Source: Escherichia phage vB_EcoM_JS09
Sequence record: NC_024124.2
DNA: 64,000 nucleotides
Reading direction: 5' to 3' (one strand)
Part shown: positions 1 to 64,000 of the stretch, piece after piece
How the letters are laid out: every line of letters begins with the position of its first letter
Position numbering within the stretch: the stretch's first letter is position 1
Notes under the pieces: model-generated
Database searches by the model: none
What the model was told of the DNA's origin: nothing
What the model saw: only the letters and a program-made list of their open reading frames with translations
Translations under genes and position numbers: made by a program

Positions 1-296
1 GCGAGCCATTCTTTTGCAAGATGGTCTAGGAATTTAGAAGCTTGTTCAGCCAATTTTTTATCAGCTTTCTCTTCAGCATCTTCTTTAGCCTTTTCAACTT
101 CTTCTTCGGCTTTTTCGGCGATGGCTTTGATATGAGATTCAGCCAGTTTGACTGCTTCCTGCTTAACGGTGGCTTCGAATACAGTGCTGAAATTAGCTTT
201 AACGTCCGGAGACAGTTCTACTGATTCGAAAACACTATTAAGAGCAACTGAAGTCTCGATGTTCTGAGCTTCTTTCAAAAGTTGTTCTTTGATCAT
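1..296 (-). CDS. 22: prohead core scaffold protein gp22, N-terminal part (gene runs off window edge)
   Basis: Minus-strand translation from ATG at 296 gives MIKEQLLKEAQNIETSVAL..., matching T4 gp22 N-terminus as recalled; lies downstream of gene 21 as in T4. Confidence 0.8.
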   Translation of the reverse strand, partial: MIKEQLLKEAQNIETSVALNSVFESVELSPDVKANFSTVFEATVKQEAVKLAESHIKAIAEKAEEEVEKAKEDAEEKADKKLAEQASKFLDHLAKEWL

Positions 297-329
297 TTTA
301 GTGTCCTGTGGTTTAGATTACATTATTAT

Positions 330-971
330 TTATAATGCTTTTAAACTCTCTGCGAGAGCTTTAAATGCTTCATCAGCACTGTTTTTGGTGGTTTCCACCG
401 AATTTTCTGATTCTGATATTTGTTTAGGAGTAACCCAAGCATCTGGAGCAGAAGGTCCCCATACGGCATCTACGCCGACGGTTAATTTAAATCCTTCGTT
501 CACGATACGGTACCCTTTATTGGTGTCGGTTAAAGAACCAAGACCACGAGAGGAAACACCTGGAATCCAACCAGCTCGTATATTAGCAGCTAATTTATCG
601 CCGGGACCATGGTCGCCTTCAATAATTCTAGCACGTCCATATACATCGTTTCCTTTCCACCACATATCTTCAATAATGATAGCGGCTTGCATAGGGTCAA
701 CATTTGCACGAGGTGGATGGTTTAATTCTCCAAGGGCTTGTTTGGTTGCGACTTGTTCTTTAATATAGTCACTTACTGCTTTTTCCAAAACGCGTTTAGG
801 ATATAAACGTTTATTTCGGTTAACAACCTCTGCCTGAAGAAAAATACCTTCTATATAAAGCCCTGGTTTTAAGCCAGAATCTTTTCCATCATGAGATTCC
901 AACATTGGAACGCCATCAATAATCTCACCGGGTTGACCCCAAGTTTCAATAAGTAACTCGGGTTTATTCAT
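330..971 (-). CDS. 21: prohead core protease gp21
   Basis: 213 aa; [31 protein letters not shown]... near-identical to T4 gp21 as recalled. Confidence 0.95.
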   Translation of the reverse strand: MNKPELLIETWGQPGEIIDGVPMLESHDGKDSGLKPGLYIEGIFLQAEVVNRNKRLYPKRVLEKAVSDYIKEQVATKQALGELNHPPRANVDPMQAAIIIEDMWWKGNDVYGRARIIEGDHGPGDKLAANIRAGWIPGVSSRGLGSLTDTNKGYRIVNEGFKLTVGVDAVWGPSAPDAWVTPKQISESENSVETTKNSADEAFKALAESLKAL

Positions 972-1396
972 TAGCTTAATCCTAATGCTTTACGACGTTT
1001 AAGAGCCTTTTTACGCTTACGCAAGCCTTTAACTTGGCCTGAAGGGTTAGCTTTTTTAGCTTTAACGACCTTACGAGCGATTTGTCTACGTTTTGCTTTA
1101 GAAAGACCAGTGGTTTGGAACGCGTTACGTTCACGAGTTTTACGGTCTTTAGTGCGGGTGACTTCACCACGAGAAGAAACATGTTTAACGATAAACTCAT
1201 TTAACTGTTCTTCATTAATAATGGAAGCCATTGCAACAGCTAAATCCGTTTCAGTTTCAAGCATGTTCTCGATAATAGTATTTATATCGTCAATATCGAG
1301 AGCAGAAGACAATGCATCGATTCGGCCCTGTGCTTCAGGAATAAGTGCTTCGACATTTTCGAGTACCAATTCATAAGATTCAGGGATAAGATACAT
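971..1396 (-). CDS. 68: prohead core protein gp68
   Basis: 141 aa, basic C-terminus; T4 position between 67 and 21. Confidence 0.85.
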
Positions 1397-1632
1397 TATT
1401 CATCGTCCTCATCATCTTCGTCTTCGTCGTCATCGCCTTCATCAGCGTCGTCTTCCGAAGCTTTAGCTTTCTTTTCTTCTTCAGGTTCTTCGCCTTCAAT
1501 TAAAAATTGAGAAGCGATTTCTGCTTTGCGTGCTTCAATCAAACGAACCGTTTTTTCTGCCATTGCACTTTCAAAAAACTTTCGAGTAGCAACGAGGTCG
1601 TTTGATTTAATAGCTTGAATTAAATCGTCCAT
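1396..1632 (-). CDS. 67: prohead core protein gp67 (acidic C-terminal tail)
   Basis: 78 aa, poly-D/E tail; T4 position between 20 and 68. Confidence 0.8.
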
Positions 1633-3203
1633 TAAAAATCCTCTTGTTCTTGGTCGGGGTCTTGGAAACGAGCCTCTTTCGACTCTTCTTCAATTTGCTT
1701 AGCCTCTTGTTCAATTTCCTCGTCAGACATCTGAAGAATATCTTTCATAGCTGTTCTGTGAGAAATATATTTACCAATAAATGGTTCGGCCATCTGAAGC
1801 ATATTAATGCGGCGCTCCAGAATCTCAGCATCCTTTAATTCCGAGAAATAACTATCCCGATGAAATTTTATCTTAATATTATTTATTTCATCATTCCACT
1901 CATCTTCTGTAATAATTCCTTTAAGAATTAAATTAGTTTTAAGCGGGTCTAGGAATATCTCTTCAAATTTATGTTGCAGCTCACGAATAAATTTACCAAA
2001 CGACAATTCATCTCGTGTAATAGAAGTACCAGCATCAAACTGTATACCACCTTGGTCACTTGGAATACGGGTAATAGGAATACGTAAAGCCATATAAAGC
2101 GCATTACGGAACCAACGTACATCTTCCATATTTCCAGTATTATCTGCACCTGGTAATGTATCAACTTCTGTTACTGCTTTACCATCACGTCGTTGTAACC
2201 AATAATCTTCGGTCATCGACATAATATGCTGCTGGTTTTTAATCTTACCTGTAGTAGCATCATATGCAATACGGTTTTTCATCGTATTCATAACATGTTG
2301 CATATGTTCTGCTGCTTTTCTTGAAGGCATATTACCTGTATCAACGTACCATACACGACGATCTGGAGCACGAGTAATACGATAAATTACAACGGCATCT
2401 TCAAGAAGTTTTAATTGGTTCGCCGGCTTAATAGCCCGATGCAAATAACCAATGATATTTTTACCACAACAATCAACTAAACCAGAATGGGCATAAACAA
2501 TCGCGGCTTTAGGGATTTTTATTTTTGTGCCAGCTTCATATATGCGACCATCACAAGCATAAGATTCGTGTGATGTGTCATAAATGAAATATTCTTTATA
2601 ACCCTTGACTATTTTAACACCGGCTTCAGTGGTTGTAATAACTTCACGGACATATTGAACTTGGCGTGGGTCTAAACGACGAAGCTCTTTAATACCTTCT
2701 TTAGGGCGTTTAGGGTCAATAATTTTATGGAAGAAAATTCGAGAATCTACATACCAACGCCTAAAATGGTCTGAACCTTTACGTTGGAAAGATAAATGAT
2801 TCAACACTTCGTTAAATTCATCCAACATCATTGATTTTATATTTGGACTAAATTTTGTGTTGTCTAAATTTATAGAAACGACTTCTGTATCATCTTCATA
2901 TACGATAGCATCGGAAACTATTTCAGAGACTGCATTATCCACTTCATAGTTCGTCATCAAATTTCGATACGTATCGATTAATTCACGGGTTGATTTGAGC
3001 CCTGGTTCTTGACTACCAAACATTCTCTGAAACATAGCATTATATGTTTGCTGTGCTTCATTTTCAGATACTTCGTATTCTTTAGCACCATCGTCTAATT
3101 TTGGTGTAGTGATAGATTCTAAATTTTCTTTTTCTTGGTCTTTGTAATCACGTTCGTCCATTTTTGCCCATGGAGCAAACAAACTTAAGATATTAAATTT
3201 CAT
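1632..3203 (-). CDS. 20: portal vertex protein gp20
   Basis: 523 aa; size and sequence match T4 gp20. Confidence 0.95.
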
Positions 3204-3231
3204 TGTATTCTCCGAATGGGAATTATAGTTA

Positions 3232-3239
3232 TATTTATA
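3232..3239 (-). promoter_or_regulatory. T4-type late promoter TATAAATA upstream of gene 20
   Basis: Plus strand reads tatttata, about 25 nt upstream of gene 20 start. Confidence 0.6.
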
Positions 3240-3287
3240 TGGACTTCTCCGTCATCACGGGAAGCTGGGGATTTCTCCCCAACCAGA

Positions 3288-3779
3288 TTATTCCCACCAA
3301 TCAAGAGCAAGAGTTACTTCGAACGTTTCAATCTCGTTATTGCTGTCCCAGTCAAGAGATACTTCGCCAACGTTAGTAGGCCACAAGCCGACAATTTCAA
3401 CTTCTTTAGTGACCGTTTTAGCATCACGAGCAAATTGACGAACGATAGCAGTCTTTTTATATTCAGCAGGTTTACCACCGGTAATTTCATTACCTTGTCC
3501 TGCTGCAATACCTTGCCAATCAACAAATTTCTGACGAATGCTATGAGCATCATCGTTCATTACTGTAATAGTCCAATCATCGAATGTACGATCACCGGCC
3601 ACGTTAATTTTACGGTTCATATAAGAAACAGGAACCTTTTCAACGATCGCAGCAGGAAGAGCCGTAGCACGACACTGGAAGCTAAAGTTTTGCCCAAGAT
3701 AAGAGATTTCTACTTCGAACAGGTTAGGGCGAGCGAAATCACCTGATTCGAAGGCACGAGTTACGTCATCTACAAACAT
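3288..3779 (-). CDS. 19: tail tube protein gp19
   Basis: 163 aa; matches T4 gp19 size and sequence. Confidence 0.95.
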   Translation of the reverse strand: MFVDDVTRAFESGDFARPNLFEVEISYLGQNFSFQCRATALPAAIVEKVPVSYMNRKINVAGDRTFDDWTITVMNDDAHSIRQKFVDWQGIAAGQGNEITGGKPAEYKKTAIVRQFARDAKTVTKEVEIVGLWPTNVGEVSLDWDSNNEIETFEVTLALDWWE

Positions 3780-3851
3780 ATTAGCCTCTGTAGTAATATG
3801 GGCTTAGGATTAACCTGATGCCCATAGAATTAATTTTTAAACGATATAATA

Positions 3852-3859
3852 TATTTATA
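3852..3859 (-). promoter_or_regulatory. T4-type late promoter TATAAATA upstream of gene 19
   Basis: tatttata on plus strand; flanked by hairpin atgggcta-ccgaaa-tagcccat at about 3859-3880. Confidence 0.55.
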
Positions 3860-3880
3860 TGGGCTACCGAAATAGCCCAT
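3859..3880 (-). terminator. 8-bp-stem hairpin downstream of gene 18
   Basis: Inverted repeat atgggcta / tagcccat with 6-nt loop immediately after gene 18 stop. Confidence 0.45.
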
Positions 3881-3891
3881 CAGGCGTCTTA

Positions 3892-5874
3892 TTAACCACC
3901 TACAGCACCAATTAGTTCGTCGAAATCGGCACCAGTTGCTGTTGCTACAAAGTTCAACGTAATATAATTTATCGAGCGGGCAGGTTGTAAGTAGAAAGTA
4001 GCTACAAATTCATTACGGTCGATAACTGCTGGGGTGTTATTGGTAGTATCACAAACAACTTTAAAGTTATATACACCGCCGAGAGCTTTAATACCCTGTA
4101 GATATTGAGAAGTCTCTGTACGGAAAGAAGAACGGGTGAATGCGTTGTTCAATTCAAACAGGCGATATTTGGATGCTGAACCAATGTTCGTTTTAACCAT
4201 ATTGAACAAACGACGAACGTTAATACGGTCAAATGGTGAAGGAACAGAAGTGGCAGTTTTATCACCGTACAGAACATACCCATCACCACCGGTACCAGTA
4301 ACAGGGTTAATAGCTTCTTGATACAAACGATCACGCTGTGGTTGGCGAGTTTCAATTGCAAGCTTAATAACGTTAAGAATTTGACCACGGTTATAACCAG
4401 CAGGAGACATCCAAGGCTGAGAAATATTGTCTGTGCGAGCACAAAGACCAGCAATATCAGCAGCTAACGGAACCCAACGATTCACATCATTATATTTGTC
4501 ATATTGATATTTATAGTTACCGTCAATAGCCGCGTAAGTAGAACTTACATTAAAGTTATTATCAGTGTAAGTTCCTGACGCAGTACGCCAATCAACCAGA
4601 TTATCAACTGCACGATTAACAGGAATACCGACTATAGTTGCACGTGGCGGTGAGCAAAGAACCAAGCAATCTTGGCGAGAATCACCAATTGCTACAACAT
4701 GTTTCTGAACTGTAGAAGCAACTTCTAAAGATTCACCTGCACAAGAACCGGCAATAAACAACTGCGCATTAACAGATTCGCGGTCAGCAAACAAATCCCA
4801 AGCTTCCATTAAATCACCAGCGTCAACCGTTTCATTAGATGATAAGCCGCCACCCAGTTTGATTACGCCAGAGAAACCTTTTGGCCAACCTTGTGCAGTA
4901 GCGAAAATATAATTGCTTGCGCCTTTAGCAAAGAAATCATCAATAAAGATATTACTACCATAAATATCGCGTTCACCACGTTTAGTAGAAAGAATTACGC
5001 TCTGAACTACAGCATCGTTACGACGAACGATAATTGCATATTGGTCATCAGTTTGTGGGCCATACCCAAAGATTGCTTTAGCAGTAGATGCACGAGTACC
5101 ACCATCAGGATAAATTTTTAACTGGGCTGAAGCACCTTTGTCATAGTCTGCTTTAGATACGATTTCAATTTCGAGCTGGTCGCCAAGTTCACCAGGATAA
5201 AGAGCAACTACGCCTGGGACACCATATTTTTTAATAGATTCTTGGAAAGTTAGAGAAGTAATAGCTTCTTCAGAAGTTTCAACTTCAGTTAACAGAATAC
5301 CTGAATCGGTTACGATAGAACCAATTGTAATAACGCCAGAGAGTCCAGAAGAAGAACTGGCAACTTCGGCGGTCCAGTTAGAACCCAATGCCGGATATTC
5401 ATTAATTTCTTTTGCACGAGCAATAATTTTACCGGTTGGGATATAAATGTTAAGAATTTTACCATCGACATCAACTGAAGTGACATAACCATCTGCTTCA
5501 ACAGTTTCGGTCAAATACTTAACGATAATTTTATCACCAACTGCATAGTTACTACCAGCAGCAGAGATTGTGAATTCAATATTGCCTGCTACAGGAGATG
5601 AGTTCTTAGCAGTATCACGATCAACTGCGCGTACAACACGAAGGTCATTACCATATTGAAGGAAGTTCATAGCAGACATGAAATAATCTGCTGTATCTGT
5701 ATTAGGAGTACCAAACATATCAACTAATGCAACTTCATCAGTGATTTGTTTAATCTGGAATGCAGGTCCCCATTGGAATTTTCCAGCCAGGGCAGCAGTA
5801 CCAGTGGAGTTATTAACTACAGTACTCTGTACGGTAGTTTCTTTGAGCTCAACGCCCGGAGAGAGAAGTGCCAT
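3892..5874 (-). CDS. 18: tail sheath protein gp18
   Basis: 660 aa; MALLSPGVELKETTVQSTVVNNSTGTAALAGKFQWGP... matches T4 gp18. Confidence 0.95.
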   Translation of the reverse strand: MALLSPGVELKETTVQSTVVNNSTGTAALAGKFQWGPAFQIKQITDEVALVDMFGTPNTDTADYFMSAMNFLQYGNDLRVVRAVDRDTAKNSSPVAGNIEFTISAAGSNYAVGDKIIVKYLTETVEADGYVTSVDVDGKILNIYIPTGKIIARAKEINEYPALGSNWTAEVASSSSGLSGVITIGSIVTDSGILLTEVETSEEAITSLTFQESIKKYGVPGVVALYPGELGDQLEIEIVSKADYDKGASAQLKIYPDGGTRASTAKAIFGYGPQTDDQYAIIVRRNDAVVQSVILSTKRGERDIYGSNIFIDDFFAKGASNYIFATAQGWPKGFSGVIKLGGGLSSNETVDAGDLMEAWDLFADRESVNAQLFIAGSCAGESLEVASTVQKHVVAIGDSRQDCLVLCSPPRATIVGIPVNRAVDNLVDWRTASGTYTDNNFNVSSTYAAIDGNYKYQYDKYNDVNRWVPLAADIAGLCARTDNISQPWMSPAGYNRGQILNVIKLAIETRQPQRDRLYQEAINPVTGTGGDGYVLYGDKTATSVPSPFDRINVRRLFNMVKTNIGSASKYRLFELNNAFTRSSFRTETSQYLQGIKALGGVYNFKVVCDTTNNTPAVIDRNEFVATFYLQPARSINYITLNFVATATGADFDELIGAVGG

Positions 5875-5901
5875 TTTAATTCCTCTTAATTTGCTTTATT
5901 T

Positions 5902-8218
<2,317 letters not shown>

Positions 8219-8227
8219 ATTTACCTC

Positions 8228-9052
8228 TTATTGTTTTCTAGGACCAGGAGGGGTTGGTGGAGTCGGGATTGGAATATCATGAGTATAAGTTTGTTCAACT
8301 TCGCCATTCCAATCTTGTGCTTCAACGTCTCTCGGTTTAATTTCTGTATCAACTGATTCAAAAACACTGGCGGCTGTTTGAAGGTCTCGTTCGTTAGCAT
8401 GAAAATCAAGATAAGTCGTTTTAATAAGGCCTTCAGCTGCGCCTACCGGAGGATACATCCATCCATTTACTTCAAATGTTAATGACCACTCTAAACGTCG
8501 ACGGGATAAATTATCACCGTCTATTTGTTCATCCATTGCTGCTGCCATCCATACGACTTTAATATCCCTTTCAAATGGAATATCCTGCCCATATTGCTCA
8601 ATCATAGTCGTATTAAAATGCGGCTGAAAATATGGAATAATTTGCTCAACGATTTGGAACATATCATCTTCATAACGAGTAAAGATGCTCAGTTCAAAAA
8701 TCATTTTAATTGGTGATGGGTTGTATTGGTCTACAATATCCTTAGTCGATTTACTCAAAAGAGAGTTATTCAATATATTCGTTTTAAACGTCGGGTTATA
8801 AACGAAATCTACCATTTGGAGATTTATACGTGGTAGAATAGTTTCGACTTTAGCCACATCTTCTTGTGAGTTTATAGAGGTCCATTTATTAAGTTTCATC
8901 ATAAAGTGCTCTTTAGATGCATACGTAATAGGAACTCTAATTAATTTATTGCCTGTAGACAATTGACGGTTAACTTGGATATTTGAAAACAAATCGCCCA
9001 TCATTGTGATATATCGCCTGAACGACGAGTTGTAAAAATAGCCAAACATCAT
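8228..9052 (-). CDS. 15: tail sheath stabiliser / tail terminator gp15
   Basis: 274 aa; T4 synteny between 16 and 14. Confidence 0.88.
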   Translation of the reverse strand: MMFGYFYNSSFRRYITMMGDLFSNIQVNRQLSTGNKLIRVPITYASKEHFMMKLNKWTSINSQEDVAKVETILPRINLQMVDFVYNPTFKTNILNNSLLSKSTKDIVDQYNPSPIKMIFELSIFTRYEDDMFQIVEQIIPYFQPHFNTTMIEQYGQDIPFERDIKVVWMAAAMDEQIDGDNLSRRRLEWSLTFEVNGWMYPPVGAAEGLIKTTYLDFHANERDLQTAASVFESVDTEIKPRDVEAQDWNGEVEQTYTHDIPIPTPPTPPGPRKQ

Positions 9053-9101
9053 TTCTCCTAACCGGCCTTTCGACCGGTGTTTGCTTTATCTTATCTATTT
9101 A

Positions 9102-9866
9102 TTAATTCATAAACCCATCGTCAAATGGTGAATTTTGTCTACCACGGTTGTTAACTACTACATACGGCTCAACGTATTCACTTGCCTCTGAATTGATTTG
9201 CTCAACTTCAGAATATTCATCGATATTAATGTCATGGATACCGTCAAGATTTCTAACAGGGTTAAGTTCCAAGTCACTAAATTCAGGTATATTGATACCT
9301 TCATTTTTCTGAAGCACCGGATTGATTTCTTCGCCAGAGTAAATAAACTTGCCTGCAGTAATTTTACGAATCGCATTTTTACCTACTTGATAGAATGGGT
9401 CATATGGTTCAACCCAGTTAATCTCAAACAAACTATTGTCCATTGGGAAGTATATTAAATCACCTTCCTTGGGCTCCTGATTGTTGACCTGGTGTTTGAA
9501 AAGACCCGGGTTAATAGATAATGTAACTTCGTCTTGAACTTGCATTCCGAAGTTGCTGAAGAAGGATTTCGCTCCTTCATAACCTTCAAAAGAGTTCAGA
9601 TATGCAGCAAATTTCCATGCTTTAGTAAATTTATTTTTAAGGTCCTCACCAAAGATAAGGTCCACGGCAACATATTCACGTGGAACATAAAAACATTCAA
9701 TACCGCGCATCTGTATGCTTTCTGCCACTAGAACATCGGCTAATGTCTGACTATTCTCATAATTATTAAAATTGACAAATGGATTGAGGATTTCAGTTTC
9801 ATTTGTCTGAGAATACCCACCACGATTTTCTAGTTTGGCGAAAAGATTTTTATCATAAGTTGTCAT
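9102..9866 (-). CDS. 14: neck protein gp14
   Basis: 254 aa; T4 synteny and size. Confidence 0.88.
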
Positions 9867-9867
9867 A

Positions 9868-10794
9868 TTAACCTACCAAAATACCTGCAGGAGGGTCCAG
9901 TAAATATAACTCTTCTCGTAAAGCTTCTTTCTCTAAACGAGCTTCTTCAATTAATCGAACACCATCGACAGTGACGCCACCAGGTAACATCATACCTTGA
10001 TGTTTAGCAAGAATTTGTCCATTAAGCTCTTTAGCTAATGCAGTTGCATAATCTTTAACCCAGCGGTTGTTATATGCGCCTTGTTTAGTTGCAGGATCTT
10101 CACCAACTCGACGTCCGACCAAATTATGGTCTGGATTATCATAACGTTCAGAAATAGACCATGAATCACGAGGACCGACCTGTCCGTACCCTACTGTATT
10201 TCCTACCATCTTATGGGTCTCGATATAAGAGCGAACGTATGATTCAACGATAATGACATCTTTCTGTCTAAAGTTACCCATCACTTTTAATTGCTCGTTT
10301 GCAGAGTTAAACCAAAAATCTGGAAGAGGAGCAATCATATCTTGAAGCATACCCATATAAGATACTAATTGAGAATAATACCCGAGATCAGCGCCAAAAG
10401 CGTTCGGGCCGTAGAATTTACCACAATTACTACCCATACCACCTGAAACACCTGCCATTCCTAAAAGGAAATCAGTGAACCATGGATAAGTTGCATTACC
10501 ATCCATTGAAGTAATAGAGCCAACATTTGTTCTTATAATTCTTGTTACAGCAAATACGTTAGAACCGCGCATATCAAATACGCCGTGACGGTATTTTTCT
10601 TCGTCATCAACAAAAAATACATGGAAACCTTTATTCAACCCGTCAAAATGGTATTCGCCATAAAGTTCTAACGCTCGTGAAATACAATCATAAATTTGGT
10701 CTGTAGTTAATTCAACATTTACAATAGGAGCGCCTAAACGACGTAATATTACGTCCTTTAATTCTTTAGGGTTTTGTGCATTATAACCTGACAT
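9868..10794 (-). CDS. 13: neck protein gp13
   Basis: 308 aa; T4 synteny and size. Confidence 0.88.
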
Positions 10795-10805
10795 ATAAAT
10801 CCTTT

Positions 10806-10821
10806 AGGGCCCGAAGGCCCT
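10806..10821 (-). terminator. GC-stem hairpin with CGAA-type loop between wac and 13
   Basis: agggcc-cgaa-ggccct palindrome in the 30-nt intergenic gap. Confidence 0.4.
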
Positions 10822-10826
10822 TTTCA

Positions 10827-12275
10827 TTAAGCTGTAGGAAGTTCAACCCATGCACCATCTTTGCGAACATAGAATTTACCGTCTGAAGGAGCATCTTCAA
10901 TATATCCAGCTTCCTTAAGAGTTTGGATTTCAGCTTCTGCAGCGGCCAAATCAGTTTCAAGAGTAGCAATTCTAGAAGTTAAACCATTAATTGTCGTATC
11001 ATGACTTTTAACTGTAGGCAATATACCACGTTCTTCAACAGTCGAACCATTTGGGTTGGTGCCATTTATAAGAGTATTTAATGTGTTTACAGAACCCTTA
11101 ATTCCTGTGCTATTAGTCCCAACATCAGTTTGAATGTTCTGAATGTCATTACTCAGCCCACTGATAGTTCCTTCAAGCTCTCGAGTACGATAAAGCAAAG
11201 AGCCGTCTGGTTCCGGTTTCCCGCCTGAAGCGTCAACACCGACTACGTTATTTAACCATGACACATTAAAACGCAATCCTGACGAAGAATCAGAGCCGAC
11301 AACAGTGTTCAATGCTCCGATAGCATCAGTATTGAGTTTAATACGTCCTTGGATTGTAGTAGGCAAATCATCAGCGCCAATGGCAGTTTCTACTGTAGTC
11401 AAACGAGGTTTAATACCACCTGATTGATTGAGCTCAAGATTAATGTCATTTATTGCTGAACTATTTGCATTAGTTGTAGTAATAATAGAAGTCGTATTAG
11501 GATACCCAATAGACTGTTTAATGCCGTCCAAGTCAGCATTTTGACGCGACAAAGTTAAATCAATACCGGAAAGACGACTAAACACTGGAGTAGTGAAAGA
11601 AGTGCGAGGCCCCATTTCTTCGCGCAAGTGTTCAACTTCAACAGTTAAAGAGCCGACGTCAGAATCAGCAAATTTAGTTTCCAAATCAGTTAATCGAACA
11701 CCGTGGTCAACAATTACGGAGCTATTAGTCATAATACGGCGTTTCATACCAGTGCTATCATTTCCTGGAGTAGGAACCCCATTAATATCTTGACCGGTAT
11801 ATTGTCCTAATTCATTTTTAATCCAAAGCAGGTCGTTACGAACCGTTCTATAAACTGAATCTGTTTCCTGATTATAAACACCAATATCGTCAGTATTCGC
11901 ATCAATATGTTCATTCAAATCATTCAATTCACTGGCATGGGTTTGAACTGTGACTTTAATGACATCGATATCTTGGGTGTTCTGGCCTATCTGTGCAAGA
12001 GCATCAACATCCCCAGAAACATCTAAAATACCTTGAATAGCTTTGATATCTTCATTGGCCGTATTCAAAGAAGATGCTATAGTTTTAATATTAACATCTA
12101 ACGCTTCTACGTTACGTTGAACTTCAACAATAGGACGGTTCATTACACCTTCAGAACCGTATTTTGTGTCAGCACCTGTTATTTCTTCATCGTTTTTAAT
12201 CCATTCAATACGACTCTGACCCGCGTCTGGTGGGCCGTCAACATATGGTAAATCTACCAGAGTTATATCAGTCAT
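10827..12275 (-). CDS. wac: fibritin (whisker) with C-terminal foldon
   Basis: 482 aa; coiled-coil body; C-terminus GYIEDAPSDGKFYVRKDGAWVELPTA resembles the T4 foldon. Confidence 0.92.
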   Translation of the reverse strand: MTDITLVDLPYVDGPPDAGQSRIEWIKNDEEITGADTKYGSEGVMNRPIVEVQRNVEALDVNIKTIASSLNTANEDIKAIQGILDVSGDVDALAQIGQNTQDIDVIKVTVQTHASELNDLNEHIDANTDDIGVYNQETDSVYRTVRNDLLWIKNELGQYTGQDINGVPTPGNDSTGMKRRIMTNSSVIVDHGVRLTDLETKFADSDVGSLTVEVEHLREEMGPRTSFTTPVFSRLSGIDLTLSRQNADLDGIKQSIGYPNTTSIITTTNANSSAINDINLELNQSGGIKPRLTTVETAIGADDLPTTIQGRIKLNTDAIGALNTVVGSDSSSGLRFNVSWLNNVVGVDASGGKPEPDGSLLYRTRELEGTISGLSNDIQNIQTDVGTNSTGIKGSVNTLNTLINGTNPNGSTVEERGILPTVKSHDTTINGLTSRIATLETDLAAAEAEIQTLKEAGYIEDAPSDGKFYVRKDGAWVELPTA

Positions 12276-13948
12276 TATTTTACCTTAATGATATAGTTTA
12301 AAGAAATATTCCATGGGCGAGTTTCATTTCCAATTAATTCTGGACGATTCAGGGTATATTTAGAGTTACGCTGAGACGCTGGATCAATTTCATATCCATC
12401 GTTAGTAAAATACGAACGGTTATCTTCTGGACGATTCAGGGTATATTTAGAGTTACGCTGAGACGCTGGATCAATTTCATATCCATCGTTAGTAAAATAC
12501 GAACGGTTATCCCACCAGTCAAGTCCTTTACGAGTACCAACAAAGTTTGAACGACGAGTATTACCGAATGCTCCTGCATCGCCATGTTCACCAAAACCGC
12601 CAGCATGCTTATGATATGACATCTGTTGTTTTTGCACCTCACCAACATATCCACCGGTACAACCTACCGCCAGACGAGGCTTACCGAATTGGTCATTACC
12701 ATTAACATTAGGGTTAGTTAAATGGTTACCACGACCGGAGCCGCGAACAAATAATCCACGCATATCGGGCAAGCCTGGGTTAGAAGAACTACCACCATAT
12801 CGTGTCCCAATTCTGGAAGCATATACCGGACATTCTGAAGCAGAAACGGTCCCACCGTGACAGAAACGCCAGTCCGAACTCGGCAAACTATCTGCAGCCC
12901 ACATTGTAATAGCGCCAACTGGAAGAATTCGGTCTAATTCATTTTGAGTCACAATACGATTGCCTTGAATATAACCACCGGTCATATTGACATTACCCGT
13001 TATATTAGCACCACCAGAACCAACCGTCAACGTATTATTAATGCGAAGAGTGCCATTAATAGTTTGACCGCCTCGTTGGTGGATAACATCAGCATTCCAA
13101 GCAAGGGCAGAAGAACCATCACCACCTGATTGGCTACCCGCTTGTGTAGTTAAACGAACAACTCCACGTAAAGAAGTTGTAGCCCCACGCCCGTTTAATG
13201 TTGCGCCGGTCACTACAACTGAAGAGTTGTTACTATTTACTTCAGTCTGTGTCCCTAGTTTAACGACACCTTTATTAGTTTCTGATGCTACTGAATTCAT
13301 AAAGGTATAAGGTGAAATTGCATAGCCTTCACGCAGGGTGCCTTGTTGTGCTTGTGCAACTGTAGCTAAACGAACAACACCTGTAATAGATTCGGTGGCG
13401 TCACTATTATTTGGAGCAATTTGCGAAATAAGTTTAATTGCTAATTGTTGCGTTTTTAACGGAGTCATTGCCGTTGTATCGTCAGAACCAGCTAATGCCG
13501 CAGCAGAAGTTGAAATTTTAATTACACCATTTGTTGCTTCTGTTGATACTTTTGTCTGGAATACATTGTCTATTTTTTGATTCAATTTAAGCGGAGTAAT
13601 TGATGCATCGTCAATAGCTCCGGCTACTGCTTCATCTTCAGTAGCATAACGAGTTAAACCATATTGAGTTTCGGTTGCATTAGGATATTGTAGACGAGCA
13701 TTCAGTGATGCCGGAGTAACAGCTTTACTATTATCTAATCCATCAATAACTTCTTGTGGAGTGGCTATTTGAATAATTCCAGGTGTAGTAGTTGTTGCTT
13801 CCGGTACGCCATTAACACCTGAAGGAGAAATAGCAGCTAATGCGGCTTGGACATTAGTGACTGTATCTGGAAAATTCGACCCAGTAGGGTCGAATTCAAC
13901 GTAAATAGATTCATTTGAAACGTGTTGGTATGTATTGTTATTACTCAT
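12275..13948 (-). CDS. 12: short tail fibre gp12 (carries in-frame 29-aa tandem duplication near C-terminus)
   Basis: 557 aa versus 527 aa recalled for T4 gp12; C-terminal ...[20 protein letters not shown] matches T4. Confidence 0.92.
12338..12511. repeat. perfect 87-bp x 2 direct tandem repeat inside gene 12
   Basis: Unit ttctggacgattcagggtatatttagagttacgctgagacgctggatcaatttcatatccatcgttagtaaaatacgaacggttatc occurs twice back to back (12338-12424, 12425-12511), encoding [29 protein letters not shown] twice. Confidence 0.9.
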
Positions 13949-14622
13949 GAGGCTCTCACAAAGTGGTAGAAAACGGTAGGAGTATCATGGTTATCAAGAG
14001 TAACCGTTTGGGCACCTAATAAATTCCATGTTCCGTATCCGGATTTTGCTTCAGACAAAATTTCTTGCGAAATTGTTACACCAAACGAAGCATATGTTGG
14101 CAACACATGACGTTGGTTATCTAAATATGTCACCTGAAGTTTATTACCTTCAGACGGATGGTCTTTATAAGAAGAAATAGCGATTTGATTAGCAATGGCT
14201 TCTTGTAAAGCTATACGAACTTGTGCCGTTAATTCGTTATCAGTCATACCGATTGTTGCTTTAACAGCAAGTCCAAATACGTTAATAACGACTGGCGTTC
14301 CAGTGGTCAAAGTATCGTCGAGAACATCACCAGAAAAAGTCCAATAATCAACTTGTGCTGTACCTTCAGGCGATACGCCTGAAGTGTTTGTGACAACAGT
14401 ACCAATATCAGCTCGTGCCATATTATGGACATCATTTATTGCAGATTCTACGTTAGCATCATAAAAACCGCGAGCTAACTGAGAAATAGTCACGGAACCT
14501 ACAGCTTGGTTGTTTAAAACATCAATTTGAGCTGGATTTTTTCTGTAATTCAAAAAATCAGCATGACGGGAAATAACTCCCGCCTTTGTATTAAGTACAG
14601 TCATTATGCAATCCTTACCCAA
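13945..14622 (-). CDS. 11: baseplate wedge / short-fibre attachment protein gp11
   Basis: 225 aa; T4 synteny. Confidence 0.88.
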
Positions 14623-16409
14623 CGGTATACAGTTATAGATGGCTGAATATTAGTTATAGAACGCGCTGGAACATGAGATCCATTAGTCTTTGCATGGTCT
14701 TCACGATATTTAGTGTAAATAGGACCTTCTTCATCCGGGTCATATTGGCAACCGCCTATAATTACTGTACCATTATCATCAGAAATAAGAACCTTTTCAT
14801 CGGTTTGTGTAGCTGGTAAATCAGCATTTTCTAATGTGATGGTTGTTACACCAACGGTACCACCTGCGGTATGAGTAGGGTTACCATTGACGTCAAGGTC
14901 ATTATTATTTAATGCAAAATTAGGATCGGATGCGTCGTCATTCCAACCTGCTAATACTTTGCCTTGTCCCCAAATTTTCCACAAACCAAAACCTAAATAA
15001 GTTGCCGGATTATTAGGGTTAACCGCATTTTCGTAAATAGTCCCGACAGGATAAATTGTATCAAATATTGCTGAGATAGTCGAGAATTCACGTTCATACT
15101 TAGGAACAGGTTCTACATTAGGCCATCCAATTTTATCGAAATCGGTTAATGCAACGTCACCAGTAATTTCAATGTTAGACCCTTGAGAAACATATTTCTC
15201 ATCAGCGACATCAAGGATTTCTTCCATTTCGAGAAGAGTTCCTAAATCGTTATTAAACCATGTGATGGTAATAATGTCTTGGTCTTCAAATTGACGGTCA
15301 AATAGAATTGCGCTAGGGATATTATCAGTATATTCAATCGCATAATCTGTATACGATTGAGTCCATGTCCCACCGAGATTAGTGCATGACTCTTCAGAAT
15401 CAGCATCCACACCTTCACAACGGAAAATAGGAGTTCCAACAGTACCAGCTAATTCTTGGAGAATACCATTGAAGCGAACTTCTAATGAATTCGGGTTAGG
15501 TGGTTCTGTAGGATTAATACCAAATGCTGTAAATGGAATAGACCTGAACGTACTCAAATCAGTGACGTAAATACTTCCGTCAATAGACTTTTTAGCAGTC
15601 AATTTACTATCTAAAATGCGAACTTGGCGACGAGTATATGAACTACGCCACTGAGAAACACCATCTAGGAATGTCTCAATTTGTACAGTGTCCCCAACAT
15701 TACACGGTTGGCGTAATCTAATATTAAATCCATCGAGTGCAACCAGTTCACCAGGATTAGCGCCTGGAGAACCAAAATCACTATTATCACTGAATACATC
15801 ACCATAGTACAATTCGTTGCCACGATGTTTTACGCGAATGTTGTTAACATTATAAGAGGTCCCGTTAAAAACATCCATGAAATCGGTCTGACCTTGGGTT
15901 TCAACCAGATATTCTCTACGAGCAACATTACTAATGTCAGAGCTAACTATTTTATCAATTTGTTTGTTCTTGATGTATTCCCAACGTCCAGGAGCACAAT
16001 AAACTAATTCTAAATCAGAGAACTGGACGTTAATTTCTACCGGAGATGAAGAACCTTTAATCGTGTCTCCATTTGCCGGAATTAAAGTAACAGGGTTAAT
16101 GTTCCAAGTTGCAAATACGTCACGAGCACGAATAACTTTATTATAGTCTGCAATTGTCCCTTTAGGAAGATTTACCGAAACTCGCCCAGAAGTAGTATTA
16201 ATTGCATAAGATTTACCCCAAGCGGCCTTAAGATTAAGACCATCAGCCGCATCATAAGTCTTCCATGCGCCAGCGGCATAAGGAACTTCACCATCACCTA
16301 ATTCATAATAGATTTCGTCAAAGTTCTCATTTATTTTTTCACCACCTCGACGAAGGTAATCGCCTTGTCCGTCATCAACGACGTTACCAATTTTAATATT
16401 TTGTTTCAT
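14604..16409 (-). CDS. 10: baseplate wedge protein gp10
   Basis: 601 aa; T4 gp10 is about 602 aa; synteny. Confidence 0.9.
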
Positions 16410-17281
16410 TATTGAGCGACCCCAATTTTCTGTGTTGAGATAATTTTAACTGCTGAACGTAATCCAATAATATCGGATGTAATCGTCATAGTAGCAAAGT
16501 TGTTAATAATACTAAAGCTAATATTAGCAATCTCGTCGGTTTCATCTACATTACCAACTCGCATTACTGCAAATTCGGTAGAAAGAACTTCTGAGTTAAT
16601 TGTATCTATTAGAATATTTATTTCGCATGTTTTTATTTTTCTACCGTCGGCGGATTGGCATGTAACAAGCAATTTAGCCATGTTATAATCCGTGCGATAA
16701 AACAGAGGAATAGAAACTGTGTTTCCTGTAAGACTCCAAGTCCCATCGACAGGAGATTCTTTCTGCCCAAACATGCTATCAGTAGAATAATTCCATACTG
16801 AAGTTGGCCCATTAAGTTCAATACAACGAAGAACAACATGGGTATAAGGGGTGGAAATAACAAGATTATTAAGAACGCCTTTAATTGAACCATCGGTTAC
16901 TTGGATACTTAAAGGATTGTTAACAGAAATAGACCCATTAGAGTTTATGAATTCTACAGAGTCACCTAATTCAGGACGGTCAATAATAACAATCACACCA
17001 CCATCAGAAGCATCAATATCATGCATGGTGCCTGGTTTAATAGGAGTTTGATAATCGACAGCCTTTCCTTTTTGATAATAGCCTGTGGCATGAATAGTTT
17101 GACCTGTAGGTCCGGTTCCATCTGCTACAGCCATTTTACGTTGATCGCCAAATGCATTGTAAATAGCGTTGATATCGTCATTTATTTTATTACCACCGTC
17201 GAATAAGATATCACCTGTTGAGGCATTACCAATTTCGCCGGTATCGATTAATTGTTTAGGAGTTTGCTTAAAAAATGCCAT
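16409..17281 (-). CDS. 9: baseplate wedge / long-fibre socket protein gp9
   Basis: 290 aa; T4 synteny. Confidence 0.88.
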   Translation of the reverse strand: MAFFKQTPKQLIDTGEIGNASTGDILFDGGNKINDDINAIYNAFGDQRKMAVADGTGPTGQTIHATGYYQKGKAVDYQTPIKPGTMHDIDASDGGVIVIIDRPELGDSVEFINSNGSISVNNPLSIQVTDGSIKGVLNNLVISTPYTHVVLRCIELNGPTSVWNYSTDSMFGQKESPVDGTWSLTGNTVSIPLFYRTDYNMAKLLVTCQSADGRKIKTCEINILIDTINSEVLSTEFAVMRVGNVDETDEIANISFSIINNFATMTITSDIIGLRSAVKIISTQKIGVAQ

Positions 17282-17313
17282 AATTCTGCCTTTTGTTGTC
17301 CGATATTATATTC

Positions 17314-17321
17314 TATTTATA
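17314..17321 (-). promoter_or_regulatory. T4-type late promoter TATAAATA upstream of gene 9
   Basis: tatttata on plus strand about 35 nt upstream of gene 9 start. Confidence 0.55.
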
Positions 17322-17333
17322 GATACAAAAATG

Positions 17334-17350
17334 GGAGCCCGAAGGCTCCC
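17334..17350 (-). terminator. hairpin gggagcc-cgaa-ggctccc downstream of gene 8
   Basis: 7-bp GC stem with CGAA loop, followed by a T-run on the minus strand. Confidence 0.5.
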
Positions 17351-17353
17351 TAA

Positions 17354-18358
17354 TTAAAACATAAACAAAATGTTAATTTCTTCTGTTTGGTCCATTGCCA
17401 TAATAACAGGTGGTCGGTTTTCCATATAAATCATTTCACCTGAATGACGCTGCAGGTCTCTAGGGTCGTAATAATCCTTTTCTGCTTTAACATTAGGGTC
17501 ATTTGGATTTTTCTTAGCTTCTAAAGGGTTTGCGATAATTGATATCTGTCTAAAACCCTTGTTACCAGGCAAAGCTGCCTCAGGGAAATAAACAGAATCA
17601 AAATATGCTTTAAACCGCATCGTATTGGCTTTAACACGGTAAATCAAGCCGTAGTCATCTTGTTGCCAAGTTAAGTTATTTTCATATCCCCAACGGGTGG
17701 GGTCTTCTTTAATTTCTTCCGGCCATGGAACTACAAGATATTCATTAGTGCAACGGTTAATTGACACATCTGCAGGAATCTCATAAAGATATTCCCAAAT
17801 ATATCCATCACCGGTTTCTATAACCCCATTAGCATCGCCTCTGCCTTCAGGAGGAGACATAGAACGAACAGACGGGGTCCATTTACCACCTAATTTAAGA
17901 CATTCATCTTTATTATCTAAAGATTCTATTGAACAGAGCCCTACGTCAGGGACATCTAAACAACGGTAAATTAACCAACCAGCTCCAACTTCTGTCGCGT
18001 TGTACGGAGCAGTATTACATGCGACTATATCGTTAATTCTAAACGTGTAAGGGTCTGGATATCGCACATCTCCCCAATCACGTCTAGGAATAACAGAATC
18101 TAACATTGAAGGTAAAACTTTAACGGTGCCCATCATATGGGTCCACATATCAGTAACACCAAGAACAGAATCTGTAGGATAAGGTGGGGCGAAGCCCACC
18201 TCATTTTCATTTGACGCCCAAGGCTCTGAACGTCCAAACGTAATATAAATGGAGTTCTTATCATCTCCATCCCCAACTGAATTATAAAAATTCAGCATTT
18301 TCTCTGTTCTAAATTTTGATGTAACTATTGCACGATAGATAACACTTGAATCATTCAT
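17354..18358 (-). CDS. 8: baseplate wedge protein gp8
   Basis: 334 aa, same as T4 gp8; synteny. Confidence 0.9.
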   Translation of the reverse strand: MNDSSVIYRAIVTSKFRTEKMLNFYNSVGDGDDKNSIYITFGRSEPWASNENEVGFAPPYPTDSVLGVTDMWTHMMGTVKVLPSMLDSVIPRRDWGDVRYPDPYTFRINDIVACNTAPYNATEVGAGWLIYRCLDVPDVGLCSIESLDNKDECLKLGGKWTPSVRSMSPPEGRGDANGVIETGDGYIWEYLYEIPADVSINRCTNEYLVVPWPEEIKEDPTRWGYENNLTWQQDDYGLIYRVKANTMRFKAYFDSVYFPEAALPGNKGFRQISIIANPLEAKKNPNDPNVKAEKDYYDPRDLQRHSGEMIYMENRPPVIMAMDQTEEINILFMF

Positions 18359-21300
18359 CTAATTTAACCTGTGGTGGATTCACGGGGTCTCTTGGATTTC
18401 CTACATTATCGATTAACCGTTGTTCAACCAAATCTCTAAATCTAGAGAATGTTGTTCCGGACGCATCAAATAATGGGCTCATCAGTTTACGACGTTCCGA
18501 TGGAAGTTGACCTTGAAATACAGAGTTATTGTTTTCAGCGTTATAATCTTCAGGCAATGGATAATCTTGACCAGCCATAGGGCCTATTTCATATATCGCT
18601 TTACCTGTAATAGGGTCAAACTCAACATTTCCTTGTGGGTCTAATTTAGCCACTCGGTCTGCATATTTAGTCGGTAATCCAGAATCCCACTTATAGTTTT
18701 TGTATTTATTAATAATGGTTTCAACATGTTTAAGTGTTAATCCGGTGTTAATAAACATTGTGAGAAGGGTAATTGCGATAAATCCAAATCCAACCGGATG
18801 AACAAAACGTAATACGTCTGATTTCCAACGAGATGATGGAAGTTTAGATTTAATCTTCATTACGTAGTATGCTCTACCACGATTTATGTAATCGATGTTG
18901 TTCTGAGAAAGCTCTTTACCTTTAATACCACGAACAATTTCACCTTCAAAACCAGGGAGTCTTTCAGCTTTAACTTCCTGTCCTTGAATTAAACGACCTA
19001 AGAGGTTGTGAATTGTTACGGTCCATTGTAATTTACCTTTAGAGTAACTTCTCTCGATATACGTCACATTACAACGTCCTGTAGCGGTGTATATAGTTTG
19101 TCCGACCAAATCTTCTGTCAACGAATCAGATTCAATGATGATATCGTATTCGGTCCCGGAACTAGATTCAATTTCAATTTCAACATCTTCGTTATAAAGC
19201 ACTTTAAACAAGAATTTATATGATGCTTCAGTTCCTTTAGTTGAATAGAAGTCATAACTTCTTGATTCAAAGAAACGAGACACTAAATCGCGTTTTTCAG
19301 CGTTTAAGTAAATGTTTCGTTTATAAATCTCAGACCATAAATATTCCCACGCATGTTCTTCGCGTGGATATTGATTTTTAATAAGATTTAAAAGGTTGTT
19401 ATAATGTGTCCCATAACCGTCAGAAAGATATTGAATATAAGCCTCGCAGAATGCTTCGAAGTTTGTATTATCTAAAAGATAAGACTCTGGCATCATTGTA
19501 GTGAGTAATGGACGTAAATCTGGGTCCGCGATACCATTCTCTTCCACAGGAGTCCATGTGGTATCTTTTTCTTGGTTTTGTAACGATGCTGTTAAGAATA
19601 TATTAGTAGGCTTCCAAATTATAGAAACATTATCTCTAACACGGTAACTAAAATCATAATAAGAAATAATCTCACCTGATGCTTTATAGAAAATCATGCC
19701 AGATGCATATTTTTTAAATCCGGTGAAATCTACGTTAGGCATCACTATTGTACAGTCACCGTCATTCCAATATTCATGAACTTCACGGTCTGAAGAACTA
19801 AGTGGATGATTCTCAATAACCTTAGTGTAAAGTAAATCAGAATAAATTACAACGGCCTTGTCTGAGTTATTAATCCAACACCGAGTACCAGACTTTCTAG
19901 AATAACTAAAGAACGGCTCAGCATAGTATTCCATCGGTTGAGGAGTGAACGATTCCCATTGAGAGTCTTCAGTTGAAATAAATGCCATCATATGATAATG
20001 TTTATCAGCCAACCATTCGCGAGGATACTCATATTTAACAGCACCGATTAAACCGTACTTGACTTGTGTTTTTGGGTCATCAACAATATCTGATTCTAAA
20101 AATTTAAAATTACTAGATGAAATAGATAACTCAACACCATCAGTAGACATACTGGTGTACCCAGGTTCAATACGACGGCGTTCTTCTTCAGTATTACCAA
20201 ACACACGTTTAAATGTGCCAGCGTCATGGTCTAGAACGTAAACACCCTTATCAACAGAATCAACAATAGGAGTGGTCCTCGGGTCGTCGTTAAGATTAAC
20301 AACTTCGCCGATAATCAGTGCAAATATTTTACCACCGACAGAATCCATTTTATAGCAAACTGCCTTAGGGTTACCTGTGATGTTAAATGTTTCTTGTTCA
20401 AACAAACGTTCGGAATATGTCGGAGATAACGGGTCTGAATCAATAGGGGCATTACTAGTTTTAATAAAACGAACTTTATCTCGAGCAGCAACGTATACAT
20501 AATCGTCATTGCAAACGATAGCTTCTGCAATACGTGATACGTTAGCAGGTAATGATGCATAGTTACCAAATATTTCTACATCAAATCCTAAATTTAACTG
20601 GTCACCAATTTTAGCAAATGTTATATCTTGAGAACTAAATCTCACATCATCAGCGGACCAACGAACGTCTGTTGATTTACGGCCGTAAAATAATTTATCA
20701 TACCCAAGAACATATGTGGTGTGATCTGTCTGGTAATACACTGTTCTTGATACAGGGTACCCTACACGGTCATTAAACAATTTAACCGATTTCCAGGTTT
20801 GTCCCTTATCATTAGAGACTTTAACCACAGGCTGATATCGTTCAAACAAATAAAGAATTCCTTCGGATTCCATCAAATAAACACGGTTTATATCATGACA
20901 CACCTGTTGAATCGAACCTTGAATTTCATGATACTCATTTTCGCCAATAATGAAATTTTTAATAGATGAAATATCAGCATAAGCAGGGCTAAATTGGAAC
21001 GATTCATTCATTAGAGCTGCCATTATAGTGTCGTTATTAAAATCGACATAAGCCATGTTATTATTTGTAAATTTTTCTCTAATAAAAGTGTTAGCCAATT
21101 GCATTTCAATCATATGTTGAAATGTATACGCGTTAGTCTGAAATGATTCAAATATTTCGGTATATACCCAATCAGATCTCTCGAATCCTTCAGCGGCAGT
21201 TGATACACGAATAATATAAGAAGTTAATGGGTCTAAGCTACTTTCGAACCAGTCGCTATTAGGAGTATATCCTAAATTTACCCATCTGTAGCTGGCAGGG

Positions 21301-21449
21301 GGAATTATTTCCCCGTCTGCCGTTTTAGTCTCAGCGATTTCTACGAAATAGTAGAAATTAGCACCAACGTCATCCCAGCGTATTTGAACTTGGTTAGCGG
21401 ACAACTTGGATATTCTGAGACTTGTGACTGCTGGCGCTTTTACTGTCAT
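18351..21449 (-). CDS. 7: baseplate wedge protein gp7
   Basis: 1032 aa, same as T4 gp7. Confidence 0.92.
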   Translation of the reverse strand: MTVKAPAVTSLRISKLSANQVQIRWDDVGANFYYFVEIAETKTADGEIIPPASYRWVNLGYTPNSDWFESSLDPLTSYIIRVSTAAEGFERSDWVYTEIFESFQTNAYTFQHMIEMQLANTFIREKFTNNNMAYVDFNNDTIMAALMNESFQFSPAYADISSIKNFIIGENEYHEIQGSIQQVCHDINRVYLMESEGILYLFERYQPVVKVSNDKGQTWKSVKLFNDRVGYPVSRTVYYQTDHTTYVLGYDKLFYGRKSTDVRWSADDVRFSSQDITFAKIGDQLNLGFDVEIFGNYASLPANVSRIAEAIVCNDDYVYVAARDKVRFIKTSNAPIDSDPLSPTYSERLFEQETFNITGNPKAVCYKMDSVGGKIFALIIGEVVNLNDDPRTTPIVDSVDKGVYVLDHDAGTFKRVFGNTEEERRRIEPGYTSMSTDGVELSISSSNFKFLESDIVDDPKTQVKYGLIGAVKYEYPREWLADKHYHMMAFISTEDSQWESFTPQPMEYYAEPFFSYSRKSGTRCWINNSDKAVVIYSDLLYTKVIENHPLSSSDREVHEYWNDGDCTIVMPNVDFTGFKKYASGMIFYKASGEIISYYDFSYRVRDNVSIIWKPTNIFLTASLQNQEKDTTWTPVEENGIADPDLRPLLTTMMPESYLLDNTNFEAFCEAYIQYLSDGYGTHYNNLLNLIKNQYPREEHAWEYLWSEIYKRNIYLNAEKRDLVSRFFESRSYDFYSTKGTEASYKFLFKVLYNEDVEIEIESSSGTEYDIIIESDSLTEDLVGQTIYTATGRCNVTYIERSYSKGKLQWTVTIHNLLGRLIQGQEVKAERLPGFEGEIVRGIKGKELSQNNIDYINRGRAYYVMKIKSKLPSSRWKSDVLRFVHPVGFGFIAITLLTMFINTGLTLKHVETIINKYKNYKWDSGLPTKYADRVAKLDPQGNVEFDPITGKAIYEIGPMAGQDYPLPEDYNAENNNSVFQGQLPSERRKLMSPLFDASGTTFSRFRDLVEQRLIDNVGNPRDPVNPPQVKLDE

Positions 21450-23419
21450 TGTGAAATAGGCTCCAAATCTATAGTTAAGTACTGAGGACGTAAGTCATTT
21501 TCGAATACGATTAAAGAACCATCCTTTGTAAAAATAATATCATCTGCAGGGTCGGAATAAAGTTCAATTGTTTGAACTTCAAAACGGTCTGAAGTGAGGT
21601 CAATTTTAGCAATGTTCCAATAAATCGAATCGGCAGGATAATTCACTTCACCAATTGAATAGTATTTGTTTCGTCCGTCAGTAACAGTAAGTTTATTAAA
21701 ATCATTACCTGTATAAGGTTGTATATTTTCGTTTTCAACAACATCGCCGTCTGCAAATGGACCAATAATAACTTGACCTATGCCACGGTCATTACGGTCA
21801 GAAGATACTATGCGAACACCGTATTTAATAGTTTCGTTTGCATTTTCTGGATTAGGTCTGTGCGAATCAAACGAGAATATATTAGATTCCATCGATCTAT
21901 CTTTAATCTGATTATTGTATTTAATACCGGCCTCAGGCGTTTTATAGAAGTTTTGTACTTCGCGAACCATTTGAATAGTAGCTGAAGAACCAATAATAGA
22001 AATATCTGCATCATCGACATAAGTTAGCATTTTAGATTTTGCAAACGATGAGTTAAAAATTTCTACATCTTCAATATAATAACGGTCAATTTTATTAATA
22101 ATCTGCCCTTCAAGATATTGTTCTGATTCTTGGAGTTTATTCAACGCGTATGTAACTTTGATATTCATTTTGATAAACAAATAATCAGGCGAAATAACAA
22201 CAGGTGTAATAGTCCCTAAGTTATAATCATTCAAATAGTTTTTGATATCATCTCGTTGGACGGAAGTCAAATACAACCCAGACTTAGGTTTAGCAGCAAT
22301 AAATGCGTACCCAGGCTTAGATGAATCTGTGAATGTTTGAACCGCTTGAATAATAGAACCAAACCGCTCAGAGACGAATGTGTCATAGTCAGAAGCGGTT
22401 ACACAACGTTGTTGAGTTTCGCGTTTAATTGTGCCTAATTCGCGGATACGTTCAATATCTTCAGGGTCGCCACCGCCATCAGCCCCAACAAAGTCTGGGT
22501 TATTGCTAGGGTTCTCGTTAATATCGATTACCGTGATATTAGCTAATGTATCAGCATAAGAAAATCCTACAGCACCGTTAGCATCTGCACCATTAGTAGA
22601 AATATACTCAATTACGATTTTAGAACCCTGAACAGGTTTAAGGCCACCAATATAGTTAGATGTTAACGCACCTTCTGATGTGTTAATAGAGATTTCACCT
22701 TCACCAAAATAAAATTCAGTGTTCCCATCAACTGTTTCACGCATATAATAGATTGTTGACGTAGAACCAGCGTGAACCATCGACTTACGAGTCCAGTTAA
22801 TCCATTCTGCTCCGTCAACATACAACTTAACTAAATTACGGTCAATGTTCTTATCACGAATAATGATAGGTTTTAATCTATCAAATGTTAATTCAGTGCG
22901 AACAATACGACCCTGAGCTAATCGAAGACGTGGAAAATATTGGTTATTTTTGTCTTTAACTACAATGACATCTTCAGTAGAAACAAAGTTATACGGGTTA
23001 ACAGAAGTATCTTTAGCGTATGCTAAGAAACGAGTGCCACGTGGAATGGTGATATAGTTTCTATTTAATGCATCCGTACATGTGAGCATAATTTCTGTTT
23101 GTGCTGCTGATTTAGATGAAGGCAGATATCCGTTATCTTGAGCCGCTTGTACAACAGAACTACGCAAGTTTGCAGTACGCATAAAACTTTCATACACTGC
23201 ACTATTACTGAACTGTTGGATGTAAAGAGTGTTATATGCTAAAAGGTCACACAATACGTTTAAACGCGAACCTTCAAAATCATAATCAAGAAATTCATTC
23301 TGCCCGTTGAGCCATTCGATAATGTTCTGTTTGATTTCGGCAAATGTGCCCCCGATAAAAATCTCGGGAATAGCATTCGCTGTTCGGGTTAATTGATAAT
23401 TTACAGGAGTGTTTGCCAT
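21446..23419 (-). CDS. 6: baseplate wedge protein gp6
   Basis: Track ORF 21446..23476; start moved to internal Met (MANTPVNYQLTRTANAIPEIF...) that matches the T4 gp6 N-terminus. Confidence 0.9.
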   Translation of the reverse strand: MANTPVNYQLTRTANAIPEIFIGGTFAEIKQNIIEWLNGQNEFLDYDFEGSRLNVLCDLLAYNTLYIQQFSNSAVYESFMRTANLRSSVVQAAQDNGYLPSSKSAAQTEIMLTCTDALNRNYITIPRGTRFLAYAKDTSVNPYNFVSTEDVIVVKDKNNQYFPRLRLAQGRIVRTELTFDRLKPIIIRDKNIDRNLVKLYVDGAEWINWTRKSMVHAGSTSTIYYMRETVDGNTEFYFGEGEISINTSEGALTSNYIGGLKPVQGSKIVIEYISTNGADANGAVGFSYADTLANITVIDINENPSNNPDFVGADGGGDPEDIERIRELGTIKRETQQRCVTASDYDTFVSERFGSIIQAVQTFTDSSKPGYAFIAAKPKSGLYLTSVQRDDIKNYLNDYNLGTITPVVISPDYLFIKMNIKVTYALNKLQESEQYLEGQIINKIDRYYIEDVEIFNSSFAKSKMLTYVDDADISIIGSSATIQMVREVQNFYKTPEAGIKYNNQIKDRSMESNIFSFDSHRPNPENANETIKYGVRIVSSDRNDRGIGQVIIGPFADGDVVENENIQPYTGNDFNKLTVTDGRNKYYSIGEVNYPADSIYWNIAKIDLTSDRFEVQTIELYSDPADDIIFTKDGSLIVFENDLRPQYLTIDLEPISQ

Positions 23420-23427
23420 TTTAATTC

Positions 23428-23721
23428 CTATTTTATAAAGACTTTTGACGAGGCCTGAGAAACAGTATCCCCGCATGAAATTGGGTCGGCCATTTGAACG
23501 GCCTTTTTACCGGTGACGTATACTTTGGATGTACGAGGTTCAGTAACACCTCCATGAGTCTCGTATGGTTTTTTAATTTCTGTATGAGGTGTTATTTGGT
23601 CTCCTGCCACAAGAACAGGAATACCACCGGTGAACACTTTAGATTGGGAAGCATTTATTACAGTAGGAGGCCATGCTTCATGACCTGTTGTAACGCACTT
23701 GTCGTAACTTAAGCCAGACAT
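23428..23721 (-). CDS. 5.4: PAAR-type spike tip protein gp5.4
   Basis: Track ORF 23428..23775; start at internal Met [21 protein letters not shown]..., 97 aa, matches T4 gp5.4. Confidence 0.85.
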
Positions 23722-23723
23722 TT

Positions 23724-24239
23724 TCACGGCCTCACATAAACATAGTTTCGTAATTGTTGAGCCCATTTGCTCCAATTTCCTACTATAGTTTTTGTATAAA
23801 CCTTAGTAAGAGTTTTTTGTACTGGAGCCGGTGGAGGTTCTGTACCAGAGTCACTTCTAGAACCGCCTGATGAACTTTCTTCTTGGTAGTTATAAATCAT
23901 TTCAACCGTATAACTAAACACTTTACGAAGATTCTGAGGAGCTCTCCACAAATATAACTGTGTGGATTCATCTTTTGGTAAATCATCCCATGAAGATGCG
24001 GTTTCAAAATCATCATTTAATCGGTATTTCAATGCATCCGAAGAAAAGCTAAACACACTTTCATATGTTCCATATAAACGATTACCATCTACCGTAATGC
24101 CTTGTGTCGGTTCATAATCTGTTATATTTATTGACACTAAAGTTTCGGTTGGTTCTAACTGTGGAGTAAAAAGGACGTCAATAGACGCCCCTTCCATGTC
24201 TTCTCCTAAGTCGGTATTTAAAGGAAGTATTTGTGCCAT
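23724..24239 (-). CDS. 5.1: gp5.1-position conserved hypothetical protein
   Basis: 171 aa ORF between 5 and 5.4 as in T4. Confidence 0.6.
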
Positions 24240-24242
24240 ATA

Positions 24243-25976
24243 TTACCCAATATCAATACGAGATCCGTCAACAGTGTATTGTCCTGAAGCTACTGAGCTC
24301 ATTGTAGACATTGTTTCTGCCCAATCCCCAGCAACAGTCATATCAACATTACCATTAACAGTCCATTTGACGTTTCCGTTGACGGTGTAATCATGATTCC
24401 CTTCGACCTGAGTTTTAGCATCACCTTTAACAAGAATATCCGCATTTCCGTCAACGACTATTTTGATATTACCCTTAACGTAAAGAGTTCCATCGCCTTC
24501 AACAGTTTTAGATTGGTTACCACGAATAAAGATTGTATCATTGCCGTCTATTTGATGGAGGCGGTCTGCCATGTTATAATATATTTCATTAGCACCAACG
24601 TTAACAAGTTTATCACCGGAAATCAAGAAGTTCCCATCGCCATTAGTGATGTCAAAAAGGTCTTCTACAGTTTTACGAGTACGACGCCCAGACGGAGAAA
24701 CTTCCTCATATGACCCTGTTGGATGAACTAAGCGATAACGTTCATTACCTGGAGTATCGTCAAATTCTTGGATATGACCGCTTTCCGTTTCCATAGCATG
24801 AACGTATGGATACTCACCACGATAACTTGATTCAGGTTCTTTAAAAAGGATACGTGAATCTAACGGAACAGGAGGACCAGCTGGGTCTTCTGGATCAGTA
24901 TTTCTAGTAACTAAATCGGCACCAACTCCTGGTGAAGGTGGTGTTTTAACAGGAACGCCATATGATTCCATGTTACCAGTTAAAATAATTGTTGTTACAC
25001 GTGAAGCACGCCCTTTAGTCTGTTGGAACCATAACGAATCACGCCCAGATTTGTATGCGGTTTTCCAATCACCTGTGGCCATTGCTTTAAGCATAGTATT
25101 GAATTTTGCTACACCGCCGACGCCCATCTGGAAGCACATGTTTTCTAATGCCATTTGGCGAGATCTGTTCATTTTAGCATAAACAGGACCTACTTTAGAA
25201 TTAGAACGAATGTCTTTCTGCATCTTAGCAAGGTCCTTCTCAAATAACGCTGTTGCTTCTTCTAATGTAATAGTTCCCGGATTTCCTGTTACTTCACGCC
25301 CTACTTGATCAGATAACAATTTATTAATTCGAGACATATCTCTGGTCTTTTCCATTACGATAAGGTGTCCAATACCTACTGTAGGATACCCGAGATGGTC
25401 CCAATACACTTTATCACGAAGACCTTCGTCACGACGTAACATTTCTGTTATTGTAAAATTAGGGTCATCATCTTCTGGAATATTTGCTAAATCTGTATCA
25501 TCTGGGTTTATACCATAATCCAAGTTGTTATCTTGAATTACGTTAGAGTTCGAATAATAACCAGCTTCACCACCTTGGTTTAGTACGTTCGTATCATTAC
25601 CTAAACGTCGCGGATACTGGCCTGTCGGGTCTGAAAAACCTTCAAGTCTATTAGGCTTTTCACGTACTATTCCGCCGTATGTACCAAGTACAATCCCGTT
25701 TGTTTTCCATTTGTCTAAGAAATGACCATATACTCGAGTTCCTTCAACAGGACCTGTAACAGAACCACCAATACCTGACATTGATGCAGACGTAATAGGT
25801 TGAATAACAGTCATCCATGGAAGTTTTTCTGTAGGAATACCTTGTACATCACCTTGTGTTCTCTGCGCTGGATGAAGACCAACGACTCGAACTCGAACTC
25901 GCCCTTGTTTTAACGGGTCCATTCTGTCCTCGACAACACCCACGAACCAATTAAGGCTACTGCTAATCATTTCCAT
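24243..25976 (-). CDS. 5: baseplate hub / cell-puncturing device with lysozyme domain gp5
   Basis: 577 aa; lysozyme-domain motif MLRRDEGLRDKVYWDHLGYPTVGIGHLI; C-terminal beta-helix repeats. Confidence 0.95.
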   Translation of the reverse strand: MEMISSSLNWFVGVVEDRMDPLKQGRVRVRVVGLHPAQRTQGDVQGIPTEKLPWMTVIQPITSASMSGIGGSVTGPVEGTRVYGHFLDKWKTNGIVLGTYGGIVREKPNRLEGFSDPTGQYPRRLGNDTNVLNQGGEAGYYSNSNVIQDNNLDYGINPDDTDLANIPEDDDPNFTITEMLRRDEGLRDKVYWDHLGYPTVGIGHLIVMEKTRDMSRINKLLSDQVGREVTGNPGTITLEEATALFEKDLAKMQKDIRSNSKVGPVYAKMNRSRQMALENMCFQMGVGGVAKFNTMLKAMATGDWKTAYKSGRDSLWFQQTKGRASRVTTIILTGNMESYGVPVKTPPSPGVGADLVTRNTDPEDPAGPPVPLDSRILFKEPESSYRGEYPYVHAMETESGHIQEFDDTPGNERYRLVHPTGSYEEVSPSGRRTRKTVEDLFDITNGDGNFLISGDKLVNVGANEIYYNMADRLHQIDGNDTIFIRGNQSKTVEGDGTLYVKGNIKIVVDGNADILVKGDAKTQVEGNHDYTVNGNVKWTVNGNVDMTVAGDWAETMSTMSSVASGQYTVDGSRIDIG

Positions 25977-26551
25977 TATGCAATCTCCATCTCACGAATC
26001 AAATCTGTGATAAACGAGTTTATATCTTCTTTTGCAACAATTTTTATTTTACGAAGTTTTTCGTTATCTAATACTGCCGCTTCATAAGTATCTACTGCAG
26101 CTAAAGGTCCTTTATATTGCGGATACTTACGAGCTTCATCACCTTTATCGTACCACACTAAAGGCTCGTCCGGATATGAAACCAAATTGTAAAATTTCTC
26201 ACGGTTCTCGTTAATATGATAAAGAATTTGGTCTCCGCCGGCATTTGCATATTTCTGAATAGAAGCTTGATACGCTGCTTCCTGAGATGTAATCCAACCA
26301 TAATACGGGTCATAGTTATCGTTGCACATCAAAAGAACCCAGTATAATTGTGGGTTTCCATAAATTATGTTTGCTAGTTCTTCAGGACGTGGAGAGCCTT
26401 TAATGTAATAAGAACGTAATCTATAATTGGCAGCCACACGCTTAAAGTACTCTTTATAGTTACGAAATATGTCTGTCATAGGAATAGTAGGTGCATTCTT
26501 ATTAACTGTTTTAGCACTATATCCTATTGGGTCGAAGAATGTAAATAACAA
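25976..26551 (-). CDS. 53: baseplate wedge protein gp53
   Basis: 191 aa; MLFTFFDPIGYSAKTVNKNAPTIPMTDIF... matches T4 gp53. Confidence 0.9.
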   Translation of the reverse strand: MLFTFFDPIGYSAKTVNKNAPTIPMTDIFRNYKEYFKRVAANYRLRSYYIKGSPRPEELANIIYGNPQLYWVLLMCNDNYDPYYGWITSQEAAYQASIQKYANAGGDQILYHINENREKFYNLVSYPDEPLVWYDKGDEARKYPQYKGPLAAVDTYEAAVLDNEKLRKIKIVAKEDINSFITDLIREMEIA

Positions 26552-26578
26552 GATAGTCTCCTTCCAATATGAAATTGG

Positions 26579-26586
26579 TATAAATA
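26579..26586 (+). promoter_or_regulatory. late promoter TATAAATA for gene 4 (divergent)
   Basis: tataaata on plus strand about 27 nt upstream of gene 4 ATG; SD aaggagga follows. Confidence 0.55.
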
Positions 26587-26593
26587 ATAATAC

Positions 26594-26601
26594 TATTTAT
26601 A
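26594..26601 (-). promoter_or_regulatory. late promoter TATAAATA for gene 53 (divergent)
   Basis: tatttata on plus strand in the 53/4 divergent intergenic region. Confidence 0.5.
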
Positions 26602-26612
26602 AGGAGGACAAC

Positions 26613-27062
26613 ATGGCCTACTCTGGTAAATGGGTCCCAAAAAATTTAAAAAAATACCGTGGAGACCATACCAAAATAACGTATCGTTCAAACTGGGAAA
26701 AATTCTTTTTCGAATGGTTGGATAAAAATCCAGAAATTATTGCATGGGGTAGTGAAACAGCAGTAATTCCATATTTTTGTAATGCTGAAGGTAAGAAACG
26801 TCGATACTATATGGACATATGGATGAAAGATGCATCAGGTCAAGAGTTCTTTGTAGAAATAAAACCAAAGAAAGAAACTCAGCCACCTATTAAACCGGTG
26901 AATCTTACAACTGCGGCTAAGAAACGTTATATGAATGAAATCTACACGTGGTCTGTGAACTGTGACAAATGGAAAGCTGCCTCAGCTGTTGCTGAAAAGA
27001 GAAATATAAAATTTCGAGTTCTAACCGAAGACGGACTTAGAAAACTCGGATACAAGGGGTAA
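26613..27062 (+). CDS. 4: head completion protein gp4
   Basis: Track ORF 26469..; start at internal Met [18 protein letters not shown]... with SD aaggagga; matches T4 gp4. Confidence 0.9.
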
Positions 27063-27064
27063 TT

Positions 27065-27886
27065 ATGAGCATATTCCAAATTATATCTGAAGGCGTACAA
27101 GCCCCTAAGATTGCTCAGTCTATGAATGAAAGAAAATGGATTGAGATAGGATTAGAATACAGGAAAGCTAAAGAGAAAGGAATCACTGCAAAAGCATTTG
27201 CAGAATCAAAAGGAATAAAATACTCGTCGTTTACATCTGCAATGTCTAGATATGCATCATCTATTAAGACTGCACAGAAAATTGAAACGCTTGAATCTAA
27301 ACCTAAAAATAAACTCAATAAGCAAGAACGTCAACTTCTGATGATAAACTCGTTTCGCAGTTCAATACGAGAAAAGATTAGAAATGAAGGCGCAGCAGTA
27401 AACAACAAATCATCTAAGTGGTTTGTTGAAACAATTAAGAAAAGTGTAAAAGGTCATAAAGTAGTCAAGCCTACGCCAGGCAAAATTTATACTTACGTTT
27501 ATGATGCTAAACATAAAGATACTCTGCCATACTGGGACCGATATCCTTTGATTATTTATTTAGGATTAGGTAAACATAATTTGATGTATGGGTTAAACTT
27601 GCACTATATCCCACCTAAAGCACGTCAACAGTTTCTTGAAGAATTGCTGAAGCAATATGCTAGCACAACTACTATTACTAATAACACAAAGTTGAAGATA
27701 GACTGGAGCAAGGTGAAAGGATTTCAAGGTGCTGACAAAATGATTAAAGCATACCTGCCAGGCCACATTAGAGGAACAATAACAGAAATAGCTCCTAAAG
27801 ACTGGGCTAACATAATCATGTTACCTACTCAGCAGTTTATGTCAAAAGGAAAACGTTTCTCTGCGAATACTGTTTGGAAATCTTAA
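27065..27886 (+). CDS. 2: DNA end protector protein gp2
   Basis: 273 aa; T4 synteny 4-2-3-1. Confidence 0.85.
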
Positions 27887-27988
27887 TTCTATTCTCTTCC
27901 GTTCGTCTGATATTCTATTGAACCGGATTAATGGAAGAGACCTAAAACCATTATACTGCATTTTTATTAAAGCGTTTTTGAGGTGCTT

Positions 27989-28573
27989 ATGACTCGTCCA
28001 GCGAGACAGATTTTTAACCAAACAAATATAACAAACTTTGTTGTGGATATCCCAGATAGTACACGAACTTCAGGTTTTGTGCTCAATGCCCAAACGGCTC
28101 CATTGCCAGGTGTGAGAATTCCTGTTGTTGAAACTGTGACAGGCACAATGGGGCTAGGGCGTGCAATGCGTGCAGGCACCACATTTGAATATGACCCTTT
28201 TATTGTACGATTTATAGTTGATGAAGACATGACGTCCTGGATGAACATGTATAAATGGATGCTCAGCACTAATAACTATATAACCGGCCATAATACGGCC
28301 CACTCTGATGGTCCTGAGTTTGTTACTTTGCACATTTTAAACAACAATAAGACCGAAGTAGTTTTGACGGCAAATTTCTATAAACCATGGATTTCTGATT
28401 TGAGTGAAATTGAATTTAGTTACACTGAAGACTCTGACCCTGCCGTTACGTGCGTAGCAACTATTCACTACGCGTATATGACGATAGAAAAAGATGGCGA
28501 AGTCATTGTATCTCAACAACCACGTCAAGCGGTCGAATCTAAATCCATTTCTAGACACCCTTCCTTGCGTTAA
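27989..28573 (+). CDS. 3: tail completion / sheath stabiliser gp3
   Basis: Track start is GTG at 27983; ATG at 27989 gives MTRPARQIF...; T4 synteny. Confidence 0.75.
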   Translation: MTRPARQIFNQTNITNFVVDIPDSTRTSGFVLNAQTAPLPGVRIPVVETVTGTMGLGRAMRAGTTFEYDPFIVRFIVDEDMTSWMNMYKWMLSTNNYITGHNTAHSDGPEFVTLHILNNNKTEVVLTANFYKPWISDLSEIEFSYTEDSDPAVTCVATIHYAYMTIEKDGEVIVSQQPRQAVESKSISRHPSLR

Positions 28574-28626
28574 TCGCTTCTAGCTCCGTATGTTATAATC
28601 GCTCATAAATTATATGAGGAAAACCT

Positions 28627-29361
28627 ATGGAGCTAATCTTTTTAAGCGGTATCAAACGTAGTGGTAAAGACACCACTGCTGATTATATCAATTCAAACTT
28701 TAAATCCGTAAAATACCAATTGGCATATCCGATTAAAGACGCTCTAGCAATAGCCTGGGGACGTAGGCATGCTGAAAATCCTGATGTATTCACAGAGTTG
28801 AAATACGAATACTTTGAAGGCATTGGATACGACCGTGAAACACCATTAAATCTCAATAAGTTGGATGTTATTGAATTATTGGAAGAAGCGCTAATTTATT
28901 TGCAAAGTCACTATTTACCAATTAATAATGTTAAAGTATTATCATCGTTAGAAGGTGGATATTCGTATCTAGATATTAAACCATATGAAGCCCTGCGTGA
29001 AGCTATAAATAATATCAACGACACATGGTCAATCCGCCGTCTTATGCAAGCCCTCGGTACGGATGTTGTCGTTAATTTATTTGACCGTATGTATTGGGTT
29101 AAACTTTTTGCATTAAACTATATGGATTATATTGGAAGTGATTTCGATTACTATGTTGTGACCGATACACGCCAAGTCCATGAAATGGAAACCGCTAGAG
29201 CGATGGGTGCTACAGTTATTCATGTGGTTCGCTCTGGTACGGAATCCACCGATAAACATATTACAGAAGCTGGGTTGCCTATTGAAGAAGGCGATTTAGT
29301 TATTACAAACGACGGCTCTTTAGAAGAGCTTTATTCTAAAATTGAAACAATCTTAAGGTAA
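28627..29361 (+). CDS. 1: deoxynucleoside monophosphate kinase gp1
   Basis: 244 aa; P-loop LSGIKRSGKDT; matches T4 gp1. Confidence 0.92.
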   Translation: MELIFLSGIKRSGKDTTADYINSNFKSVKYQLAYPIKDALAIAWGRRHAENPDVFTELKYEYFEGIGYDRETPLNLNKLDVIELLEEALIYLQSHYLPINNVKVLSSLEGGYSYLDIKPYEALREAINNINDTWSIRRLMQALGTDVVVNLFDRMYWVKLFALNYMDYIGSDFDYYVVTDTRQVHEMETARAMGATVIHVVRSGTESTDKHITEAGLPIEEGDLVITNDGSLEELYSKIETILR

Positions 29362-29365
29362 TAAA

Positions 29366-30051
<686 letters not shown>

Positions 30052-30064
30052 TTTTCACAAAACA

Positions 30065-30094
30065 GTTTACATAAGGATGATGGTGTGTTACTAT
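30065..30094 (+). promoter_or_regulatory. T4-type early promoter (GTTTAC -35, TACTAT -10) with inverted repeat ggatgatg/catcatcc
   Basis: Motif read from sequence; upstream of 30129 CDS. Confidence 0.55.
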
Positions 30095-30128
30095 CATCCT
30101 ATCAAATAAACAACCTCAAGGAAATAAA

Positions 30129-30416
30129 ATGAAAACCTATAAAGAATTTATATCACCTGTTGCTAACGTTTCTACTCTGACTGAAGCAACCCTTACTTCC
30201 GAAGTTATTAAAGCAAACAAAGGCCGTGAGGGTAAACCAATGATTAGTCTAGCTGACGGCGAAGAAGTAAAAGGTACTGTTTACTTAGGAGACGGGTGGT
30301 CCGCTAAGAAAGATGGCGCTACTATTGTTATCTCTCCGGCTGAAGAGACTGCACTGTTTAAAGCTAAGCACATTTCTGTAGCTCAGCTTAAAATTATTGC
30401 AAAAACTCTTCTGTAA
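30129..30416 (+). CDS. internal head protein with capsid targeting sequence (ipI position)
   Basis: 95 aa; N-terminal MKTYKEFI capsid-targeting-sequence motif; adjacent to 57B where T4 ipI lies. Confidence 0.6.
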   Translation: MKTYKEFISPVANVSTLTEATLTSEVIKANKGREGKPMISLADGEEVKGTVYLGDGWSAKKDGATIVISPAEETALFKAKHISVAQLKIIAKTLL

Positions 30417-30419
30417 GTA

Positions 30420-30449
30420 GTTTACACGCTGATAGGACTATGTTATAGT
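30420..30449 (+). promoter_or_regulatory. early promoter cassette with palindrome GATAGGACTA...TAGTCCTATC around -10
   Basis: GTTTAC, 18-nt spacer, TATAGT; perfect 10-bp inverted repeat flanks the -10. Confidence 0.55.
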
Positions 30450-30487
30450 AGTCCTATCAAAACAAAATGAGTAAATGGAGAAATAAA

Positions 30488-30673
30488 ATGAAACGCGCTG
30501 AACTGATTCGTAATGTTGCTGTAGTAATTGCTTCAATGGCTTTTAGTTTTTCGATGTTTGTAGGATTCATTTGTGGACTACTGACAACAACAGAAAATTC
30601 TATCTCATTGGTAGTAGCATTTCTAATCGGCTTAATCGCTATCGTTATGGATAAAATTGCAAAAGGTGAGTAA
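30488..30673 (+). CDS. small hydrophobic membrane protein
   Basis: Track ORF 30467..; second ATG follows SD ggag in the conserved leader; 61 aa, mostly hydrophobic. Confidence 0.5.
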   Translation: MKRAELIRNVAVVIASMAFSFSMFVGFICGLLTTTENSISLVVAFLIGLIAIVMDKIAKGE

Positions 30674-30674
30674 A

Positions 30675-31037
30675 ATGAAATATCACGTATATGCGGATTT
30701 TGAAGCAAATCCTTCTAAAGACCCTGATTGTCGTTTGATACGCAGACCATTTGATTCAGCAGCTCAAGCATGGGCTTGGATTAAATCTAAATCGCCTGGT
30801 TATATGTTCTTTGAAGTAGTCGATGACAATGGTACACTGCATCCAGCCCCTACGGAAACTATTAATTTCCTTCTGTTTGCCGGTTACGACTGTTATCCTC
30901 TTGGCGGTATTGACGACCTTGTTGCTACAGGAAAAACTGTTGAGGCTCTTCGCGAAATTTGTAAAAACGCAGAAGAAAATTTTGACTGGTATCATATTGT
31001 TGATGCTCATACCTTTGAAATGGTGGAACATTCATGA
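30675..31037 (+). CDS. hypothetical protein
   Basis: Track ORF 30657.. (TTG); ATG at 30675 gives MKYHVYADFEANPSKD... Confidence 0.55.
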   Translation: MKYHVYADFEANPSKDPDCRLIRRPFDSAAQAWAWIKSKSPGYMFFEVVDDNGTLHPAPTETINFLLFAGYDCYPLGGIDDLVATGKTVEALREICKNAEENFDWYHIVDAHTFEMVEHS

Positions 31038-31324
31038 TTCTTTATGCTAAGGTAAAATCCGTTGAGAATGGATATGAAAGCGACCGAGCTGCAGCTAAAG
31101 CACTAGTCGATTACTATGGTATTTTGACCCACTTTGAAGTTGAAAAGGTTTACGTCGACCGTTCATCTTCACAGGTTAAATTACTTTGGGAAGACCGCAA
31201 ATTTAATAGTGTGAACTTTGATTTCTTTATTGAAACAGAAAAAGGTCCTCTTGAATATGATATTTTCAAGAATCCTTTGAAATTATGTTGCATTGAATAT
31301 AATTACATTAATATGGTACGGTGA
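31034..31324 (+). CDS. hypothetical protein
   Basis: 96 aa ORF, ATGA overlap with upstream gene. Confidence 0.55.
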   Translation: MILYAKVKSVENGYESDRAAAKALVDYYGILTHFEVEKVYVDRSSSQVKLLWEDRKFNSVNFDFFIETEKGPLEYDIFKNPLKLCCIEYNYINMVR

Positions 31325-31328
31325 GTAA

Positions 31329-31844
31329 ATGAATATTTGTTTAGGCAGTACAATTCCTAAAGGTTACGTAATTGATGTCACTACTTGGGAAAATGACGGC
31401 GACAACTATAAAACCAAAACATTATTTGGTGTAGAAGAGCATGAGCTCCAACAGTTTAAATATCTCTTGAAGAAATTTAAGAGTCGTCATTCTAGCACTA
31501 AAGCTGAACGTTACTGTGGTAATACACCATTCAGTGATTGCTCGCTTTTAATCTATGAATACTTGGTTGAAGGACTGTTCTCAGACCAGCTTTATCCAGA
31601 ATTCATTAAAAAGGTCTTTGATATTGAAGTCGACCTTGGTAATAAATCTGAAGAAGACGAATCGCGTGTATTCGACCTGTTCTTTGTGAAAGGCGATGAG
31701 ATATCCCAAGGCCTTATTGATATTCTTGGCTATGCTTCTGAATACTACGACTATGATTTCTTGCGTGTAGTTGAACGTGTTGAATTCGCTTATATTGAAG
31801 AAGAAATTGTTTTGCCGACTGTTAAAATGATTGATTTGCTTTAA
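31329..31844 (+). CDS. hypothetical protein
   Basis: 171 aa ORF, acidic. Confidence 0.55.
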   Translation: MNICLGSTIPKGYVIDVTTWENDGDNYKTKTLFGVEEHELQQFKYLLKKFKSRHSSTKAERYCGNTPFSDCSLLIYEYLVEGLFSDQLYPEFIKKVFDIEVDLGNKSEEDESRVFDLFFVKGDEISQGLIDILGYASEYYDYDFLRVVERVEFAYIEEEIVLPTVKMIDLL

Positions 31845-31923
31845 GAATTATGTGTTATTATTAATTCATACCCTCTATTACCAAAGGTGCTCTAAAGTGC
31901 CTTTCATAATAGAAAGTTATTTA

Positions 31924-31995
31924 GGCCCTGTAGCTCAATGGGAGAGCTGTCAGCTCATAACTGATAGGTAGCTGGATCGAAACCAGCCAGGGTCA
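31924..31995 (+). tRNA. tRNA with anticodon CAT (Met, or Ile2 if lysidine-modified); genomic CCA follows at 31996-31998
   Basis: Hand-folded cloverleaf: acceptor ggccctg/cagggtc, D stem gctc/gagc, anticodon stem gtcag/ctgat with loop ctCATaa, T stem gctgg/ccagc. Confidence 0.8.
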
Positions 31996-32001
31996 CCAAT
32001 C

Positions 32002-32075
<74 letters not shown>

Positions 32076-32096
32076 CCAACTTTAAGTGAGGAAAAT

Positions 32097-32441
32097 ATGA
32101 AAGGCAATATTTATCTGGTAGTTCATGACTTAACGTTTTATTTTAACGAACGTGAAACAGTTATTTCCGATAGGTTAATTAATTCGCTGTATCAGCATGC
32201 TGATTATGTCTATTTTCAAAATGAATTCGGACATTGGAAGTTTCTTAAAAACCGTTCCGGGTTAACTAGTTTTGAATACTTTGACCGTAAAGACCTTTTA
32301 AACGAAATTCCATTACAACATCGGTTCCAGAAACGCGAATCACTATACTATTGTCGTCATATACCAAATGCTGAATGTGTTGATGAAGTAATTAATCTAT
32401 GGCGTAGACGTAGAGAACAAATTGATGATATGTCAAAATAA
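32097..32441 (+). CDS. hypothetical protein
   Basis: Track ORF starts at TTG 32049 inside tRNA-Arg; ATG 32097 with SD gaggaaaat is the likely start. Confidence 0.55.
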   Translation: MKGNIYLVVHDLTFYFNERETVISDRLINSLYQHADYVYFQNEFGHWKFLKNRSGLTSFEYFDRKDLLNEIPLQHRFQKRESLYYCRHIPNAECVDEVINLWRRRREQIDDMSK

Positions 32442-32744
32442 GAAGCCGGGTCGCTACCGGCAAGTCGTCGGACTGATGTTCCCTGAGTAAGGACTGGTCT
32501 TAATAAATCTTTATGATTTGTTAATATCCCCTTACATCACAGCAGAAACGGCGCAAAGAATTATCGATTCGAGGAAATATCTTTGCCGTAAGCCGAGTAG
32601 CGTTTTTGACGGAACGTTCGGATATGGTCGAGATATGGCCTTTTAAAAATATTGAGTAGCGTCAACTGCTTAATAACCGGGTTCGAATCCCGGCGTTTCG
32701 TACAAACACTTGCCTTAGTAGGTGGAAACCCCGACAAGGTATAT
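32442..32744 (+). ncRNA. candidate small stable RNA region (tRNA-cluster-associated, T4 RNA C/D-like position)
   Basis: About 300 bp non-coding stretch after the tRNAs; contains T-arm-like ccgggTTCGAATcccgg at about 32677-32693 and a repeated gagtagcgt motif; ends at a strong terminator. Confidence 0.3.
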
Positions 32745-32773
32745 AGCCCCTTCCGAAAGGTTGGGGCTTTTTT
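32745..32773 (+). terminator. rho-independent terminator
   Basis: agcccc-ttccgaaaggtt-ggggct followed by tttttt. Confidence 0.7.
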
Positions 32774-32817
32774 GTATAAATATAGTAAACAATAAACCTA
32801 CTTTCTAAGGACCATCA

Positions 32818-33444
32818 ATGTATACTTTTAATGAATTTTTAGCCGAAACGGAAGTAATCACCGAAGCCGGTGTACGTATGACAAAAGAGAAATGGCAAGC
32901 TGCTTACGATGCTATTTCTGGTACAAAAACTAGTACAGAGTTTTTCAAAAACGTTCAAGCCATGTATGGTATCGACACTTCCAGCCAAAAAGAATATTAC
33001 AGAGCTTCTAAAGCATTCAAAGATATTGTTAGTGGCGGTGTTTCTGCTAAATCGGGTTCGCCTAAAGTAAAACCTGCTCCTACCGTTCCTAAACCTGCGA
33101 CCCCTAAAGCAATAGCAAAACCTGAGCCTAAGCCGGAAGTAAAAGCAACTCCTAAAGCTCCCGCTCTTAAGTTTGATACTTCTAGCCTGGAAAAAAAATA
33201 TAAACAACTATCTTCGCTTGTTCGTGATATTGAATCCGATACATCTTCACTCGTTCGTGAATTCAACAGTCTTCGTAATGGCCAACATATCAACAACCTT
33301 GATACCCCAGACCTTTATCGTCTTTATTTGACTATCGAAGGTTTGAAGTATACTCAACCACTTCACGATGCGATTAAAGAAAAACTTCGTCAGGCAGGTC
33401 GTTTGGCTGCTGACGCTGCTCAGTATGCAAAAACTCGTAAGTAA
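32818..33444 (+). CDS. internal-protein-like protein with variant CTS and basic PAK-rich linker
   Basis: 208 aa; N-terminus MYTFNEFLAE resembles CTS; low-complexity KPAPTVPKPATPKAIAKPEPKPEVKATPKAP segment. Confidence 0.55.
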   Translation: MYTFNEFLAETEVITEAGVRMTKEKWQAAYDAISGTKTSTEFFKNVQAMYGIDTSSQKEYYRASKAFKDIVSGGVSAKSGSPKVKPAPTVPKPATPKAIAKPEPKPEVKATPKAPALKFDTSSLEKKYKQLSSLVRDIESDTSSLVREFNSLRNGQHINNLDTPDLYRLYLTIEGLKYTQPLHDAIKEKLRQAGRLAADAAQYAKTRK

Positions 33445-33449
33445 AGAAT

Positions 33450-33478
33450 GGGGACTTCGGTCCCCTTTAGGGGGTCTA
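33450..33478 (+). terminator. UUCG-tetraloop hairpin (ggggac-ttcg-gtcccc) with weak T tract
   Basis: GC stem and ttcg loop directly after the 32818 CDS stop. Confidence 0.45.
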
Positions 33479-33496
33479 TAACTTACTGAAAAAGTT

Positions 33497-33525
33497 GTTT
33501 ACTTCTTCCCTAGATGTGTTACTAT
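33497..33525 (+). promoter_or_regulatory. T4-type early promoter (GTTTAC / TACTAT)
   Basis: 17-nt spacer; upstream of 33554 CDS. Confidence 0.55.
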
Positions 33526-33553
33526 GGTCCTATTAAAACATGAGGAGAATAGT

Positions 33554-33859
33554 ATGAGTCTTTATACTGAACTGAATAAAAAATCTGAAGAATCTGCTGA
33601 AACTATTTTTAAAAACGTGCAAAAGCGTATTTTAGAAAAGATGTATAACACTGCAGCTAAAGGTGAAAAATCTTGCCGGTTCCCGATGAGGTGTTCTTCT
33701 GATTTATGCGCAAATACTATTGAATGGCTGGAAAGTGAAGGTCTTACGGTAGAGAAAAACCCGGCGATTTCTATTGACAGTGAATCATATATTAGTATTT
33801 CTTGGGATAAACCACGTACGAATGAAGGATACTACAAGTTGTTAAGTTGGAAAAATTAA
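33554..33859 (+). CDS. hypothetical protein
   Basis: Track ORF 33524..; start at MSLYTELNKK... after SD gaggag. Confidence 0.5.
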   Translation: MSLYTELNKKSEESAETIFKNVQKRILEKMYNTAAKGEKSCRFPMRCSSDLCANTIEWLESEGLTVEKNPAISIDSESYISISWDKPRTNEGYYKLLSWKN

Positions 33860-33867
33860 AAATAATG

Positions 33868-33898
33868 ATGTACAAACACCAAGGATGGTGATACTATA
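33868..33898 (+). promoter_or_regulatory. early promoter variant (ATGTAC -35, TACTAT -10)
   Basis: Same cassette family as other TGTACA-type copies. Confidence 0.4.
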
Positions 33899-33927
33899 GA
33901 CTTATCAACTACAGAGGAGTAAACAAA

Positions 33928-34092
33928 ATGACTACTTTAATTATTTGGTTCGATGAAAATGAAGAAACATACTGTGTGAATATTGGTGAAAGTCCAATGC
34001 CTGAATTTGAATCCTCAGATAAAAACTCTGTTGTATCTTGGGCTGAAGGTTATAAAGCCGCTAAAGGTGACGTTGAAATAATTTACATCTAA
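33928..34092 (+). CDS. small hypothetical protein (54 aa, below ORF-track cutoff)
   Basis: ATG after SD gaggag; MTTLIIWFDENEETYCVNIGESPMPEFESSDK... Confidence 0.4.
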   Translation: MTTLIIWFDENEETYCVNIGESPMPEFESSDKNSVVSWAEGYKAAKGDVEIIYI

Positions 34093-34110
34093 GTACGTTT
34101 ATGTTATAGT
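34081..34110 (+). promoter_or_regulatory. early promoter (ATTTAC / TATAGT)
   Basis: 18-nt spacer; upstream of 34139 CDS. Confidence 0.4.
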
Positions 34111-34138
34111 AATCACATCAAATCAAGAGGAAAATAAA

Positions 34139-34366
34139 ATGGCTAAAGTTAGTATTGATGTCGTTGATTATGAATACACCGAAGAAGTTATTCGCAACCG
34201 ACACCCTGAAGTTCATATCGATTCAGTCCAAGATTCCAAGTTCTGGACAACTGAGCTTAATCTGAGTGGTCCTTATGAAGCTGTTAAGAAGTTCATGGTT
34301 GAAGAATACTGCGAAGGCATGCACCCCGAAGACGCCAAGTTTTATGTCAATTTGATTAAAAAATAA
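34139..34366 (+). CDS. hypothetical protein
   Basis: 75 aa ORF with SD agagga. Confidence 0.55.
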   Translation: MAKVSIDVVDYEYTEEVIRNRHPEVHIDSVQDSKFWTTELNLSGPYEAVKKFMVEEYCEGMHPEDAKFYVNLIKK

Positions 34367-34436
34367 TTTACAAACTCTTGAGAGCAGAGTATAATGCTCT
34401 CGTTGGATAATAAACCACCAATTGAAAGGTAATAAT

Positions 34437-35030
34437 ATGAACACACTGAAGAAACTTGTCGAATTCATCCGCACTAAACTGGGTACTGCTATGGCTAAAA
34501 ATCTGACTGTCGAAGAACAGTATAACGCAGCTGCAGATAAGTTGATTACCCAAATCAAAGAACTAAAAACGGCTTCTGTTAAATCTATTAATGAAGAAAA
34601 ACGTATTCGCGAACTTGTTAATGAAAAGAACAAGCAAGCCGCTTCTAAGGAACGTGAAATTCGTAAGCTCCTGGCCGAAGGACAAGATGTTACCATGCAT
34701 GCTAAGCTTGGTCTTCTGTATCGTCGAACTGCCGAACAACTTAATACAAAAGCTGACGGGTATGCCGCTATGCGAATTGAAATTGCTCGTAAGGTGGTTG
34801 AACTTGACGATGCTCGTCAGAATCTGGCAATCAAACTCGAATACATTCGTGAAACTCGAGCAGCTAATGCCCTTGGTATCTCTACGGCTGATGATGTAAT
34901 TGAAATCGCTGCACTGACTAAGGTTGATATCGAAGACACTCTGACTCGTGTTGAAACGTTCAATGGCACTCCAGCTGGTGTCGAAACCACTTCTGCTGAT
35001 GTACAAGAATATATTAACTCTTTGAAATAA
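34437..35030 (+). CDS. coiled-coil protein
   Basis: Track ORF 34422..; long predicted helical / heptad-rich sequence; function unknown. Confidence 0.55.
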
Positions 35031-35038
35031 AATAATAC

Positions 35039-35060
35039 GGAGGACTCCGGTCCTCCTTTT
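35039..35060 (+). terminator. rho-independent terminator
   Basis: ggaggac-tccg-gtcctcc followed by tttt. Confidence 0.65.
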
Positions 35061-35079
35061 GGATAATAAAGGAGTTAAC

Positions 35080-35676
35080 ATGCGAAACCAAAATAATGAT
35101 ATTGACTCAATGTTCGAAGAGTTCCGAGATAAGGTAAATCCACCTACGTCTTTAGTTGATTCATTACGATATGTTGCAACTGGACGTAAATGGTACTGGT
35201 CGTCTTCTTATGAGACAACTGAATATGCAAATAACCGAAAATCTTTATTAGCCCCAGGTATTATGATTCATGATATCGGAGCTATTGCTAAACTAGTTGC
35301 AGACCATGATATTAGATTCACTGATTTCGTTGCTCCTACGTGGTCTGTTTGTTGTTTAAACACTGAATGGGACTATATCAGTGAACGTTCAGATGATTAC
35401 GTAGGCTTTAGAGACAAGCTTTTAAGGTCTAACATGTTTTATATTGATACAGAAGTTCTGGTCAATAATAAAAAATACTACTTCACTTTAATCGTCGATT
35501 CTGAAACTATGTATGAAGGCAAGCCTTTGCTTAAAAGAGTTGATGCTTTAAGTGCTATTGATGCGCTTTATGAAACTATGGTTGTTAGTCCTAATTTCAC
35601 TAACAATTTAATCCTTGAGCAATTTATTATGGAATGTAGAGAATATGTCAAAGCCAACCCTGTACATGCCAATTAA
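35080..35676 (+). CDS. hypothetical protein
   Basis: Track ORF 35059..; ATG at 35080 after SD aaaggag. Confidence 0.55.
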   Translation: MRNQNNDIDSMFEEFRDKVNPPTSLVDSLRYVATGRKWYWSSSYETTEYANNRKSLLAPGIMIHDIGAIAKLVADHDIRFTDFVAPTWSVCCLNTEWDYISERSDDYVGFRDKLLRSNMFYIDTEVLVNNKKYYFTLIVDSETMYEGKPLLKRVDALSAIDALYETMVVSPNFTNNLILEQFIMECREYVKANPVHAN

Positions 35677-36040
35677 GCCCTGGGCATACGAATACAAACG
35701 TAAATTAATCCCAAATGAAGTACTATTTGGCCCTATTTTAGCTTTAGCATTTTTAATCTTTATGATTATAGGAGCTATTTTAGATTCCAATAAAGTTATA
35801 TCGTCTGATGCAGTGTTTTTACTTATTATACCCGGGTCGTTTATTGTACCATTTTTATTAATGCCTATTAACTGGGTGGGATATTGGTACCAAGGACGTC
35901 ATCATAGAGCCCGATTAAGAGAATGGAAAGTTCAGTGCGCAAAAGCCCAAGCTCAGTATGATGAAGCTGTTAAAAAGTATGAATACGAAGAAGCTATGGA
36001 ATTCGTTAAGGAAATAAGATGCAAAAGCCTCAACTCTTAA
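35645..36040 (+). CDS. small membrane protein, family with C-terminal F-I/V-K-E-x-R tail (member 1)
   Basis: Two predicted TM helices; C-terminus EFVKEIRCK; start uncertain (track 35615). Confidence 0.5.
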   Translation: MSKPTLYMPIKPWAYEYKRKLIPNEVLFGPILALAFLIFMIIGAILDSNKVISSDAVFLLIIPGSFIVPFLLMPINWVGYWYQGRHHRARLREWKVQCAKAQAQYDEAVKKYEYEEAMEFVKEIRCKSLNS

Positions 36041-36378
36041 CCGTATGGCCTTCTCTTGGTGAGAACATTCTAATTTTTATTATGAGTATTGGCATGGGAT
36101 TTGCCTTTGGATTAGTTGGATTTCTTATTGACGGCGTTGTGTTAGGATTTATAGGGAACACTGGTGGATTCACAGACCAATGGCAGGACTTACGGTATAC
36201 CCAAGCCTTTGCATCCATCGCATCATTTTGTACTGTAGTCTATTTTTACTACGATTTTATAAACCATAACAAGAAAAATAAAAAGGTTTACGCTTCTCAA
36301 ATGATTAGTTATAATGAACTCCTAGCTAGACGTGAAAATGAAACAATAGAAAACTTTATTAAGGAATGTAGAAAATGA
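36019..36378 (+). CDS. small membrane protein, C-terminal ENFIKECRK family (member 2)
   Basis: 119 aa; hydrophobic helices; ends ...IENFIKECRK. Confidence 0.55.
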   Translation: MQKPQLLTVWPSLGENILIFIMSIGMGFAFGLVGFLIDGVVLGFIGNTGGFTDQWQDLRYTQAFASIASFCTVVYFYYDFINHNKKNKKVYASQMISYNELLARRENETIENFIKECRK

Positions 36379-36680
36379 GTAAGATTATTGAAATTAAAGT
36401 ACCAGAGTTTAATGATGCCAAATCCGCTTCAGACGCAATTTATAAACTTCTAAATCAAGCTGAACGTATCGAAGAAGAAGCAACAAAGATCGCAGACCAA
36501 TATGCAGTATCGTTTTCTGTAGGTGATTATGGTAGCGGTCGTACTTATTATCCTAAGGGTGAAATCGTATCCCAGTGGATGAAAGATGAAATTGAAAATA
36601 ATGGTGGCGATGTTAAGCGTGAAGGTAATGGTTACGTTATTACTGAAGGTGCTTGGGTTTCGTCTTCTGCGTTGTGCTAA
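36375..36680 (+). CDS. hypothetical protein, GWVSSSxxC C-terminal family (paralogue A)
   Basis: 101 aa; ends GAWVSSSALC. Confidence 0.55.
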   Translation: MSKIIEIKVPEFNDAKSASDAIYKLLNQAERIEEEATKIADQYAVSFSVGDYGSGRTYYPKGEIVSQWMKDEIENNGGDVKREGNGYVITEGAWVSSSALC

Positions 36681-36689
36681 GGAATTATT

Positions 36690-36962
36690 ATGTCTAAAGA
36701 ACAAACCGAACTGGCTGAAGCCGTAGCAAAAATCTATGCAGCTATTGAGGCTGCCAAAGAAATTGCTGATAAACAAAACACAACATTCAACTTGTATCCA
36801 GCTTATGGTATGGGTGGAACCTATCATTCACCCGGACATCTTAAAGCCGATCTTGAACGTTGTACAAAAAACGGCTATGCCGAATGGGCCGACGTTTACC
36901 AATACGACTATAACCTGAGTCTCGAAACTGGTGGTTGGGTTGCATCTTCTCACACTTGCTAA
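36690..36962 (+). CDS. hypothetical protein, GWVSSSxxC C-terminal family (paralogue B)
   Basis: 90 aa; ends GGWVASSHTC. Confidence 0.55.
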   Translation: MSKEQTELAEAVAKIYAAIEAAKEIADKQNTTFNLYPAYGMGGTYHSPGHLKADLERCTKNGYAEWADVYQYDYNLSLETGGWVASSHTC

Positions 36963-36971
36963 GGAAACCGT

Positions 36972-37169
36972 ATGTCTCGTGAATTAGATTGTGCTGTACG
37001 TACCGCAGTAGCTGCTCTAGAAAACCTGTTCCAAATTGCAACAGAAGAACGCGAAGAAGTTACATTATGGATTGAAGATAACGCAGGTCTGAATCTCCAG
37101 GACGCGATCTCATTATCTAATAATAGCATTACTGTTCAAGGCTGGGTATCATCTAGTTATTCTTGCTAA
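36972..37169 (+). CDS. hypothetical protein, GWVSSSxxC C-terminal family (paralogue C)
   Basis: 65 aa; ends QGWVSSSYSC. Confidence 0.5.
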   Translation: MSRELDCAVRTAVAALENLFQIATEEREEVTLWIEDNAGLNLQDAISLSNNSITVQGWVSSSYSC

Positions 37170-37174
37170 AACAG

Positions 37175-37203
37175 TTTACAACAAGATAGGGCTATGTTAT
37201 AGT
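37175..37203 (+). promoter_or_regulatory. early promoter cassette with palindrome GATAGGGCTA...TAGTCCTATC
   Basis: GTTTAC, 17-nt spacer, TATAGT. Confidence 0.55.
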
Positions 37204-37231
37204 AGTCCTATCAAATTAAATGGAGTCTGCA

Positions 37232-37471
37232 ATGATTTATTACGAAAGTATTGGAACTAAAGTGGTTGCTAAAACCATTACTCGTGAAAAGTTTGCAAAG
37301 ATATTCGATATGCGTTATAAAAAATCTGAACACAAAGGCATCCGATTCGAAGATGCGCACTGTACAATTTGCCCTTATAATGAAGACATAAACGGTACAA
37401 TCGTTCCATTGGTAGAGGCTTCACATGATGACCTCTGGGATGAATATAATATCGCATGTCGTGAAATTTAA
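37232..37471 (+). CDS. hypothetical protein
   Basis: Track ORF 37220..; second ATG follows SD ggag. Confidence 0.5.
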   Translation: MIYYESIGTKVVAKTITREKFAKIFDMRYKKSEHKGIRFEDAHCTICPYNEDINGTIVPLVEASHDDLWDEYNIACREI

Positions 37472-37495
37472 GTTAATTAATCCGAGGAAAATATT

Positions 37496-38452
37496 ATGAT
37501 GTTAGTTATTGGTTCTCGTGCACTTCACTATCATGGTCTTATTGATTCTAGCGCTATCAAAAATAGCGATTGGGACTTTATTGCGGACCAAGGTTCTTGG
37601 AATGCATTCAAAAATCAAATGATGGGTGTATATGTTCACCAAGACAACCCTGATGTCCAAGTTTTCAAATGCTTCCATAATGGACGCGAAACTCATTTTG
37701 AAGCATATATTGTTCCGGCAATCACTAATGTTCGTGAATTAGTCGGTGAACTCACTCCTGAAGATTTCACGTCTTCTTATGACCTTTTAAAATACGCCAA
37801 GAAAAATTTGACTAAAGATCGTTTGACCGGGTTTTACTGGGCAACTCCTGAGATATGTCTTGCAATTAAAATGTCTCATCGTTTCAAGAAAAATAATCCA
37901 TTCTTTTTAAAGACTATGAACCATATTCAGTATCTTCGTGGTAAAGGTGTTACACTGAACGATGAACTTACTGAAATTATGCTGAAACGCCAGAAAGAAA
38001 CTTTGAACTATGCTCACCCAGTTCTTGACACTTCTAAAAGTGCGTTCTTTAAAGATGACATCTATACATATGACCATGATACTATTCACGAAGCCATTGC
38101 ACTAACAGACCGTCCGGCTTATACGTTTTACATGAAAGACGGTTCTGAAGTCATGACCTCACGCGAGAAGTTCGAATCGTTACCAGAAATGGTCAAATTG
38201 GCCGGCGTATATGAAGAATCATGTGTACTAGCGTTAGAACGTTCTCAGATTCCTAATAACTTTGAAATTAACCCTGAAGCCAGTTTCATGATGGCATTAG
38301 AAAAAGTCTGCACAATCATCACCTCCGGTTGGTTCCGTGAGTTCGCTTGGGAAAATTATAGCAAAGTAGTAAGTATGTACCAAAGCTTAGGACATGACGA
38401 TTACGTCAAGCGTTTCAAACAAAACTTTCATATGGTAAAACCTTTCAAATAA
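37496..38452 (+). CDS. hypothetical protein, possible nucleotidyltransferase-like N-terminus
   Basis: 318 aa; N-terminal IGSRALHYHGL...SDWDF loosely fits G-S...D-x-D; unverified. Confidence 0.6.
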   Translation: MMLVIGSRALHYHGLIDSSAIKNSDWDFIADQGSWNAFKNQMMGVYVHQDNPDVQVFKCFHNGRETHFEAYIVPAITNVRELVGELTPEDFTSSYDLLKYAKKNLTKDRLTGFYWATPEICLAIKMSHRFKKNNPFFLKTMNHIQYLRGKGVTLNDELTEIMLKRQKETLNYAHPVLDTSKSAFFKDDIYTYDHDTIHEAIALTDRPAYTFYMKDGSEVMTSREKFESLPEMVKLAGVYEESCVLALERSQIPNNFEINPEASFMMALEKVCTIITSGWFREFAWENYSKVVSMYQSLGHDDYVKRFKQNFHMVKPFK

Positions 38453-38464
38453 TTTCACAAAACA

Positions 38465-38494
38465 GTTTACAAGGTCTGTAGTTGTTGATACTAT
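38465..38494 (+). promoter_or_regulatory. early promoter cassette (GTTTAC / TACTAT)
   Basis: Followed by conserved leader caaaacaaatgagtgaatggagatataaaaATG. Confidence 0.55.
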
Positions 38495-38532
38495 AGACCT
38501 ATCAAAACAAATGAGTGAATGGAGATATAAAA

Positions 38533-38733
38533 ATGACTACTTTGAATAAACGTTTCGGTAAAGCTAAACCTGGTTGTGCAGCAAAACGTCGTTATGTTTT
38601 CGCTCAGTTAGAAGATGTAGAGTATCAGATTAATCAAGTTCACATTACTGGTATCGAGCCTATGTGTGGCCTTGAAGCTCTTCGTGAAGTTCGTGATGGG
38701 TATCGTCGTGACATCGAAGAAATGTCAAAATAA
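38533..38733 (+). CDS. hypothetical protein
   Basis: Track ORF 38515..; second ATG after SD ggag; 66 aa. Confidence 0.5.
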   Translation: MTTLNKRFGKAKPGCAAKRRYVFAQLEDVEYQINQVHITGIEPMCGLEALREVRDGYRRDIEEMSK

Positions 38734-38734
38734 G

Positions 38735-38763
38735 TGTACAAACTGATAGGGCTATATTATAGT
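38735..38763 (+). promoter_or_regulatory. early promoter cassette (GTGTAC / TATAGT) with palindrome GATAGGGCTA...TAGTCCTATC
   Basis: Same cassette family. Confidence 0.5.
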
Positions 38764-38789
38764 AGTCCTATCAACTTGAGGAGAATATT

Positions 38790-39095
38790 ATGAAATTAAC
38801 AGAAACCAACCGAATTGGTCTTTTAACAATACTTGCATCACCTTTTTACGCAGCCCTTTCTGTTGCAGTATTACAAAAGGCTTACGATATGGATGGTGTT
38901 CCTGGTTTTATATTCTTATCGCCGTTTTTGCTATTCGTTGGAGCATTGTTATTATATGCCACGACTGGTTTTGACCATAATGTCTGGGTCAATTATAAAC
39001 GTAAATTGTCTGAAGAAGAACACGCAGAAGCTCGTAAAAAAGCTATTGAATCTACCAATCTAGAAAATTTCATTAAAGAATGTCGAGGAAAATAA
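38790..39095 (+). CDS. small membrane protein, C-terminal ENFIKECRGK family (member 3)
   Basis: 101 aa; two TM helices; ends NLENFIKECRGK. Confidence 0.6.
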   Translation: MKLTETNRIGLLTILASPFYAALSVAVLQKAYDMDGVPGFIFLSPFLLFVGALLLYATTGFDHNVWVNYKRKLSEEEHAEARKKAIESTNLENFIKECRGK

Positions 39096-39096
39096 T

Positions 39097-39783
39097 ATGA
39101 ATAGTTCTAAAGTGTTTAATAGTCAAGCTCGTGCAGTAGGTGGTTTTGCCGGCGGTATTTCTAATGATAAAATCAAGAACGAGCCTATGTTCTTCAACTG
39201 TAGTTTAGAATTTGCTTATAATAACGGCGGTCCTATTACTCGTAGCTTCATCATGAACTTGCCGGACGATTGGAACACTGACCAGGTTGTATTTGATTCA
39301 CGAGTCCACATGCTGATGCCTGGTTGGTACCCTGCTATTCCTGGATATCACCATGATGACGTACCGCGCCCAGATATTCCAGTTGGTCAACACTTTATTA
39401 CTGCAGGACAACCTGATTATGACAATCCTCGCTATTTGTCTGAACATATTCTTGGTCTTGTTAACGCTGATGTGTGTCCTACTCATTTTGCAACAGGAAC
39501 TGCAGAGTTCAGTCAGATTCCTGATGGCGAACTTATCTATCGTCAGTGGCACAAAGAAGTCCTCGAAAAAATTGAAAAAGGTGAACTAGAGAAATGGGAA
39601 GCTCCAGATCGTACTCTTCTTCAGTTTGATTGGCAGACATGGCATACAGGTTCCCGCGCAGTAAGTAACGGTTGGCGTTGGTTCGGACGTGTATCTCGTA
39701 ATACAGACCGAGTTAAAAAGATTACCAATGAAATTCGTGTCAATGCTCAAGTTTATCTGGAATTCCCTATGGAAGGCTGGTAA
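39097..39783 (+). CDS. hypothetical protein
   Basis: 228 aa; contains GYHHDD and a later WHTGSR; any metal-binding assignment is speculative. Confidence 0.6.
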   Translation: MNSSKVFNSQARAVGGFAGGISNDKIKNEPMFFNCSLEFAYNNGGPITRSFIMNLPDDWNTDQVVFDSRVHMLMPGWYPAIPGYHHDDVPRPDIPVGQHFITAGQPDYDNPRYLSEHILGLVNADVCPTHFATGTAEFSQIPDGELIYRQWHKEVLEKIEKGELEKWEAPDRTLLQFDWQTWHTGSRAVSNGWRWFGRVSRNTDRVKKITNEIRVNAQVYLEFPMEGW

Positions 39784-40274
39784 TGATTAGCAAAACATAT
39801 TGGTCTAATATAGACGATGTCAACGAAGGTATTTCATACTATTCAGTAGATTGGACAGGATGTCCATCCTACTTAGTGAAACATATTTGCCAAGAATTTA
39901 AAATCGACCAGCCAGCAGGTATTATCGTGAACAGATACATTAATGGATATCAACCTATCGATGAAGTAATACGAACAACTCAAGCTGAGCTTGAAAAGTT
40001 TTTCAATAAGTGCCAATGGACAACAGGATGGATTATATTTGTACCGTCGGTATGGTTTTTTAGTACTAAGGTGAGTTCTTTCGGTTTTGTTGATATTATT
40101 GCTATCTTATTAGCATCTATTATCATAAGTGTTGTTGGTGGCATCATTGGCGGCGGCACTGTCGCTATCATTATTAATCTTATTAAAAGTAGTTTACAAG
40201 AACATAAAGACAAGATAAAAGCCAAGAATAATGAAGTTGAACGTTTTATTACAGAATGCAGGAATTTGAGATGA
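39783..40274 (+). CDS. membrane protein, C-terminal ERFITECR family (member 4)
   Basis: 163 aa; soluble N-domain plus two TM helices; ends ...NNEVERFITECRNLR. Confidence 0.6.
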   Translation: MISKTYWSNIDDVNEGISYYSVDWTGCPSYLVKHICQEFKIDQPAGIIVNRYINGYQPIDEVIRTTQAELEKFFNKCQWTTGWIIFVPSVWFFSTKVSSFGFVDIIAILLASIIISVVGGIIGGGTVAIIINLIKSSLQEHKDKIKAKNNEVERFITECRNLR

Positions 40275-40507
40275 GTATAGCAATTTACATTAAATCAGAA
40301 TCATGTGATAGTTATCTGTACACATACGATAAAGATGTGTCAGAAGAAAAAATCAAAGACGACCTTAATACGGACCTTGATTTGTTCCGTCCTATTGCAG
40401 ATTACAAACTTGCGGTCTCTAATAGTGAAAGTCCATCTAAAGAAACGCGCATTGAAGAATTTATGTCCAAATTAATGGCCAAATCATGGGACCGAGATGA
40501 TGAGTAA
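40271..40507 (+). CDS. hypothetical protein
   Basis: Track ORF 40256..; start at MSIAIYIKSES... Confidence 0.5.
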   Translation: MSIAIYIKSESCDSYLYTYDKDVSEEKIKDDLNTDLDLFRPIADYKLAVSNSESPSKETRIEEFMSKLMAKSWDRDDE

Positions 40508-40955
40508 GAAAAATAAAGTGAAAGAGCTATCAGCCGGTATTATCTTCATGACAAAAGATAAAGAGTTATTCATGGGGCGTGTAACTGGTTCTCGTCCTAA
40601 AGGTGCATTAGCTCATCGGTGGGATATTCCTAAAGGCCGTGTCGAACCCGGCGAATCTCCTATTGAAGCCGCTATTCGTGAATGCGAAGAAGAAACTGGG
40701 TTTACACAATATGACCCTGCCTTCCTGAAAGACCTAGGCGAACATCATTACTCAGACAATAAGAATATTCATCTGTTCCAATATACCATCCCTGTAGAGC
40801 ACGAGCAATTCAGAAACAGTGTTTGTAATTCCTATCATACATTCCCGGACGGACGACAGATTCCTGAATTTGATGCATTCGCTTTAATTAAACCTTCTCA
40901 ATGGGAATATGTAATGGGCAAATCATTATATAAGGTGCTCACTACCCTCCTATAA
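40497..40955 (+). CDS. nudE: Nudix hydrolase
   Basis: 152 aa; Nudix box GRVEPGESPIEAAIRECEEETGF; lies immediately upstream of e as T4 nudE (e.1) does. Confidence 0.85.
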   Translation: MMSKKNKVKELSAGIIFMTKDKELFMGRVTGSRPKGALAHRWDIPKGRVEPGESPIEAAIRECEEETGFTQYDPAFLKDLGEHHYSDNKNIHLFQYTIPVEHEQFRNSVCNSYHTFPDGRQIPEFDAFALIKPSQWEYVMGKSLYKVLTTLL

Positions 40956-40963
40956 GTAATAAA

Positions 40964-40987
40964 TACCTCCTATAAACGTGGGAGGTA
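40964..40987 (+). promoter_or_regulatory. SD-sequestering hairpin upstream of e with late-promoter-like box in the loop
   Basis: tacctcc-tataaacgtg-ggaggta; the 3' arm is the SD of e; loop holds tataaacg (one mismatch from TATAAATA). Confidence 0.5.
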
Positions 40988-40989
40988 TT

Positions 40990-41478
40990 ATGAATATATT
41001 TGAAATGCTTCGTAATGACGAAGGTCTTAGACTGACTTTATACAAAGACACTGAAGGCTTTTGGACGATTGGCATAGGCCATTTAGTAACAAAGAACCCG
41101 TCTTTAGCCGTAGCTAAAGCTGAACTTGACAGAATGATCGGTCGTAAATGCAACGGTACAATTACCCTTGATGAGGCTGAAAAGCTATTTAATGAAGACG
41201 TTGATAAAGCCGTCCGCGGAATCTTGGGTAATGCTAAACTTAAACCGGTATATGATTCTTTAGATGCAGTTCGTCGATGTGCATTGGTCAATATGGTCTT
41301 CCAAATGGGTGTAGCAGGTGTAGCTGGTTTTACTAATTCTCTTCGTATGCTTCAACAAAAACGTTGGGATGAAGCGGCAGTAAATCTAGCCCAATCTAAA
41401 TGGTATCGTCAGACACCTAATCGCGCGAAACGCGTAATCTCAACATTTAAAACAGGAACTTGGAAAGCGTATATATGA
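40990..41478 (+). CDS. e: endolysin (T4 lysozyme, muramidase)
   Basis: [32 protein letters not shown]...; catalytic E11/D20/T26 context conserved; about 162 aa. Confidence 0.97.
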
Positions 41479-41756
41479 AAACATATAGTGAATTTTTATC
41501 AGAATCTATTCTTAACGAAGCTACTGACACATTTGCGACTAAGCTAGGTGCAGCTTTGGTTGAAGCTGAAAGTCTATTAGCACGTATTTCTGAACTTGCT
41601 AGTAAGATAGATACTCGCAAATTTGAGCGCACCAGTGATATCGTTAAGCTTGAAGCATTGTTGCGTATGTGCGATAAGCCAGAAGAAATCGCTAAGAACG
41701 GCTCGCTGATGAAACAACGTCTTGAAAAATATATTTCAGGCGCTTCAGAAAAATAG
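41475..41756 (+). CDS. internal-protein-like protein with CTS
   Basis: Track ORF 41460..; start at [10 protein letters not shown]...; 93 aa. Confidence 0.55.
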
Positions 41757-41757
41757 T

Positions 41758-41788
41758 GTTTACTTCCTCCAATGGTTTTGATACTATA
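41758..41788 (+). promoter_or_regulatory. early promoter (GTTTAC / TACTAT) with inverted repeat TTCCTCCAA / TTGGAGGAA spanning the SD of denV
   Basis: The 3' arm (41803-41811) is the denV Shine-Dalgarno. Confidence 0.55.
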
Positions 41789-41814
41789 CATTCATCAACT
41801 ACTTGGAGGAAATT

Positions 41815-42228
41815 ATGACTCGTATCAATTTAACACTTGTTTCTGAACTGGCCGACCAACATCTTATGGCTGAGTATCGTGAATTACCACGCGTATTTGG
41901 TGCAGTCCGTAAACATGTTCAAAACGGTAAACGTGTAAAGGATTTTAAAATCTCTCCAACATTTATCTTAGGCACAGGTCACGTAACATTCTTTTACGAC
42001 AAACTCGAATTTTTACGTTTACGCCAAATCGAGCTAATCGCTGAATGCTTGAAACGTGGTTTCAAAATCAAGGACACGACTGTCCAGGATATTTCCGACA
42101 TCCCTGCCGAATTTTGTAATAATTATGTCCCGTCCGAAGCGTCCATTGCGATAAGTCAAGCACGCTTAGATGAAAAAATTGCTCAACGTCCGACTTGGTA
42201 CAAATACTATGGTAAATCAATTTACTAA
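41815..42228 (+). CDS. denV: endonuclease V (pyrimidine-dimer DNA glycosylase / AP lyase)
   Basis: [35 protein letters not shown]... near-identical to T4 DenV; 137 aa. Confidence 0.95.
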
Positions 42229-42240
42229 GGAAAAATGAAA

Positions 42241-42351
42241 ATGTATCAAGAATTTATCATTGAAGCAGAGGCCAAAGGTCCTAAAGTAGATGTTGACGAT
42301 ATTGGATATGATTTTAACAACTTCGGAATTATTTCTGGCGGTAAAGCTTAA
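42241..42351 (+). CDS. short CTS-like peptide (36 aa; possibly an internal-protein gene remnant)
   Basis: MYQEFIIEAEAKGPKVDVDDIGYDFNNFGIISGGKA; has the CTS core YQEFI.E. Confidence 0.3.
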   Translation: MYQEFIIEAEAKGPKVDVDDIGYDFNNFGIISGGKA

Positions 42352-42354
42352 ACG

Positions 42355-42384
42355 GTTTACGCTTAAGTATTAATATGGTATAAT
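42355..42384 (+). promoter_or_regulatory. early promoter (GTTTAC / TATAAT)
   Basis: 18-nt spacer; upstream of 42415 CDS. Confidence 0.55.
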
Positions 42385-42414
42385 TGCTCTATCAAAACAA
42401 ACAAGGAAACAAAA

Positions 42415-42729
42415 ATGAAAACGTATAAAGAATTTATTGCAGAATCCGCCAACCAACGCGTTGAAGGTGGTTATATTTGGATTGAACAAGTTGAGCCACC
42501 GAGCCGCACTTCTACAGGTAAATGGAAAATTACTGTTGATGGTCCTGGTGGTAAACGTAGGACTCTTAAAGAAATTAACGGGTACTATGAAGAAGCTCTT
42601 TCGGATGCAGGAACTTACATGATGCAAATCATGATTAAAAACCCTGAAAACCGTTTTGCAGCTAAAGTCTTCCGCCGTATTGGTAATAAACTTTATGATG
42701 CATATTCTAAAAACTTCCCTAAAGAATAA
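42415..42729 (+). CDS. internal head protein with CTS
   Basis: 104 aa; N-terminus MKTYKEFIAE (CTS consensus with gp21 cleavage site after Glu10). Confidence 0.6.
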   Translation: MKTYKEFIAESANQRVEGGYIWIEQVEPPSRTSTGKWKITVDGPGGKRRTLKEINGYYEEALSDAGTYMMQIMIKNPENRFAAKVFRRIGNKLYDAYSKNFPKE

Positions 42730-42755
42730 CATAAATTAAAACAATAGGAAAAAAA

Positions 42756-43058
42756 ATGAAAACATATCAAGAATTTATTACTGAAGCGCGAGTGAGTGCA
42801 GGTAAATTAGAAGCCGCTATAAATAAAAAGGCCCATTCATTTCATGATTTGTCCGATAAAGACCGTAAGAAACTTGTAAGCCTTTATATTGACAAAGAGC
42901 GTATTCTCGCTCTTCCTGGCGCTAATGAAGGTAAACAGGCCAAGCCTTTGAATGCTGTCGAAAAGAAAATTGATAACTTTGCTTCTAAATTCGGTATGTC
43001 TATGGATGACCTTCAGCAAGCGGCTATCGAAGCAGCTAAAGTAATTAAAGGTAAATAA
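42756..43058 (+). CDS. internal head protein with CTS (ipII-like)
   Basis: 100 aa; MKTYQEFITEARVSAGKLEAAINKKAHSFHDL...; T4 IPII is about 100 aa. Confidence 0.65.
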   Translation: MKTYQEFITEARVSAGKLEAAINKKAHSFHDLSDKDRKKLVSLYIDKERILALPGANEGKQAKPLNAVEKKIDNFASKFGMSMDDLQQAAIEAAKVIKGK

Positions 43059-43060
43059 CA

Positions 43061-43090
43061 GTTTACTTTCTCCTAGAATTGTGATAGTAT
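43061..43090 (+). promoter_or_regulatory. early promoter (GTTTAC / TAGTAT) upstream of denV fragment
   Basis: Resembles the cassette upstream of intact denV. Confidence 0.5.
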
Positions 43091-43115
43091 ATTCATAATT
43101 ACTTGGATGGGTAAA

Positions 43116-43244
43116 ATGACTTATATTAATTTGACTTTAGTATCTAAATTTGCTGATCAACATTTAATCGCCGAATACTGTGAATTGCCACGTGTTTTTG
43201 GTATAATTCGTAAACACGTGGCAAAAATATTTACATTCAAATAA
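43116..43244 (+). pseudogene. truncated denV paralogue (N-terminal 35 codons, then divergence and stop)
   Basis: [42 protein letters not shown] versus den[36 protein letters not shown]... Confidence 0.6.
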
Positions 43245-43387
43245 AATGGGAACAACCTGGACCTCATGATTCTATGAGGGATTCCCGCCAACCTGTAATA
43301 AGGTCGAGCCCAAGTGCGGTAATGGGTAAATACAGAAATGGACAATTCATGCGCCATGGAATGGCCCCCAACCTTAAGAGAAATAAT

Positions 43388-43927
43388 ATGAGAACATTTT
43401 TAACTGGACCTTATCTATCCCTGATGAATGCTTTTACACACCATTCTGATGCTAGAGTAGAAGAAATTTGTAAGAACGGTTATGCCCCACCATTTGAAGA
43501 CGTACTCAAGCAGTACTGTACACTTCGTTTAGACGGCGGCAGACAATCAGGTAAATCGACCGCAGTAACTAATTTTGCTGTTAATTGGCTGTATGACGGT
43601 GGAACAGTTATTGTTCTTTCTAATACTTCAGCTTATTCTAAAATTTCTGCTGGCAACATTGAAAAAGAATTTTCTCGTTATTCTAGCGACGATATTCGAT
43701 TCCGTTTATTTACTGATTCTGTCCGTAGTTTTATTGGCAATGAAGGTTCTAAATTCCGTGGATTAACGCTTTCTCGTATTCTGTATATAATTGACGAGCC
43801 TATTAAAGCTCCTGATATGGATAAGATTTACAACATACATATTAAAACAGTCCAACACTGTTGCAAAAGCAAATATTGCATCGGCGGTATTGCTCGTCCT
43901 CAATTTTTTGTGATTGGAATGCAATGA
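43388..43927 (+). CDS. hypothetical P-loop protein
   Basis: Walker-A-like DGGRQSGKSTAV; start uncertain (track 43274; Met at 43388 chosen for SD aagaga). Confidence 0.5.
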   Translation: MRTFLTGPYLSLMNAFTHHSDARVEEICKNGYAPPFEDVLKQYCTLRLDGGRQSGKSTAVTNFAVNWLYDGGTVIVLSNTSAYSKISAGNIEKEFSRYSSDDIRFRLFTDSVRSFIGNEGSKFRGLTLSRILYIIDEPIKAPDMDKIYNIHIKTVQHCCKSKYCIGGIARPQFFVIGMQ

Positions 43928-44232
43928 TGACCACTATTGAAGTTTTTGAGTATTGTTATAACAGCCCAGTATGCAATAAAAGGGCTCTTGTAGAAAATTA
44001 CGAGATCTACCATTTTAAACCTAAACGATATTGTTTGACTAAAGGTCCGTTCGCAGGTCAGCAGGTTCTTTGTACTGCTCCTAATGCACGGTTGATGACT
44101 AGTATTCCGCATTTCAAAATGGAATTTATTGATGGGCCGTTTAAGGGATTAATCACTCAAAGTTTAATGGCGTTTAATTCCGTCCCATTTTTGATTAAAG
44201 AAAAAACTTGGATAAATTTATTTTCTAATTGA
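43924..44232 (+). CDS. hypothetical protein
   Basis: ATGA-coupled to upstream gene; MMTTIEVFEYCYNSPVCNKR... Confidence 0.5.
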   Translation: MMTTIEVFEYCYNSPVCNKRALVENYEIYHFKPKRYCLTKGPFAGQQVLCTAPNARLMTSIPHFKMEFIDGPFKGLITQSLMAFNSVPFLIKEKTWINLFSN

Positions 44233-44238
44233 GGTTAT

Positions 44239-44601
44239 ATGAAAGCATATCAAATTCTTGAAGGTGCGCATAAAGGCACTATTTATTTTGAAGACGGTAC
44301 TCAGGCCCGGATTATTGTCTCTAAGACTTTTAAAGAAGACGCTATTGTAGACCCGGAAATTTTCTACGGTTTGAATGCCCGTGAAATTGAAATTGAACAT
44401 CAACCTAAAGTTAAAATTGAAGGTGGTCAACACCTGAACGTTAACGTTCTGCGTCGTGAAACTCTGGAAGATGCAGTTAAGCATCCGGAAAAATATCCTC
44501 AGCTGACCATCCGTGTATCCGGTTATGCAGTTCGCTTTAACTCTCTGACTCCAGAACAGCAGCGCGACGTTATCGCTCGTACCTTTACTGAGAGTCTATA
44601 A
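44239..44601 (+). CDS. autonomous glycyl radical cofactor (GrcA/YfiD-like)
   Basis: C-terminal [61 protein letters not shown] matches the PflB/GrcA glycyl-radical domain (RVSGYA); a T4 homologue is known. Confidence 0.85.
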
Positions 44602-44825
44602 TGGCTAAATTGATTATAGAAGGGTCTGAAGATGTTTTAAAATGTTTTGCCGCCTGGTTTAGTTGCTCAGGCGAGCAATCATTCACTGAAGCATTTAGAA
44701 TGGGTGATATTACCGGAAACTATCCGACAACTGATATCACTGTACGTGGATATGGTATTAATGAGCCTATCCAATTGGTCGAATATGACCTTGCCACCGA
44801 TGAGGAAATTCCTTATGTCGATTGA
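44601..44825 (+). CDS. hypothetical protein
   Basis: 74 aa ORF, ATGA-coupled. Confidence 0.5.
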   Translation: MAKLIIEGSEDVLKCFAAWFSCSGEQSFTEAFRMGDITGNYPTTDITVRGYGINEPIQLVEYDLATDEEIPYVD

Positions 44826-45081
44826 AGATATTAAAGGTTACAAACCGCACACCGATGACAAAATCGGCAAAGTGAACGCTATTAAAGATGCCGAAGTCCG
44901 TCTTGGATTGATGTTTGATGCTCTGATTGAAGAAGCATATATCTTGAAAGAAAATGAAACAGAGCAACAAACCAAAGAAGATATGGATGCAGTGCAGGCT
45001 CTTAAGTACGCTAAGCAACATCTAAAAGAAGCCAGCATGTGGGCGTGTCGTGCAGTATTTCGACCTGAGGAAAAATACTAA
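44815..45081 (+). CDS. hypothetical protein
   Basis: Track ORF 44647..; start at MSIEDIKGYK... Confidence 0.5.
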   Translation: MSIEDIKGYKPHTDDKIGKVNAIKDAEVRLGLMFDALIEEAYILKENETEQQTKEDMDAVQALKYAKQHLKEASMWACRAVFRPEEKY

Positions 45082-45296
45082 TGGCTTCTACTATTACTGG
45101 GTTATTGGACTTTCAAGAAAAGGTCAACAAAATTTGTAGTGAATACTTAAAGTATCTTGAAGAAGACCTTGAAGATTGTAAGGAAGAAGGCGAAGAAGAC
45201 TATGCTGACCAGCGCCGACGCCAAATCGAAGAGATGAGGCATTTCGCCGATATGGTATCTAAAGAATCTTGGGCTTTAACTCCATTTTATCAATAA
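45081..45296 (+). CDS. hypothetical protein
   Basis: 71 aa, acidic. Confidence 0.5.
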   Translation: MASTITGLLDFQEKVNKICSEYLKYLEEDLEDCKEEGEEDYADQRRRQIEEMRHFADMVSKESWALTPFYQ

Positions 45297-45300
45297 AGTA

Positions 45301-45329
45301 GTTTACTTCTCCTCTAGTTGTGTTACTAT
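45301..45329 (+). promoter_or_regulatory. early promoter (GTTTAC / TACTAT) with 14-bp perfect inverted repeat TTCTCCTCTAGTTG / CAACTAGAGGAGAA
   Basis: The 3' arm (45339-45352) contains the SD of regB. Confidence 0.6.
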
Positions 45330-45357
45330 AGACCTTGTCAACTAGAGGAGAAACCAA

Positions 45358-45816
45358 ATGACTATCAATTCGGAAGTTTTTATCCGCCGTAATAAACTCC
45401 GTCGAATCTTTGAAACGGAGTTCCGCAAAATAAATGCCGGTATAAAAGATGCTGCAAAGTCTCTTGGACTACCAGGCTTTCATATCAAGTATTCTCAACA
45501 TCTCTTAGATCGTGCCATCCAGAGAGAAATAGATGAGAATTACGTTTTTGAATTATTTCATAAAGTAAAAAATCATGTTAAAGAAGTTGCAGAATTTTTA
45601 TCAATGCCGGCACGTCCAGATGTTGATGAAGATTTTGTCGAAGGTGTCGAATATCGCCCAGGCCGTTTAGAAATAACTGATGGAAATCTTTGGTTAGGAC
45701 TTACAGTTTGTCGCGAAAATCCAGCATTCAAAATGAAGACTCTTCAATGTAGAATGGCTATTATTAACAGTAAACGACTACCAGGAAAAGCTTCTAAAGC
45801 AGTGATTAAAATCTAG
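45358..45816 (+). CDS. regB: RegB site-specific endoribonuclease
   Basis: MTINSEVFIRRNKLRRIFETEFRKIN... near-identical to T4 RegB; 152 aa. Confidence 0.92.
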   Translation: MTINSEVFIRRNKLRRIFETEFRKINAGIKDAAKSLGLPGFHIKYSQHLLDRAIQREIDENYVFELFHKVKNHVKEVAEFLSMPARPDVDEDFVEGVEYRPGRLEITDGNLWLGLTVCRENPAFKMKTLQCRMAIINSKRLPGKASKAVIKI

Positions 45817-45824
45817 AGGTAAAC

Positions 45825-46367
45825 ATGAGAAAAGCACTACTCGCTGGTCTATTTGCTCTTTCGTTATCAGCACATAGCTCCGAGCATACTTTTAGTAATG
45901 TCCAACTCGATAACTTGAATTATGCTTATCAGTTTGGGGAACAGTTTTCTAAGGACGGAAAATTTAAAACGCATGAAAATATGCATAAGAAAGGACTTGG
46001 ATACATAATGGCCGCAATACTATGGCAGGAATCATCTGCTGGTATTAATCTTAAAGATAAGAAAGGTCACCATGCGTATGGAATGTTCCAAAACTATCTA
46101 CCAACAATGAGGGCAAGAATTAACCAGCTTGGTTATAATATGACTGATGCCCAAATTAAGAAAATGCTATCTAAGCGGTCTAATTCAACCAGATGGGCTT
46201 ATATCGAATTTTCTTATTGGTTAAATATACATAATGGGGATATAAGAAAAGCTATATCCTCATACAATGCGGGATGGAAGACAAGTGCTGGAAGTAAATA
46301 TGCTTCTGAAGTCCTAGAAAAGGCTAATTACCTTAAATCAAATAAACTACTGGAAATAAAAGAATGA
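45825..46367 (+). CDS. secreted lytic-transglycosylase-like protein
   Basis: Signal peptide MRKALLAGLFALSLSAHS; SLT-like motifs ILWQESS...GMFQ...SSYNAG. Confidence 0.6.
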   Translation: MRKALLAGLFALSLSAHSSEHTFSNVQLDNLNYAYQFGEQFSKDGKFKTHENMHKKGLGYIMAAILWQESSAGINLKDKKGHHAYGMFQNYLPTMRARINQLGYNMTDAQIKKMLSKRSNSTRWAYIEFSYWLNIHNGDIRKAISSYNAGWKTSAGSKYASEVLEKANYLKSNKLLEIKE

Positions 46368-46711
46368 CCAAAGTGTTGGCTTTAATAGTTGGCTTGGTTT
46401 CATTTAACGCTCTTGCTAATACTACATATACTGATGTAACGGAGTATACAAACAGAACGGCGTCTGATTATTGTGGTAAAAGTCAAGAGTGTAAAGTAGA
46501 TTTTTCACAAAAATTGTTATATGCGTATAAAGACGGAGAAAAAGATGGGGCGTCTAGTAGGTTCAAGGCGTCTACCTTAATTAAAAGATACTATAAAAAA
46601 TGGCAAATATTAGAATGCTCGGTGGCGGAACCTAAAGATAAGGCAGCATGCAATTCTATGGTGGACCGTCTAGTTGACTCTTATAATAGAGGACTTGCAG
46701 CAAGTGATTAA
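46364..46711 (+). CDS. small secreted protein
   Basis: 115 aa; N-terminal signal peptide; 4 Cys. Confidence 0.5.
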   Translation: MTKVLALIVGLVSFNALANTTYTDVTEYTNRTASDYCGKSQECKVDFSQKLLYAYKDGEKDGASSRFKASTLIKRYYKKWQILECSVAEPKDKAACNSMVDRLVDSYNRGLAASD

Positions 46712-47171
46712 AAACTATATCAAGGGCGATATTGTCGCCCTGTTTTCTAAAGGTAATAATATTGCTCATGGGTGTAATTGTTTTCATACAATGGGCGCCG
46801 GTGTAGCAGGCCAATTAGCAAAGGCTTATCCAAAAATTTTAGAAGCCGATAAACTTCAAACCGAATTCGGAGACAAGTCTAAACTCGGGACTTATTCGGT
46901 TTATGAAAAATATTTTAAGACCCATAAAGCTTATTGCTTTAATCTTTATACGCAGTTTGAGCCGGGACCTAATTTTGAGTACTATGCTTTAATGAATTGT
47001 ATAATAGAATTAAATGAATTCGGAAAGAATAAGATAACAAAGCCTGTAATTTATATGCCAAGAATTGGTGCAGGTATCGGTGGCGGAAACTGGGATGTCA
47101 TCGAAGAGATTTTAGACACATATTCCACTAAACTAGAAATTGTGATTGTTGATTGGGAACCATTATTATGA
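46704..47171 (+). CDS. macrodomain protein (TARG1/DarG-like ADP-ribose hydrolase fold)
   Basis: Motifs YIKGDIVALF, HGCNCFHTMGAGVAGQLAKAYP, MPRIGAGIGGGNW align by eye with TARG1/DarG macrodomain signatures; start uncertain (track TTG 46674; GTG 46704 has SD gagga). Confidence 0.7.
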   Translation: MIKNYIKGDIVALFSKGNNIAHGCNCFHTMGAGVAGQLAKAYPKILEADKLQTEFGDKSKLGTYSVYEKYFKTHKAYCFNLYTQFEPGPNFEYYALMNCIIELNEFGKNKITKPVIYMPRIGAGIGGGNWDVIEEILDTYSTKLEIVIVDWEPLL

Positions 47172-47380
47172 ATATACATTATCCACATCCATATGACCCA
47201 AAGAATAAGGCAGTAATTATTCGTCAATGGGAACGCATTTGTCGTACCAAATGTCCAATTAATAGTCCACACGATGTAGATAAAGACTACATCGGAACAT
47301 TCGTTGAATATACCTTTATTGATAAGAAAGGCCGTAAACAACATGTAGAAGAATATTGCTTAAAGGTGACATGGTTATGA
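47168..47380 (+). CDS. hypothetical protein
   Basis: Track ORF 47153..; start at MNIHYPHPYDPK... Confidence 0.5.
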   Translation: MNIHYPHPYDPKNKAVIIRQWERICRTKCPINSPHDVDKDYIGTFVEYTFIDKKGRKQHVEEYCLKVTWL

Positions 47381-47583
47381 GTCAAACAAAAATTCTTACA
47401 GGTGCTAAATGCGAAAAATGCGAATGGCCTGTAGTTTTTGCTTTATGCAATGACGAAATGGCTTGTGATTTTGATTATTGGTGTTACTGTTCGAACAAAG
47501 GTTGTAGCAATCATAAAGGTGAAGGGTTTTACTCAGGATTTTACCCTTACCCGGATTTTGTTAAAGAAGGTGAACCTAAATGA
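47377..47583 (+). CDS. hypothetical Cys-rich protein
   Basis: CxxC...C...CxC pattern; start ambiguous (47371 or 47377). Confidence 0.45.
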   Translation: MSQTKILTGAKCEKCEWPVVFALCNDEMACDFDYWCYCSNKGCSNHKGEGFYSGFYPYPDFVKEGEPK

Positions 47584-47762
47584 AATTAACTAAAGAAGAG
47601 AAAGCTAAACTGTTCGAACTTATCCATGACCTATTGGATGAGCAAGCAGCCACCAATGCGTACGATGAATATGCTCCTTTGACGGATGAAGAATATCAAA
47701 CATTGTTGGAATCATTTGACAGGAAAGAACAAGAACTCATTGACTACGTGAATTCACTATAA
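47580..47762 (+). CDS. hypothetical protein
   Basis: 60 aa acidic ORF, ATGA-coupled. Confidence 0.45.
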   Translation: MKLTKEEKAKLFELIHDLLDEQAATNAYDEYAPLTDEEYQTLLESFDRKEQELIDYVNSL

Positions 47763-47771
47763 GGGACTCTT

Positions 47772-48353
47772 ATGGCTAGTTTAATTTTTACATATGCCGC
47801 TATGAACGCTGGTAAGTCTGCTTCATTACTTACTGCCGCACATAACTATAAAGAACGTGGCATGGGTGTATTAGTTCTTAAACCGGCTATTGATACTCGC
47901 GATTCAAAAGGTGAAATAGTCTCTCGTATTGGTATTCGTCAGGACGCCAATATAATTACAAAAGACATGGATATCTTTGAATTCTATAAATGGGCTGCAG
48001 CACAAAAGGATATTCATTGTGTATTTGTTGACGAAGCTCAATTCTTAACTACTGAAAAGGTGTATCAACTTAGTCGTATTGTTGACGTATACAATGTGCC
48101 GGTAATGGCATATGGACTACGAACAGATTTTAAAGGTAATCTATTTGAAGGTTCTCAAGCATTAATGGCTATTGCCGATAAGCTTGTTGAACTTAAAGGT
48201 GTCTGTCATTGTGGTAAAAAGGCCACAATGGTAGCTAGAGTCACGGAAGACGGACTTCCAATTACAGATGGCAGTCAAATTGAAATTGGTGATACCGATA
48301 GATATGTGTCATTATGCCGGAAGCATTGGAATGATTTGACAGGGTTGTTATAA
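47772..48353 (+). CDS. tk: thymidine kinase
   Basis: 193 aa; P-loop AMNAGKSASLL; C-terminal zinc motif CHCGKKA...CRKHW; matches T4 Tk. Confidence 0.95.
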   Translation: MASLIFTYAAMNAGKSASLLTAAHNYKERGMGVLVLKPAIDTRDSKGEIVSRIGIRQDANIITKDMDIFEFYKWAAAQKDIHCVFVDEAQFLTTEKVYQLSRIVDVYNVPVMAYGLRTDFKGNLFEGSQALMAIADKLVELKGVCHCGKKATMVARVTEDGLPITDGSQIEIGDTDRYVSLCRKHWNDLTGLL

Positions 48354-48380
48354 ATACTAATATCTAACCAAGAGGTATAT

Positions 48381-48593
48381 ATGCAGCAATTAAACGAAAG
48401 ACAACTTCGTAATCTTACTGTAACCCAATTGGATGAAATCCGAAGAGAATTAGGACATTCTATTTCTCATTTAAACGAGGATATCCGTCAAACTGGTTCT
48501 AAAGCTGATTATACACGCAAGCGCAAGCTGGAAAAATACCTCACAGATGTTAAGGCCGTCCAAAGGCGAAAAATAAATACTGGCCAAAATTAA
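48381..48593 (+). CDS. hypothetical protein
   Basis: 70 aa ORF after tk. Confidence 0.5.
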
Positions 48594-48605
48594 CAGGAGG
48601 CCTAT

Positions 48606-48908
48606 ATGGCCTTAAGAGCGATAGCTGTCATGGCGATGCTGGGGTTTTTTGCAGCAACAACTCCTATCGTTGGTACTGCATATATCGACCCATATTTTGA
48701 TAACTTTATGGAATCAGGGATTAAAAACGTATATACTTTGTTTGAAATTCAAAATGTCGAGAATTCTGAAAAATTCTATAAGTATATGGCAAAGCATTAC
48801 AAAAATAGCCCCTGTGATGATGCATTTGAATGTCATGAACAAGGCATAAAAACTGCCAGACAATTTGCCGAGTTCATGAAAATAAAATTAGAGCCTACAT
48901 CTATCTAA
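48606..48908 (+). CDS. rI: lysis inhibition regulator RI (membrane-anchored, periplasmic)
   Basis: MALRAIAVMAMLGFFAATTP...DPYFDNFMESGIKNVYTLFE... resembles T4 RI; N-terminal signal-anchor; about 100 aa. Confidence 0.75.
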   Translation: MALRAIAVMAMLGFFAATTPIVGTAYIDPYFDNFMESGIKNVYTLFEIQNVENSEKFYKYMAKHYKNSPCDDAFECHEQGIKTARQFAEFMKIKLEPTSI

Positions 48909-48914
48909 TTTACT

Positions 48915-48944
48915 AGCCCCTTCCTTACGGTTGGGGCTTTTTTG
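48915..48944 (+). terminator. rho-independent terminator
   Basis: agcccc-ttccttacggtt-ggggct followed by ttttt; near-duplicate of the terminator at 32745. Confidence 0.7.
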
Positions 48945-48952
48945 CATTTAGC

Positions 48953-48982
48953 AGTTTACTTCTCCTCAGGTTGTGTTATAGT
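48953..48982 (+). promoter_or_regulatory. early promoter (GTTTAC / TATAGT) with SD-complementary arm
   Basis: cttctcctc upstream pairs with gaggagaa SD of the 49010 CDS. Confidence 0.55.
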
Positions 48983-49009
48983 AGTCCTTACTTACTAGAG
49001 GAGAACGTT

Positions 49010-49189
49010 ATGTCACGTAAAGAAAAAATTTCTAAGTTAATGTTTTTGATTGAAGAGTACGCTAATGCTGTATCTGATTGGGAAAATGCTCATGGTTGCG
49101 AAGATGGAGACATCGACATTAACAGAGCTATGAAAAAGATGACCGATGCCCACACCGAATTGCAAATGTATGTTAACGAGATTATGTGA
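49010..49189 (+). CDS. hypothetical protein
   Basis: Track ORF 48971..; start at MSRKEKISKL... Confidence 0.5.
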   Translation: MSRKEKISKLMFLIEEYANAVSDWENAHGCEDGDIDINRAMKKMTDAHTELQMYVNEIM

Positions 49190-49196
49190 GGATATT

Positions 49197-49361
49197 ATGC
49201 TTTACGATTATACTGGAAAATCTGAAGACGGTGTACTTGAACTTTTACCTGAAAGCGCTGAAGATGATATGGTAGTGATGTTTTGTGTTGGTTGTCAATC
49301 AATGCGTGATGAAATTTTTAAACGTGAACCAAGAAACTGTTGGCACAGGAGCATGAGATGA
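49197..49361 (+). CDS. hypothetical protein, MLYD family (paralogue 1)
   Basis: MLYDYTGKSEDGVLELLPE...; Cys pairs. Confidence 0.5.
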   Translation: MLYDYTGKSEDGVLELLPESAEDDMVVMFCVGCQSMRDEIFKREPRNCWHRSMR

Positions 49362-49453
49362 TTTATTATCTTGAACCTTGGGCTTGGTTAACAATGGCTG
49401 TAGGACCTGTTTTAATTGGTTTATTCTTTTCATGGTTAGCGAGGAAACTGTAA
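49358..49453 (+). CDS. tiny hydrophobic peptide (31 aa) translationally coupled on both sides
   Basis: MIYYLEPWAWLTMAVGPVLIGLFFSWLARKL; ATGA overlap with upstream stop and TAATG overlap with downstream start. Confidence 0.3.
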   Translation: MIYYLEPWAWLTMAVGPVLIGLFFSWLARKL

Positions 49454-49668
49454 TGTTATATGACCCAAGCGGCAATTTTGAAAATGGTGTGATTGTTCTG
49501 GAGCCTGAGCATCCAGTTGGTGACGTATACCGCCCAGTTGAAGTATGCGAATGTAATTTTGTTAAAGGTAATACTGGCGGAATTTCCATTGAGCAAGACG
49601 ATGATGTTATTTACCTGGATGCAAGCCAAGTAGAAGCTCTTTATAGCATTTTAAAACACAATCGGTAG
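49453..49668 (+). CDS. hypothetical protein, MLYD family (paralogue 2)
   Basis: MLYDPSGNFENGVIVLEPE... Confidence 0.5.
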   Translation: MLYDPSGNFENGVIVLEPEHPVGDVYRPVEVCECNFVKGNTGGISIEQDDDVIYLDASQVEALYSILKHNR

Positions 49669-49697
49669 TTTACAACTTGGTAGGACTATGTTATAGT
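49668..49697 (+). promoter_or_regulatory. early promoter cassette with perfect palindrome GGTAGGACTA...TAGTCCTACC
   Basis: GTTTAC, 18-nt spacer, TATAGT. Confidence 0.55.
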
Positions 49698-49725
49698 AGT
49701 CCTACCAAAACAAATGGAGAACAAA

Positions 49726-49836
49726 ATGAAACTTTTGCTTATCGTTTATGTTATAGTACAATACAATTATCCAATGTTTACTTATAACATGGTAAATGGC
49801 ATAGTGAATCTTATTGAAACGAGTATGGTAAAATGA
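49726..49836 (+). CDS. small hydrophobic peptide (36 aa)
   Basis: MKLLLIVYVIVQYNYPMFTYNMVNGIVNLIETSMVK; follows conserved leader. Confidence 0.3.
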   Translation: MKLLLIVYVIVQYNYPMFTYNMVNGIVNLIETSMVK

Positions 49837-50012
49837 CACGTGAACAAGCTAATAAATTGATGGACCTTATCCATGACTTACGTGAAGCCGATTCAGATTT
49901 GAATAATGTAGCTTATCATGCGGTAAATGATAACGGAGACTTTTATGAAAATCAGGTTGACGCTTGCCAGAATGCTTTGGTGAATTTTGTTGAAACTTTA
50001 ATTGGTGAATAA
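49833..50012 (+). CDS. small hypothetical protein (59 aa)
   Basis: MTREQANKLMDLIHDLREADSDLNNVAYHAV...; ATGA-coupled. Confidence 0.4.
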   Translation: MTREQANKLMDLIHDLREADSDLNNVAYHAVNDNGDFYENQVDACQNALVNFVETLIGE

Positions 50013-50013
50013 T

Positions 50014-50544
50014 ATGAAAACCGTAATTGAAACAACCGAGTTGTTTGGTGATTTATGTATCGAAAAACGTGGGTATGTGTATGTTCTGACACAAGAAGAT
50101 GATGCTGCTACTATTCTTCCTATGGAACTGGACAAGATTTTGAAACTCAATCCACCAGGCCATGCATCTGTAATTAACATTGATGAAGACCTTCAAGTTC
50201 GTTTTTATCACGGACTTTATAGTGGGGTTAATATCGAAACTGAAGACGAATGTTTTTCTATTAATAATTGGAAAACATTCGTCACTAAAGTGAAAGAATT
50301 CATGGAATCTGAAACAGCCAAAAAGGCCAAACTTCAATGGGCTAAATGTCGTAATGCTTTTATTACAAATCAGGACCGCCCTGACTATACAACAGTCCTA
50401 GGCGTTAATCCTTCTTATGAAGATGGTGATGTCGTAGTTATTCGTCAAATTGACGACCTTCGTCAACATATCGTTACATTAGACAAAGATGAAGCAGTTG
50501 CTCTTAAAGCTTATCTTGATTCTATTATCCCGACTTTGAAATAA
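50014..50544 (+). CDS. hypothetical protein
   Basis: Track ORF 50002..; start at MKTVIETTELFGD... Confidence 0.55.
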   Translation: MKTVIETTELFGDLCIEKRGYVYVLTQEDDAATILPMELDKILKLNPPGHASVINIDEDLQVRFYHGLYSGVNIETEDECFSINNWKTFVTKVKEFMESETAKKAKLQWAKCRNAFITNQDRPDYTTVLGVNPSYEDGDVVVIRQIDDLRQHIVTLDKDEAVALKAYLDSIIPTLK

Positions 50545-50553
50545 GGAATTATT

Positions 50554-51027
50554 ATGATTATCAATGAAAACTCTTGGCACTTTAAAATTTATGCCATGTT
50601 CAATAGTACATGGAATCGTCCGAAAACGTTGTGTGCTTATTTTTGGAAAACGTTTATTCCGGTATTAGCTGTTTCAATTGTTGGATTTGCAACTTTAGCA
50701 GGTGCCGCAATCATTGGCCAAGAAATTTTAACTAAGTTCTTTGTCTTTAGTAGTTTATGGACATTAGTTCCTGCTTCAATTGGTATAGGCATTTTAACAA
50801 TATCAGTAATGGTTCTTATTGCTGTCGGGTTGGTAATTGGTCCGTCTTGGTTGTTAGACAAATATAACGACAGAAAATATTATAAAGAAATTGAGCTCAT
50901 TGCGCAAAACCAAGAACGAATTAAAAATGGACTTGAGCCTATTGAACGTAAGAAATCATTAATAGGCGAATACCTTAAAGCTCGTAAAGAAAAAGTCTGT
51001 CCTACTCTTGAATATAAGGCTAAATGA
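50554..51027 (+). CDS. membrane protein
   Basis: 157 aa; two or three hydrophobic helices then basic C-terminal tail. Confidence 0.55.
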   Translation: MIINENSWHFKIYAMFNSTWNRPKTLCAYFWKTFIPVLAVSIVGFATLAGAAIIGQEILTKFFVFSSLWTLVPASIGIGILTISVMVLIAVGLVIGPSWLLDKYNDRKYYKEIELIAQNQERIKNGLEPIERKKSLIGEYLKARKEKVCPTLEYKAK

Positions 51028-52013
51028 TGAAAACGATTGTTAAGGCTTACTTTGGTAGCCACCTTTATGGAACGTCTACTCCTGAATCTGACGTCGATTT
51101 TAAAGAAATTTATGTCCCTCATGCTCGTGATATCTTGACCGGTAACGTTAAAGAACATATGAGCAAGAACACGAATAACACATCTTCTAAGAACACAAAA
51201 GACGACGTGGACCATGAGTTGTATAGTCTCAAATATTTCTTTAAACTAGCTGCGGATGGTGAAACCGTCGCATTAGACATGCTTCACACTCCACAAAGTC
51301 TAGTAGTTAAATCTGATTTGCCTGATGTATGGAAGTATATTCAAGATAACAGGTCTCGTTTCTATACCACTAACATGAAATCTTATTTAGGGTATGTCCG
51401 TAAGCAAGCTTCCAAATACGGTGTCAAGGGTTCTCGACTGGCTGTTCTTCGACAAGCCCTTAAACGTTCTAATGAATGGGGACAATACTTTGATAATGGT
51501 GCAGTAATTCGTTTATCACATATGAAGAATGTTCTGCCTGTAGGTGAATTTGCTTCGTGGGTTGAAACCGAAAACGAGAAAACAGGTAAGCAAACATTCT
51601 ATAATCTGTTAGACCGTAAATTCCAAGATACGTTAACCAATAAAGAGTTCAATGCCATCCTGGTTAAACTGGAAGAGAACTATGGTGAACGTGCTCGTAA
51701 GGCAGAAGCTAACGAAGGTATTGACTGGAAAGCATTGAGTCATGCATGCCGTGGTGGACTTCAATTATTGGAAATTTACAAAACCGGTGACTTGGTTTAC
51801 CCACTTCAGGATGCTCCATTTATTCTCGATGTTAAGCTTGGTAAACATACGTTTAAAACTGTACAAGAATTCCTGGAAGACATTGTTGACCAGGTAGAAC
51901 AAGCATCAGAACAAGCCGCTAAGAACGGTATGCAACAAAAAGTAGATATGAGTTTCTGGGATGATTTCCTTGAGCAAGTCTATCTCGAAAATCATAATTC
52001 TTACTATAAATAA
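51024..52013 (+). CDS. nucleotidyltransferase-fold protein (Pol-beta-like superfamily)
   Basis: 329 aa; N-terminal FGSHLYGTSTPESDVDF fits the G-S-x(9-13)-D-h-D NTase signature, with a downstream acidic residue in VALDMLH. Confidence 0.65.
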   Translation: MMKTIVKAYFGSHLYGTSTPESDVDFKEIYVPHARDILTGNVKEHMSKNTNNTSSKNTKDDVDHELYSLKYFFKLAADGETVALDMLHTPQSLVVKSDLPDVWKYIQDNRSRFYTTNMKSYLGYVRKQASKYGVKGSRLAVLRQALKRSNEWGQYFDNGAVIRLSHMKNVLPVGEFASWVETENEKTGKQTFYNLLDRKFQDTLTNKEFNAILVKLEENYGERARKAEANEGIDWKALSHACRGGLQLLEIYKTGDLVYPLQDAPFILDVKLGKHTFKTVQEFLEDIVDQVEQASEQAAKNGMQQKVDMSFWDDFLEQVYLENHNSYYK

Positions 52014-52363
52014 GTAGATAAATAACTCTTAACTTGAGGTAAATATGAAAAAATTAGTAATTGGTTTATTCGCAGTAATGATGGCATTCTCTGTTGGTGC
52101 TACCACAGGTACAGGAGCCGGTGGTAACCAGTCTTCTGGGCCTTCCAACGGTTCGGTAAATGCATCACATTCTCAGGGTATTGAGAATATCAAATCAAGC
52201 TATATTAATAGCACGGCCGGACAAGCAACTGAAGCATGGTCAAAGGGACGAGTAGTTACTCGCTCCGTATTCTGTGATATGCCTAATTATGTTGCTAAGT
52301 GCGATAAGTAAATGCGGGGACCTTCGGGTCCCTTTAGGGGGTTAAAATATTTTTAAAAAAGTA

Positions 52364-52393
52364 GTGTACATGCTTTTAGGATATGTTATTATA
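52364..52393 (+). promoter_or_regulatory. early promoter cassette (GTGTAC / TATTAT) with conserved leader
   Basis: Followed by cgaaacgaaatgagtaaattggagaataaaATG. Confidence 0.5.
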
Positions 52394-52430
52394 GACCTAT
52401 CGAAACGAAATGAGTAAATTGGAGAATAAA

Positions 52431-53411
52431 ATGTTCAACGTTCAAATCAAAAAAGGTATCTATCGTAATAACGAAATCTCTGGTTCTTATGTTGCCACAA
52501 AGACCTGGTTCCCGGCAAAGCTTAATCCTGAATGTTCCCACTTAGGTGATGGTAAAATTTTCGTTATGATTGATGGTTCTGAACGTGGAGTATGGGTCTT
52601 CAAATCAGACATCGTAATGGAAGGAGTTGAGACGTCACCAGTTGCAGTTGTTGAAAGCACTGAAGATATGAAAACTCGTATCAACAAACGCTTTAAAGTA
52701 ATGAACATGATGACGAATGGCATTATCGATGGCAAAATTCGTTCACTCATTATTTCAGGTGCAGCTGGTATTGGTAAGACGTATTCTCTGGATAAAGCAC
52801 TTAATAATGCTAATGATAATGGTTTCATCAAATACAAAAGCATTAATGGTAAAATCTCCGGTATTGGCCTTTACGAACAACTTTGGCTCAACCGTGATGC
52901 AGACAGCGTTCTCTTAATCGACGACGTTGACGTATTCTCAGATATGGACATCTTGAACCTTCTTAAAGCAGCATTAGATACTGGAGATAAACGCAAAGTT
53001 TGCTGGAGCACTGCGTCATCTTATCTCGATGATAAGGGTATTGATAAAGAATTTGAGTTTGAAGGTACTATCGTTTTCATTACAAACGTTGATATCGATA
53101 AAGAGTTAGAACGCGGTTCGAAACTTGCCCCACACCTTCAAGCTTTAGTATCTCGTTCAGTGTATCTCGACCTCGGAGTACACTCTAATGAAGAGATTAT
53201 GGTTCGAGTTGAAGATGTAATATTATCTACTGACATGATGCAGAAACGTGGTCTGACTGATGCAGAAACGTATAAAGCATTGTCCTGGATGAAGGCTAAC
53301 GTATCTCGTCTTCGCAATGTATCATTACGTACGGCTCTTTATGTAGCAGATTTTATTTCAACTGATAAAGATGGTTGGGAGGAAATCTCTGAAGTAACTT
53401 TACTGAAATAA
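52431..53411 (+). CDS. AAA+ family ATPase
   Basis: Walker A ISGAAGIGKTY, Walker B VLLIDDVDVF, sensor-1-like FITNVD; about 110-aa N-terminal domain precedes the ATPase core. Confidence 0.7.
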   Translation: MFNVQIKKGIYRNNEISGSYVATKTWFPAKLNPECSHLGDGKIFVMIDGSERGVWVFKSDIVMEGVETSPVAVVESTEDMKTRINKRFKVMNMMTNGIIDGKIRSLIISGAAGIGKTYSLDKALNNANDNGFIKYKSINGKISGIGLYEQLWLNRDADSVLLIDDVDVFSDMDILNLLKAALDTGDKRKVCWSTASSYLDDKGIDKEFEFEGTIVFITNVDIDKELERGSKLAPHLQALVSRSVYLDLGVHSNEEIMVRVEDVILSTDMMQKRGLTDAETYKALSWMKANVSRLRNVSLRTALYVADFISTDKDGWEEISEVTLLK

Positions 53412-53549
53412 TCTTATAGGAAGTTCTGAGGTAACAAAAGCCATAAAGATGAATAATCATATGGCTTACCTCAAAGAAGGACACCAGGAACCTACTGAGG
53501 GCATAGAAATATTTAAAAATAATGATGTACAAATCAAAGAGGATATGTT

Positions 53550-53837
53550 ATGGATTTTATGCAAAAAATTAAAGCCGCAGTCGAACTCTATGCTCATCGT
53601 ATGGTTAGTTCTACAATGCAATATAGCGAGGAGGTTCGCCAGGACTCTTCCTTGAAAGGAAAAACTAAAGCCTTAATTACCTTAGATTGTTTGCAAAAGA
53701 ATGCCATAGAGATGCTCCAGTACGACAAGGGTGTATATAAGAAAGAACAGGAAGAGAAACTTAAATCTGAAAAATTACAAAAAATCCCGAAGTCTGTTTG
53801 GTTCAGTGGAAAAAATACCGAAAAAAGTTTCTTTTAG
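53550..53837 (+). CDS. hypothetical protein
   Basis: 95 aa; SD aagagga 8 nt upstream. Confidence 0.5.
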   Translation: MDFMQKIKAAVELYAHRMVSSTMQYSEEVRQDSSLKGKTKALITLDCLQKNAIEMLQYDKGVYKKEQEEKLKSEKLQKIPKSVWFSGKNTEKSFF

Positions 53838-53839
53838 TT

Positions 53840-53868
53840 GTTTACAAGGTCTATGATTATGTTATTAT
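53840..53868 (+). promoter_or_regulatory. early promoter cassette (GTTTAC / TATTAT)
   Basis: 17-nt spacer; inverted repeat ggtctat...atagacc. Confidence 0.55.
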
Positions 53869-53895
53869 AGACCTATCAACTACTGGAGGTAAAAC

Positions 53896-54423
53896 ATGAA
53901 CGCTAAAGATATTTTCAACCTGGTAAATTATAACGACGGTAAATTTAAATCTGAAGCACAAAGCAAGTTCTTTAATGACGTTGCTTATGGTAACGAGATT
54001 ACCGTAGACGGAGGTCAGATTTTCAAATCTCGCTGGAATTGGATTGCTATCATCGATTCAGTTGGAATTGTGGAAGTCTACAAAAACACTAACAAAAAAC
54101 GTACATTATTCTGGTCTCGTGAAACTAACGAGCAGTACAAAAAGGATAAAGCATCTCGTTTATCCAAAGTAACCCAGGAAGATATCGAGTTTATCAAGAA
54201 AGATATCGAGATGTACGAAAATTTAATCGCTGAAGACCAGGCAGTACTCGATAAGTTTGATGAAATTAAAGCTTCTCGTGAAATCCCTGACTTCATGAAA
54301 GAAACAGTAAACGAACGATACGCTCTCACTTCAGAACGTATTGCAAACTATACAAAACAGAAAGCAGAACGTATTAGTACTCTTCGGAAATTTGAAGAAC
54401 GTTTAAAGACGGTTCACGCATAA
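53896..54423 (+). CDS. hypothetical protein
   Basis: 175 aa; C-terminal half predicted helical. Confidence 0.55.
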   Translation: MNAKDIFNLVNYNDGKFKSEAQSKFFNDVAYGNEITVDGGQIFKSRWNWIAIIDSVGIVEVYKNTNKKRTLFWSRETNEQYKKDKASRLSKVTQEDIEFIKKDIEMYENLIAEDQAVLDKFDEIKASREIPDFMKETVNERYALTSERIANYTKQKAERISTLRKFEERLKTVHA

Positions 54424-54485
54424 ACGCTTTACCCAAGGACGGGTTATAATGGTTTTGAGTTCCAATTCAATCTGAGGAAATAGTT

Positions 54486-55481
54486 ATGAGCATTACATCT
54501 GATGCGGTAAAACATGAAATTAACGGTTTATGTGCTTCACAGATTAAAGTGTGGTTTAAAGACCATAATGATCGCAGAGCACTTAATTATGAGCAAATTG
54601 CTATCCAAGTTCATCAATTATTGACTAGTAAATTTGATTTTCATATGCCGTCTGAAATCTATACTAATCTACCGCGAGCGCTTATTAAAGCGTGTAAAGG
54701 TTACGGAAAATCAATGGCCGATGGAATCTTCAGCGCGCTGAATAAACTTAACGTTCTGTCGATGATTAACTCTAATAACATCCTGCGTAATCTAGGACGT
54801 ACTGATTTGTTCGGTCGTGAACAGTGTAAAATGCCTTTGAAATGGATTGTTGCTCATCTTAACGAGAACCAAACACGTTTTATGGCCGTATCAGCACGCT
54901 TACAAATGGGCCTAGATCGTCAGATGAACTTTAAAACTCATCCACGTTATTCAGGTTCAACAGACTTTTATAAATGTGAGCTTCAAAAGGTTGCAGGTAA
55001 AACTGTCTTAGTAGTTCGTGTAACGTTTGAAGGACGACGTCAAGGATATTTTGACCTAATCGGCTCTGGTCTTAAACATTGTGGATTTATTGACGAAGTT
55101 GTTATAAAGCGAGACGGCATTGGATATCGTATTGGATATGTTTGTACTCTTAAAGAAGAGATTTCAGGTCCAGCACCAGGACTAAAAGACGTTAGATATA
55201 AAGACGAGCTCGTTGAAGAAATAAAAGAAGTTGAATATGATATCAACCAAGAAGATGCTCTTAAAGACCTTATTGATGAACTAAACCAAGACGTTATTCC
55301 GGTTCAAAAATTTGAATCAAAACATGCTGAGCAAATCAAATACTTTGAAGCTTTGATTAACGAACTTAATGTAACTATTCAACAGACTGATGATGAAATC
55401 TCACGATTAGCAGGCTTAAACGGTAAAAATAAAACAGAACGAGCTAATCTTATTCAAGTAGTAAAACTTCTTAAGGAATGA
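54486..55481 (+). CDS. hypothetical protein with C-terminal coiled coil
   Basis: 331 aa. Confidence 0.6.
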   Translation: MSITSDAVKHEINGLCASQIKVWFKDHNDRRALNYEQIAIQVHQLLTSKFDFHMPSEIYTNLPRALIKACKGYGKSMADGIFSALNKLNVLSMINSNNILRNLGRTDLFGREQCKMPLKWIVAHLNENQTRFMAVSARLQMGLDRQMNFKTHPRYSGSTDFYKCELQKVAGKTVLVVRVTFEGRRQGYFDLIGSGLKHCGFIDEVVIKRDGIGYRIGYVCTLKEEISGPAPGLKDVRYKDELVEEIKEVEYDINQEDALKDLIDELNQDVIPVQKFESKHAEQIKYFEALINELNVTIQQTDDEISRLAGLNGKNKTERANLIQVVKLLKE

Positions 55482-55511
55482 TGTACAACCAAGGATGGTT
55501 GGAGTATAATA
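55482..55511 (+). promoter_or_regulatory. early promoter (ATGTAC / TATAAT) with ccaaggatggttgg element
   Basis: Near-identical cassette repeated at 56477. Confidence 0.5.
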
Positions 55512-55536
55512 AATTTTTCAACATGAGGAATATAAA

Positions 55537-56472
55537 ATGGCTTCTATTACACGTAGAGAACTTATCAAAGAATTTACCTCGAACGCATATACCCCAGGTC
55601 CTAATCCTATCCGTATGCCTGTAAAGACTCCTGAAGAGATTGAGGAAATCTGTTCATATTATGGGATTACTTCTCGTAAGTTTACTCAATTTGAATGCGT
55701 TACTAACACACCCGTTAAAGAGTTCATTAAAAATGGTGAGTTCAGCCGTTTATTAGCCAAACAGAAACTTCGTAATTTTTGTATTGGCGGTGAAGGACAA
55801 TATTTCGCTAAGCAGTTCAGGAATAACCTTAACAATCTGATGGCCATTGCTTCTCGTATTCGTCCTCAAGCAATTAACATGAAACATTTGAAATATACTT
55901 ACGATAAGTTAGAAATCATGGTTATCAGTGAGAACGAGTTCACTCTTACGTATAAACCTAAGAATGATAACGTTGCTCGTGTATTCCACCAAGCGTTGGA
56001 AGTGTTAGGTGATAATATCCACCAGATTAAAGCAATTTATTCTCGTGAGCTTAATATTATCAACCCTATCAAGAATAAGGGCCATATCGCTATCCAGGCT
56101 CGTGTATCTATTGGTAAAAAGGTTCCTGCGCCATGGTGGCACAAAGACTCTGAATACTATCAAAATCTTAAAAAGGAAAATGCCACGTTCGAAGCGTCAA
56201 TTACTACAACCCCAATTGGCAATGCTGAAGTTCAAGGTGCATATTTTACTGCTCCATCTATATACACTTCACCGTCGACTAAACTGGAAATCTCTAACGG
56301 TCTTCTTCCTGCCGAAGATTACCATTACAATCAAATCAAGGCCACTATGGACAAACTGTCTGTTGAACTTGACAAAGCACAAGCTAAGCTTCGTGATGCT
56401 CAAAGTGTTGTAACGAATCTCCAGTTGCAGTATTCTAAACTTTTTAACGCAATGAATGCATTAAAATCATAA
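55537..56472 (+). CDS. hypothetical protein with C-terminal coiled coil
   Basis: 311 aa. Confidence 0.6.
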   Translation: MASITRRELIKEFTSNAYTPGPNPIRMPVKTPEEIEEICSYYGITSRKFTQFECVTNTPVKEFIKNGEFSRLLAKQKLRNFCIGGEGQYFAKQFRNNLNNLMAIASRIRPQAINMKHLKYTYDKLEIMVISENEFTLTYKPKNDNVARVFHQALEVLGDNIHQIKAIYSRELNIINPIKNKGHIAIQARVSIGKKVPAPWWHKDSEYYQNLKKENATFEASITTTPIGNAEVQGAYFTAPSIYTSPSTKLEISNGLLPAEDYHYNQIKATMDKLSVELDKAQAKLRDAQSVVTNLQLQYSKLFNAMNALKS

Positions 56473-56476
56473 AATA

Positions 56477-56506
56477 GTTTACAACCAAGGATGGTTGGAG
56501 TATAAT
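56477..56506 (+). promoter_or_regulatory. early promoter (GTTTAC / TATAAT) with ccaaggatggttgg element
   Basis: 18-nt spacer. Confidence 0.55.
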
Positions 56507-56534
56507 GAATCTATCTTAACGAGAGGAAAATATT

Positions 56535-57485
56535 ATGACACGTTCACATTACATTGATTATTTTGCAGGTCTTATCGCTAACGTTCATGCTCAGCGCGCT
56601 ACTGGTGCACTAGGATTTGATGTTCCACACCGAGATGTAGTAAGTGGTATTCTTCGAGATTTTGGCACATACACAGGTCAAGAAAATCATATCTGTAAAG
56701 ATACTCAGAATGCGTATTCTCATTCATTAGGGACACTGCTTCATTGGTTCAAACGTTCTCGTTTATTATCTTCTACTGTGGCTCGTGATAACATTAAAAA
56801 CTTTATGAAGCCGAGCTTTATTAAATCTGTGACATCTAAAACTGATTTGGTTGAATTTACTATTATTAACGATGTTAAAAAGACTCATTTGGCTGATTGG
56901 TTATCTACCATTCCTGAAACTAAATTTGCTGATAAATTTGCTTGTGAATTCAATAACCAAGTGAATATGCTTTTTAAACATTCACGTAAATTATTCACAG
57001 GCGGTGATGGTCGTACAAATAAAGTTCATGTTAAAGATTGGGTTACTGCAGTATTCAAACCAACTGGTAATGGTAACGCATCATTGTCAATTGATATCCA
57101 GGTTCCTTATTACTACTCACGTAATCTCGGTACCATGAAAGCCGAAGAAATTAATAAGCGCAACAAAACCGTTCGTTCGCTGTCTTATAAACTTCGTATG
57201 ATGTTACAGACTATGGATGTTGTTGAAATGTTCAGCGAAACTGAAGATAATGGTTCAATGTTATTCAGTTCTCGTATTCAAATTAAGCTGAAGAACCCTA
57301 ATACGTATAAACCTAAGCCTATTAAAGAGCCTAAAGCAGAAAAAGTTGATAACTTAAGAGAAGAACGCGAATATCTCAAATCTCGTCTGAAAGAAGTCGA
57401 AGCCCAGATTGCAGAACAAACTAAATCGTTAAAAGCTCTGAATGCGAAAGCGGATGGCTTACGAAATGCCATTGAGGTGTTATAA
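56535..57485 (+). CDS. hypothetical protein with C-terminal coiled coil
   Basis: 316 aa. Confidence 0.6.
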   Translation: MTRSHYIDYFAGLIANVHAQRATGALGFDVPHRDVVSGILRDFGTYTGQENHICKDTQNAYSHSLGTLLHWFKRSRLLSSTVARDNIKNFMKPSFIKSVTSKTDLVEFTIINDVKKTHLADWLSTIPETKFADKFACEFNNQVNMLFKHSRKLFTGGDGRTNKVHVKDWVTAVFKPTGNGNASLSIDIQVPYYYSRNLGTMKAEEINKRNKTVRSLSYKLRMMLQTMDVVEMFSETEDNGSMLFSSRIQIKLKNPNTYKPKPIKEPKAEKVDNLREEREYLKSRLKEVEAQIAEQTKSLKALNAKADGLRNAIEVL

Positions 57486-57790
57486 TGAAACTACGTCTTT
57501 TAGAGGATATTGATATGAGCACTAATCATGGCTTGGTTAAGTTTATTGACGATAGTTCAAAGATTGAATTTGTTCAGCGAGATAAAATCCACGGTGAAGA
57601 AGAGTTCGTTCCTCCGGCATGGAACGAAATAATGAAAATGGTTGAACGACGTGAAAATGCTGCCAAATCGGCAGCAAAACATCCATGTCCGGAATGTGGA
57701 ACTATCCAAGTCCAACTGGTTAACTGGACCACTGATAACTTGAAATTGAAATGCCGTAAATGCTTCCACAAATTTGAGAGAACATTATAA
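57485..57790 (+). CDS. hypothetical protein with C-terminal zinc-ribbon
   Basis: CPEC...CRKC pair of CxxC. Confidence 0.55.
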   Translation: MKLRLLEDIDMSTNHGLVKFIDDSSKIEFVQRDKIHGEEEFVPPAWNEIMKMVERRENAAKSAAKHPCPECGTIQVQLVNWTTDNLKLKCRKCFHKFERTL

Positions 57791-58203
57791 TGAGATATAG
57801 CCTTCGTTGTTTTATCGCAGCTTTAGTTTTTGCTATTATTCCATTCATTTGGAACAGCCAGAATACTTACATGGAAACTAAAGTAATTCCTGTGGAGGTA
57901 GTGGAATTAATCTCAGGCCAATCTACAGGAAAATATTCTAAATTAGAATTTATTGCAGTCTATAAAGATGAGCAAGGACGAGTTTTTGACAGGCGTGTAT
58001 CGCCATCGTTTTATACGCTTCTGAATAAAGGTGATACGATAGCTATAGAAATTCGTGAGATGGATATCAAACAAACTACTAAAGATAACTTGATTTGGTT
58101 CTTTGGTACAGTGTTGTTGGTTTCTATCTGTATCACAGGTTTTATTACATGTATTGTATTTGGCATTGCATATTTAATCGATGAAAGGAAAAATAATGTT
58201 TAA
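57790..58203 (+). CDS. membrane protein
   Basis: N- and C-terminal hydrophobic helices. Confidence 0.55.
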   Translation: MRYSLRCFIAALVFAIIPFIWNSQNTYMETKVIPVEVVELISGQSTGKYSKLEFIAVYKDEQGRVFDRRVSPSFYTLLNKGDTIAIEIREMDIKQTTKDNLIWFFGTVLLVSICITGFITCIVFGIAYLIDERKNNV

Positions 58204-58459
58204 AGTGTACGGGTACGACTCTACTATTCATAAATGCATTTATTGCGATAATGCGAAACGATTGCTGACTGTTAAGAAACAGCCATTCGAATTCATTAAT
58301 GTTATGCCAGAAAAAGGTGTTTTTGATGATGAGAAAATTGCTGAGCTTCTGGTTAAGCTTGGACGTGAATCACAAGTCGGATTGACTATGCCTCAAGTGT
58401 TTGCTCCTGATGGAACTTCGATCGGTGGCTTTGACCAACTACGAGAATATTTTAAATGA
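58196..58459 (+). CDS. nrdC: thioredoxin / glutaredoxin NrdC
   Basis: Track ORF 58181..; MFKVYGYDSTIHKCIYCDNAKRLL... matches T4 NrdC (CxYC active site). Confidence 0.9.
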   Translation: MFKVYGYDSTIHKCIYCDNAKRLLTVKKQPFEFINVMPEKGVFDDEKIAELLVKLGRESQVGLTMPQVFAPDGTSIGGFDQLREYFK

Positions 58460-58812
58460 CATATTCATTAAATCTTAAAGATTTCCAAGATGTATACGAA
58501 GTTTGTGCCAATGAACTTGGTCCTGATGCTCCAACTATTATTGAAGTTTTAAATGTGCTCCCTTCATCATTAGCTTACGAAGCCAAATCATGGGGTTGGA
58601 GCGACACTGTCGTTCGTGATGACCTTTACGTCCTGATGAACGATATGATGGTTAAAAAGGCAGAACCGGTTGCACCAATGGTTACCATTACCGTTGAAGA
58701 ATATAATCGCCTGCAAGCCATTGAAGAGCTTCTGTGGAACATTGAATGTGACCTGCCGTCAGGGCTAGAATCCTGGATTGATTATGAAGAGCTCAATAAA
58801 CTCCGGGGTTAA
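58456..58812 (+). CDS. hypothetical protein
   Basis: 118 aa, ATGA-coupled to nrdC. Confidence 0.55.
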   Translation: MTYSLNLKDFQDVYEVCANELGPDAPTIIEVLNVLPSSLAYEAKSWGWSDTVVRDDLYVLMNDMMVKKAEPVAPMVTITVEEYNRLQAIEELLWNIECDLPSGLESWIDYEELNKLRG

Positions 58813-58861
58813 ACCGTGGTATTCGGCTCGATGGGAGACAGTCGAGCCAGACGTCGAAACA

Positions 58862-58891
58862 GTTTACAATGACGAAGAAACGTGTTATGAT
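58862..58891 (+). promoter_or_regulatory. early promoter (GTTTAC / TATGAT-like)
   Basis: Preceded by hairpin ggctcga...tcgagcc at about 58824-58847. Confidence 0.4.
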
Positions 58892-58940
58892 GAACCTTCA
58901 ATAAATGAATTAATTGATATGGAAATGGGAAGAGATTATT

Positions 58941-59111
58941 ATGCAAGTTAAATTATTATACCGTTTATTAAAAAATGGCAAGCATGATTGGTATTTGCTT
59001 ATTAAAACCGATCCGAATTTTTTCTCTGGACAACCATTTACAGTTCGTCCTACTAAACGTCAGCTTCGCAAAGCTAAACGTTCTCATCGTAACTTTTATA
59101 GAGAATATTGA
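58941..59111 (+). CDS. small basic protein, RPTKR family (paralogue 1)
   Basis: ...FTVRPTKRQLRKAKRSHRNFYREY. Confidence 0.45.
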   Translation: MQVKLLYRLLKNGKHDWYLLIKTDPNFFSGQPFTVRPTKRQLRKAKRSHRNFYREY

Positions 59112-59112
59112 T

Positions 59113-59526
59113 ATGAATATTTCTGAAACTCGCGGTAAATGGTTCAAGATTGTTAAAGAAGACGAAGAACTCCAAGATAAGTTTCCTGAATTAAAGAAAG
59201 ATACGATCATCAAGGTAATTGGTACTACTACCGAAGATGGTTATGGCGACCATGGCATTATCGAAGTGATGTTGAACACAGGTGAGAAACTTTGCATCTA
59301 TGACCGTGATACTTCTCTTTGGTGCTTCTGGGAATCCCATTCAATAGATGAACTCGAAGAAATTGACCAAGTAGTTTGTGATGGTGGACTTGGCGAATTC
59401 GAAGGTGAACGTATTTCTTATGCTTTAGCTAAATTAGCCGCCCAAGAAAATAATGACGGTTATGAAGGTAATCTGATGCAAGCCGCAGCGGAATACATTG
59501 AATATTTAGAAAGACGTTTAAGTTAA
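59113..59526 (+). CDS. hypothetical acidic protein
   Basis: Track ORF 58975..; start at MNISETRGKWFKIV... Confidence 0.55.
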   Translation: MNISETRGKWFKIVKEDEELQDKFPELKKDTIIKVIGTTTEDGYGDHGIIEVMLNTGEKLCIYDRDTSLWCFWESHSIDELEEIDQVVCDGGLGEFEGERISYALAKLAAQENNDGYEGNLMQAAAEYIEYLERRLS

Positions 59527-59535
59527 GGGCTTATT

Positions 59536-59715
59536 ATGAAAACTGCATTATTTTTTGGCGAAAGAACAAACGGTCAAAAATCTTGGAAATTTGTTATAAT
59601 TGGTGCTCCAAACAATCCGAACATGAGGACTTCAATCATTTCGGTAACACGTCCTACTAAAAGAATGATTCGCCAATACAAACGTTTCCATCGTGACTTT
59701 TATAACATTTATTAA
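59536..59715 (+). CDS. small basic protein, RPTKR family (paralogue 2; 59 aa)
   Basis: MKTALFFGERTNGQKSWKFVIIGAPNNPNMRTSIISVTRPTKRMIRQYKRFHRDFYNIY. Confidence 0.4.
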   Translation: MKTALFFGERTNGQKSWKFVIIGAPNNPNMRTSIISVTRPTKRMIRQYKRFHRDFYNIY

Positions 59716-59717
59716 AT

Positions 59718-59747
59718 TATAAATACCCTTATCTAATATGGTAAGGG
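59718..59747 (+). promoter_or_regulatory. late promoter TATAAATA plus SD-proximal hairpin upstream of gene 49
   Basis: tataaata at 59718-59725 followed by ccctta...taaggg inverted repeat overlapping the SD. Confidence 0.55.
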
Positions 59748-59753
59748 TTTATT

Positions 59754-60227
59754 ATGTTATTATCTGGCAAATTATACAAAGAAGAAAAACAAAAATTTTA
59801 TGATGCACAGAATGGTAAGTGTCCTATTTGCCACCGTGAATTAGACCCTGATGTTCAAGGTAACCATCTTGACCACGACCATGAATTAAACGGGCCAAAA
59901 GCCGGTAGAGTTCGTGGATTACTCTGTAATCTGTGCAACGCAGCAGAAGGCCAAATGAAGCATAAGTTCAACCGTTCCGGTCTTAAAGGACGTGATGTCG
60001 ACTACCTCGAATGGCTTGAAGCTCTTCTTGCTTATTTGAAACAAGATTATTCTGATAATAATATCCATCCTAATTTTGTTCCAGACAAAACTAAAGAGTT
60101 CTCAAGACTAGGTAAAGAGGAAATGATGGCTGAGATGCTTCAAAGAGGATTTGAATATAATGAATCTGATACCAAAACACAATTAATAGCTTCATTCAAA
60201 AAGCAGCTTAGAAAGAGTTTAAAATGA
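59754..60227 (+). CDS. 49: endonuclease VII (Holliday junction resolvase)
   Basis: 157 aa; MLLSGKLYKEEKQKFYDAQNGKCPICHREL... near-identical to T4 gp49. Confidence 0.95.
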   Translation: MLLSGKLYKEEKQKFYDAQNGKCPICHRELDPDVQGNHLDHDHELNGPKAGRVRGLLCNLCNAAEGQMKHKFNRSGLKGRDVDYLEWLEALLAYLKQDYSDNNIHPNFVPDKTKEFSRLGKEEMMAEMLQRGFEYNESDTKTQLIASFKKQLRKSLK

Positions 60228-62041
60228 AAATTGAAAAAGAAATTGAAGGATTAATTCATAAAACTAATAAAGATCTTTTGAACGAGAATGCTAATAAAGA
60301 TTCTCGTGTTTTTCCAACTCAACGGGACCTTATGGCTGGTATTGTGTCTAAGCACATTGCCAAAAATATGGTCCCGTCTTTTATTATGAAAGCACATGAA
60401 AGCGGAATTATCCATTTCCATGATATTGATTATTCCCCTGCTCTTCCATTTACTAATTGCTGTTTAGTAGATTTAAAAGGAATGCTTGAAAACGGGTTTA
60501 AGCTAGGTAATGCTCAAATTGAAACGCCTAAATCGATTGGTGTTGCTACTGCAATTATGGCACAAATTACCGCACAGGTTGCTTCACATCAGTACGGCGG
60601 AACGACTTTTGCTAATGTAGATAAAGTACTTTCTCCTTATGTTAAACGCACCTATGCAAAACATATTGAGGATGCAGAAAAATGGCAAATCGCTGATGCG
60701 TTGAATTATGCCCAATCTAAAACAGAAAAAGACGTATACGATGCATTTCAAGCTTATGAGTATGAAGTAAATACTCTTTTTAGCTCAAACGGTCAAACGC
60801 CTTTTGTAACAATTACATTTGGTACTGGAACTGACTGGACTGAACGAATTATTCAGAAAGCAATTCTTAAAAACCGCATTAAAGGCCTTGGTCGTGATGG
60901 AATAACTCCTATTTTCCCTAAACTTGTTATGTTCATTGAAGAGGGTGTCAATCTTTATAAAGACGACCCGAACTATGATATTAAGCAGCTTGCTCTAGAG
61001 TGTGCAAGCAAAAGAATGTATCCTGATATTATTTCAGTTAAGAACAATAAAGCTATCACTGGTTCATCTATTCCTGTTTCTCCAATGGGTTGTCGTAGTT
61101 TCTTGAGTGTATGGAAAGATTCGACTGGAAATGAAATTCTTGATGGACGTAATAATCTTGGTGTTGTAACACTGAATCTTCCTCGTATTGCGTTAGATTC
61201 TTATATTGGAACACAATTCAATGAACAGAAATTTGTTGAGCTATTTAATGAACGAATGGATCTGTGTTTTGAAGCCTTGATGTGTAGAATTAGTTCTTTA
61301 AAGGGTGTTAAAGCAACTGTTGCTCCTATTCTTTACCAAGAAGGTGCATTCGGGGTTCGTCTTAAACCTGATGACGATATAATTGAGTTATTTAAAAACG
61401 GTAGAAGTTCAGTGTCCTTAGGATACATTGGTATTCACGAATTGAATATTCTTGTCGGTCGTGATATTGGACAAGAAATTTTAACTAAAATGAATGCTCA
61501 TCTTAAGCAGTGGACTGAAAGAACCGGTTTTGCTTTTAGCTTGTATTCTACTCCTGCTGAAAACCTGTGCTATCGCTTCTGTAAACTTGATACCGAGAAA
61601 TATGGAAGTGTAAAAGATGTTACTGATAAAGGCTGGTACACTAATAGTTTCCATGTTTCAGTAGAAGAAAATATCACTCCGTTTGAAAAGATTTCTCGCG
61701 AAGCCCCATATCATTTCATTGCGACTGGCGGACATATTTCTTATGTTGAACTTCCTGATATGAAAAATAACCTAAAAGGTCTTGAGGCTGTATGGGATTA
61801 TGCTGCACAACATTTAGATTATTTTGGTGTTAATATGCCAGTAGATAAATGTTTTACATGTGGAAGTACTCATGAAATGACTCCTACTGAAACCGGATTT
61901 GTTTGTTCTATTTGTGGAGAAACTGACCCTAAAAAGATGAACACCATAAGAAGAACATGCGGTTATCTTGGAAATCCTAACGAACGCGGATTTAATCTCG
62001 GCAAAAATAAAGAAATCATGCATAGGGTTAAACACCAATGA
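60224..62041 (+). CDS. nrdD: anaerobic ribonucleoside-triphosphate reductase (intron-less)
   Basis: 605 aa uninterrupted; glycyl-radical motif RRTCGYLG near C-terminus; Zn site CFTCGS...CSICGE. Confidence 0.97.
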   Translation: MKIEKEIEGLIHKTNKDLLNENANKDSRVFPTQRDLMAGIVSKHIAKNMVPSFIMKAHESGIIHFHDIDYSPALPFTNCCLVDLKGMLENGFKLGNAQIETPKSIGVATAIMAQITAQVASHQYGGTTFANVDKVLSPYVKRTYAKHIEDAEKWQIADALNYAQSKTEKDVYDAFQAYEYEVNTLFSSNGQTPFVTITFGTGTDWTERIIQKAILKNRIKGLGRDGITPIFPKLVMFIEEGVNLYKDDPNYDIKQLALECASKRMYPDIISVKNNKAITGSSIPVSPMGCRSFLSVWKDSTGNEILDGRNNLGVVTLNLPRIALDSYIGTQFNEQKFVELFNERMDLCFEALMCRISSLKGVKATVAPILYQEGAFGVRLKPDDDIIELFKNGRSSVSLGYIGIHELNILVGRDIGQEILTKMNAHLKQWTERTGFAFSLYSTPAENLCYRFCKLDTEKYGSVKDVTDKGWYTNSFHVSVEENITPFEKISREAPYHFIATGGHISYVELPDMKNNLKGLEAVWDYAAQHLDYFGVNMPVDKCFTCGSTHEMTPTETGFVCSICGETDPKKMNTIRRTCGYLGNPNERGFNLGKNKEIMHRVKHQ

Positions 62042-62508
62042 ATTATGATAGATTTTATCCTTGCGATTTTGTGAATGGCCCTGGTTGCAGGGTCGTTCTT
62101 TTCGTTACAGGTTGTTTGCATAAATGCGAAGGGTGTTATAATAAATCAACATGGAACGCTAGAAATGGTATTCCATTCACGGGTGAAACACTAGAGCAAT
62201 TAATTGAATGTTTGAATAATGATTATATAGAAGGATTAACTATAACTGGAGGAGACCCTCTCTATCCCGATAACAGAGATGTTGTTCATTGCATTGCTCA
62301 AACAGTAAAAAATCTTTATCCCAATAAAAGCATTTGGTTGTGGACAGGATATAAGTTTGAAGATATTAAACAACTAGAAATGCTTAAATATGTTGATGTT
62401 ATTATTGATGGGAAGTATGAGAAAAATCTTCCGACTAAAAAGATGTGGCGAGGATCAGATAATCAGCGACTTTGGTCAAATACCGATGGGGTGTGGAAAC
62501 ATGATTAA
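62038..62508 (+). CDS. nrdG: anaerobic RNR activating enzyme (radical SAM)
   Basis: 156 aa; CxxxCxxC motif CLHKCEGC. Confidence 0.95.
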   Translation: MNYDRFYPCDFVNGPGCRVVLFVTGCLHKCEGCYNKSTWNARNGIPFTGETLEQLIECLNNDYIEGLTITGGDPLYPDNRDVVHCIAQTVKNLYPNKSIWLWTGYKFEDIKQLEMLKYVDVIIDGKYEKNLPTKKMWRGSDNQRLWSNTDGVWKHD

Positions 62509-62618
62509 ATTGAATTACATTATGGATACTATAAATGATATGATTTTTCGTTTTGGTCCAGAATTTTATTCGCAGTATAGTTTGGTGTTTATCAATGCTT
62601 AGTTAATTAAGGGTAAAT

Positions 62619-62834
62619 ATGTATAAATTTCGTAAAGGTTTAGCTGATTTTCTTACAACTGTAACGTTCTTTTTGTTTATGGCAGTTGGAGCTATTTTTC
62701 TTATTCCTTTTACTGTTGTATTTTTCTTGATTAGTTTAATTTCTCCGGAAAAGGGTTTATCCTCCAGCGAATTCAATGAACGTTTGGACAAAATTACTAA
62801 TAAACTGAATTCTGTTCTTGATAAAAAGGCTTAA
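62619..62834 (+). CDS. small membrane protein
   Basis: 71 aa; central hydrophobic stretch. Confidence 0.5.
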   Translation: MYKFRKGLADFLTTVTFFLFMAVGAIFLIPFTVVFFLISLISPEKGLSSSEFNERLDKITNKLNSVLDKKA

Positions 62835-62836
62835 TT

Positions 62837-63154
62837 ATGATTAGTTTTGAGCGGTATGTGGTAGAGAGTTGGAAAGGTTTTGATATGTTCGGTAATGACT
62901 ATTATTTTTACGAATGTAATCTAAATCCTAGTTTTTGGGCTGGACGTGAACGAGATCTCGAAGAAATTAATGCTCGTGCCGAATTGTTAGGTGAACTGCC
63001 TACGGTTTATTTTACCTTTGATGAATCTGGATTTGTTATCCAGGTTTATTTTCCTGAAGAAAACTCTGGTGAGGATTCTGTTAATCCTCCTTATTGGGCT
63101 TACCAAGGAATTATTTCTCGTGGAACAAAACTCGAACTTAAAGAACAAGATTGA
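62837..63154 (+). CDS. hypothetical protein
   Basis: 105 aa. Confidence 0.55.
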   Translation: MISFERYVVESWKGFDMFGNDYYFYECNLNPSFWAGRERDLEEINARAELLGELPTVYFTFDESGFVIQVYFPEENSGEDSVNPPYWAYQGIISRGTKLELKEQD

Positions 63155-63443
63155 AATTTATGGCATCCCTGAAGAAGTAGGACGTTGTCCAGGATGTTAT
63201 ACTGTTACAAAACTTTTAAAGGAGCTCAATGCTCCTTATACATTTTATAAAGTCCTCACTAATAATGGTAAGATTGAATACGACCGTCCTTTAATCGTAT
63301 CTCTTGCTAAACGTGCAGGATTCACTTCACTTAATATTCGTTATCCTGTCATATTTTTAAATGATAAGAAACAAAAGAATATTGCAGAGTTTAAAAAGTC
63401 CTTGATTTCATTAGGATACGACTCTGATATCATAGAAGATTGA
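63120..63443 (+). CDS. glutaredoxin-like redoxin (NrdH-like)
   Basis: KIEIYGIPEEVGRCPGCYTVTKLL thioredoxin-fold CxxC; start uncertain (no in-frame ATG; GTG at 63120 proposed). Confidence 0.55.
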   Translation: MEQNSNLKNKIEIYGIPEEVGRCPGCYTVTKLLKELNAPYTFYKVLTNNGKIEYDRPLIVSLAKRAGFTSLNIRYPVIFLNDKKQKNIAEFKKSLISLGYDSDIIED

Positions 63444-63551
63444 CCAGGTGCCGCCTGGTCTTCTTTATCTCATTTCTAATATAATCCATTGGAATCTTCA
63501 CTTCACTATCTCCTTGTGCCCCTCTCAAATCGAAAATATTTTCATAAAACA

Positions 63552-63580
63552 GTTTACATCCTCAATAGATGTGTTAAGAT
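63552..63580 (+). promoter_or_regulatory. early promoter (GTTTAC / TAAGAT-like)
   Basis: Upstream of 63609 CDS. Confidence 0.4.
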
Positions 63581-63608
63581 TAAACCATCTACTATAGAGG
63601 AAAATAAA

Positions 63609-63791
63609 ATGACAATTGAAGATAAAGAAATTAAGGTCGACCAGTACTATTCTGTCAACGGTAATGCAGTACAGATAACCAGAGTTTCAAGCCTGGATGT
63701 TTGGTACCGTTCAATCAAATATCCAGAAATTGGTGAAATGCTTTGTGACCGTGGTATCTTCTGTTCAATTGCGAAGGAAATTAAGCCATGA
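63609..63791 (+). CDS. small hypothetical protein
   Basis: Track ORF 63489..; start at MTIEDKEIKV... after SD agagga. Confidence 0.45.
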   Translation: MTIEDKEIKVDQYYSVNGNAVQITRVSSLDVWYRSIKYPEIGEMLCDRGIFCSIAKEIKP

Positions 63792-64000
63792 TTAGTTTAG
63801 ATTCAAAGAAAGTTGTTCTAACCCTTAAAGTTAATGATGAGCGTCCAGTATTCGTTACCATTTCCGATTTGCATGTTGAAATTGCTAATGGCGTCCATAC
63901 TTATCAAACGTCTAAAACACATTGGGACTATATCCCAATGTTGACGCTTACTCAGCGTTTAGAATCAATCGGTCTTAAAGACCTTTCAGTAAGTGAAGTG
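63788..64000 (+). CDS. hypothetical protein (5' part; runs past window end)
   Basis: ATGA-coupled start; MISLDSKKVVLTLKVNDERPVFV... Confidence 0.4.
   Translation, partial: MISLDSKKVVLTLKVNDERPVFVTISDLHVEIANGVHTYQTSKTHWDYIPMLTLTQRLESIGLKDLSVSEV

What the first reader, a model, noticed from the sequence alone, without database searches (positions are those of the whole stretch)
12338..12511. Perfect 87-bp in-frame tandem duplication near the C-terminal tip of the short tail fibre gp12
Two identical, contiguous 87-bp units (12338-12424 and 12425-12511) encode [29 protein letters not shown] twice, 20 residues from the gp12 C-terminus. The protein is 557 aa, about 30 longer than the T4 gp12 I recall. 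The C-terminal domain of gp12 is the receptor-binding head, so a 29-residue insertion there could change adsorption or host range. The 100% nucleotide identity means either a very recent duplication or an assembly artefact.
Basis: seen in the sequence. Interest (0 to 1): 0.55.

Follow-up and report, generated by a model that had tools for sequence, protein, structure and literature searches.

The report
Probable assembly-paste duplication in gp12
The perfect 87-bp repeat in the short-tail-fibre gene of phage JS09 is really there in the deposited sequence, but its exact layout and its absence from every independent assembly point to a sequence-finishing error rather than a new receptor-binding variant.

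Summary
Window 12338-12511 holds two identical 87-bp units inside gp12 (12275-13948, minus strand; 557 aa against the usual 527). The window is Escherichia phage vB_EcoM_JS09 (KF582788 / NC_024124). Together the two insertions equal one contiguous 90-nt block (12425-12514). That block is a verbatim wild-type substring, overlapping the left flank by 87 nt and the right flank by 3 nt. This is what results when a 90-nt bridging piece is pasted between two abutting contigs without trimming. A single biological duplication cannot give the observed W-W-U-U order. Among 247-343 phage records and 7 independent metagenome/SRA contigs, only two other records carry the repeat (TU01, MRostami-2023e). Both are demonstrably scaffolded on JS09, so they are not independent. 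Of 11 JS09 proteins sampled here, only gp12 and its neighbour wac carry revised accessions (.2). With the 87-bp copy, the CCA and one substitution (D456G) removed, the protein is identical to a common allele. Best explanation: finishing artefact (about 0.68). Rival: a genuine, private two-step duplication (about 0.27). A PCR across 12200-12700 (501 vs 411 bp) would settle it.

The parts
12275..13948 (-). gp12 short tail fibre CDS as deposited (557 aa; 527 aa in all independent relatives)
   Evidence: ORF list. Pfam PF14928, PF09089, PF07484. Match to T4 gp12 5iv5_O at E = 2.9e-290. Exact protein is AIA79960.2 / YP_009037335.2 of phage JS09.
12338..12424 (-). 87-nt unit, copy nearer the stop codon (residues 509-537). 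Under the paste model this is the true end of the left-hand piece ('contig 1').
   Evidence: TRF, sequence, decomposition.
12425..12511 (-). 87-nt unit, second copy (residues 480-508), 100% identical to 12338-12424
   Evidence: Absent from pEK20, F31, EQ1 and SSE1 and from 7 Logan/ENA contigs.
12512..12517 (-). CCA-CCA, a 3-nt tandem duplication encoding Trp478-Trp479. Wild type has one CCA (Trp; T4 W477). It abuts the 87-nt repeat with zero spacing.
   Evidence: Alignment A1. In a tblastn of the LDWWDN segment, 343 records match and only the JS09-derived TU01 has WW..
12425..12514 (.). The single contiguous 90-nt block whose removal restores the wild-type sequence. It is a verbatim wild-type substring (U'+CCA) and the putative pasted bridging piece.
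   Evidence: Exhaustive scan of 90-nt deletions: only a start at 12425 restores the pEK20 sequence, leaving just the private SNP at 12582. The 90-mer occurs exactly once in each of pEK20, EQ1, F31 and SSE1.
12582..12582 (-). JS09-private non-synonymous substitution D456G (T4 D455) in the head domain. It is the only other protein-level difference from the pEK20/AV110 allele.
   Evidence: Private-site list. An exact look-up of the reverted protein hits P0171, which is the pEK20/AV110 allele.
10827..12275 (-). wac (fibritin), the adjacent gene. Of the JS09 proteins sampled here, it is the only other one whose accession was revised (AIA79959.2).
   Evidence: Pfam Fibritin_C; accession versions.

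Best explanation
The repeat is most likely a finishing or concatenation artefact in the deposited JS09 genome, not a feature of the phage. On the + strand the record reads L-U'-U'-CCA-CCA-GTC, where wild type reads L-U'-CCA-GTC. That equals left piece (ending in U') + a 90-nt wild-type piece (U'+CCA) + right piece (starting CCAGTC), joined end to end without removing the 87-nt and 3-nt overlaps. One paste event explains three things: both private insertions, their exact adjacency, and the preserved frame (90 is divisible by 3). The true JS09 gp12 would then be 527 aa and differ from the common pEK20/AV110 allele only by D456G. Shown here: the layout, the unique 90-nt decomposition, privacy to one record lineage, non-independence of the two other carriers, and a localised record revision. 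Inferred: that a paste actually happened, and when. The idea that the piece was a 90-nt Illumina read rests on my own knowledge that 2x90 reads were common around 2013. It is not verified for JS09.
For: (1) Exactly one contiguous 90-nt deletion (12425-12514) restores wild type, and that 90-mer is present verbatim once in each of four independent relatives. (2) Two perfect tandem duplications (87 nt and 3 nt) abut with zero spacing, and the order is W-W-U-U rather than (W-U)(W-U). (3) There is no microhomology at the repeat boundaries. (4) The insertion is private to JS09. Only TU01 and MRostami-2023e also carry the repeat, out of 143 DNA matches of which 98 are full-length. The same holds for 247 records with the segment. 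Only TU01 has WW among 343 records. Junction hits in IMG/VR, GTDB genomes and JGI metagenomes were zero. All 7 de novo Logan/ENA contigs that carry JS09's exact gp10 or gp14 allele and a complete gp12 encode 527 aa. (5) The two other carriers are not independent. TU01 is in exact positional register with JS09 over 49,000 nt, with 942 substitutions or Ns and 0 indels. MRostami-2023e keeps JS09's register across every N-run and shares 0 of JS09's 88 private substitutions, yet has the repeat. The de novo control SSE1 shifts register at each break. (6) The 87+3 nt is the only JS09-private indel in 24 kb. (7) Of 11 JS09 proteins sampled, only gp12 and the adjacent wac have version .2, so the submitters edited exactly this locus. 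(8) With the repeat, the extra Trp and D456G removed, the protein is identical to an allele seen on 9 contigs. (9) De Bruijn contigs normally share end overlaps of length k (PMC10914622), and an ENA contig found here is even named k87_..., so overlaps of 87 nt occur in practice.
Against: No reads or earlier record versions could be examined, so the paste is inferred, not observed. The insertion is in frame and sits in a receptor-binding domain, where real adaptive duplications are known in T4 gp37 (Tetart et al. 1996, listed in PMC3157838). The second half of the unit is naturally length-variable in distant homologues, by 2 and 5 residues, so some insertion tolerance is plausible. A real perfect repeat would itself break a short-read assembly and prompt a targeted Sanger correction of gp12, so the .2 revision can be read either way. 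The record is otherwise clean, with no other private indel in 24 kb. JS09 is a viable phage with efficient adsorption (PMC8546717), which is compatible with either reading.
Confidence: 0.68

Rival explanations
1. A genuine duplication private to JS09. Two separate in-frame events in the JS09 lineage or lab stock (an 87-nt tandem duplication of residues 480-508 and a 3-nt Trp duplication next to it), or one complex double template switch, enlarged a surface segment of the knitted gp12 head. One copy would occupy the native position and the other would loop out, possibly altering LPS-core binding.
For: The sequence is in the RefSeq exemplar and is in frame. The site is in the receptor-binding head. 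The [18 protein letters not shown] half of the unit varies in length in distant homologues. A private D456G lies 22 residues upstream of the inserted Trp. With 0.37% private-branch divergence, zero differences between the copies is unremarkable. The phage is viable with >95% adsorption and LPS as receptor (PMC8546717). A gp37 duplication precedent exists. A real repeat could explain why the submitters revised this locus.
Against: It needs two independent events landing exactly adjacent (positional chance about 2 in 1674), or a rare double template switch. A single duplication cannot give W-W-U-U. There is no flanking microhomology. No independent assembly among several hundred carries either insertion. 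The head is an intertwined knitted trimer with a buried Zn site (PMC3004832), a demanding context for a 30-residue insertion plus an extra Trp. A gp12-only correction would not be expected to change wac as well.
Confidence: 0.27
2. An untrimmed k = 87 contig-end overlap plus an unrelated 3-nt error. Two de Bruijn contigs, or the two ends of one circularly permuted contig, sharing an 87-nt terminal overlap were concatenated, and the CCA is a separate miscall. This is a sub-variant of the artefact explanation, and its probability is counted inside the 0.68.
For: 87 is odd, as k-mers are. End overlaps of length maxK are standard for such assemblers (PMC10914622). A contig named k87_ appears in ENA. 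T4-like genomes assemble as circles (own knowledge).
Against: It leaves the exactly abutting CCA duplication as an unexplained coincidence, whereas the 90-nt three-piece model explains both insertions. Locus-tag order inferred from notes in the SSE1 record suggests the original record start was near gp68, not in gp12.
Confidence: 0.15
3. A duplication shared by descent among JS09, TU01 and MRostami-2023e, i.e. a small natural clade with a 556-557-aa gp12.
For: Three GenBank records from China, Nepal and Iran contain the identical repeat.
Against: TU01 has 0 indels against JS09 in 49 kb and the same coordinate origin. MRostami-2023e shares none of JS09's 88 private substitutions, including the two in gp12. 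It is N-padded in JS09's register and differs at the site only by the small CCA deletion that a short-read indel caller could call. Both records are labelled partial or UNVERIFIED.
Confidence: 0.03

Closest known systems
Bacteriophage T4 gp12 short tail fibre (PDB 5IV5, 1OCY, 1PDI; Pfam PF14928/PF09089/PF07484)
   Same: Alignable over the full length (E = 2.9e-290). Same three domains, same gp11-gp12-wac synteny, and the Zn-binding HKH motif is conserved. The unit corresponds to T4 residues 478-506 in the knitted head.
   Different: The deposited JS09 protein has 30 extra residues (a repeat of 478-506 plus a second Trp after W477). No other sequenced member has them.
Host-range duplications in the T4 gp37 long-tail-fibre adhesin (Tetart et al. 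1996, J Mol Biol 258:726; cited in PMC3157838)
   Same: In-frame tandem duplication of a small segment near the C-terminal receptor-binding end of a T4-type fibre protein. This is the biological precedent for the rival reading.
   Different: From my own knowledge of that paper, those duplications were selected experimentally, linked to a phenotype, and arose between repeated sequence motifs. Here there is no microhomology, no phenotype, no second observation, and an abutting 3-nt duplication that a single event cannot produce.
Untrimmed contig-end overlaps or pasted bridging reads in genome finishing
   Same: Perfect identity of the copies, privacy to one record, an inserted block that is a verbatim substring overlapping both flanks, and a locus that the submitters revised. 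End overlaps of length k are normal for de Bruijn contigs (PMC10914622).
   Different: This cannot be confirmed without reads or the earlier record version. The overlaps are unequal (87 and 3 nt), which fits a pasted fixed-length piece better than a plain k-mer overlap.
Reference-bias inheritance in mapped-consensus genomes
   Same: TU01 (SNP-only consensus) and MRostami-2023e (consensus with small indels and N padding) reproduce the reference-specific 87-nt repeat, exactly as expected when single-copy reads are mapped onto a reference with a tandem repeat.
   Different: The TU01 paper describes a CLC assembly rather than mapping (PMC9117343). The inference rests on the sequence, not on the stated methods.

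Membership tests
T4-type gp12 short tail fibre | Domain set: gp12 middle domain + collar + short-tail-fibre receptor-binding domain | tested here: met
   PF09089 at 2.5e-39, PF07484 at 4.4e-14, PF14928 at 1.4e-73.
T4-type gp12 short tail fibre | Full-length homology to the solved T4 gp12, and the Zn-binding HxH motif | tested here: met
   5iv5_O at E = 2.9e-290. SYHKHAGG is conserved. His445/His447 coordinate Zn in T4 (PMC3004832).
T4-type gp12 short tail fibre | Genomic position between gp11 and wac | tested here: met
   GP11 and Fibritin_C Pfam hits on the neighbouring ORFs.
T4-type gp12 short tail fibre | Single copy of the 478-506 segment (527-aa length class in Mosigvirus and Tequatrovirus) | tested here: not met
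   557 aa in the record. All independent relatives are 527 aa.
Genuine adaptive tandem duplication in a fibre adhesin (gp37 type) | A single novel junction, i.e. a layout explicable as one duplicated segment | tested here: not met
   The layout is W-W-U-U, two abutting duplications.
Genuine adaptive tandem duplication in a fibre adhesin (gp37 type) | End points at short repeats or microhomology | tested here: not met
   Boundaries are a|t, c|t and c|c with no shared bases. TRF gives exactly 2.0 copies.
Genuine adaptive tandem duplication in a fibre adhesin (gp37 type) | Seen in reads, or in an independent isolate or assembly | tested here: not met
   The only other carriers are JS09-scaffolded. 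No junction hits elsewhere. Seven de novo contigs have a single copy. JS09 reads were not available.
Genuine adaptive tandem duplication in a fibre adhesin (gp37 type) | An associated adsorption or host-range phenotype | not testable with these tools
   PMC8546717 shows LPS-dependent adsorption of JS09 but makes no comparison with a single-copy gp12.
Concatenation or finishing artefact | The inserted block is a verbatim wild-type substring overlapping both flanks | tested here: met
   The 90-mer at 12425-12514 occurs once in each of 4 relatives, and its removal uniquely restores wild type.
Concatenation or finishing artefact | Private to one deposited record and its derivatives | tested here: met
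   with non-independence shown.
Concatenation or finishing artefact | The locus was edited or joined during finishing | tested here: inconclusive
   Only gp12 and wac carry version .2 among the 11 proteins sampled. The content of the revision is unknown.
Concatenation or finishing artefact | No read spans the U'|U' junction | not testable with these tools
   No access to JS09 reads or to SRA.

The most novel reading that the evidence does not exclude
The 30-residue expansion is real. A viable, broad-host-range T4-like phage would then carry a repeated 29-residue segment plus an extra Trp inside the intertwined, Zn-centred knitted head of its short tail fibre. That would be the first natural segment duplication in gp12, analogous to the gp37 host-range duplications, and it would imply unexpected plasticity in this fold and possibly altered LPS-core recognition.
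Probability: 0.27. Interest if true: 0.45.

Novelty: not a real feature. Interest (0 to 1): 0.15.

Why it matters
JS09 is the exemplar genome of the species Mosigvirus JS09 and a RefSeq record. If the insertion is an artefact, an erroneous 557-aa gp12 (YP_009037335.2) sits in reference databases. It has already spread into at least two later GenBank genomes (TU01 and MRostami-2023e) through reference-guided consensus building, where it could be mistaken for a recurrent host-range variant. Flagging it prevents wrong conclusions about variation in receptor-binding proteins. If the insertion is real after all, it would be a moderately interesting case of insertion tolerance in a knitted trimeric fold and a candidate determinant of irreversible adsorption. 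It would be cheap to test with a single PCR.

Tried and rejected
(1) Junction searches (exact and back-translated NRPE|DNRSY) in IMG/VR, GTDB genomes and JGI metagenomes found nothing. The wild-type junction is itself rare in IMG/VR (1 hit), so this negative is weak. The GenBank phage set and the Logan/ENA contigs give the real denominator. (2) An exact look-up of the 557-aa product among assembled contigs found nothing on record. (3) I tried to recover the pre-revision AIA79960.1 by exact look-up of plausible variants: 528 aa with WW, 527 aa with G456, 556 aa, and 557 aa with D456. None is in the collection. Only the fully reverted form matched, and that is the pEK20/AV110 allele. (4) The original JS09 genome paper (Intervirology 2015, doi 10.1159/000437426) is not held, so the sequencing and assembly methods remain unknown. 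(5) search for homologous proteins with the collar and head region returned only 5 proteins. That was enough to show natural length variation in the unit but too shallow for modelling. (6) An AlphaFold2 monomer of residues 331-557 gave mean pLDDT 45.7, with the head below 50 throughout. This is uninformative for an obligate intertwined trimer, so I ran no fold search. (7) I rejected clustering of private substitutions around the repeat: 2 lie in the adjacent 250 nt against about 0.9 expected. (8) I rejected descent from a common ancestor for the three carriers. (9) I rejected a simple 90-nt tandem duplication, because it would give (U'CCA)(U'CCA), which is not what is seen. (10) I considered inferring old record ends from the YP_/AIA accession numbering, then dropped it as too speculative. 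(11) A literature search for a citable description of duplications induced by gap filling found nothing directly on point.

Full report
OBSERVATION. The window contains a perfect tandem repeat at 12338-12511: period 87, 2.0 copies, 100% identity, TRF score 348 (raw sequence). It is the only large or perfect tandem repeat in the 64-kb window. It lies in a 557-aa minus-strand ORF at 12275-13948. That ORF carries the three Pfam domains of the T4 short tail fibre: PF09089, PF07484 and PF14928. It aligns end to end with T4 gp12 (5iv5_O, E = 2.9e-290) and sits between gp11 and wac. The repeated peptide [29 protein letters not shown] occupies residues 480-508 and 509-537, with 20 residues following. 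It corresponds to T4 gp12 residues 478-506.

SOURCE. An exact look-up identifies the protein as AIA79960.2 / YP_009037335.2 of Escherichia phage vB_EcoM_JS09, genome 169,148 bp. Window position 1 corresponds to genome position 64,001.

Relatives have a 527-aa gp12, so JS09 is 30 residues longer, not 29. Alignment with vB_EQ1, TU01 and MRostami-2023e shows a second insertion: an extra CCA (a second Trp, giving LDWWDN) immediately after the repeat. On the + strand the record reads L-U'-U'-CCA-CCA-GTC, whereas wild type reads L-U'-CCA-GTC. An exhaustive scan shows that exactly one contiguous 90-nt deletion (12425-12514) restores the wild-type sequence. That 90-mer (U'+CCA) occurs verbatim, once, in each of four independent relatives: pEK20, EQ1, F31 and SSE1. 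The record therefore equals a left piece ending in U', plus a 90-nt wild-type piece, plus a right piece starting CCAGTC, concatenated with the 87-nt and 3-nt overlaps left in place. A single biological tandem duplication has one novel junction. It would give U-U, or (W-U)(W-U), but not the observed W-W-U-U. There is no microhomology at the boundaries. Because the total is 90 nt, the reading frame is preserved automatically, so the in-frame property does not favour a biological origin.

DISTRIBUTION. In the GenBank phage collection, 143 records match the 3' part of gp12, 98 of them at full length. Only TU01 (MZ560701) and MRostami-2023e (OQ031495) also contain the repeat. A protein query across the junction gives the same result for 247 records. 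A query across LDWWDN matches 343 records, and only TU01 has WW. Junction patterns gave no hits in IMG/VR, GTDB genomes or JGI metagenomes, although the wild-type sequence is rare there too. In the 90% protein cluster of 194 members, the 40 read are 527 aa apart from JS09 and TU01 (both 557 aa), and MRostami-2023e's 556-aa translation is also a member. Eight independent de novo contigs (seven Logan SRA assemblies and one ENA metagenome contig) carry JS09's exact gp10 or gp14 allele. The seven with a complete gp12 all encode 527 aa, with a single copy and a single CCA. These are mosaic relatives at 96.6-99.6% identity, not JS09 itself.

THE TWO OTHER CARRIERS ARE NOT INDEPENDENT. TU01 is in exact positional register with the window over 49,000 nt, with 942 substitutions or Ns and no indels, and it uses the same coordinate origin. 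MRostami-2023e has 1,532 Ns in 49 kb and keeps JS09's register across every N-run. Its only indel in window 1-30151 is loss of one CCA. It shares none of JS09's 88 private substitutions, not even the two inside gp12. The de novo control SSE1 changes register at each alignment break. This is what single-copy reads mapped onto a JS09 reference would produce. An SNP-only consensus keeps both insertions (TU01). A consensus with small-indel calling removes the CCA but cannot remove an 87-nt repeat (MRostami-2023e). The TU01 paper describes a CLC assembly (PMC9117343), but the sequence itself shows scaffolding on JS09. The three records therefore count as one observation.

RECORD FORENSICS. Of 11 JS09 proteins sampled across gp20 to gp7, only gp12 (AIA79960.2) and the adjacent wac (AIA79959.2) have a revised version. 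The shared boundary of these two genes is 63 nt from the repeat. gp13, gp11, gp10, gp9, gp8 and gp7 are all still at .1. The submitters therefore edited this locus after deposition, although what they changed is unknown. In a 24-kb multi-alignment with four de novo relatives, the 87+3 nt is the only JS09-private indel. JS09 is a genuinely distinct lineage, with 88 private substitutions in 24 kb. When the repeat, the extra Trp and the private D456G are reverted, the protein is identical to the pEK20/AV110 allele, which is found on 9 contigs.

WEIGHING THE TWO READINGS. The paste model explains both insertions, their exact adjacency, the W-W-U-U order, the lack of microhomology, the privacy to one record and the local revision, all with a single event. 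Overlapping contig ends are routine for de Bruijn assemblers (PMC10914622). One ENA contig found here is even labelled k87. That 90 nt was a common Illumina read length around 2013 is my own knowledge and is unverified for JS09. Several points go against the artefact. No reads could be examined. The site is in a receptor-binding domain, where adaptive duplications are known for T4 gp37 (Tetart 1996, listed in PMC3157838). The distal half of the unit is length-variable in distant homologues. A real perfect repeat could itself have caused an assembly problem that prompted the revision. The copies' 100% identity is not diagnostic either way: given 0.37% private divergence, about 0.64 differences would be expected even for a repeat as old as JS09's private branch. 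JS09 is viable, with >95% adsorption in 15 min and LPS as receptor (PMC8546717), which fits both readings. The gp12 head is a knitted trimer around a Zn ion bound by His445 and His447 (PMC3004832), a demanding context for a 30-residue insertion. A monomer AlphaFold2 model was uninformative, with head pLDDT below 50.

VERDICT. The best explanation is a concatenation or finishing artefact in KF582788 / NC_024124 (about 0.68), which has since spread into TU01 and MRostami-2023e. The rival is a genuine, private, two-step in-frame expansion of the gp12 head (about 0.27). Shared descent among the three records is rejected (about 0.03). Biological interest is low unless a PCR across 12200-12700 gives 501 bp rather than 411 bp. 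The curation value is real, because JS09 is the species exemplar.

Noticed in passing
L005 (MZ560701 TU01, 64001-113000) and L006 (OQ031495 MRostami-2023e, 63900-113000): Both GenBank genomes are consensus sequences scaffolded on JS09. TU01 has 0 indels in 49 kb and identical coordinates. MRostami-2023e is N-padded in JS09's register. They inherit reference-specific features, so TU01's annotated 557-aa 'hypothetical protein' QYC95529.1 is probably not that phage's real gp12.
   Followed up: yes
window 12582: JS09-private non-synonymous change D456G (T4 D455) in the gp12 head, 8 residues after the Zn-binding HKH motif. Apart from the 30 inserted residues, it is the only protein difference from the pEK20/AV110 allele.
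   Followed up: partly
window 10827-12275 (wac) and accession series across the window: JS09 proteins fall into two accession series: AHN8279x for gp20 to gp14 and AIA799xx from gp13 onward. This suggests staged deposition. wac and gp12 alone are at version .2. wac also holds 12 of the 88 JS09-private substitutions found in 24 kb.
   Followed up: partly
window 30417-30471, 34078-34132, 37171-37225, 38731-38785, 42352-42406, 49665-49719; related families at 33481-33548, 45285-45352, 48938-49005, 52360-52401, 53836-53877, 55477-55519, 56473-56515: Repeated intergenic motif GTTTACA...TATGTTATAGTAGTCCTATC... upstream of small + strand ORFs. It looks like T4-type early promoters (a -35-like GTTTAC and a -10-like TATAGT/TATAAT).
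   Followed up: no
window 31924-31998 and 32002-32078: Two adjacent tRNA genes, tRNA-Met (CAT) and tRNA-Arg (TCT), both on the + strand according to ARAGORN. The TU01 annotation places the tRNA-Met on the opposite strand.
   Followed up: partly
window 32744-32777 and 48914-48947: Near-identical GC-rich hairpin plus T-run (TAGCCCCTTCC..GGTTGGGGCTTTTTTG), apparently a reused intrinsic-terminator module.
   Followed up: no
window 42231-42266, 42411-42446, 42752-42787: Three small consecutive ORFs start with nearly the same sequence (AAAAATGAAAAYRTATMAAGAATTTAT...), which suggests a local family of paralogous small genes.
   Followed up: no
L009 (OP870147 vB_Eco_F31), about 17555-17900, corresponding to window ~17453: F31 carries a 347-nt insertion inside gp8, which is annotated there as two CDS. 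The other relatives and JS09 lack it. It could be a small mobile insertion or an assembly problem in that record.
   Followed up: no
window ~404 (gp21, 330-971): A 6-nt in-frame indel polymorphism: pEK20 and SSE1 have two extra codons relative to JS09, F31 and EQ1.
   Followed up: no
P0016 and P0090: Fragments of Mosigvirus gp12 and gp8 are deposited at NCBI as Enterococcus faecalis proteins on very short contigs (1387 and 419 nt). This is most likely coliphage contamination of those assemblies.
   Followed up: no

Follow-up and report, generated by a model that had tools for sequence, protein, structure and literature searches.

Early-promoter cassettes of PeSL type, with predicted read-through stems, in a T4-like Mosigvirus phage

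One short promoter-bearing module, often containing an inverted repeat, recurs ahead of genes between 30 and 64 kb of the window, the 64,000-nucleotide stretch of Escherichia phage vB_EcoM_JS09 (NC_024124.2) analyzed in this study. What are these cassettes, and what do their repeats do? The window belongs to a Mosigvirus (RB69/JS09 group; 97% identity to Mosigvirus phages) and extends from gene 1 to nrdH, the hyperplastic early region of T4. The cassettes are probably (at roughly 80%) PeSL-type early-expression elements, which would combine a promoter, a stem on read-through RNA, masking of the Shine-Dalgarno sequence (SD) in one class (class B), and recombination. Such elements are of a known kind, already described in 2010 and 2014. 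They would switch on small genes right after infection and mark gene-swap sites among T4-like phages.

Copy number and promoter anatomy

A strict pattern ([GA]T[TG]TAC, 17-18 nt, and TAnnnT agreeing with TATAAT at 4/6 or more positions) had 22 matches on the + strand and a single one on the - strand at 30-64 kb, and two at 1-30 kb. Shuffled controls gave 1.34 ± 1.12 matches, with a maximum of 7 (300 dinucleotide shuffles). The initial annotation had counted at least 20 copies at 30-64 kb, which the 22 matches against about 1.3 in shuffles bear out, and all its coordinates were correct on rechecking. Its statement that almost every small gene has a cassette was overstated, since only about 20 of the 86 gene junctions, roughly 1 in 4, carry one. 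A position-weight-matrix scan (at least 10 bits) returned 29 matches on the + strand and none on the - strand; across 46 T4-like loci, the strict pattern occurred 381 times on the gene strand vs once on the opposite strand. The -35 is of the TGTACA type in four cassettes, and two of the 22 are weak copies that lie inside genes (36286 and 58862). The stem classes in the following list are defined in the next section.

Cassette 1: 30043..30131, + strand, class A; -35 30065-30071, -10 30089-30094, stem 30074-30083/30091-30100 (AGGATGATGG/CTATCATCCT), start codon 30129; heads an internal-head-protein-like gene
Cassette 2: 30398..30490, + strand, class A; -35 30420, -10 30444-30449, 12-bp stem 30430-30441/30448-30459, RegB-type SD GGAGAAATAAA, start codon 30488
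Cassette 3: 33475..33556, + strand, weak class B; -35 33497, -10 33520-33525, arms 33501-33517/33538-33553, start codon 33554
Cassette 4: 33846..33930, + strand, class C; ATGTACA -35 at 33868, small hairpin CACCA-AGGA-TGGTG (33877-33890) entirely within the spacer, start codon 33928
Cassette 5: 34059..34141, + strand, without convincing stem; -35 34081 (ATTTACA), -10 34105-34110, start codon 34139 (frd.3-like gene)
Cassette 6: 34344..34439, + strand, class A; -35 34366, -10 34390-34395, stem 34376-34386/34395-34407 with core GAGAGC/GCTCTC, start codon 34437
Cassette 7: 36264..36377, + strand, weak, without stem; -35 36286, -10 36310-36315; inside gene 36082-36378
Cassette 8: 37152..37234, + strand, class A; -35 37174, -10 37198-37203, stem 37185-37195/37202-37212 with one G:U pair, start codon 37232
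Cassette 9: 38443..38535, + strand, class A; -35 38465, stem 38472-38481/38491-38500 (AGGTCTGTAG/CTATAGACCT), start codon 38533; left border of mobile module 38465-38795
Cassette 10: 38712..38792, + strand, class A; GTGTACA -35 at 38734, stem 38739-38755/38762-38778, start codon 38790; right border of the same module
Cassette 11: 41736..41817, + strand, class B (anti-SD), heads denV; -35 41758, -10 41782-41787, arms 41764-41781/41792-41811, start codon 41815
Cassette 12: 42333..42417, + strand, without spacer stem; -35 42355 (GTTTACG), -10 TATAAT 42379-42384, start codon 42415
Cassette 13: 43039..43118, + strand, IP-type promoter, homologous to the T4 ipIII/ipII promoter; arms 43065-43084/43093-43112 extend to the SD
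Cassette 14: 45279..45360, + strand, class B, heads regB; -35 45301, -10 45324-45329, perfect 14-bp helix 45307-45320/45339-45352 covering SD GAGGAG, start codon 45358
Cassette 15: 48932..49012, + strand, class B; -35 48954, -10 48977-48982, arms 48960-48975/48989-49005, start codon 49010
Cassette 16: 49646..49728, + strand, class A; -35 49668, 13-bp stem 49677-49689/49696-49708, compensatory vs cassette 2, SD matching the RegB consensus 11/11, start codon 49726
Cassette 17: 52342..52433, + strand, degenerate class A; GTGTACA -35 at 52364, -10 52387-52392, RegB-type SD (11/11), start codon 52431
Cassette 18: 53818..53898, + strand, class A; -35 53840, stem 53847-53856/53865-53874, start codon 53896
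Cassette 19: 55459..55539, + strand, class C; ATGTACA -35 at 55481, spacer hairpin ACCAAGGATGGT, start codon 55537
Cassette 20: 56455..56537, + strand, class C; -35 56477, spacer hairpin ACCAAGGATGGT, start codon 56535
Cassette 21: 58840..58943, + strand, doubtful; intragenic consensus match, -35 58862, -10 58886-58891, without stem, weak SD
Cassette 22: 63530..63611, + strand, class B; -35 63552, -10 63575-63580 (TAAGAT), arms 63559-63575/63583-63601 covering the SD, start codon 63609

The cassettes run from an A/T-rich upstream part (73% A/T vs 63% background) through GTTTAC, TGn (17/22) and the -10 to a conserved start region, SD and ATG, in agreement with the T4 early-promoter consensus proposed for them earlier; the orthologous T4 promoters of regB, denV and ipII have an identical layout. 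T4 early promoters have been described as having UP/-35/TGn/-10 architecture, and these 'uber' promoters share with the cassettes the GTTTAC -35, the TGn-extended -10, the A/T-rich upstream part and extra conserved positions (PMC2988021). The window contains direct homologues of the T4 regB, denV and ipII/ipIII promoters, and no sequence-level difference separates T4 early promoters from the cassettes. From sequence, T4 homology and the literature, we infer that the cassettes are all strong early promoters of the sigma-70 type, which host RNA polymerase would fire at once after infection.

Downstream of the putative promoter, a leader and an SD, frequently a predicted target of the RegB nuclease (GGAGRAYARAA), would precede the ATG. 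GGAG-type SDs were found in 12/22 cassette genes vs 4/65 other genes. The RegB consensus was matched at 11/11 positions at 49668 and 52364, and at 9-10/11 positions at 30420, 33497 and 38734. The RegB/S1 site, which must be single-stranded (PMC1702504), is matched by the SD plus spacer of many cassettes; it is one component and not the whole cassette, and a GGAA SD is expected to make a cassette a poor RegB substrate. The recurrent leader reported at about 30459, 38500 and 52403 (...AAACAAATGAGTAAATGGAGAAATAAAATG) is present at all three sites, ahead of unrelated proteins.

Stems in the promoter spacer

A stem with its 5' arm inside the promoter spacer was found in 18/22 cassettes. The stem straddles the -10 in class A (n=9), the spacer arm pairs with the SD in class B (n=6), and the stem lies entirely inside the spacer in class C (n=3). 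The initial annotation described three perfect repeats around the -10; those at 30431-30458 (GATAGGACTA...TAGTCCTATC) and 49679-49706 (both arms altered, GGTAGGACTA/TAGTCCTACC) are perfect, whereas that at 37185-37212 contains one G:T wobble (GATAGGGCTA). A fourth copy lies at 38745-38772. Both arm pairs in which the 5' arm was said to be complementary to the SD were found, namely TTCTCCTCTAGTTG/CAACTAGAGGAGAA at 45307-45320/45339-45352 and TTCCTCCAA/TTGGAGGAA at 41764-41772/41803-41811.

The inverted repeats exceed the chance level. Pairing of each spacer with its own downstream region averaged -11.7 kcal/mol vs -8.6 ± 0.65 for mismatched cassettes (0/20000 permutations), and 374 cassettes contained 104 strong class A stems (29 expected) and 73 class B stems (41 expected). 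The helix was kept in 24 of 26 distinct regB orthologue sequences with differing arm sequences, and arms co-vary among paralogues and over 40 T4-like genomes, T4 regB, denV and ipII included. In covariance-model alignments, which are fitted to structure and so bias pair counts towards it, class B had 88.1% of cells paired, 12/14 pairs compensatory and 93 double changes vs 24.7 ± 4 in shuffles; the corresponding class A values were 91.1%, 9/12, and 77 vs 20.4 ± 4.9. At the level of these comparisons, the predicted stem structure is shown by covariation. Stem mismatches were G:T rather than A:C in 29 vs 10 cases (p = 0.003), a bias that partly contains shared ancestry between sequences and that suggests structure at the RNA level. 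Class membership, A or B, changes between orthologous promoters; the orthologues of cassette 18 in T4-like phages are class B.

Read-through RNA and the Shine-Dalgarno sequence

The 5' arm lies upstream of the transcription start, so the stem could form only on read-through RNA from an upstream promoter and would be absent from the cassette's own transcript. For the class B cassettes, among them those of denV and regB and those at 48954 and 63552, the SD itself would serve as the 3' arm. The computed probability that the SD is unpaired was 0.24 on read-through RNA vs 0.59 on the gene's own transcript in class B, and 0.52 vs 0.56 in class A. Sequestration of the SD on read-through RNA, as first proposed, is therefore upheld for class B, together with its 12 compensatory pairs, and not for the other classes, as class A and class C stems leave the SD untouched. 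The prediction for class B read-through RNA is that it cannot be translated and is shielded from RegB; its silence would confine the gene to an immediate-early pulse from its own promoter. In class A, computed folding left SD accessibility unchanged by the stem, no U-tract was found after the stems, and RegB-type SDs were not linked to the class (44% vs 43%), none of which points to a function for class A. Classes A and C may, with some uncertainty, attenuate read-through; the sole experimental precedent is one RB49 PeSL.

Hairpins that sequester a ribosome-binding site and hold a promoter in their 5' arm are known from T4 e, soc, 49, I-TevI/II/III and segB and Aeh1 mobE (PMC3014915, PMC2988022). 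Class B follows the same logic, with the SD in a helix on long transcripts and a proximal promoter that starts in the loop, producing a transcript without the 5' arm. The known hairpins, however, have late promoters and postpone expression to late times (a review states 'all late genes'; PMC3014915, PMC2988022), whereas the internal promoter of class B is an early sigma-70 type, so the predicted effect is the opposite, with expression confined to the first minutes. This early-promoter anti-SD switch is possibly the sole new angle. Versions of the e and gene 49 hairpins occur in the window at 40960-40992 and 59722-59756.

The PeSL authors proposed that the stems are transcription terminators or attenuators that damp upstream early read-through and insulate the cassettes transcriptionally. 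This is possible as a general role, though we consider it doubtful. An RB49 PeSL stem-loop between a strong promoter and lacZ cut expression like rrnB T1 (PMC2839356), but that assay did not distinguish termination from changes in translation or stability. The placement of the stems at gene borders and the lack of another obvious target for classes A and C favor this reading, and the switching between classes A and B suggests a common role; yet no U-run follows any of the 15 class A and B stems (the next 8 nt hold at most 4 T, usually 0-2), and class B loops of 10-22 nt are much above terminator loop size. An intrinsic-terminator scan gave none in cassettes; it found canonical terminators at the cassette-free junctions 35039-35056 and 46723-46741.

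It is unlikely that the repeats work as DNA, either as operators for a dimeric protein or as cruciforms or hairpins drawing recombination enzymes such as endonuclease VII. Their location on the -10 and spacer would suit a repressor, for example a factor that shuts off early promoters, a process whose mechanism is incompletely understood (PMC3014915); four cassettes have the near-identical arm sequence GATAGGACTA, and Arbiol 2010 speculated that the stem is a recombination-protein target (PMC2839356). However, arms vary widely across copies and orthologues with pairing retained, unlike a sequence-specific protein site, and the sense-strand mismatch bias fits a single strand (RNA) and not a symmetric duplex. 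Class B arms, moreover, are 10-22 nt apart, and one of them is the SD.

Equally improbable is translational coupling, in which the upstream gene's ribosome would open the class B SD on read-through RNA. The upstream stop codon lies 8-11 nt ahead of the anti-SD arm in three of the six class B cassettes (41758, 43061 and 45301), so terminating ribosomes could partly open the helix, and the SD pairs with the first bases of the 5' arm. Judged from established footprint sizes, however, a terminating ribosome would span about 9 nt past the stop, enough to unpair no more than 1-2 bp of the 14-17-bp helices; the stop is more than 40 nt away in the other three cassettes, and T4 hairpins of like architecture are off-switches (PMC3014915, PMC2988022). 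That the repeats of ordinary promoters are a by-product of consensus or recent duplication is very improbable: the 3' arm consists in part of consensus sequence (AGTCCTATC) and some cassettes are recent paralogues (cassettes 19 and 20, at 55481 and 56477, have 27 identical bases in common), but own-vs-other pairing tests (genome, 46 T4-like loci, orthologous groups) and compensatory changes contradict it.

Recombination at cassettes and relation to known elements

Recombination at cassettes, claimed in the initial annotation, is supported by three kinds of product: chimeric cassettes in relatives, breakpoints enriched at cassette junctions, and a cassette-bounded module placed elsewhere in another genus. 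The gene at 38533-38733 is flanked by two cassettes here, and four relatives have one chimeric cassette; phage moha has a chimera of the upstream half of cassette 20 (56477) and the downstream half of cassette 19 (55481). Breakpoints fell at 12/19 cassette junctions vs 17/67 other junctions (odds ratio 5.0, p = 0.005), an enrichment no longer clear among long intergenic gaps alone (12/19 vs 3/7). Among the matches listed, module 38465-38795 is about 90-95% identical in Tequatrovirus (94.6% in locus L048), where it sits at the nrdC locus in a backbone merely 72-82% identical, at a site homologous to the position of cassette 17 (52364). Cassettes have exact runs of up to 27 bp in common (control maximum 11 bp). 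Identical runs of 15-27 bp, in one orientation and at gene borders, would let cassettes serve as crossover points, by which 'promoter core plus gene' modules may be deleted, replaced or moved; we infer this mechanism from its products. In several indels no cassette takes part, and 4-5-bp microhomology at the SD or ATG is used instead.

The PeSL identity proposed earlier agrees with the defining sequence features of Arbiol 2010 (PMC2839356). Shared with PeSLs are the AT-rich region, sigma-70-type early promoter, stem-loop, SD and ATG (PMC2839356, PMC4122927), stems over the -10 or between -35 and -10 (both in the Arbiol 2010 list, PMC2839356), location in hyperplastic regions ahead of function-unassigned small genes, and a gene between two elements in one phage where a relative has a single chimeric element. 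The differences are that those papers do not cover Mosigvirus (PMC2839356, PMC4122927), the phage group of these cassettes; that RB49 PeSLs have GGGG/CCCC stems and those here are richer in A/T; and that stems of the T4/PST pair lie just upstream of the promoter (PMC4122927), whereas those here and in T4 regB, denV and ipII lie inside it. The SD-pairing class is missing from PMC2839356, which never mentions translation and lists five stem positions, none with an SD arm.

Integron attC gene cassettes offer a functional analogy only: they too are small single-gene modules bounded by a repeated structured element, with excision and insertion at element copies and possible circular intermediates. 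Unlike them, the repeat here is a promoter and carries its own expression signals along, and exchange is thought to proceed by the phage's general homologous recombination; to our knowledge, PeSL-type cassettes, unlike integrons, have no dedicated integrase. Position 36286 (cassette 7) is a recurrent homology breakpoint among relatives, and cassette 13 is followed by a 43-aa ORF at 43116 that resembles the DenV N-terminus.

Putative early-promoter cassettes and the gene map

Between 30 and 64 kb, a strict early-promoter pattern ([GA]T[TG]TAC, 17-18 nt, then TAnnnT with at least 4/6 matches to TATAAT) matched 22 times on the + strand and once on the - strand, and it matched 2 times in 1-30 kb; in 300 dinucleotide shuffles it found 1.34 ± 1.12 matches (maximum 7). 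A first-pass consensus scan found 28 + strand and 4 - strand matches, and a two-block weight matrix at a threshold of at least 10 bits gave 29 and 0 positions, respectively. A generic sigma-70 scan was non-discriminating (80 matches vs 65 ± 9 in shuffles), so a T4-specific -35 box is needed. The strict pattern was adopted because a loose one-mismatch pattern was weakly enriched at 18-nt spacing (47 vs 27) and not enriched at 17-nt spacing (26 vs 28).

The 22 copies are named here by their -35 coordinate. In twenty of them, the terminal SD and ATG are consistent with the gene annotation of the collinear phage TU01, and two (36286 and 58862) are intragenic and weak. The initial annotation had placed the inverted repeats and the leader correctly throughout, but its statement that the module precedes almost every small gene was overstated: about 20 of the 86 gene junctions carry a cassette, roughly one per four genes. 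The approximately 85 mostly uncharacterised genes of the region would thereby be organised into about 20 early transcription units. The repeats had also been called perfect; the copy at 37185 departs from this by one G:T wobble, and the copy at 49679 has both arms altered in a compensatory manner. A fourth copy of the same repeat lies at 38745-38772. A half cassette at about 53523-53550, with a -35-like ATGTACA followed by SD and ATG and without a -10 box, resembles the "degraded PeSLs" of Comeau 2014 (PMC4122927).

The stretch 30000-40000 is 97% identical to Shigella phage SSE1, TU01, HX01 and about 110 further records, and 40000-64000 gives a similar result; by classification, these relatives are Mosigvirus (Straboviridae, Tevenvirinae). 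TU01 is collinear with the window (window coordinate = comparison locus L001 + 27999), and its annotation served as the gene map. Every gene from 28.6 kb on lies on the + strand, in this order:

From 28.6 kb (start of the series), + strand: dNMP kinase (gene 1), 57-like genes, internal head protein, two tRNAs, frd.3, nudE
Next in the series, + strand: lysozyme e, denV, regB, vs, tk, rI, nrdC.x series
End of the series, + strand: pin, 49, nrdD, nrdG, nrdH

This series forms the large "hyperplastic" early region found in T4-type genomes. The GC skew changes sign near 26 kb. The tRNA genes, tRNA-Met (CAT) and tRNA-Arg (TCT), occupy 31924-32078 with 3 nt between them, and in one relative (locus L044) the two are separated by an insertion of about 875 bp that includes an ORF. 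They were the sole Rfam matches; the T4 RefSeq record annotates no promoter features. The nrdD/nrdG gap (61982-62038) is without the 831-bp homing-endonuclease gene that relatives carry (L044 32428-33307; L046 33962-34841).

When aligned, the copies read ...AAAACA GTTTACA (spacer) TGT TATAGT AGTCCTATCAA..., followed by leader, SD and ATG; the weight-matrix alignment gives the consensus ...AAAACAGTTTACA-N-TGTTATAGTAGTCCTATCAA. The 25 nt upstream are 73% A+T, vs 63% region-wide, and TGn precedes the -10 box in 17/22 copies. Promoters of the T4 early class serve unmodified host RNA polymerase from the onset of infection and fall silent after 2-3 min. They have a UP/-35/TGn/-10 architecture with extra conserved positions (Hinton, PMC2988021), and the literature treats the T4 regB promoter as typical of the class (PMC3014915). 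The proposed fit to the T4 early consensus was borne out: UP, a GTTTAC-type -35, TGn, -10 and the extra conserved positions are all present. The cassettes thus qualify as putative sigma-70-like early promoters, their -35 and -10 boxes being separated by about 17 bp. At 54428-54460, before the gene at 54486, lies a probable MotA-dependent middle promoter (aCGCTTTA, 13 bp, TATAAT) whose spacer contains a small ACCC...GGGT hairpin.

Potential RegB targets, in the form of GGAG-type SDs, cluster in the genes that immediately follow a cassette (12/22 cassette genes vs 4/65 other + strand genes in 30-64 kb). The RegB/S1 cleavage consensus is a single-stranded GGAG with an A-rich stretch, GGAGRAYARAA (PMC1702504). 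Cassettes 49668 and 52364 match it at 11/11 positions, and 5 GGAG-bearing cassettes match at least 9/11 positions, as candidate sites. The recurring leader pointed out in the initial annotation is real, and is accounted for by a GGAG SD with an A-rich tail approaching this consensus. Paralogy of the genes behind it was ruled out, as the three genes encode unrelated proteins; an upstream ORF or N-terminal extension was likewise ruled out, as the reading frame is not conserved between copies.

Promoter, AT-rich upstream part, stem, and 3' SD with start codon are the parts of the promoter-early stem-loop element (PeSL; Arbiol 2010, PMC2839356), and all occur in the window. So does the siting of PeSLs in hyperplastic regions, near genes differing between relatives (22 copies in 30-64 kb vs 2 in 1-30 kb). 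With every sequence-level defining feature of Arbiol 2010 and Comeau 2014 present, the suggested PeSL identity holds; judged by sequence, the cassettes are a known element class, here in the genus Mosigvirus, in which the PeSL papers do not describe it.

Stem classes and covariation among T4-like genomes

The stretch from the -35 box to the ATG of each cassette was folded. Stems were found in 18/22 copies, and 4 copies had none. The stems fall into three classes:

Class A, 9 copies (one degenerate): 10-15-bp stem straddling the -10 box, 5' arm in the spacer, 3' arm from inside the -10 box to about +4 or beyond
Class B, 6 copies (one weak): 5' arm directly after the -35 box, 3' arm containing the SD
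Class C, 3 copies: small hairpin (ACCA-AGGA-TGGT) entirely in the spacer

PeSL stems have been described between the boxes, overlapping the -35 or -10 box, upstream, and just downstream; class B goes beyond the positions of Arbiol 2010 in that its 3' arm extends to the SD. Separating SD-pairing stems from those straddling the -10 box adds to the published description. The class C motif, CCAAGGATGG, is found at 33877-33890, 55488-55500 and 56484-56496, and also in comparison loci L026-L034 (cluster 13, near 18033-19214); its AGGA loop is constant and its outer pair varies in a compensatory manner (A-T, T-A, C-G). Pairing is specific to each cassette: the spacer paired with its own downstream part at a mean of -11.7 kcal/mol, vs -8.6 ± 0.65 with the downstream parts of other cassettes (0/20000 permutations).

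The comparison set comprised 42 tk-flanking loci from diverse T4-like contigs, four long Mosigvirus regions and part of T4. Over this set, the cassette rule matched 381 times on the gene strand and once on the opposite strand. Strong class A pairing occurred in 104/374 copies vs 29 expected from mismatched pairs within each genome, and class B pairing in 73 of 374 vs 41 expected on the same basis. When cassettes were grouped by downstream protein, orthologous promoters were seen to keep paired stems of differing sequence. For regB (cassette at 45279-45360 in the window), a helix of -12 kcal/mol or stronger is kept in 24/26 distinct orthologues, with the arms CTAGTTG/CAACTAG, CTTGACTG/CAGTTAAG (T4), CTTTATG/CATAAAG, GTAAG/CTTAC, TTTTAGT/ACTAAAA and ATTTG/CAAAT; the energy was -19.0 for own arms vs -12.7 across orthologues (0/5000 permutations). 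In T4 itself, the anti-SD helix of regB has 18 bp, denV carries the stem TCTCCTGTAG/CTACAGGAGA, and at ipII there is a class A stem of 14 bp.

A plain MAFFT alignment of the regB promoters returned no RNAalifold structure because the arms are out of register; covariance models were therefore built from the window copies, and all matches were aligned.

Covariance-model alignments of the stems, which are fitted to the model structure and hence biased towards it
Measure; class B; class A
Matches; 52; 45, all on the gene strand
Cells paired (shuffled); 88.1% (72.0%); 91.1% (75.9%)
Pairs with compensatory changes; 12/14; 9/12
Double-change cells (shuffled); 93 (24.7 ± 4.0); 77 (20.4 ± 4.9)
Covariation score (shuffled; slid partners); 0.474 (0.176; at most 0.108); 0.476 (0.215; at most 0.131)

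The same picture emerged from the slid-partner controls and from the alignment-free energy tests. Sense-strand mismatches inside stems were G:T in 29 cases vs A:C in 10 (p = 0.003). An RNA structure with G:U pairs should show such a G:T excess; a symmetric DNA element should not. Across genera, selection maintains the pairing of the stems on one strand, seemingly at the RNA level. The PeSL papers do not contain cross-genus covariation evidence of this kind.

Predicted effects of the stems on read-through RNA

Since the 5' arm precedes every plausible start site, the stems would form only on read-through RNA, given the inferred start. In folding predictions, the probability that a class B SD is unpaired was 0.24 on read-through RNA vs 0.59 on the cassette's own transcript; for denV (cassette at 41736-41817), regB and cassette 48954, it was 0.11-0.12 vs 0.58-0.62. 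Class A showed no difference (0.52 vs 0.56). Thus, the earlier proposal that read-through transcripts hide the ribosome-binding site (RBS) is retained for class B alone. Translation is not discussed anywhere in the PeSL paper (PMC2839356).

A comparable arrangement is documented for T4 genes e, soc, 49, I-TevI-III and segB, where an RBS hairpin with a promoter inside it has been described for late promoters (PMC3014915, PMC2988022). As in the e/soc/49/I-TevI switch, class B is predicted to place the SD in a helix on long transcripts, as indicated by both the computed accessibility (0.24) and the covariation. The proximal promoter of that switch starts in the loop or 3' arm, leaving the 5' arm out, and the inferred class B start would do the same. 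However, the internal T4 promoter is a late one (TATAAATA) serving a late gene, and that of class B belongs to the early sigma-70 type; the cassette thus resembles this family in how it works, and falls outside it as described (PMC2988022). The window also contains known T4 late-promoter RBS switches, in which a late promoter (TAAATA/TATAAATA) is followed by an SD-covering hairpin, at 40960-40992 (upstream of lysozyme e, CCTCC...GGAGG) and 59722-59756 (upstream of gene 49, endonuclease VII, ACCCTTA...TAAGGGT).

Class B may be the early-promoter version of the RBS hairpin, which would confine translation, and the access of RegB, to the opening minutes of infection. Under such a gate, regB and denV mRNA would be translatable and RegB-cleavable only if transcribed from the early promoter of the respective gene, and read-through or middle-mode transcripts of both genes would be silent. 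At roughly even odds, some 15-20% of early promoters in Tevenvirinae, including T4, double as riboregulators of this "immediate-early only" type, the anti-SD arm in the spacer being kept by compensatory evolution. If true, this gate is the mirror image of the late-promoter hairpin switches, and it is absent from the PeSL papers. Confirmation would provide a simple T4 rule for which early genes belong to the first minutes of infection and, for phage engineers, a compact, portable "pulse-expression" part plus safe insertion points.

Orthologous promoters alternate between class A and class B, a switching that hints at a common purpose. Class A stems may be a second RNA-level device, interchangeable with the anti-SD arm. 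No target for class A was found when U-tracts, terminator positions and association with RegB-type SDs were examined. Arbiol 2010 regarded the PeSL stem as a terminator/attenuator and proposed mini-circles formed by recombination of neighbouring elements; lacZ attenuation measured for one RB49 PeSL stem is the sole experimental precedent for class A (PMC2839356). A role in protecting 3' ends once RegB has cut at the following SD may still apply but gained no support, class A stems showing no association with RegB-type SDs (44% vs 43%, p = 0.79). Intrinsic termination was judged unlikely, as no stem is followed by a U-tract. Canonical intrinsic terminators, with a GC-rich stem and then a T-run, occur at 35039-35056 and 46723-46741, both at cassette-free gene junctions; the former reads as a terminator on both strands. 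For T4 specialists, the promoters and the shuffling are unsurprising; the early-promoter anti-SD switch and the class A stems might merit experiment.

Recombination at cassettes

Comparison of the window with seven Mosigvirus loci revealed about 40 indel or replacement events. Breakpoints fell at 12/19 cassette junctions vs 17/67 others (odds ratio 5.0, p = 0.005), in a test made conservative by scoring cassette 63552 as non-cassette. With long intergenic gaps only, the counts were 12/19 cassette vs 3/7 non-cassette, there being just seven such gaps of the latter kind. Exact shared runs of 15-27 bp link 13 cassette pairs, against a control maximum of 11 bp.

Chimeric cassettes and a moved module are stronger evidence for recombination than these counts. 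In the window, the gene at 38533-38733 has cassettes 38465 and 38734 on either side; four relatives lack this exact -35-to--35 unit and carry a single chimeric cassette, in which the upstream half of the left copy is joined to the core of the right one. Phage moha has another chimera, joining the upstream half of 56477 to the downstream half of 55481. The module 38465-38795, running from the G of GTTTACA to just beyond the next start codon, recurs at 94.6% identity in one T4-like contig, flanked by homologues of the genes at 51024 and 52431 in the window; this is the position of cassette 52364, in a backbone 72-82% identical. Among 215 matching phage records, about a quarter have the module at the Mosigvirus locus, about 40% have that locus without the module, and about a quarter have the module only, adjoining nrdC.10 (Tequatrovirus, e.g. 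Ozark, slur03, MLF4). The module adds a clear example of a gene bordered by cassettes that has moved from one locus and genus to another. Deletion and insertion elsewhere are the products expected of mini-circle events, and both were seen.

The suggestion that cassettes serve as shuffling sites is thus upheld by the relatives' chimeras, the breakpoint excess and the module at its other locus. Cassettes explain gene-content differences among 95-97% identical therapeutic and environmental coliphages, and a cassette map yields predicted borders of gain, loss and transfer. Two clean deletions in relatives, of whole genes at 47161-47572 and 63612-63788, involve no cassette and show microhomology of 4-5 bp at the SD or ATG (GAACC and ATGA). 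At 43116-43244, behind a homologue of the T4 ipIII/ipII promoter, a 43-aa ORF with a DenV-like N-terminus resembles the scar of a recombination event; at this site, relatives carry either an IpIII-like gene or a direct junction.

Follow-up and report, generated by a model that had tools for sequence, protein, structure and literature searches.

T4-like phages carry one short C-terminal peptide on a set of otherwise dissimilar proteins, all of them encoded between genes e.6 and nudE. The motif, Φ-x-x-[F/W]-[I/V/L]-x-x-C-[R/K], is found no more than 25 residues from the C-terminus in ten or more protein families that BLAST does not link, and every motif-bearing family is encoded in this interval, across 13 T4-like lineages; e.4-type proteins have Ile, Ser, Val, Met, or Leu in place of the Cys. 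Sequence comparison makes it very likely that the motif is locus-specific and selected at the peptide level, and on the same grounds it is portable, some of its bearers having membrane hairpins and others being soluble. In the window, the 64-kb stretch of Escherichia phage vB_EcoM_JS09 DNA analyzed here, the four small membrane ORFs with related tails described in an earlier note are all present, each with at least two hydrophobic segments; the e.5 homologue, a fifth bearer, had been overlooked. Soluble proteins carry the motif too (e.5 and a 92- to 99-aa family of Kanagawa-, Moon- and Klebsiella phages), so that it is not, as had been proposed, a trait of small membrane proteins.

The phage is an RB69-like Mosigvirus (T4-like), and its tail-bearing ORFs are homologues of T4/RB69 early genes. 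Gene order in the window is that of T4 and RB69, with the motif genes on the early strand between e.6 and nudE-e-denV, and the GenBank notes of ATK47 and RB69 give these ORFs the same gene names. PHROG profiles match all five bearers over their full length (E 1.6e-94 to 4.5e-50), and by homology the ORFs are orthologues of T4 e.2, e.3, e.4, and e.5 and of RB69 ORF133c (Table 1). Four that had been thought unassignable to a known family thus belong to PHROGs 2604 (T4 e.4), 2330 (T4 e.3), 9798 (RB69 ORF133c), and 2203 (e.2). Close homologues of e.2 carry the precomputed Pfam label PF26896, and the label for e.5 is PF26876. The genes are early and sit in a plastic accessory region between the tRNA genes and lysozyme; each bearer family is catalogued separately in databases, and neither annotations nor the searchable literature gives a function or a shared tail for them.

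Table 1. Motif-bearing genes of the window and the adjacent e.6 homologue; protein ends run to the stop codon
Homologue	Position	Strand	Product	Motif (position)	Protein end	PHROG (E)
e.6	34437..35030	+	197 aa, all-helical (predicted); context gene, immediately upstream of the e.5-like bearer			
e.5	35080..35676	+	198 aa, soluble; fifth bearer	LEQFIMECR (35614-35640)	..LILEQFIMECREYVKANPVHAN	2607 (1.6e-94)
e.4	35645..36040	+	131 aa, predicted 2-TM hairpin and cytoplasmic C-terminal helix	AMEFVKEIR(CK), variant (35993-36019)	..AMEFVKEIRCKSLNS	2604 (2.4e-60)
e.3	36019..36378	+	119 aa, membrane protein	IENFIKECR (36346-36372)	..IENFIKECRK	2330 (4.5e-50)
RB69 ORF133c	38790..39095	+	101 aa, predicted 2-TM hairpin	LENFIKECR (39060-39086)	..LENFIKECRGK	9798 (3.3e-66)
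e.2, long form	39783..40274	+	163 aa, N-terminal soluble domain and 2 predicted TM segments	VERFITECR (40236-40262)	..VERFITECRNLR	2203 (3.5e-53)

The e.5 ORF opens at 35059, with the ATG at 35080 taken as its start, and its motif ends 11 residues ahead of the stop. The start of e.4 overlaps e.5 by 32 nt, and the e.4 tail, F-V-K-E-I-R-C-K, has Ile at the Cys position and a later Cys codon that holds the e.3 ATG (AGATGC); T4 e.4 ends in IMKFVKESRCKSQS. The stop codons of e.3 and e.2 each overlap the next start (ATGA, at 40271 for e.2). The e.3 homologue shares just 35% identity with T4 e.3 but keeps the tail (MKEFVIDCRKIK in T4), and intact T4-type e.2 (162 aa) ends in NNFITECRKLK. The stops behind these tails are genuine, as the earlier reading of the ORFs required, with reading frames and tails kept in RB69, T4, JS98, and other phages.

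The motif is specific to this locus. F[IVLM]xEC[RK] matches four times in the six-frame translation of the window, each time within the tail-gene interval, and one of the four matches is the overlooked e.5 copy; 200 mononucleotide shuffles averaged 0.155 matches and never exceeded 2. With a leave-out position matrix built from the tails of other genera only (Mosigvirus and Tequatrovirus excluded), the five tails of the window ranked 1 to 5 among 29,068 scored positions, at 28.9, 27.2, 22.3, 16.0, and 11.2 bits, the next position scoring 8.5. In the full T4 genome, scores of at least 20.6 bits fall only in e.5, e.4, e.3, and the e.2 remnant (runner-up, 10.1), and the motif was not found outside the e.6-nudE region. 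Alignment of most family pairs by hhalign is limited to the last 12 to 23 columns (E 1e-4 to 1e-7), and no significant similarity between families is left when the tails are removed; ORF133c and the e.3 family, for instance, align over the last 21 columns only (E 7.7e-7) and do not match without them. The N-terminal and TM regions are therefore as diverse as the earlier note held, most families lacking detectable similarity outside the tail. Nor is the tail similarity confined to this genome: it spans the 13 lineages with a codon-level signal of peptide selection, including phages of Aeromonas, Edwardsiella, Serratia, and Klebsiella hosts.

That signal comes from 41 distinct DNA instances in 12 or more phages. 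Phe is encoded by TTT (27) or TTC (12), Cys by TGT (22) or TGC (19), and Arg by all of AGA, AGG, CGT, CGA, CGC, and CGG; this freedom to vary synonymously at the F, I/V, C, and R positions shows selection on the peptide, and the 9-column conservation peak coincides with the tail in five of six family alignments. The tails of e.3 and ORF133c are identical at 8/8 residues and differ at 5/27 nt, four of these differences being synonymous, which suggests old local copying.

Could the peptide instead be the by-product of a nucleotide-level junction signal, such as a ribosome-binding site, a translational coupling element, or an RNA structure? In the window no motif copy ends more than 28 nt from the next start, and the motif Arg codons are skewed to AGR (63% versus 24% genome-wide), more strongly so where the next ATG is at most 13 nt away (AGR 23, CGN 9) than otherwise (4 and 8). 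Given that skew, a number of codons in and beside the motif probably serve a second role as the Shine-Dalgarno sequence of the next gene: K-E can be read from AAGGAA, and R-K or R-G from AGGAAA or GAGGAAA, all good Shine-Dalgarno sequences, and in ORF133c the codons CGA GGA AAA that follow the motif provide the GAGGAAA of the ORF132c homologue (repeat D9, a shared ribosome-binding site). However, the F, I/V, and C codons contribute nothing to a Shine-Dalgarno sequence and still vary synonymously; the spacing between the F codon and the next ATG is anywhere from 11 to over 60 nt; and the e.5-type copies of JS98, Kosakonia, Moon, CHI14, and SW69-9 use CGN, with 20 to 35 nt separating them from the start downstream. 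Nucleotide-level conservation with a fixed start-codon spacing was not found, the Shine-Dalgarno-type bias being limited to the Arg and flanking codons, and the junction RNAs show no excess of structure over shuffled sequences (z -0.84 to +1.25). The Shine-Dalgarno role thus appears to bias synonymous choice and does not explain the peptide. As an account of the peptide, a junction signal is largely refuted and scarcely credible; the earlier view that selection acts on the peptide rather than on a DNA junction motif is supported, but proximity to the next start does matter for codon choice. It is also very unlikely that the tails are recombination mini-homologies for shuffling accessory genes, comparable to the promoter/stem-loop cassettes of T4-type phages, or recent copies. 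The region is plastic (RB69-type phages have about 3.4 kb, ORF139c-ORF132c, between e.3 and e.2 that T4 lacks), a deletion in LF82-1 ends inside e.3, and the e.5 and e.3 tails share 20/22 nt (repeat D20). Yet the intragenome copies differ mainly at synonymous sites, with the peptide unchanged between e.3 and ORF133c, as expected of old copies under purifying selection rather than recent exchange; the real repeated cassettes of the window (early promoter plus stem-loop, at 34075, 37168, 38459, 38728, and 42349) are not found at the tails; and the e.5 motif is invariant across lineages with different neighbors.

Each tail is a copy of a single short amphipathic helix at the C-terminus, with a hydrophobic face at i, i+3, i+4, and i+7 followed by a basic residue. 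In the four membrane ORFs the termini are rich and the short loops poor in K+R; e.4, with TM segments at 27-45 and 57-75, has K+R counts of 5, 1, and 11 in the N-terminal part, loop, and C-terminal part. Hydropathy and positive-inside counts fit a predicted N-in/C-in topology for e.4, e.3, ORF133c, and e.2. These counts, and the fact that soluble proteins bear the motif too, argue that the tail is cytoplasmic, bearing out what had been supposed. Since the Cys is substituted in e.4-type proteins, any thiol-dependent chemistry cannot be universal. Taken as a whole, we read the helix, tentatively but as a plausible function, as a docking or assembly element. It would hold e.5 and the lineage-variable small inner-membrane proteins (e.4, e.3, ORF133c, and e.2) together in a single assembly that forms, early in infection, on the cytoplasmic side of the inner membrane.

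Judged by conservation, e.5 is where the motif has its deepest roots. An alignment of 22 e.5 family sequences, with a mean identity of about 19%, is invariant besides Met1 only at N94, F182, C186, and R187, and F-[IV]-x-x-C-R is kept in all 19 representatives retrieved from a search of 1.84 billion proteins. The e.5 motif lies within a predicted terminal helix (175-192) of a low-confidence model (pLDDT 59.8). In Aeromonas phage SW69-9 and Cronobacter phage leB it occurs on the e.5-like protein alone, so the helix may primarily serve e.5, in folding or self-association.

The most speculative step of the docking proposal is that the common partner would be e.6, a highly conserved, always adjacent helical-hairpin protein. 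An e.5-like bearer directly follows e.6 in 13 lineages, and the adjacency holds in Biquartavirus, Winklervirus, Pseudotevenvirus, and a metagenomic contig despite differing genomic surroundings. Between T4 and the phage studied here e.6 is 88% conserved and the motif bearers 27 to 50%, the pattern expected of a multi-partner hub. Vipp1/PspA (ESCRT-III superfamily) is the best match to the predicted fold of e.6, with a modeled helix α0, a long α1/α2-3 hairpin, and short C-terminal helices as in those proteins. At the profile level, e.6 has no match in Pfam, including PspA_IM30, at E of 1 or less; against the PDB it retrieves Vipp1 three times, colinearly and with weak E values (0.96 to 2), and hhalign gives E. 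coli PspA a probability of 0.5%. By synteny, relative conservation, and analogy, e.6 is a possible, though doubtful, partner of the tails; on this view the membrane proteins might bring in or control e.6, in the way that PspC binds PspA through its cytoplasmic C-terminal domain. More doubtful still is the full model, in which T4-like phages would have a membrane-maintenance or remodeling module of PspA/Vipp1 type (ESCRT-III superfamily) of their own, made up of e.6, e.5, and lineage-variable small inner-membrane adaptors; during early infection all but e.6 would use the ΦxxFΦxxCR helix to dock, on the cytoplasmic side of the host inner membrane, onto a putative e.6 polymer.

Assembly could also be homotypic and independent of e.6, the helix being an e.5 self-association element of which the neighboring membrane proteins took copies, so that a mixed bundle tethers e.5. 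The depth of conservation in e.5, its place as sole bearer in distant genera, the narrow hydrophobic face typical of helix-helix packing, and the likeness of the ORF133c and e.3 tails all suit this account, but it leaves the strict e.6-e.5 adjacency and the exceptional conservation of e.6 unexplained, and nine residues are short for an autonomous bundle; we think it rather unlikely. A C-terminal, exposed, cytoplasmic helix that is portable across unrelated proteins, on early genes of a plastic accessory region, might instead be recognized by a cytoplasmic protein of the host, such as a protease or its adaptor (the tail being a degron), a chaperone, or a protein involved in division or the envelope, with several phage proteins regulated by or hijacking the same host machine. 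We hold this to be improbable, as the motif is kept across the host range described above and its constant companion is the phage's own e.6; the tail is also not known to match an E. coli C-terminal recognition motif, and no such match was detected. None of the five proteins matched a Pfam, NCBIfam, or PADLOC profile above noise, whether of superinfection-exclusion or lysis-inhibition proteins (Imm, Sp, and rI) or of defense and anti-defense families. Kinship with the capsid-targeting sequence (CTS), by which the tail would target or present proteins to the prohead core or protease, has a negligible chance of being correct. There is a superficial likeness of h-x-x-F-I-x-E to Y-Q-E-F-I-A-E, and CTS-bearing genes lie just downstream (41475, 42235, 42415, and 42756), but the six CTS sequences of the window score -7.1 to +2.6 bits with the tail matrix, compared with 11 to 29 for the tails. 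The Glu after F-I-x is conserved only in Mosig-, Tequatro-, and Dhakavirus (other genera have G, M, Q, L, Y, N, or S), and the invariant Cys-Arg has no CTS counterpart; with the opposite terminus, and with the tail proteins early and membrane-associated, identity with the CTS is rejected.

In its organization the tail nevertheless recalls the CTS of T4 IPI, IPII, and IPIII, likewise a terminal peptide of about ten residues on diversified accessory proteins from a plastic region of the same genomes. The CTS, however, is N-terminal (MKTYQEFIAE) and is cleaved after I-x-E by the gp21 prohead protease, whereas the tail is C-terminal with another consensus, and CTS proteins go to the prohead core, in contrast to the predicted cytoplasmic membrane face for the tail proteins. 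A close parallel to the docking proposal is the Psp system. There, a helical-hairpin protein of the PspA type is bound by small proteins of the inner membrane whose C-terminal domain is cytoplasmic (PMC5596341). Like PspB and PspC, e.4, ORF133c, e.3, and e.2 are predicted to be small inner-membrane proteins with a cytoplasmic C-terminus, and the predicted fold of e.6 is closest to Vipp1/PspA. Pfam and NCBIfam indicate no sequence homology of the tails or bearers to PspB or PspC, nor is the C-terminus of PspC similar to the tail. Unlike Psp, the phage set has a soluble bearer, e.5, and up to six adaptors per genome, and binding to e.6 is putative.

MinD and FtsA each carry a short C-terminal amphipathic membrane-targeting helix of aromatic, aliphatic, and basic residues on the cytoplasmic side. 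The phage tail is also a short amphipathic helix at the extreme C-terminus on that side, but its hydrophobic face is narrow, it has acidic residues and an invariant Cys-Arg, and it occurs on proteins already embedded in the membrane, features that together argue for protein-protein rather than lipid contact.

By the taxonomy of its relatives, the source phage is T4-type and belongs to the genus Mosigvirus (RB69-like); 338 phage records match bases 35000-41000, the best aligning over the full length at 97.2% identity. Early transcription runs along the + strand of the window, and ORFs were identified from the annotated relatives ATK47, RB69, and T4 together with PHROG profiles. An earlier note had described four small membrane-protein ORFs with related C-terminal tails (stops at 36040, 36378, 39095, and 40274), and these are present as described; although it could not assign them to known families, they correspond to T4 e.4 and e.3, RB69 ORF133c, and T4 e.2, respectively. 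The genes e.5-e.4-e.3-e.2 are contiguous in T4, and RB69-type phages have ~3.4 kb extra between e.3 and e.2; 3′ of e.2 in the window lie ORF130c, nudE, e (lysozyme), and denV. Searching the five tail-bearing proteins and their neighbors against Pfam, NCBIfam, and PADLOC gave only noise, save DUF7275/DUF7277 on the ORF134c homologue and FRD3, and a word-indexed protein search with e.2 found close relatives only. Several GenBank records, including ECML-363 (L020, 3084-3476), label e.4 homologues 'sulfurtransferase', which Pfam and NCBIfam models do not support, and the label 'host specificity protein' on e.6 homologues in some records is without profile support.

Features of the locus in the window, with amino acid identity of window phage proteins to T4
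Feature	Coordinates	Strand	Identity to T4 (%)	Basis
Direct repeat	34075-34124
e.6	34437-35030	+	88	annotated relatives, PHROG
Hairpin, e.6/e.5 gap	35039-35056
e.5	35080-35676	+	46	annotated relatives, PHROG
e.4	35645-36040	+	50	annotated relatives, PHROG
e.3	36019-36378	+	35	annotated relatives, PHROG
PHROG 899 ORF, 101 aa	36375-36680
PHROG 899 ORF, 90 aa	36690-36962
PHROG 899 ORF, 65 aa	36972-37169
Direct repeat	37168-37217
ORF135c homologue	37220-37471
Direct repeat	38459-38508
Direct repeat	38728-38777
RB69 ORF133c homologue	38790-39095	+		annotated relatives, PHROG
ORF132c homologue	39097-39783	+		annotated relatives, PHROG
e.2, long form	39783-40274	+	27	annotated relatives, PHROG
Direct repeat	42349-42398
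nudE			62
Lysozyme (e)			81

Six-frame translation of the 64-kb window gave four matches to F[IVLM]xEC[RK], all within this interval, where shuffles expect 0.155 (maximum 2 in 200 shuffles). One of the four is a previously unlisted copy in soluble e.5 (..LILEQFIMECREYVKANPVHAN, then stop), so that the tail is real on the four small membrane proteins but is not restricted to such proteins. The e.5 motif lies 11 residues ahead of the stop, with the e.4 ATG (35645) just past it. The tail of e.4, EFVKEIRCK, deviates: Ile occupies the canonical Cys position, and the e.3 start (AGATGC) falls within the later Cys codon. By hydropathy and positive-inside counts, both ends of the hairpin proteins, and with them the tails, are placed on the cytoplasmic side, as had been suggested.

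Other C-termini in the region are also of note. The ORF135c homologue ends ..WDEYNIACREI, with a terminal C-R, and is probably unrelated: it does not fit the motif, scores low with a position matrix built from the tails, and has homologues ending ..YVAEI (JS98) and ..TYCYEI (Kosakonia). The three tandem PHROG 899 ORFs all end G-x-W-V-[S/A]-S-S-x-x-C, which gives the locus another conserved C-terminal signature; JS98, Kosakonia 305, CHI14, and contig L028 encode 3-5 members of this family in tandem (W-x-[S/P]-S-S-x-x-C before the stop).

We retrieved the corresponding locus in 13 lineages: T4, four T4-like IMG/VR contigs, and ECML-363; RB69 and other Mosigviruses; JS98 (Dhakavirus); Kosakonia 305, Enterobacter CIP9, and Edwardsiella PEi26 (Kanagawavirus); Citrobacter Moon; a Klebsiella Tevenvirinae phage; Serratia CHI14 (Winklervirus); Aeromonas SW69-9 (Biquartavirus); Cronobacter leB (Pseudotevenvirus); and one 100-kb metagenomic contig. 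The tail similarity is not confined to this genome, as all 13 lineages carry the motif. The motif, Φ-x-x-[F/W]-[I/V/L]-x-x-C-[R/K], is found ≤25 (mostly ≤15) residues from the C-terminus of one to six proteins per genome, with I, S, V, M, or L replacing the Cys in genes right after e.5. IMG/VR scans with e.5 alone or an e.5 alignment found only 6 loci, all close relatives. When the complete T4 genome was assembled and scanned with the tail matrix, scores of 20.6-29.2 bits were confined to e.5, an e.2 remnant, e.4, and e.3, the next of 72,364 positions reaching 10.1; with a matrix made without Mosig- and Tequatrovirus sequences, the window tails rank 1-5 (28.9-11.2 bits; next position 8.5).

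Two relatives carry lesions in these genes. In the T4 reference (NC_000866 67472-67960; L003, L010) a 1-nt deletion in an A-run truncates e.2 to 102 aa, and a 1-nt insertion ~85 nt farther on restores the frame, leaving the tail-coding remnant (..NNFITECRKLK) within the annotated e.2-nudE gap; e.2 is intact at 162 aa in T4-like IMG/VR contigs, and the frameshift pair is either a laboratory-strain mutation or paired sequence errors. Escherichia phage LF82-1 (L009 4992-5090) has lost the first 89 e.3 codons and keeps the last 30 (..ENFIKECRK) with the next gene's Shine-Dalgarno/ATGA junction; this phage can therefore do without the e.3 protein.

By BLAST clustering, the motif bearers fall in at least 10 groups that are not linked to one another: e.5, e.4, e.3, ORF133c, e.2, a 92-99-aa soluble family (Kosakonia gp141 type), a Kanagawavirus TM family, and several singletons. 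In pairwise profile-profile comparisons (hhalign) with tails kept, most family pairs align over the final 12-23 columns only (e.2 with e.3, 17 columns, E 5e-6; e.3 with ORF133c, 21 columns, E 8e-7; e.5 with others, 12-16 columns). With tails cut, no pair matches significantly, save for e.4, the Kanagawavirus family, and one Moon protein, which are weakly linked to one another; from these links, and the 63-column alignment of e.3 with e.4 when tails are kept, these few proteins, e.3 included, may be distant paralogs. The motif itself appears to be rooted in e.5. An e.5-family HMM found 23 proteins at E ≤1e-3 among 1.84 billion representatives, and F-[IV]-x-x-C-R-x-x-[VI]-[KR] stands near the end of all 19 representatives retrieved; across 22 aligned sequences (~19% mean identity to the window protein) only Met1, N94, F182, C186, and R187 are invariant. 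The family profile confirms homology of the Klebsiella, CHI14, and Moon proteins and is marginal for SW69-9; it detects no homology for the leB e.5-like protein, for which position and motif are the sole arguments.

Synonymous differences between copies had been taken to indicate selection on the peptide, and codon use in 41 distinct DNA instances bears this out: F is TTT in 27 and TTC in 12, I/V/L is encoded by eight different codons, C is TGT in 22 and TGC in 19, and R is AGA in 15, AGG in 9, CGT in 7, CGA in 4, CGC in 2, and CGG in 1, so the amino acids are what is conserved. The tail is also the best-conserved 9-column stretch in five of six family alignments. A recombination junction is refuted or nearly so, as the ORF133c and e.3 tails differ at 5 of 27 nucleotides, four of them synonymous third positions and one a conservative first-position Ile/Leu change that is the sole peptide difference; by this comparison the ORF133c tail was copied long ago and has been kept by purifying selection, rather than being a product of recent recombination. 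A ribosome-binding site as the conserved element fares no better, given the synonymous variation, a distance from the F codon to the next start that ranges from 11 to >60 nt, and RNA folding at five junctions that shows no structure above shuffles. There does seem to be a nucleotide-level overlay: the K-E (AAGGAA) and R-G/K (GAGGAAA, AGGAAA) codons are likely the next genes' Shine-Dalgarno sequences (repeat D9), which explains why the motif had been noted to abut the next start. The motif Arg is AGR in 63% of copies versus 24% genome-wide, with AGR/CGN counts of 23/9 where the next ATG is ≤13 nt away and 4/8 elsewhere (Fisher p = 0.035), a bias that is only suggestive because the samples are phylogenetically non-independent.

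An e.5-like motif bearer lies directly 3′ of e.6 in every lineage examined, including Aeromonas SW69-9 and Cronobacter leB, in which nrd and thioredoxin genes surround the pair and nudE is not next to it. In the e.6 AF2 model (pLDDT 74.5), a helix at the N-terminus precedes a long helical hairpin and short C-terminal helices; Vipp1/IM30 fills the first eight places among the Foldseek matches of this model in the PDB (E 9.4e-4 to 3.1e-2, probability 1.0), followed by archaeal CdvB2 and PspA. The sequence profile finds Vipp1 three times in the PDB, colinearly (6-139 versus 6-141) and at non-significant E ~1-2. Pfam gave no match to e.6, nor did hhalign against E. coli PspA (approximate query sequence). 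We therefore rate e.6 as probably Vipp1/PspA-like (ESCRT-III superfamily) at the fold level, not as an established family member; it may be a phage-encoded ESCRT-III-superfamily protein, and the searchable literature on phage PspA/ESCRT-III homologues yielded no paper assigning e.6 there.

Between e.6 and e.5 the DNA forms a perfect hairpin that is rich in GC (GGAGGACTCCGGTCCTCC) and precedes TTTTGG, and T4 has a counterpart, GGGGCTTCGGCCCC, in this gap; the element may be a terminator or mRNA-stabilizing element separating e.6 from the motif-bearing genes. Each of the five direct repeats is a T4-type early promoter (GTTTAC..N17..TATAGT/TATAAT) enclosing an inverted repeat (e.g., ATAGGGCTAT..ATAGTAGTCCTAT), similar to the promoter/stem-loop cassettes of T4-type phages proposed to mediate gene shuffling.

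The tail is thus an amphipathic, cytoplasm-facing helix, conserved as peptide, specific to this locus, and borne by unrelated proteins. We infer that the helix serves in docking or assembly and would join e.5 and the small membrane proteins into one assembly at the membrane's inner face; e.6 could, speculatively, be its partner. The main rival is homotypic bundling, in which the tails would bundle with the e.5 helix and leave e.6 uninvolved, and the tail could possibly be a ligand for a host factor, or a degron. Kinship with the capsid-targeting sequence (CTS) of T4 internal proteins and its gp21 site is refuted or nearly so, for CTS peptides score ≤2.6 bits with the tail matrix and the Glu behind the resemblance is not conserved across genera. 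Five ORFs on the locus flanks (starts 32818, 41475, 42235, 42415, and 42756) do open with CTS-like peptides (MKTYxEF[IL]xE or MYTFNEFLAE), forming a set of internal-head-protein-like genes.

About half of the genes of T4, among the best-studied viruses, have no known function, the whole e.2-e.8 block included. The genes described here are already known as hypothetical ORFs of T4 and RB69; gene-name and motif-concept literature searches returned nothing relevant, and the shared tail, its soluble bearers, its rooting in e.5, and the linkage to a Vipp1/PspA-like neighbor are absent from annotations and the searchable literature. One peptide signature unites five uncharacterized early genes in this phage and as many as six in others, membrane and soluble, and ties them to one invariant neighbor, e.6, so that a list of orphan ORFs becomes one testable module. 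If the e.6 link is real, such a module would bear on how T4 maintains an energized membrane through infection, lysis inhibition, and superinfection; if it is not, the motif is still a clean case of a short linear motif that is portable among phage proteins, and an example of probable dual coding with a downstream ribosome-binding site. With its putative docking function, the tail would resemble the short terminal docking motifs on diversified phage accessory proteins.

Follow-up and report, generated by a model that had tools for sequence, protein, structure and literature searches.

Why should a T-even phage with an intact gene for endonuclease V carry, in the same region of its genome, a second and much shorter open reading frame that begins like the same gene? 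The question is posed by a 64,000-nucleotide stretch (hereafter the window) of Escherichia phage vB_EcoM_JS09, a Mosigvirus of the T-even group whose closest records are AV110 and pEK20 (~98%). An earlier note on this DNA had read the short ORF as a truncated copy of denV, left behind by cassette-mediated duplication or module replacement. The evidence set out below makes it very probable that the ORF is a pseudogene, derived from an intact denV of another allelic type by a 292-bp deletion between short repeats, and that the promoter of the lost gene was kept.

The denV locus and the identity of the short ORF

The locus runs on the plus strand throughout. Past nudE (40497) and the lysozyme gene e (ending at 41478), an internal-protein (IP) gene (41475–41756) is followed by the promoter (41758–41787) and coding sequence (41815–42228) of the resident denV. 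This gene is intact (PF03013, E = 6.6e-14; phrog_1183, E = 6e-63) and of the RB69/T4 type, its product sharing 98.6% amino-acid identity with RB69 DenV and 91% with T4 DenV. Next come a shortened IP ORF (42235–42351), an IP-like ORF (42415–42729) and ipII (42756–43058; phrog_7857, E = 4.5e-55), which lies directly 5' of the short denV-like ORF. The first gene on its 3' side is a vs.8 homologue (43388–43927; phrog_1488, E = 1.4e-77, with synteny to T4 vs.8), followed by vs.7 (43924–44232) and vs.6/grcA (44239–44601; Pfam Gly_radical, E = 2e-18). Three IP genes separate the two denV copies, not the two previously counted, and the three ORFs share the IP N-termini MK(T/M)YQEF/MKTYKEF. The one at 42235–42351, with 38 codons, is itself a deletion derivative: its counterpart in AV110, phi25-307 and RB69 encodes a protein of 84–86 amino acids, and in the window, pEK20 and TU01 144 bp are missing, in frame, between two GTCCTAAA repeats. 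The vs.6/grcA gene, downstream of the promoter retained before the short ORF, is a phage homologue of the autonomous glycyl-radical cofactor GrcA/YfiD (T4 vs.6).

The short ORF itself (43116–43244, plus strand; 129 nt, 42 codons plus TAA) agreed in sequence and coordinates with its earlier description, and the resemblance to the first 35 residues of DenV was borne out. Residues 1–35 are 80% identical to resident DenV (tblastn, E = 1.7e-14); the match to residues 1–37 of T4 endonuclease V (PDB 2END, E = 1.1e-13) amounts to significant family homology, and phrog_1183 was matched at E = 1.6e-13. The earlier note had allowed that the coding similarity might be due to chance if nucleotide likeness stopped at the promoter and leader. 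The nucleotide comparison that it called for extends through promoter and leader and ~105 nt into the coding sequence, and chance similarity is thereby set aside. Compared with T4 endonuclease V (DenV; PF03013; PDB 2END, 1VAS), the homologous residues 1–35 include Thr2 and Glu23; the fragment differs in keeping only 35 of the 138 residues, the C-terminal body being deleted, and in the replacement of Arg3 and Arg22. It has 42 codons where the complete single-domain DenV has ~138 residues, codons 36–132 are gone, and its score against Pfam PF03013 (Pyr_excise), 18.8 bits, falls below the gathering cut-off of 23. Besides the resident gene, no second denV body or further denV segment was found in the 64-kb window. 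By its sequence, the fragment would thus be an ordinary denV pseudogene and not an enzyme; the proposal that it is non-functional accords with the missing body, the replaced active-site arginine and the sub-threshold Pfam score.

The place that the fragment occupies bears on its origin. The gene order in T4 is e–ipIII–ipII–denV–vs.8, and in RB69, as in the window, it is the e-proximal slot that carries the intact denV. Given the T4 order ipII–denV–vs.8, it is therefore the fragment, and not the intact gene, that sits in the canonical denV position. In the comparison with related phages that had been recommended, the T4 arrangement is the canonical one and the fragment lies in its denV slot; in both promoter and genomic position the fragment matches T4 denV.

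Allelic origin and the deletion junction

To which denV the fragment is related was apparent from nucleotide identities. Over its first 107 nt, identity is 94.4% with intact denV from ZCEC14 and 90.7% with intact denV from HP3, and many Tequatroviruses match the fragment at 91–94%. Against resident-type denV, identity is only ~72–77% (72% to the resident-type gene of HX01). We refer to the HP3/ZCEC14-type allele as H-type; it shares only 77% protein identity with the resident RB69/T4-type allele. The likeness to ZCEC14 includes ipII, which is identical at 303 of 303 nt, and the block 42750–43225, comprising ipII, the promoter and the fragment up to its break, is 97.9% identical to ZCEC14, compared with 81–83% in the flanks. 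These identities to the ZCEC14 block and to H-type denV show that the two denV copies are different alleles joined by inter-lineage phage recombination.

Exchange of this kind fits what has been described for the region. Plasticity of the IP loci, of which this is one of two, and the associated promoter cassettes were reported by Repoila et al. (1994), in the part of that work relayed in PMC2839356; PeSL cassettes and modular shuffling in hyperplastic regions were reported by Arbiol et al. (2010; PMC2839356) and Comeau et al. (2014; PMC4122927). The fragment lies in the ipII/ipIII–denV hyperplastic locus with T4-type early promoter cassettes flanking it, and the locus is mosaic, with modules exchanged between the Tequatrovirus and Mosigvirus lineages. 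Of the earlier suggestion of cassette-mediated duplication or module replacement, the module shuffling therefore stands. A duplication of the resident denV within this genome, followed by truncation, might be argued from the same type of GTTTAC cassette before both copies and from the known ability of PeSL-type cassettes to mediate shuffling in T4-like phages (PMC2839356, PMC4122927), but we regard it as highly improbable: the copies are only ~75% identical in DNA, far less than the fragment is to the other, widespread allele; the fragment holds the ancestral T4 position; and ESCO47 has the same junction allele without a resident-type copy at the locus. Nor did recombination at a cassette truncate the gene. 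The break lies inside the coding sequence, where 292 bp were lost between 6-bp GGCAAA repeats without a cassette crossover, and among the truncations considered here only that of ZCEC14, which concerns the other copy, ends at a cassette.

The geometry of the break was established from three-way and 13-way alignments with intact genes, HP3, ZCEC14 and T4 among them, in which the fragment shows a single clean gap. Positions 43116–43219 correspond to nt 1–104 of HP3/ZCEC14-type denV and 43220–43240 to the last 21 nt of the gene. In the intact genes of HP3, ZCEC14 and locus L013, GGCAAA occurs at denV nt 105 and again at nt 397; in the window the sole surviving GGCAAA occupies the junction (43220–43225). 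Loss of the 292 bp shifts the reading frame, so that the ORF passes through the final 21 nt of denV in the wrong frame and meets a new TAA stop at 43242–43244. Pairs of six-mer repeats make up 0.05% of the possible end-point pairs in the region. The repeat is thus present at both ends in relatives and once at the junction, the configuration that a microhomology deletion would leave, and replication slippage or microhomology-mediated illegitimate recombination is its most likely cause. Phage T4 deletions bounded by short direct repeats are familiar from the classical rII studies. One copy of the repeat remains at the junction here as it does there, but the present alleles are natural and fixed in wild lineages, whereas the rII deletions were laboratory mutants. 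The junction allele is known from phages of Korea, Denmark, Nepal and France and is therefore not an assembly artefact.

We propose that an H-type denV once stood intact in the canonical T-even slot (ipII, denV, vs.8), the working denV of the phage being the other, RB69/T4-type allele in a separate slot beside e. A single deletion between the GGCAAA repeats would have removed codons 36–132 and shifted the frame, leaving the promoter, the ribosome-binding site, 35 DenV codons and seven out-of-frame codons, and this coding remnant would now be drifting.

Two other readings of the break were weighed. The fragment could be the first exon of a denV into which an intron or a mobile endonuclease gene has been inserted, or be completed by programmed frameshifting; T-even phages do have group I introns and homing endonucleases, and the sequence just 3' of the fragment is unusually conserved and structured (see below). 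Next to no probability can be given to a split gene of this kind, since Rfam returned no intron or other family match in 41000–46000, neither the 64-kb window nor the sibling genomes hold a second denV segment, the downstream element also follows directly on the stop of intact denV genes, and the 292 bp are plainly absent relative to those genes. The second reading is an inter-genomic illegitimate recombination, in which a ZCEC14-like left arm was joined to the right arm of a Mosigvirus whose denV had already been reduced to a 3' remnant. That the 97.9% block ends at the junction would fit such an event, as would the T>C substitution in the former stop codon (ACATTCAAATAA), which is common to the HX01-type remnant and absent from intact genes. 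However, the 166 nt 3' of the junction are 94–95% identical to all lineages alike and therefore do not discriminate, and the GGCAAA microhomology would still be required at the junction. We consider this history unlikely; it would alter the past of the fragment and not its nature. The preferred reading is thus the deletion from an intact H-type gene.

Decay of the remnant and states of the locus in relatives

Decay was measured against the consensus of four intact H-type genes over the first 36 codons. In the intact genes, 18 of the nucleotide changes from this consensus are synonymous and 4 non-synonymous; the corresponding counts are 3 and 6 in the window allele and 4 and 10 in that of ESCO47. 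All four of these intact genes encode Thr2, Glu23 and Arg3/Arg22/Arg26 without variation; Glu23 and the three arginines are active-site residues of endonuclease V. The window fragment keeps Thr2, Glu23 and Arg26, with Arg3 replaced by Tyr and Arg22 by Cys. Across the five carriers of the junction allele (the window, pEK20, AV110, TU01 and ESCO47), R3Y is present in all five and R22C in four, and R26C occurs in ESCO47. The N-terminal amine of Thr2 is the catalytic nucleophile of endonuclease V (PMC3285167), and an R3Q mutant of the enzyme is present in the PDB alignment (1ENI). The ribosome-binding site has degraded as well: in carriers aligned with intact genes, the Shine-Dalgarno sequence at 43105–43111 (plus strand) reads GGATGGG in the window where intact genes have GGAGGGG or GGAGGGA, and the GGAGG core has become GGATG or GGGTG in 4/5 carriers. 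An extra T in pEK20 and AV110 cuts the ORF to 32 codons. That the fragment has more differences than the adjacent ipII, which is identical in ZCEC14, might be due in part to a recombination boundary and not to faster drift.

Could the ORF nevertheless encode a functional 42-residue micro-protein, such as a DNA-binding or dominant-negative endonuclease V helix, or serve as a regulatory upstream ORF for vs.8? It is open in three of the five carriers, so that a peptide might be made from it; a promoter remains, as does a ribosome-binding site, though weakened, and Thr2 and Glu23 are retained. These points are outweighed by the frameshift in the other two carriers, the preponderance of non-synonymous over synonymous changes, the loss of R3, R22 and R26 among carriers together with the degraded ribosome-binding site, and the Pfam score below threshold. 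Moreover, other Mosigviruses have dropped the coding part wholly or kept three codons, with no sign of a replacement. We therefore consider a functional product very unlikely, and a decaying pseudogene is the reading that we carry forward. Three GenBank relatives label the fragment ORF 'endonuclease' or 'endonuclease V N-glysidase'.

The junction allele is rare, being found in only 4 of 50,697 GenBank phage records (pEK20, AV110, TU01 and ESCO47), and loss at this locus has taken several other forms. In HX01, W143 and ZQ3 the H-type copy has suffered a 347-bp deletion between GACTCG repeats that leaves ATG-ACT-CGA-TGA, and in SA79RD a 507-bp deletion between GGGTAAA repeats. In phi25-307 and RB69 an IP-like gene occupies the slot. 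ZCEC14 is the mirror image of the window: an intact H-type gene stands in the canonical slot, and the e-proximal copy is a 46-codon denV remnant (locus L012, 1351–1491). This RB69-type gene breaks off after codon 38, where 428 bp have been deleted between AAACGGT repeats whose equivalents in the window lie at 41922 and 42350; the second repeat lies directly against the GTTTAC of the promoter cassette that follows. The record of ZCEC14 annotates its intact H-type gene as 'TraG-like protein'. Altogether, five short-repeat deletion junctions were found across relatives at the locus, with repeats of 6–8 bp and deletions of 144–507 bp.

These states resemble a reciprocal loss of redundant copies: the window keeps the RB69-type gene and has lost the H-type, ZCEC14 the converse, and neither these two nor any other genome keeps both. 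They differ from the usual case in that the copies are divergent alleles united by recombination (xenologues) and not duplicates, and in that the two-copy ancestor is hypothetical. A tblastn search with DenV residues 45–138 found 802 GenBank records with 802 places, so that no sequenced phage in that set carries two denV bodies, and two intact denV genes were likewise not found among 152 loci from IMG/VR and GenBank. Because no genome with both copies intact was found, an intermediate of that kind can only be postulated, and the deletion could have occurred in a genome without a second copy, as exemplified by ESCO47. In its first 50 kb, which contain the locus, ESCO47 has the allele of the window without an intact denV or a resident-type copy. 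G8 (NC_054915) and Shinka (MZ502379) retain only a 38-residue 3' remnant of RB69/T4-type denV (tblastn). The states of these three phages indicate that loss of denV is tolerated in nature; all three appear to be without an intact denV and are predicted to be naturally UV-sensitive.

The retained promoter and a probable vs.8 leader

Upstream of the fragment, at 43061–43090 on the plus strand, lies a predicted T4-type early promoter with a GTTTAC/TTTACT -35 element, a 17-nt spacer and a TGn-extended TAGTAT -10 element. The same pattern precedes intact denV at 41758–41787, as the earlier note had remarked. By pattern match across the window, the cassette GTTTAC-N15-TGATANTAT was found three times (38465, 41758–41787 and 43061–43090) against an expectation of zero. 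We used this T4-specific pattern in place of a sigma-70 consensus scan, which misses GTTTAC promoters because they score 8/12. The published T4/PST PeSL promoter consensus is TTTACW-N17-TAYWAT (PMC4122927); 43062–43090, TTTACT-N17-TAGTAT preceded by G, deviates from it at a single position, in the -10. In the record of SA79RD the same cassette is annotated by its depositors as a T4 early promoter. They also annotate a predicted terminator overlapping the corresponding cassette, whereas our scan of 43040–43115 gave none. No terminator was predicted between the promoter and vs.8, and no further GTTTAC promoter was found between 43091 and 44300. Each of the three alleles in which the H-type copy is deleted (that of the window, the HX01 type and SA79RD) keeps the promoter, and so does phi25-307. 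These features suggest that it probably still drives vs.8, vs.7 and grcA by read-through. Its retention would be explained by this supply of early transcription to vs.8–vs.7–vs.6 (grcA), with the dead ORF now only part of a leader of ~290 nt.

The same stretch before vs.8 holds a conserved structured element of 86 nt on the plus strand (43246–43331, core 43291–43322), situated after the denV stop and spared by the deletion. It was found in more than 40 T4-like loci of several genera, always between the stop of the upstream ORF and vs.8; the upstream ORF is denV where that gene is intact and an IP-like gene in RB69 and phi25-307. The element is single-copy in the window, tandemly duplicated in two loci (L027 and L087) and deleted in SA79RD. 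A hand-defined structure of four helices is 93.7–93.9% paired, compared with 81–86% in shuffles. The outer helix has compensatory changes at 4/4 pairs, occurring as AAGG/CCUU, AAGC/GCUU, AAGA/UCUU and GGGA/UCCC. Such changes are also present in the helix that closes the second domain and, once, in the ACCU/AGGU hairpin, and helix 2 shows co-deletion of a paired C/G. A covariance model trained on loci of RB69 type and on more remote T4-like loci, with none of the T4/HP3 type, matches the element of the window at 59.7 bits (E about 1e-12). Other approaches gave less. A single-sequence fold of 43240–43395 was no more stable than shuffles (z = 0.33), and RNAalifold on a MAFFT alignment yielded just a 4-bp and a 2-bp helix (six predicted pairs), a poor return because two forms of the element were misaligned. 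No Rfam intron, riboswitch or sRNA family was matched in 41000–46000 or in three distant loci, and ARAGORN found no tRNA-like gene at 42900–43600.

A GTTTACA promoter of its own follows the element in RB69-type phages, so that the element may represent one half, the stem-loop, of a PeSL-like unit. A bolder proposal would be that promoter, dead mini-ORF and 86-nt element together form a working regulatory leader for vs.8–vs.7–grcA, with the element as an undescribed RNA motif; we hold this to be quite unlikely. Were it true, the element would be an attenuator, processing site or stability element kept across several T4-like genera. A literature search brought up no relevant account of either the remnant or the downstream element.

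A coding role for the element was also considered and rejected. In the annotations of T4 and TU01, Vs.8 is long and has its start within the element (MRDSRQPVIRSSPSAV...; 43274–43387 in the window). A frame encoding PVIRSSPSAV is often open, but as the N-terminus of a long Vs.8 or as a small upstream ORF it conserves neither start, stop nor frame. In the window the long frame joins vs.8 only through an extra C in the run at 43365–43369, and AV110 differs by one C; the frame is broken or missing in AV110, pEK20, HP3 and RB69, RB69 being frameshifted and HP3 lacking the ATG. The extension at the N-terminus is thus unlikely to be truly coding, and the most likely start of vs.8 is 43388.

What the remnant means is modest in scope. 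It is an ordinary scar of module shuffling, knowledge of denV and of phage genome evolution is unchanged by it, and its value lies mainly in annotation: the ORF should be marked as a pseudogene in the GenBank relatives. The neighbouring structured element may merit separate study. The locus as a whole is a compact natural case of T-even phages resolving redundancy after module exchange, with five independent deletions between repeats of 6–8 bp in relatives and the promoter spared each time that the H-type copy was lost.
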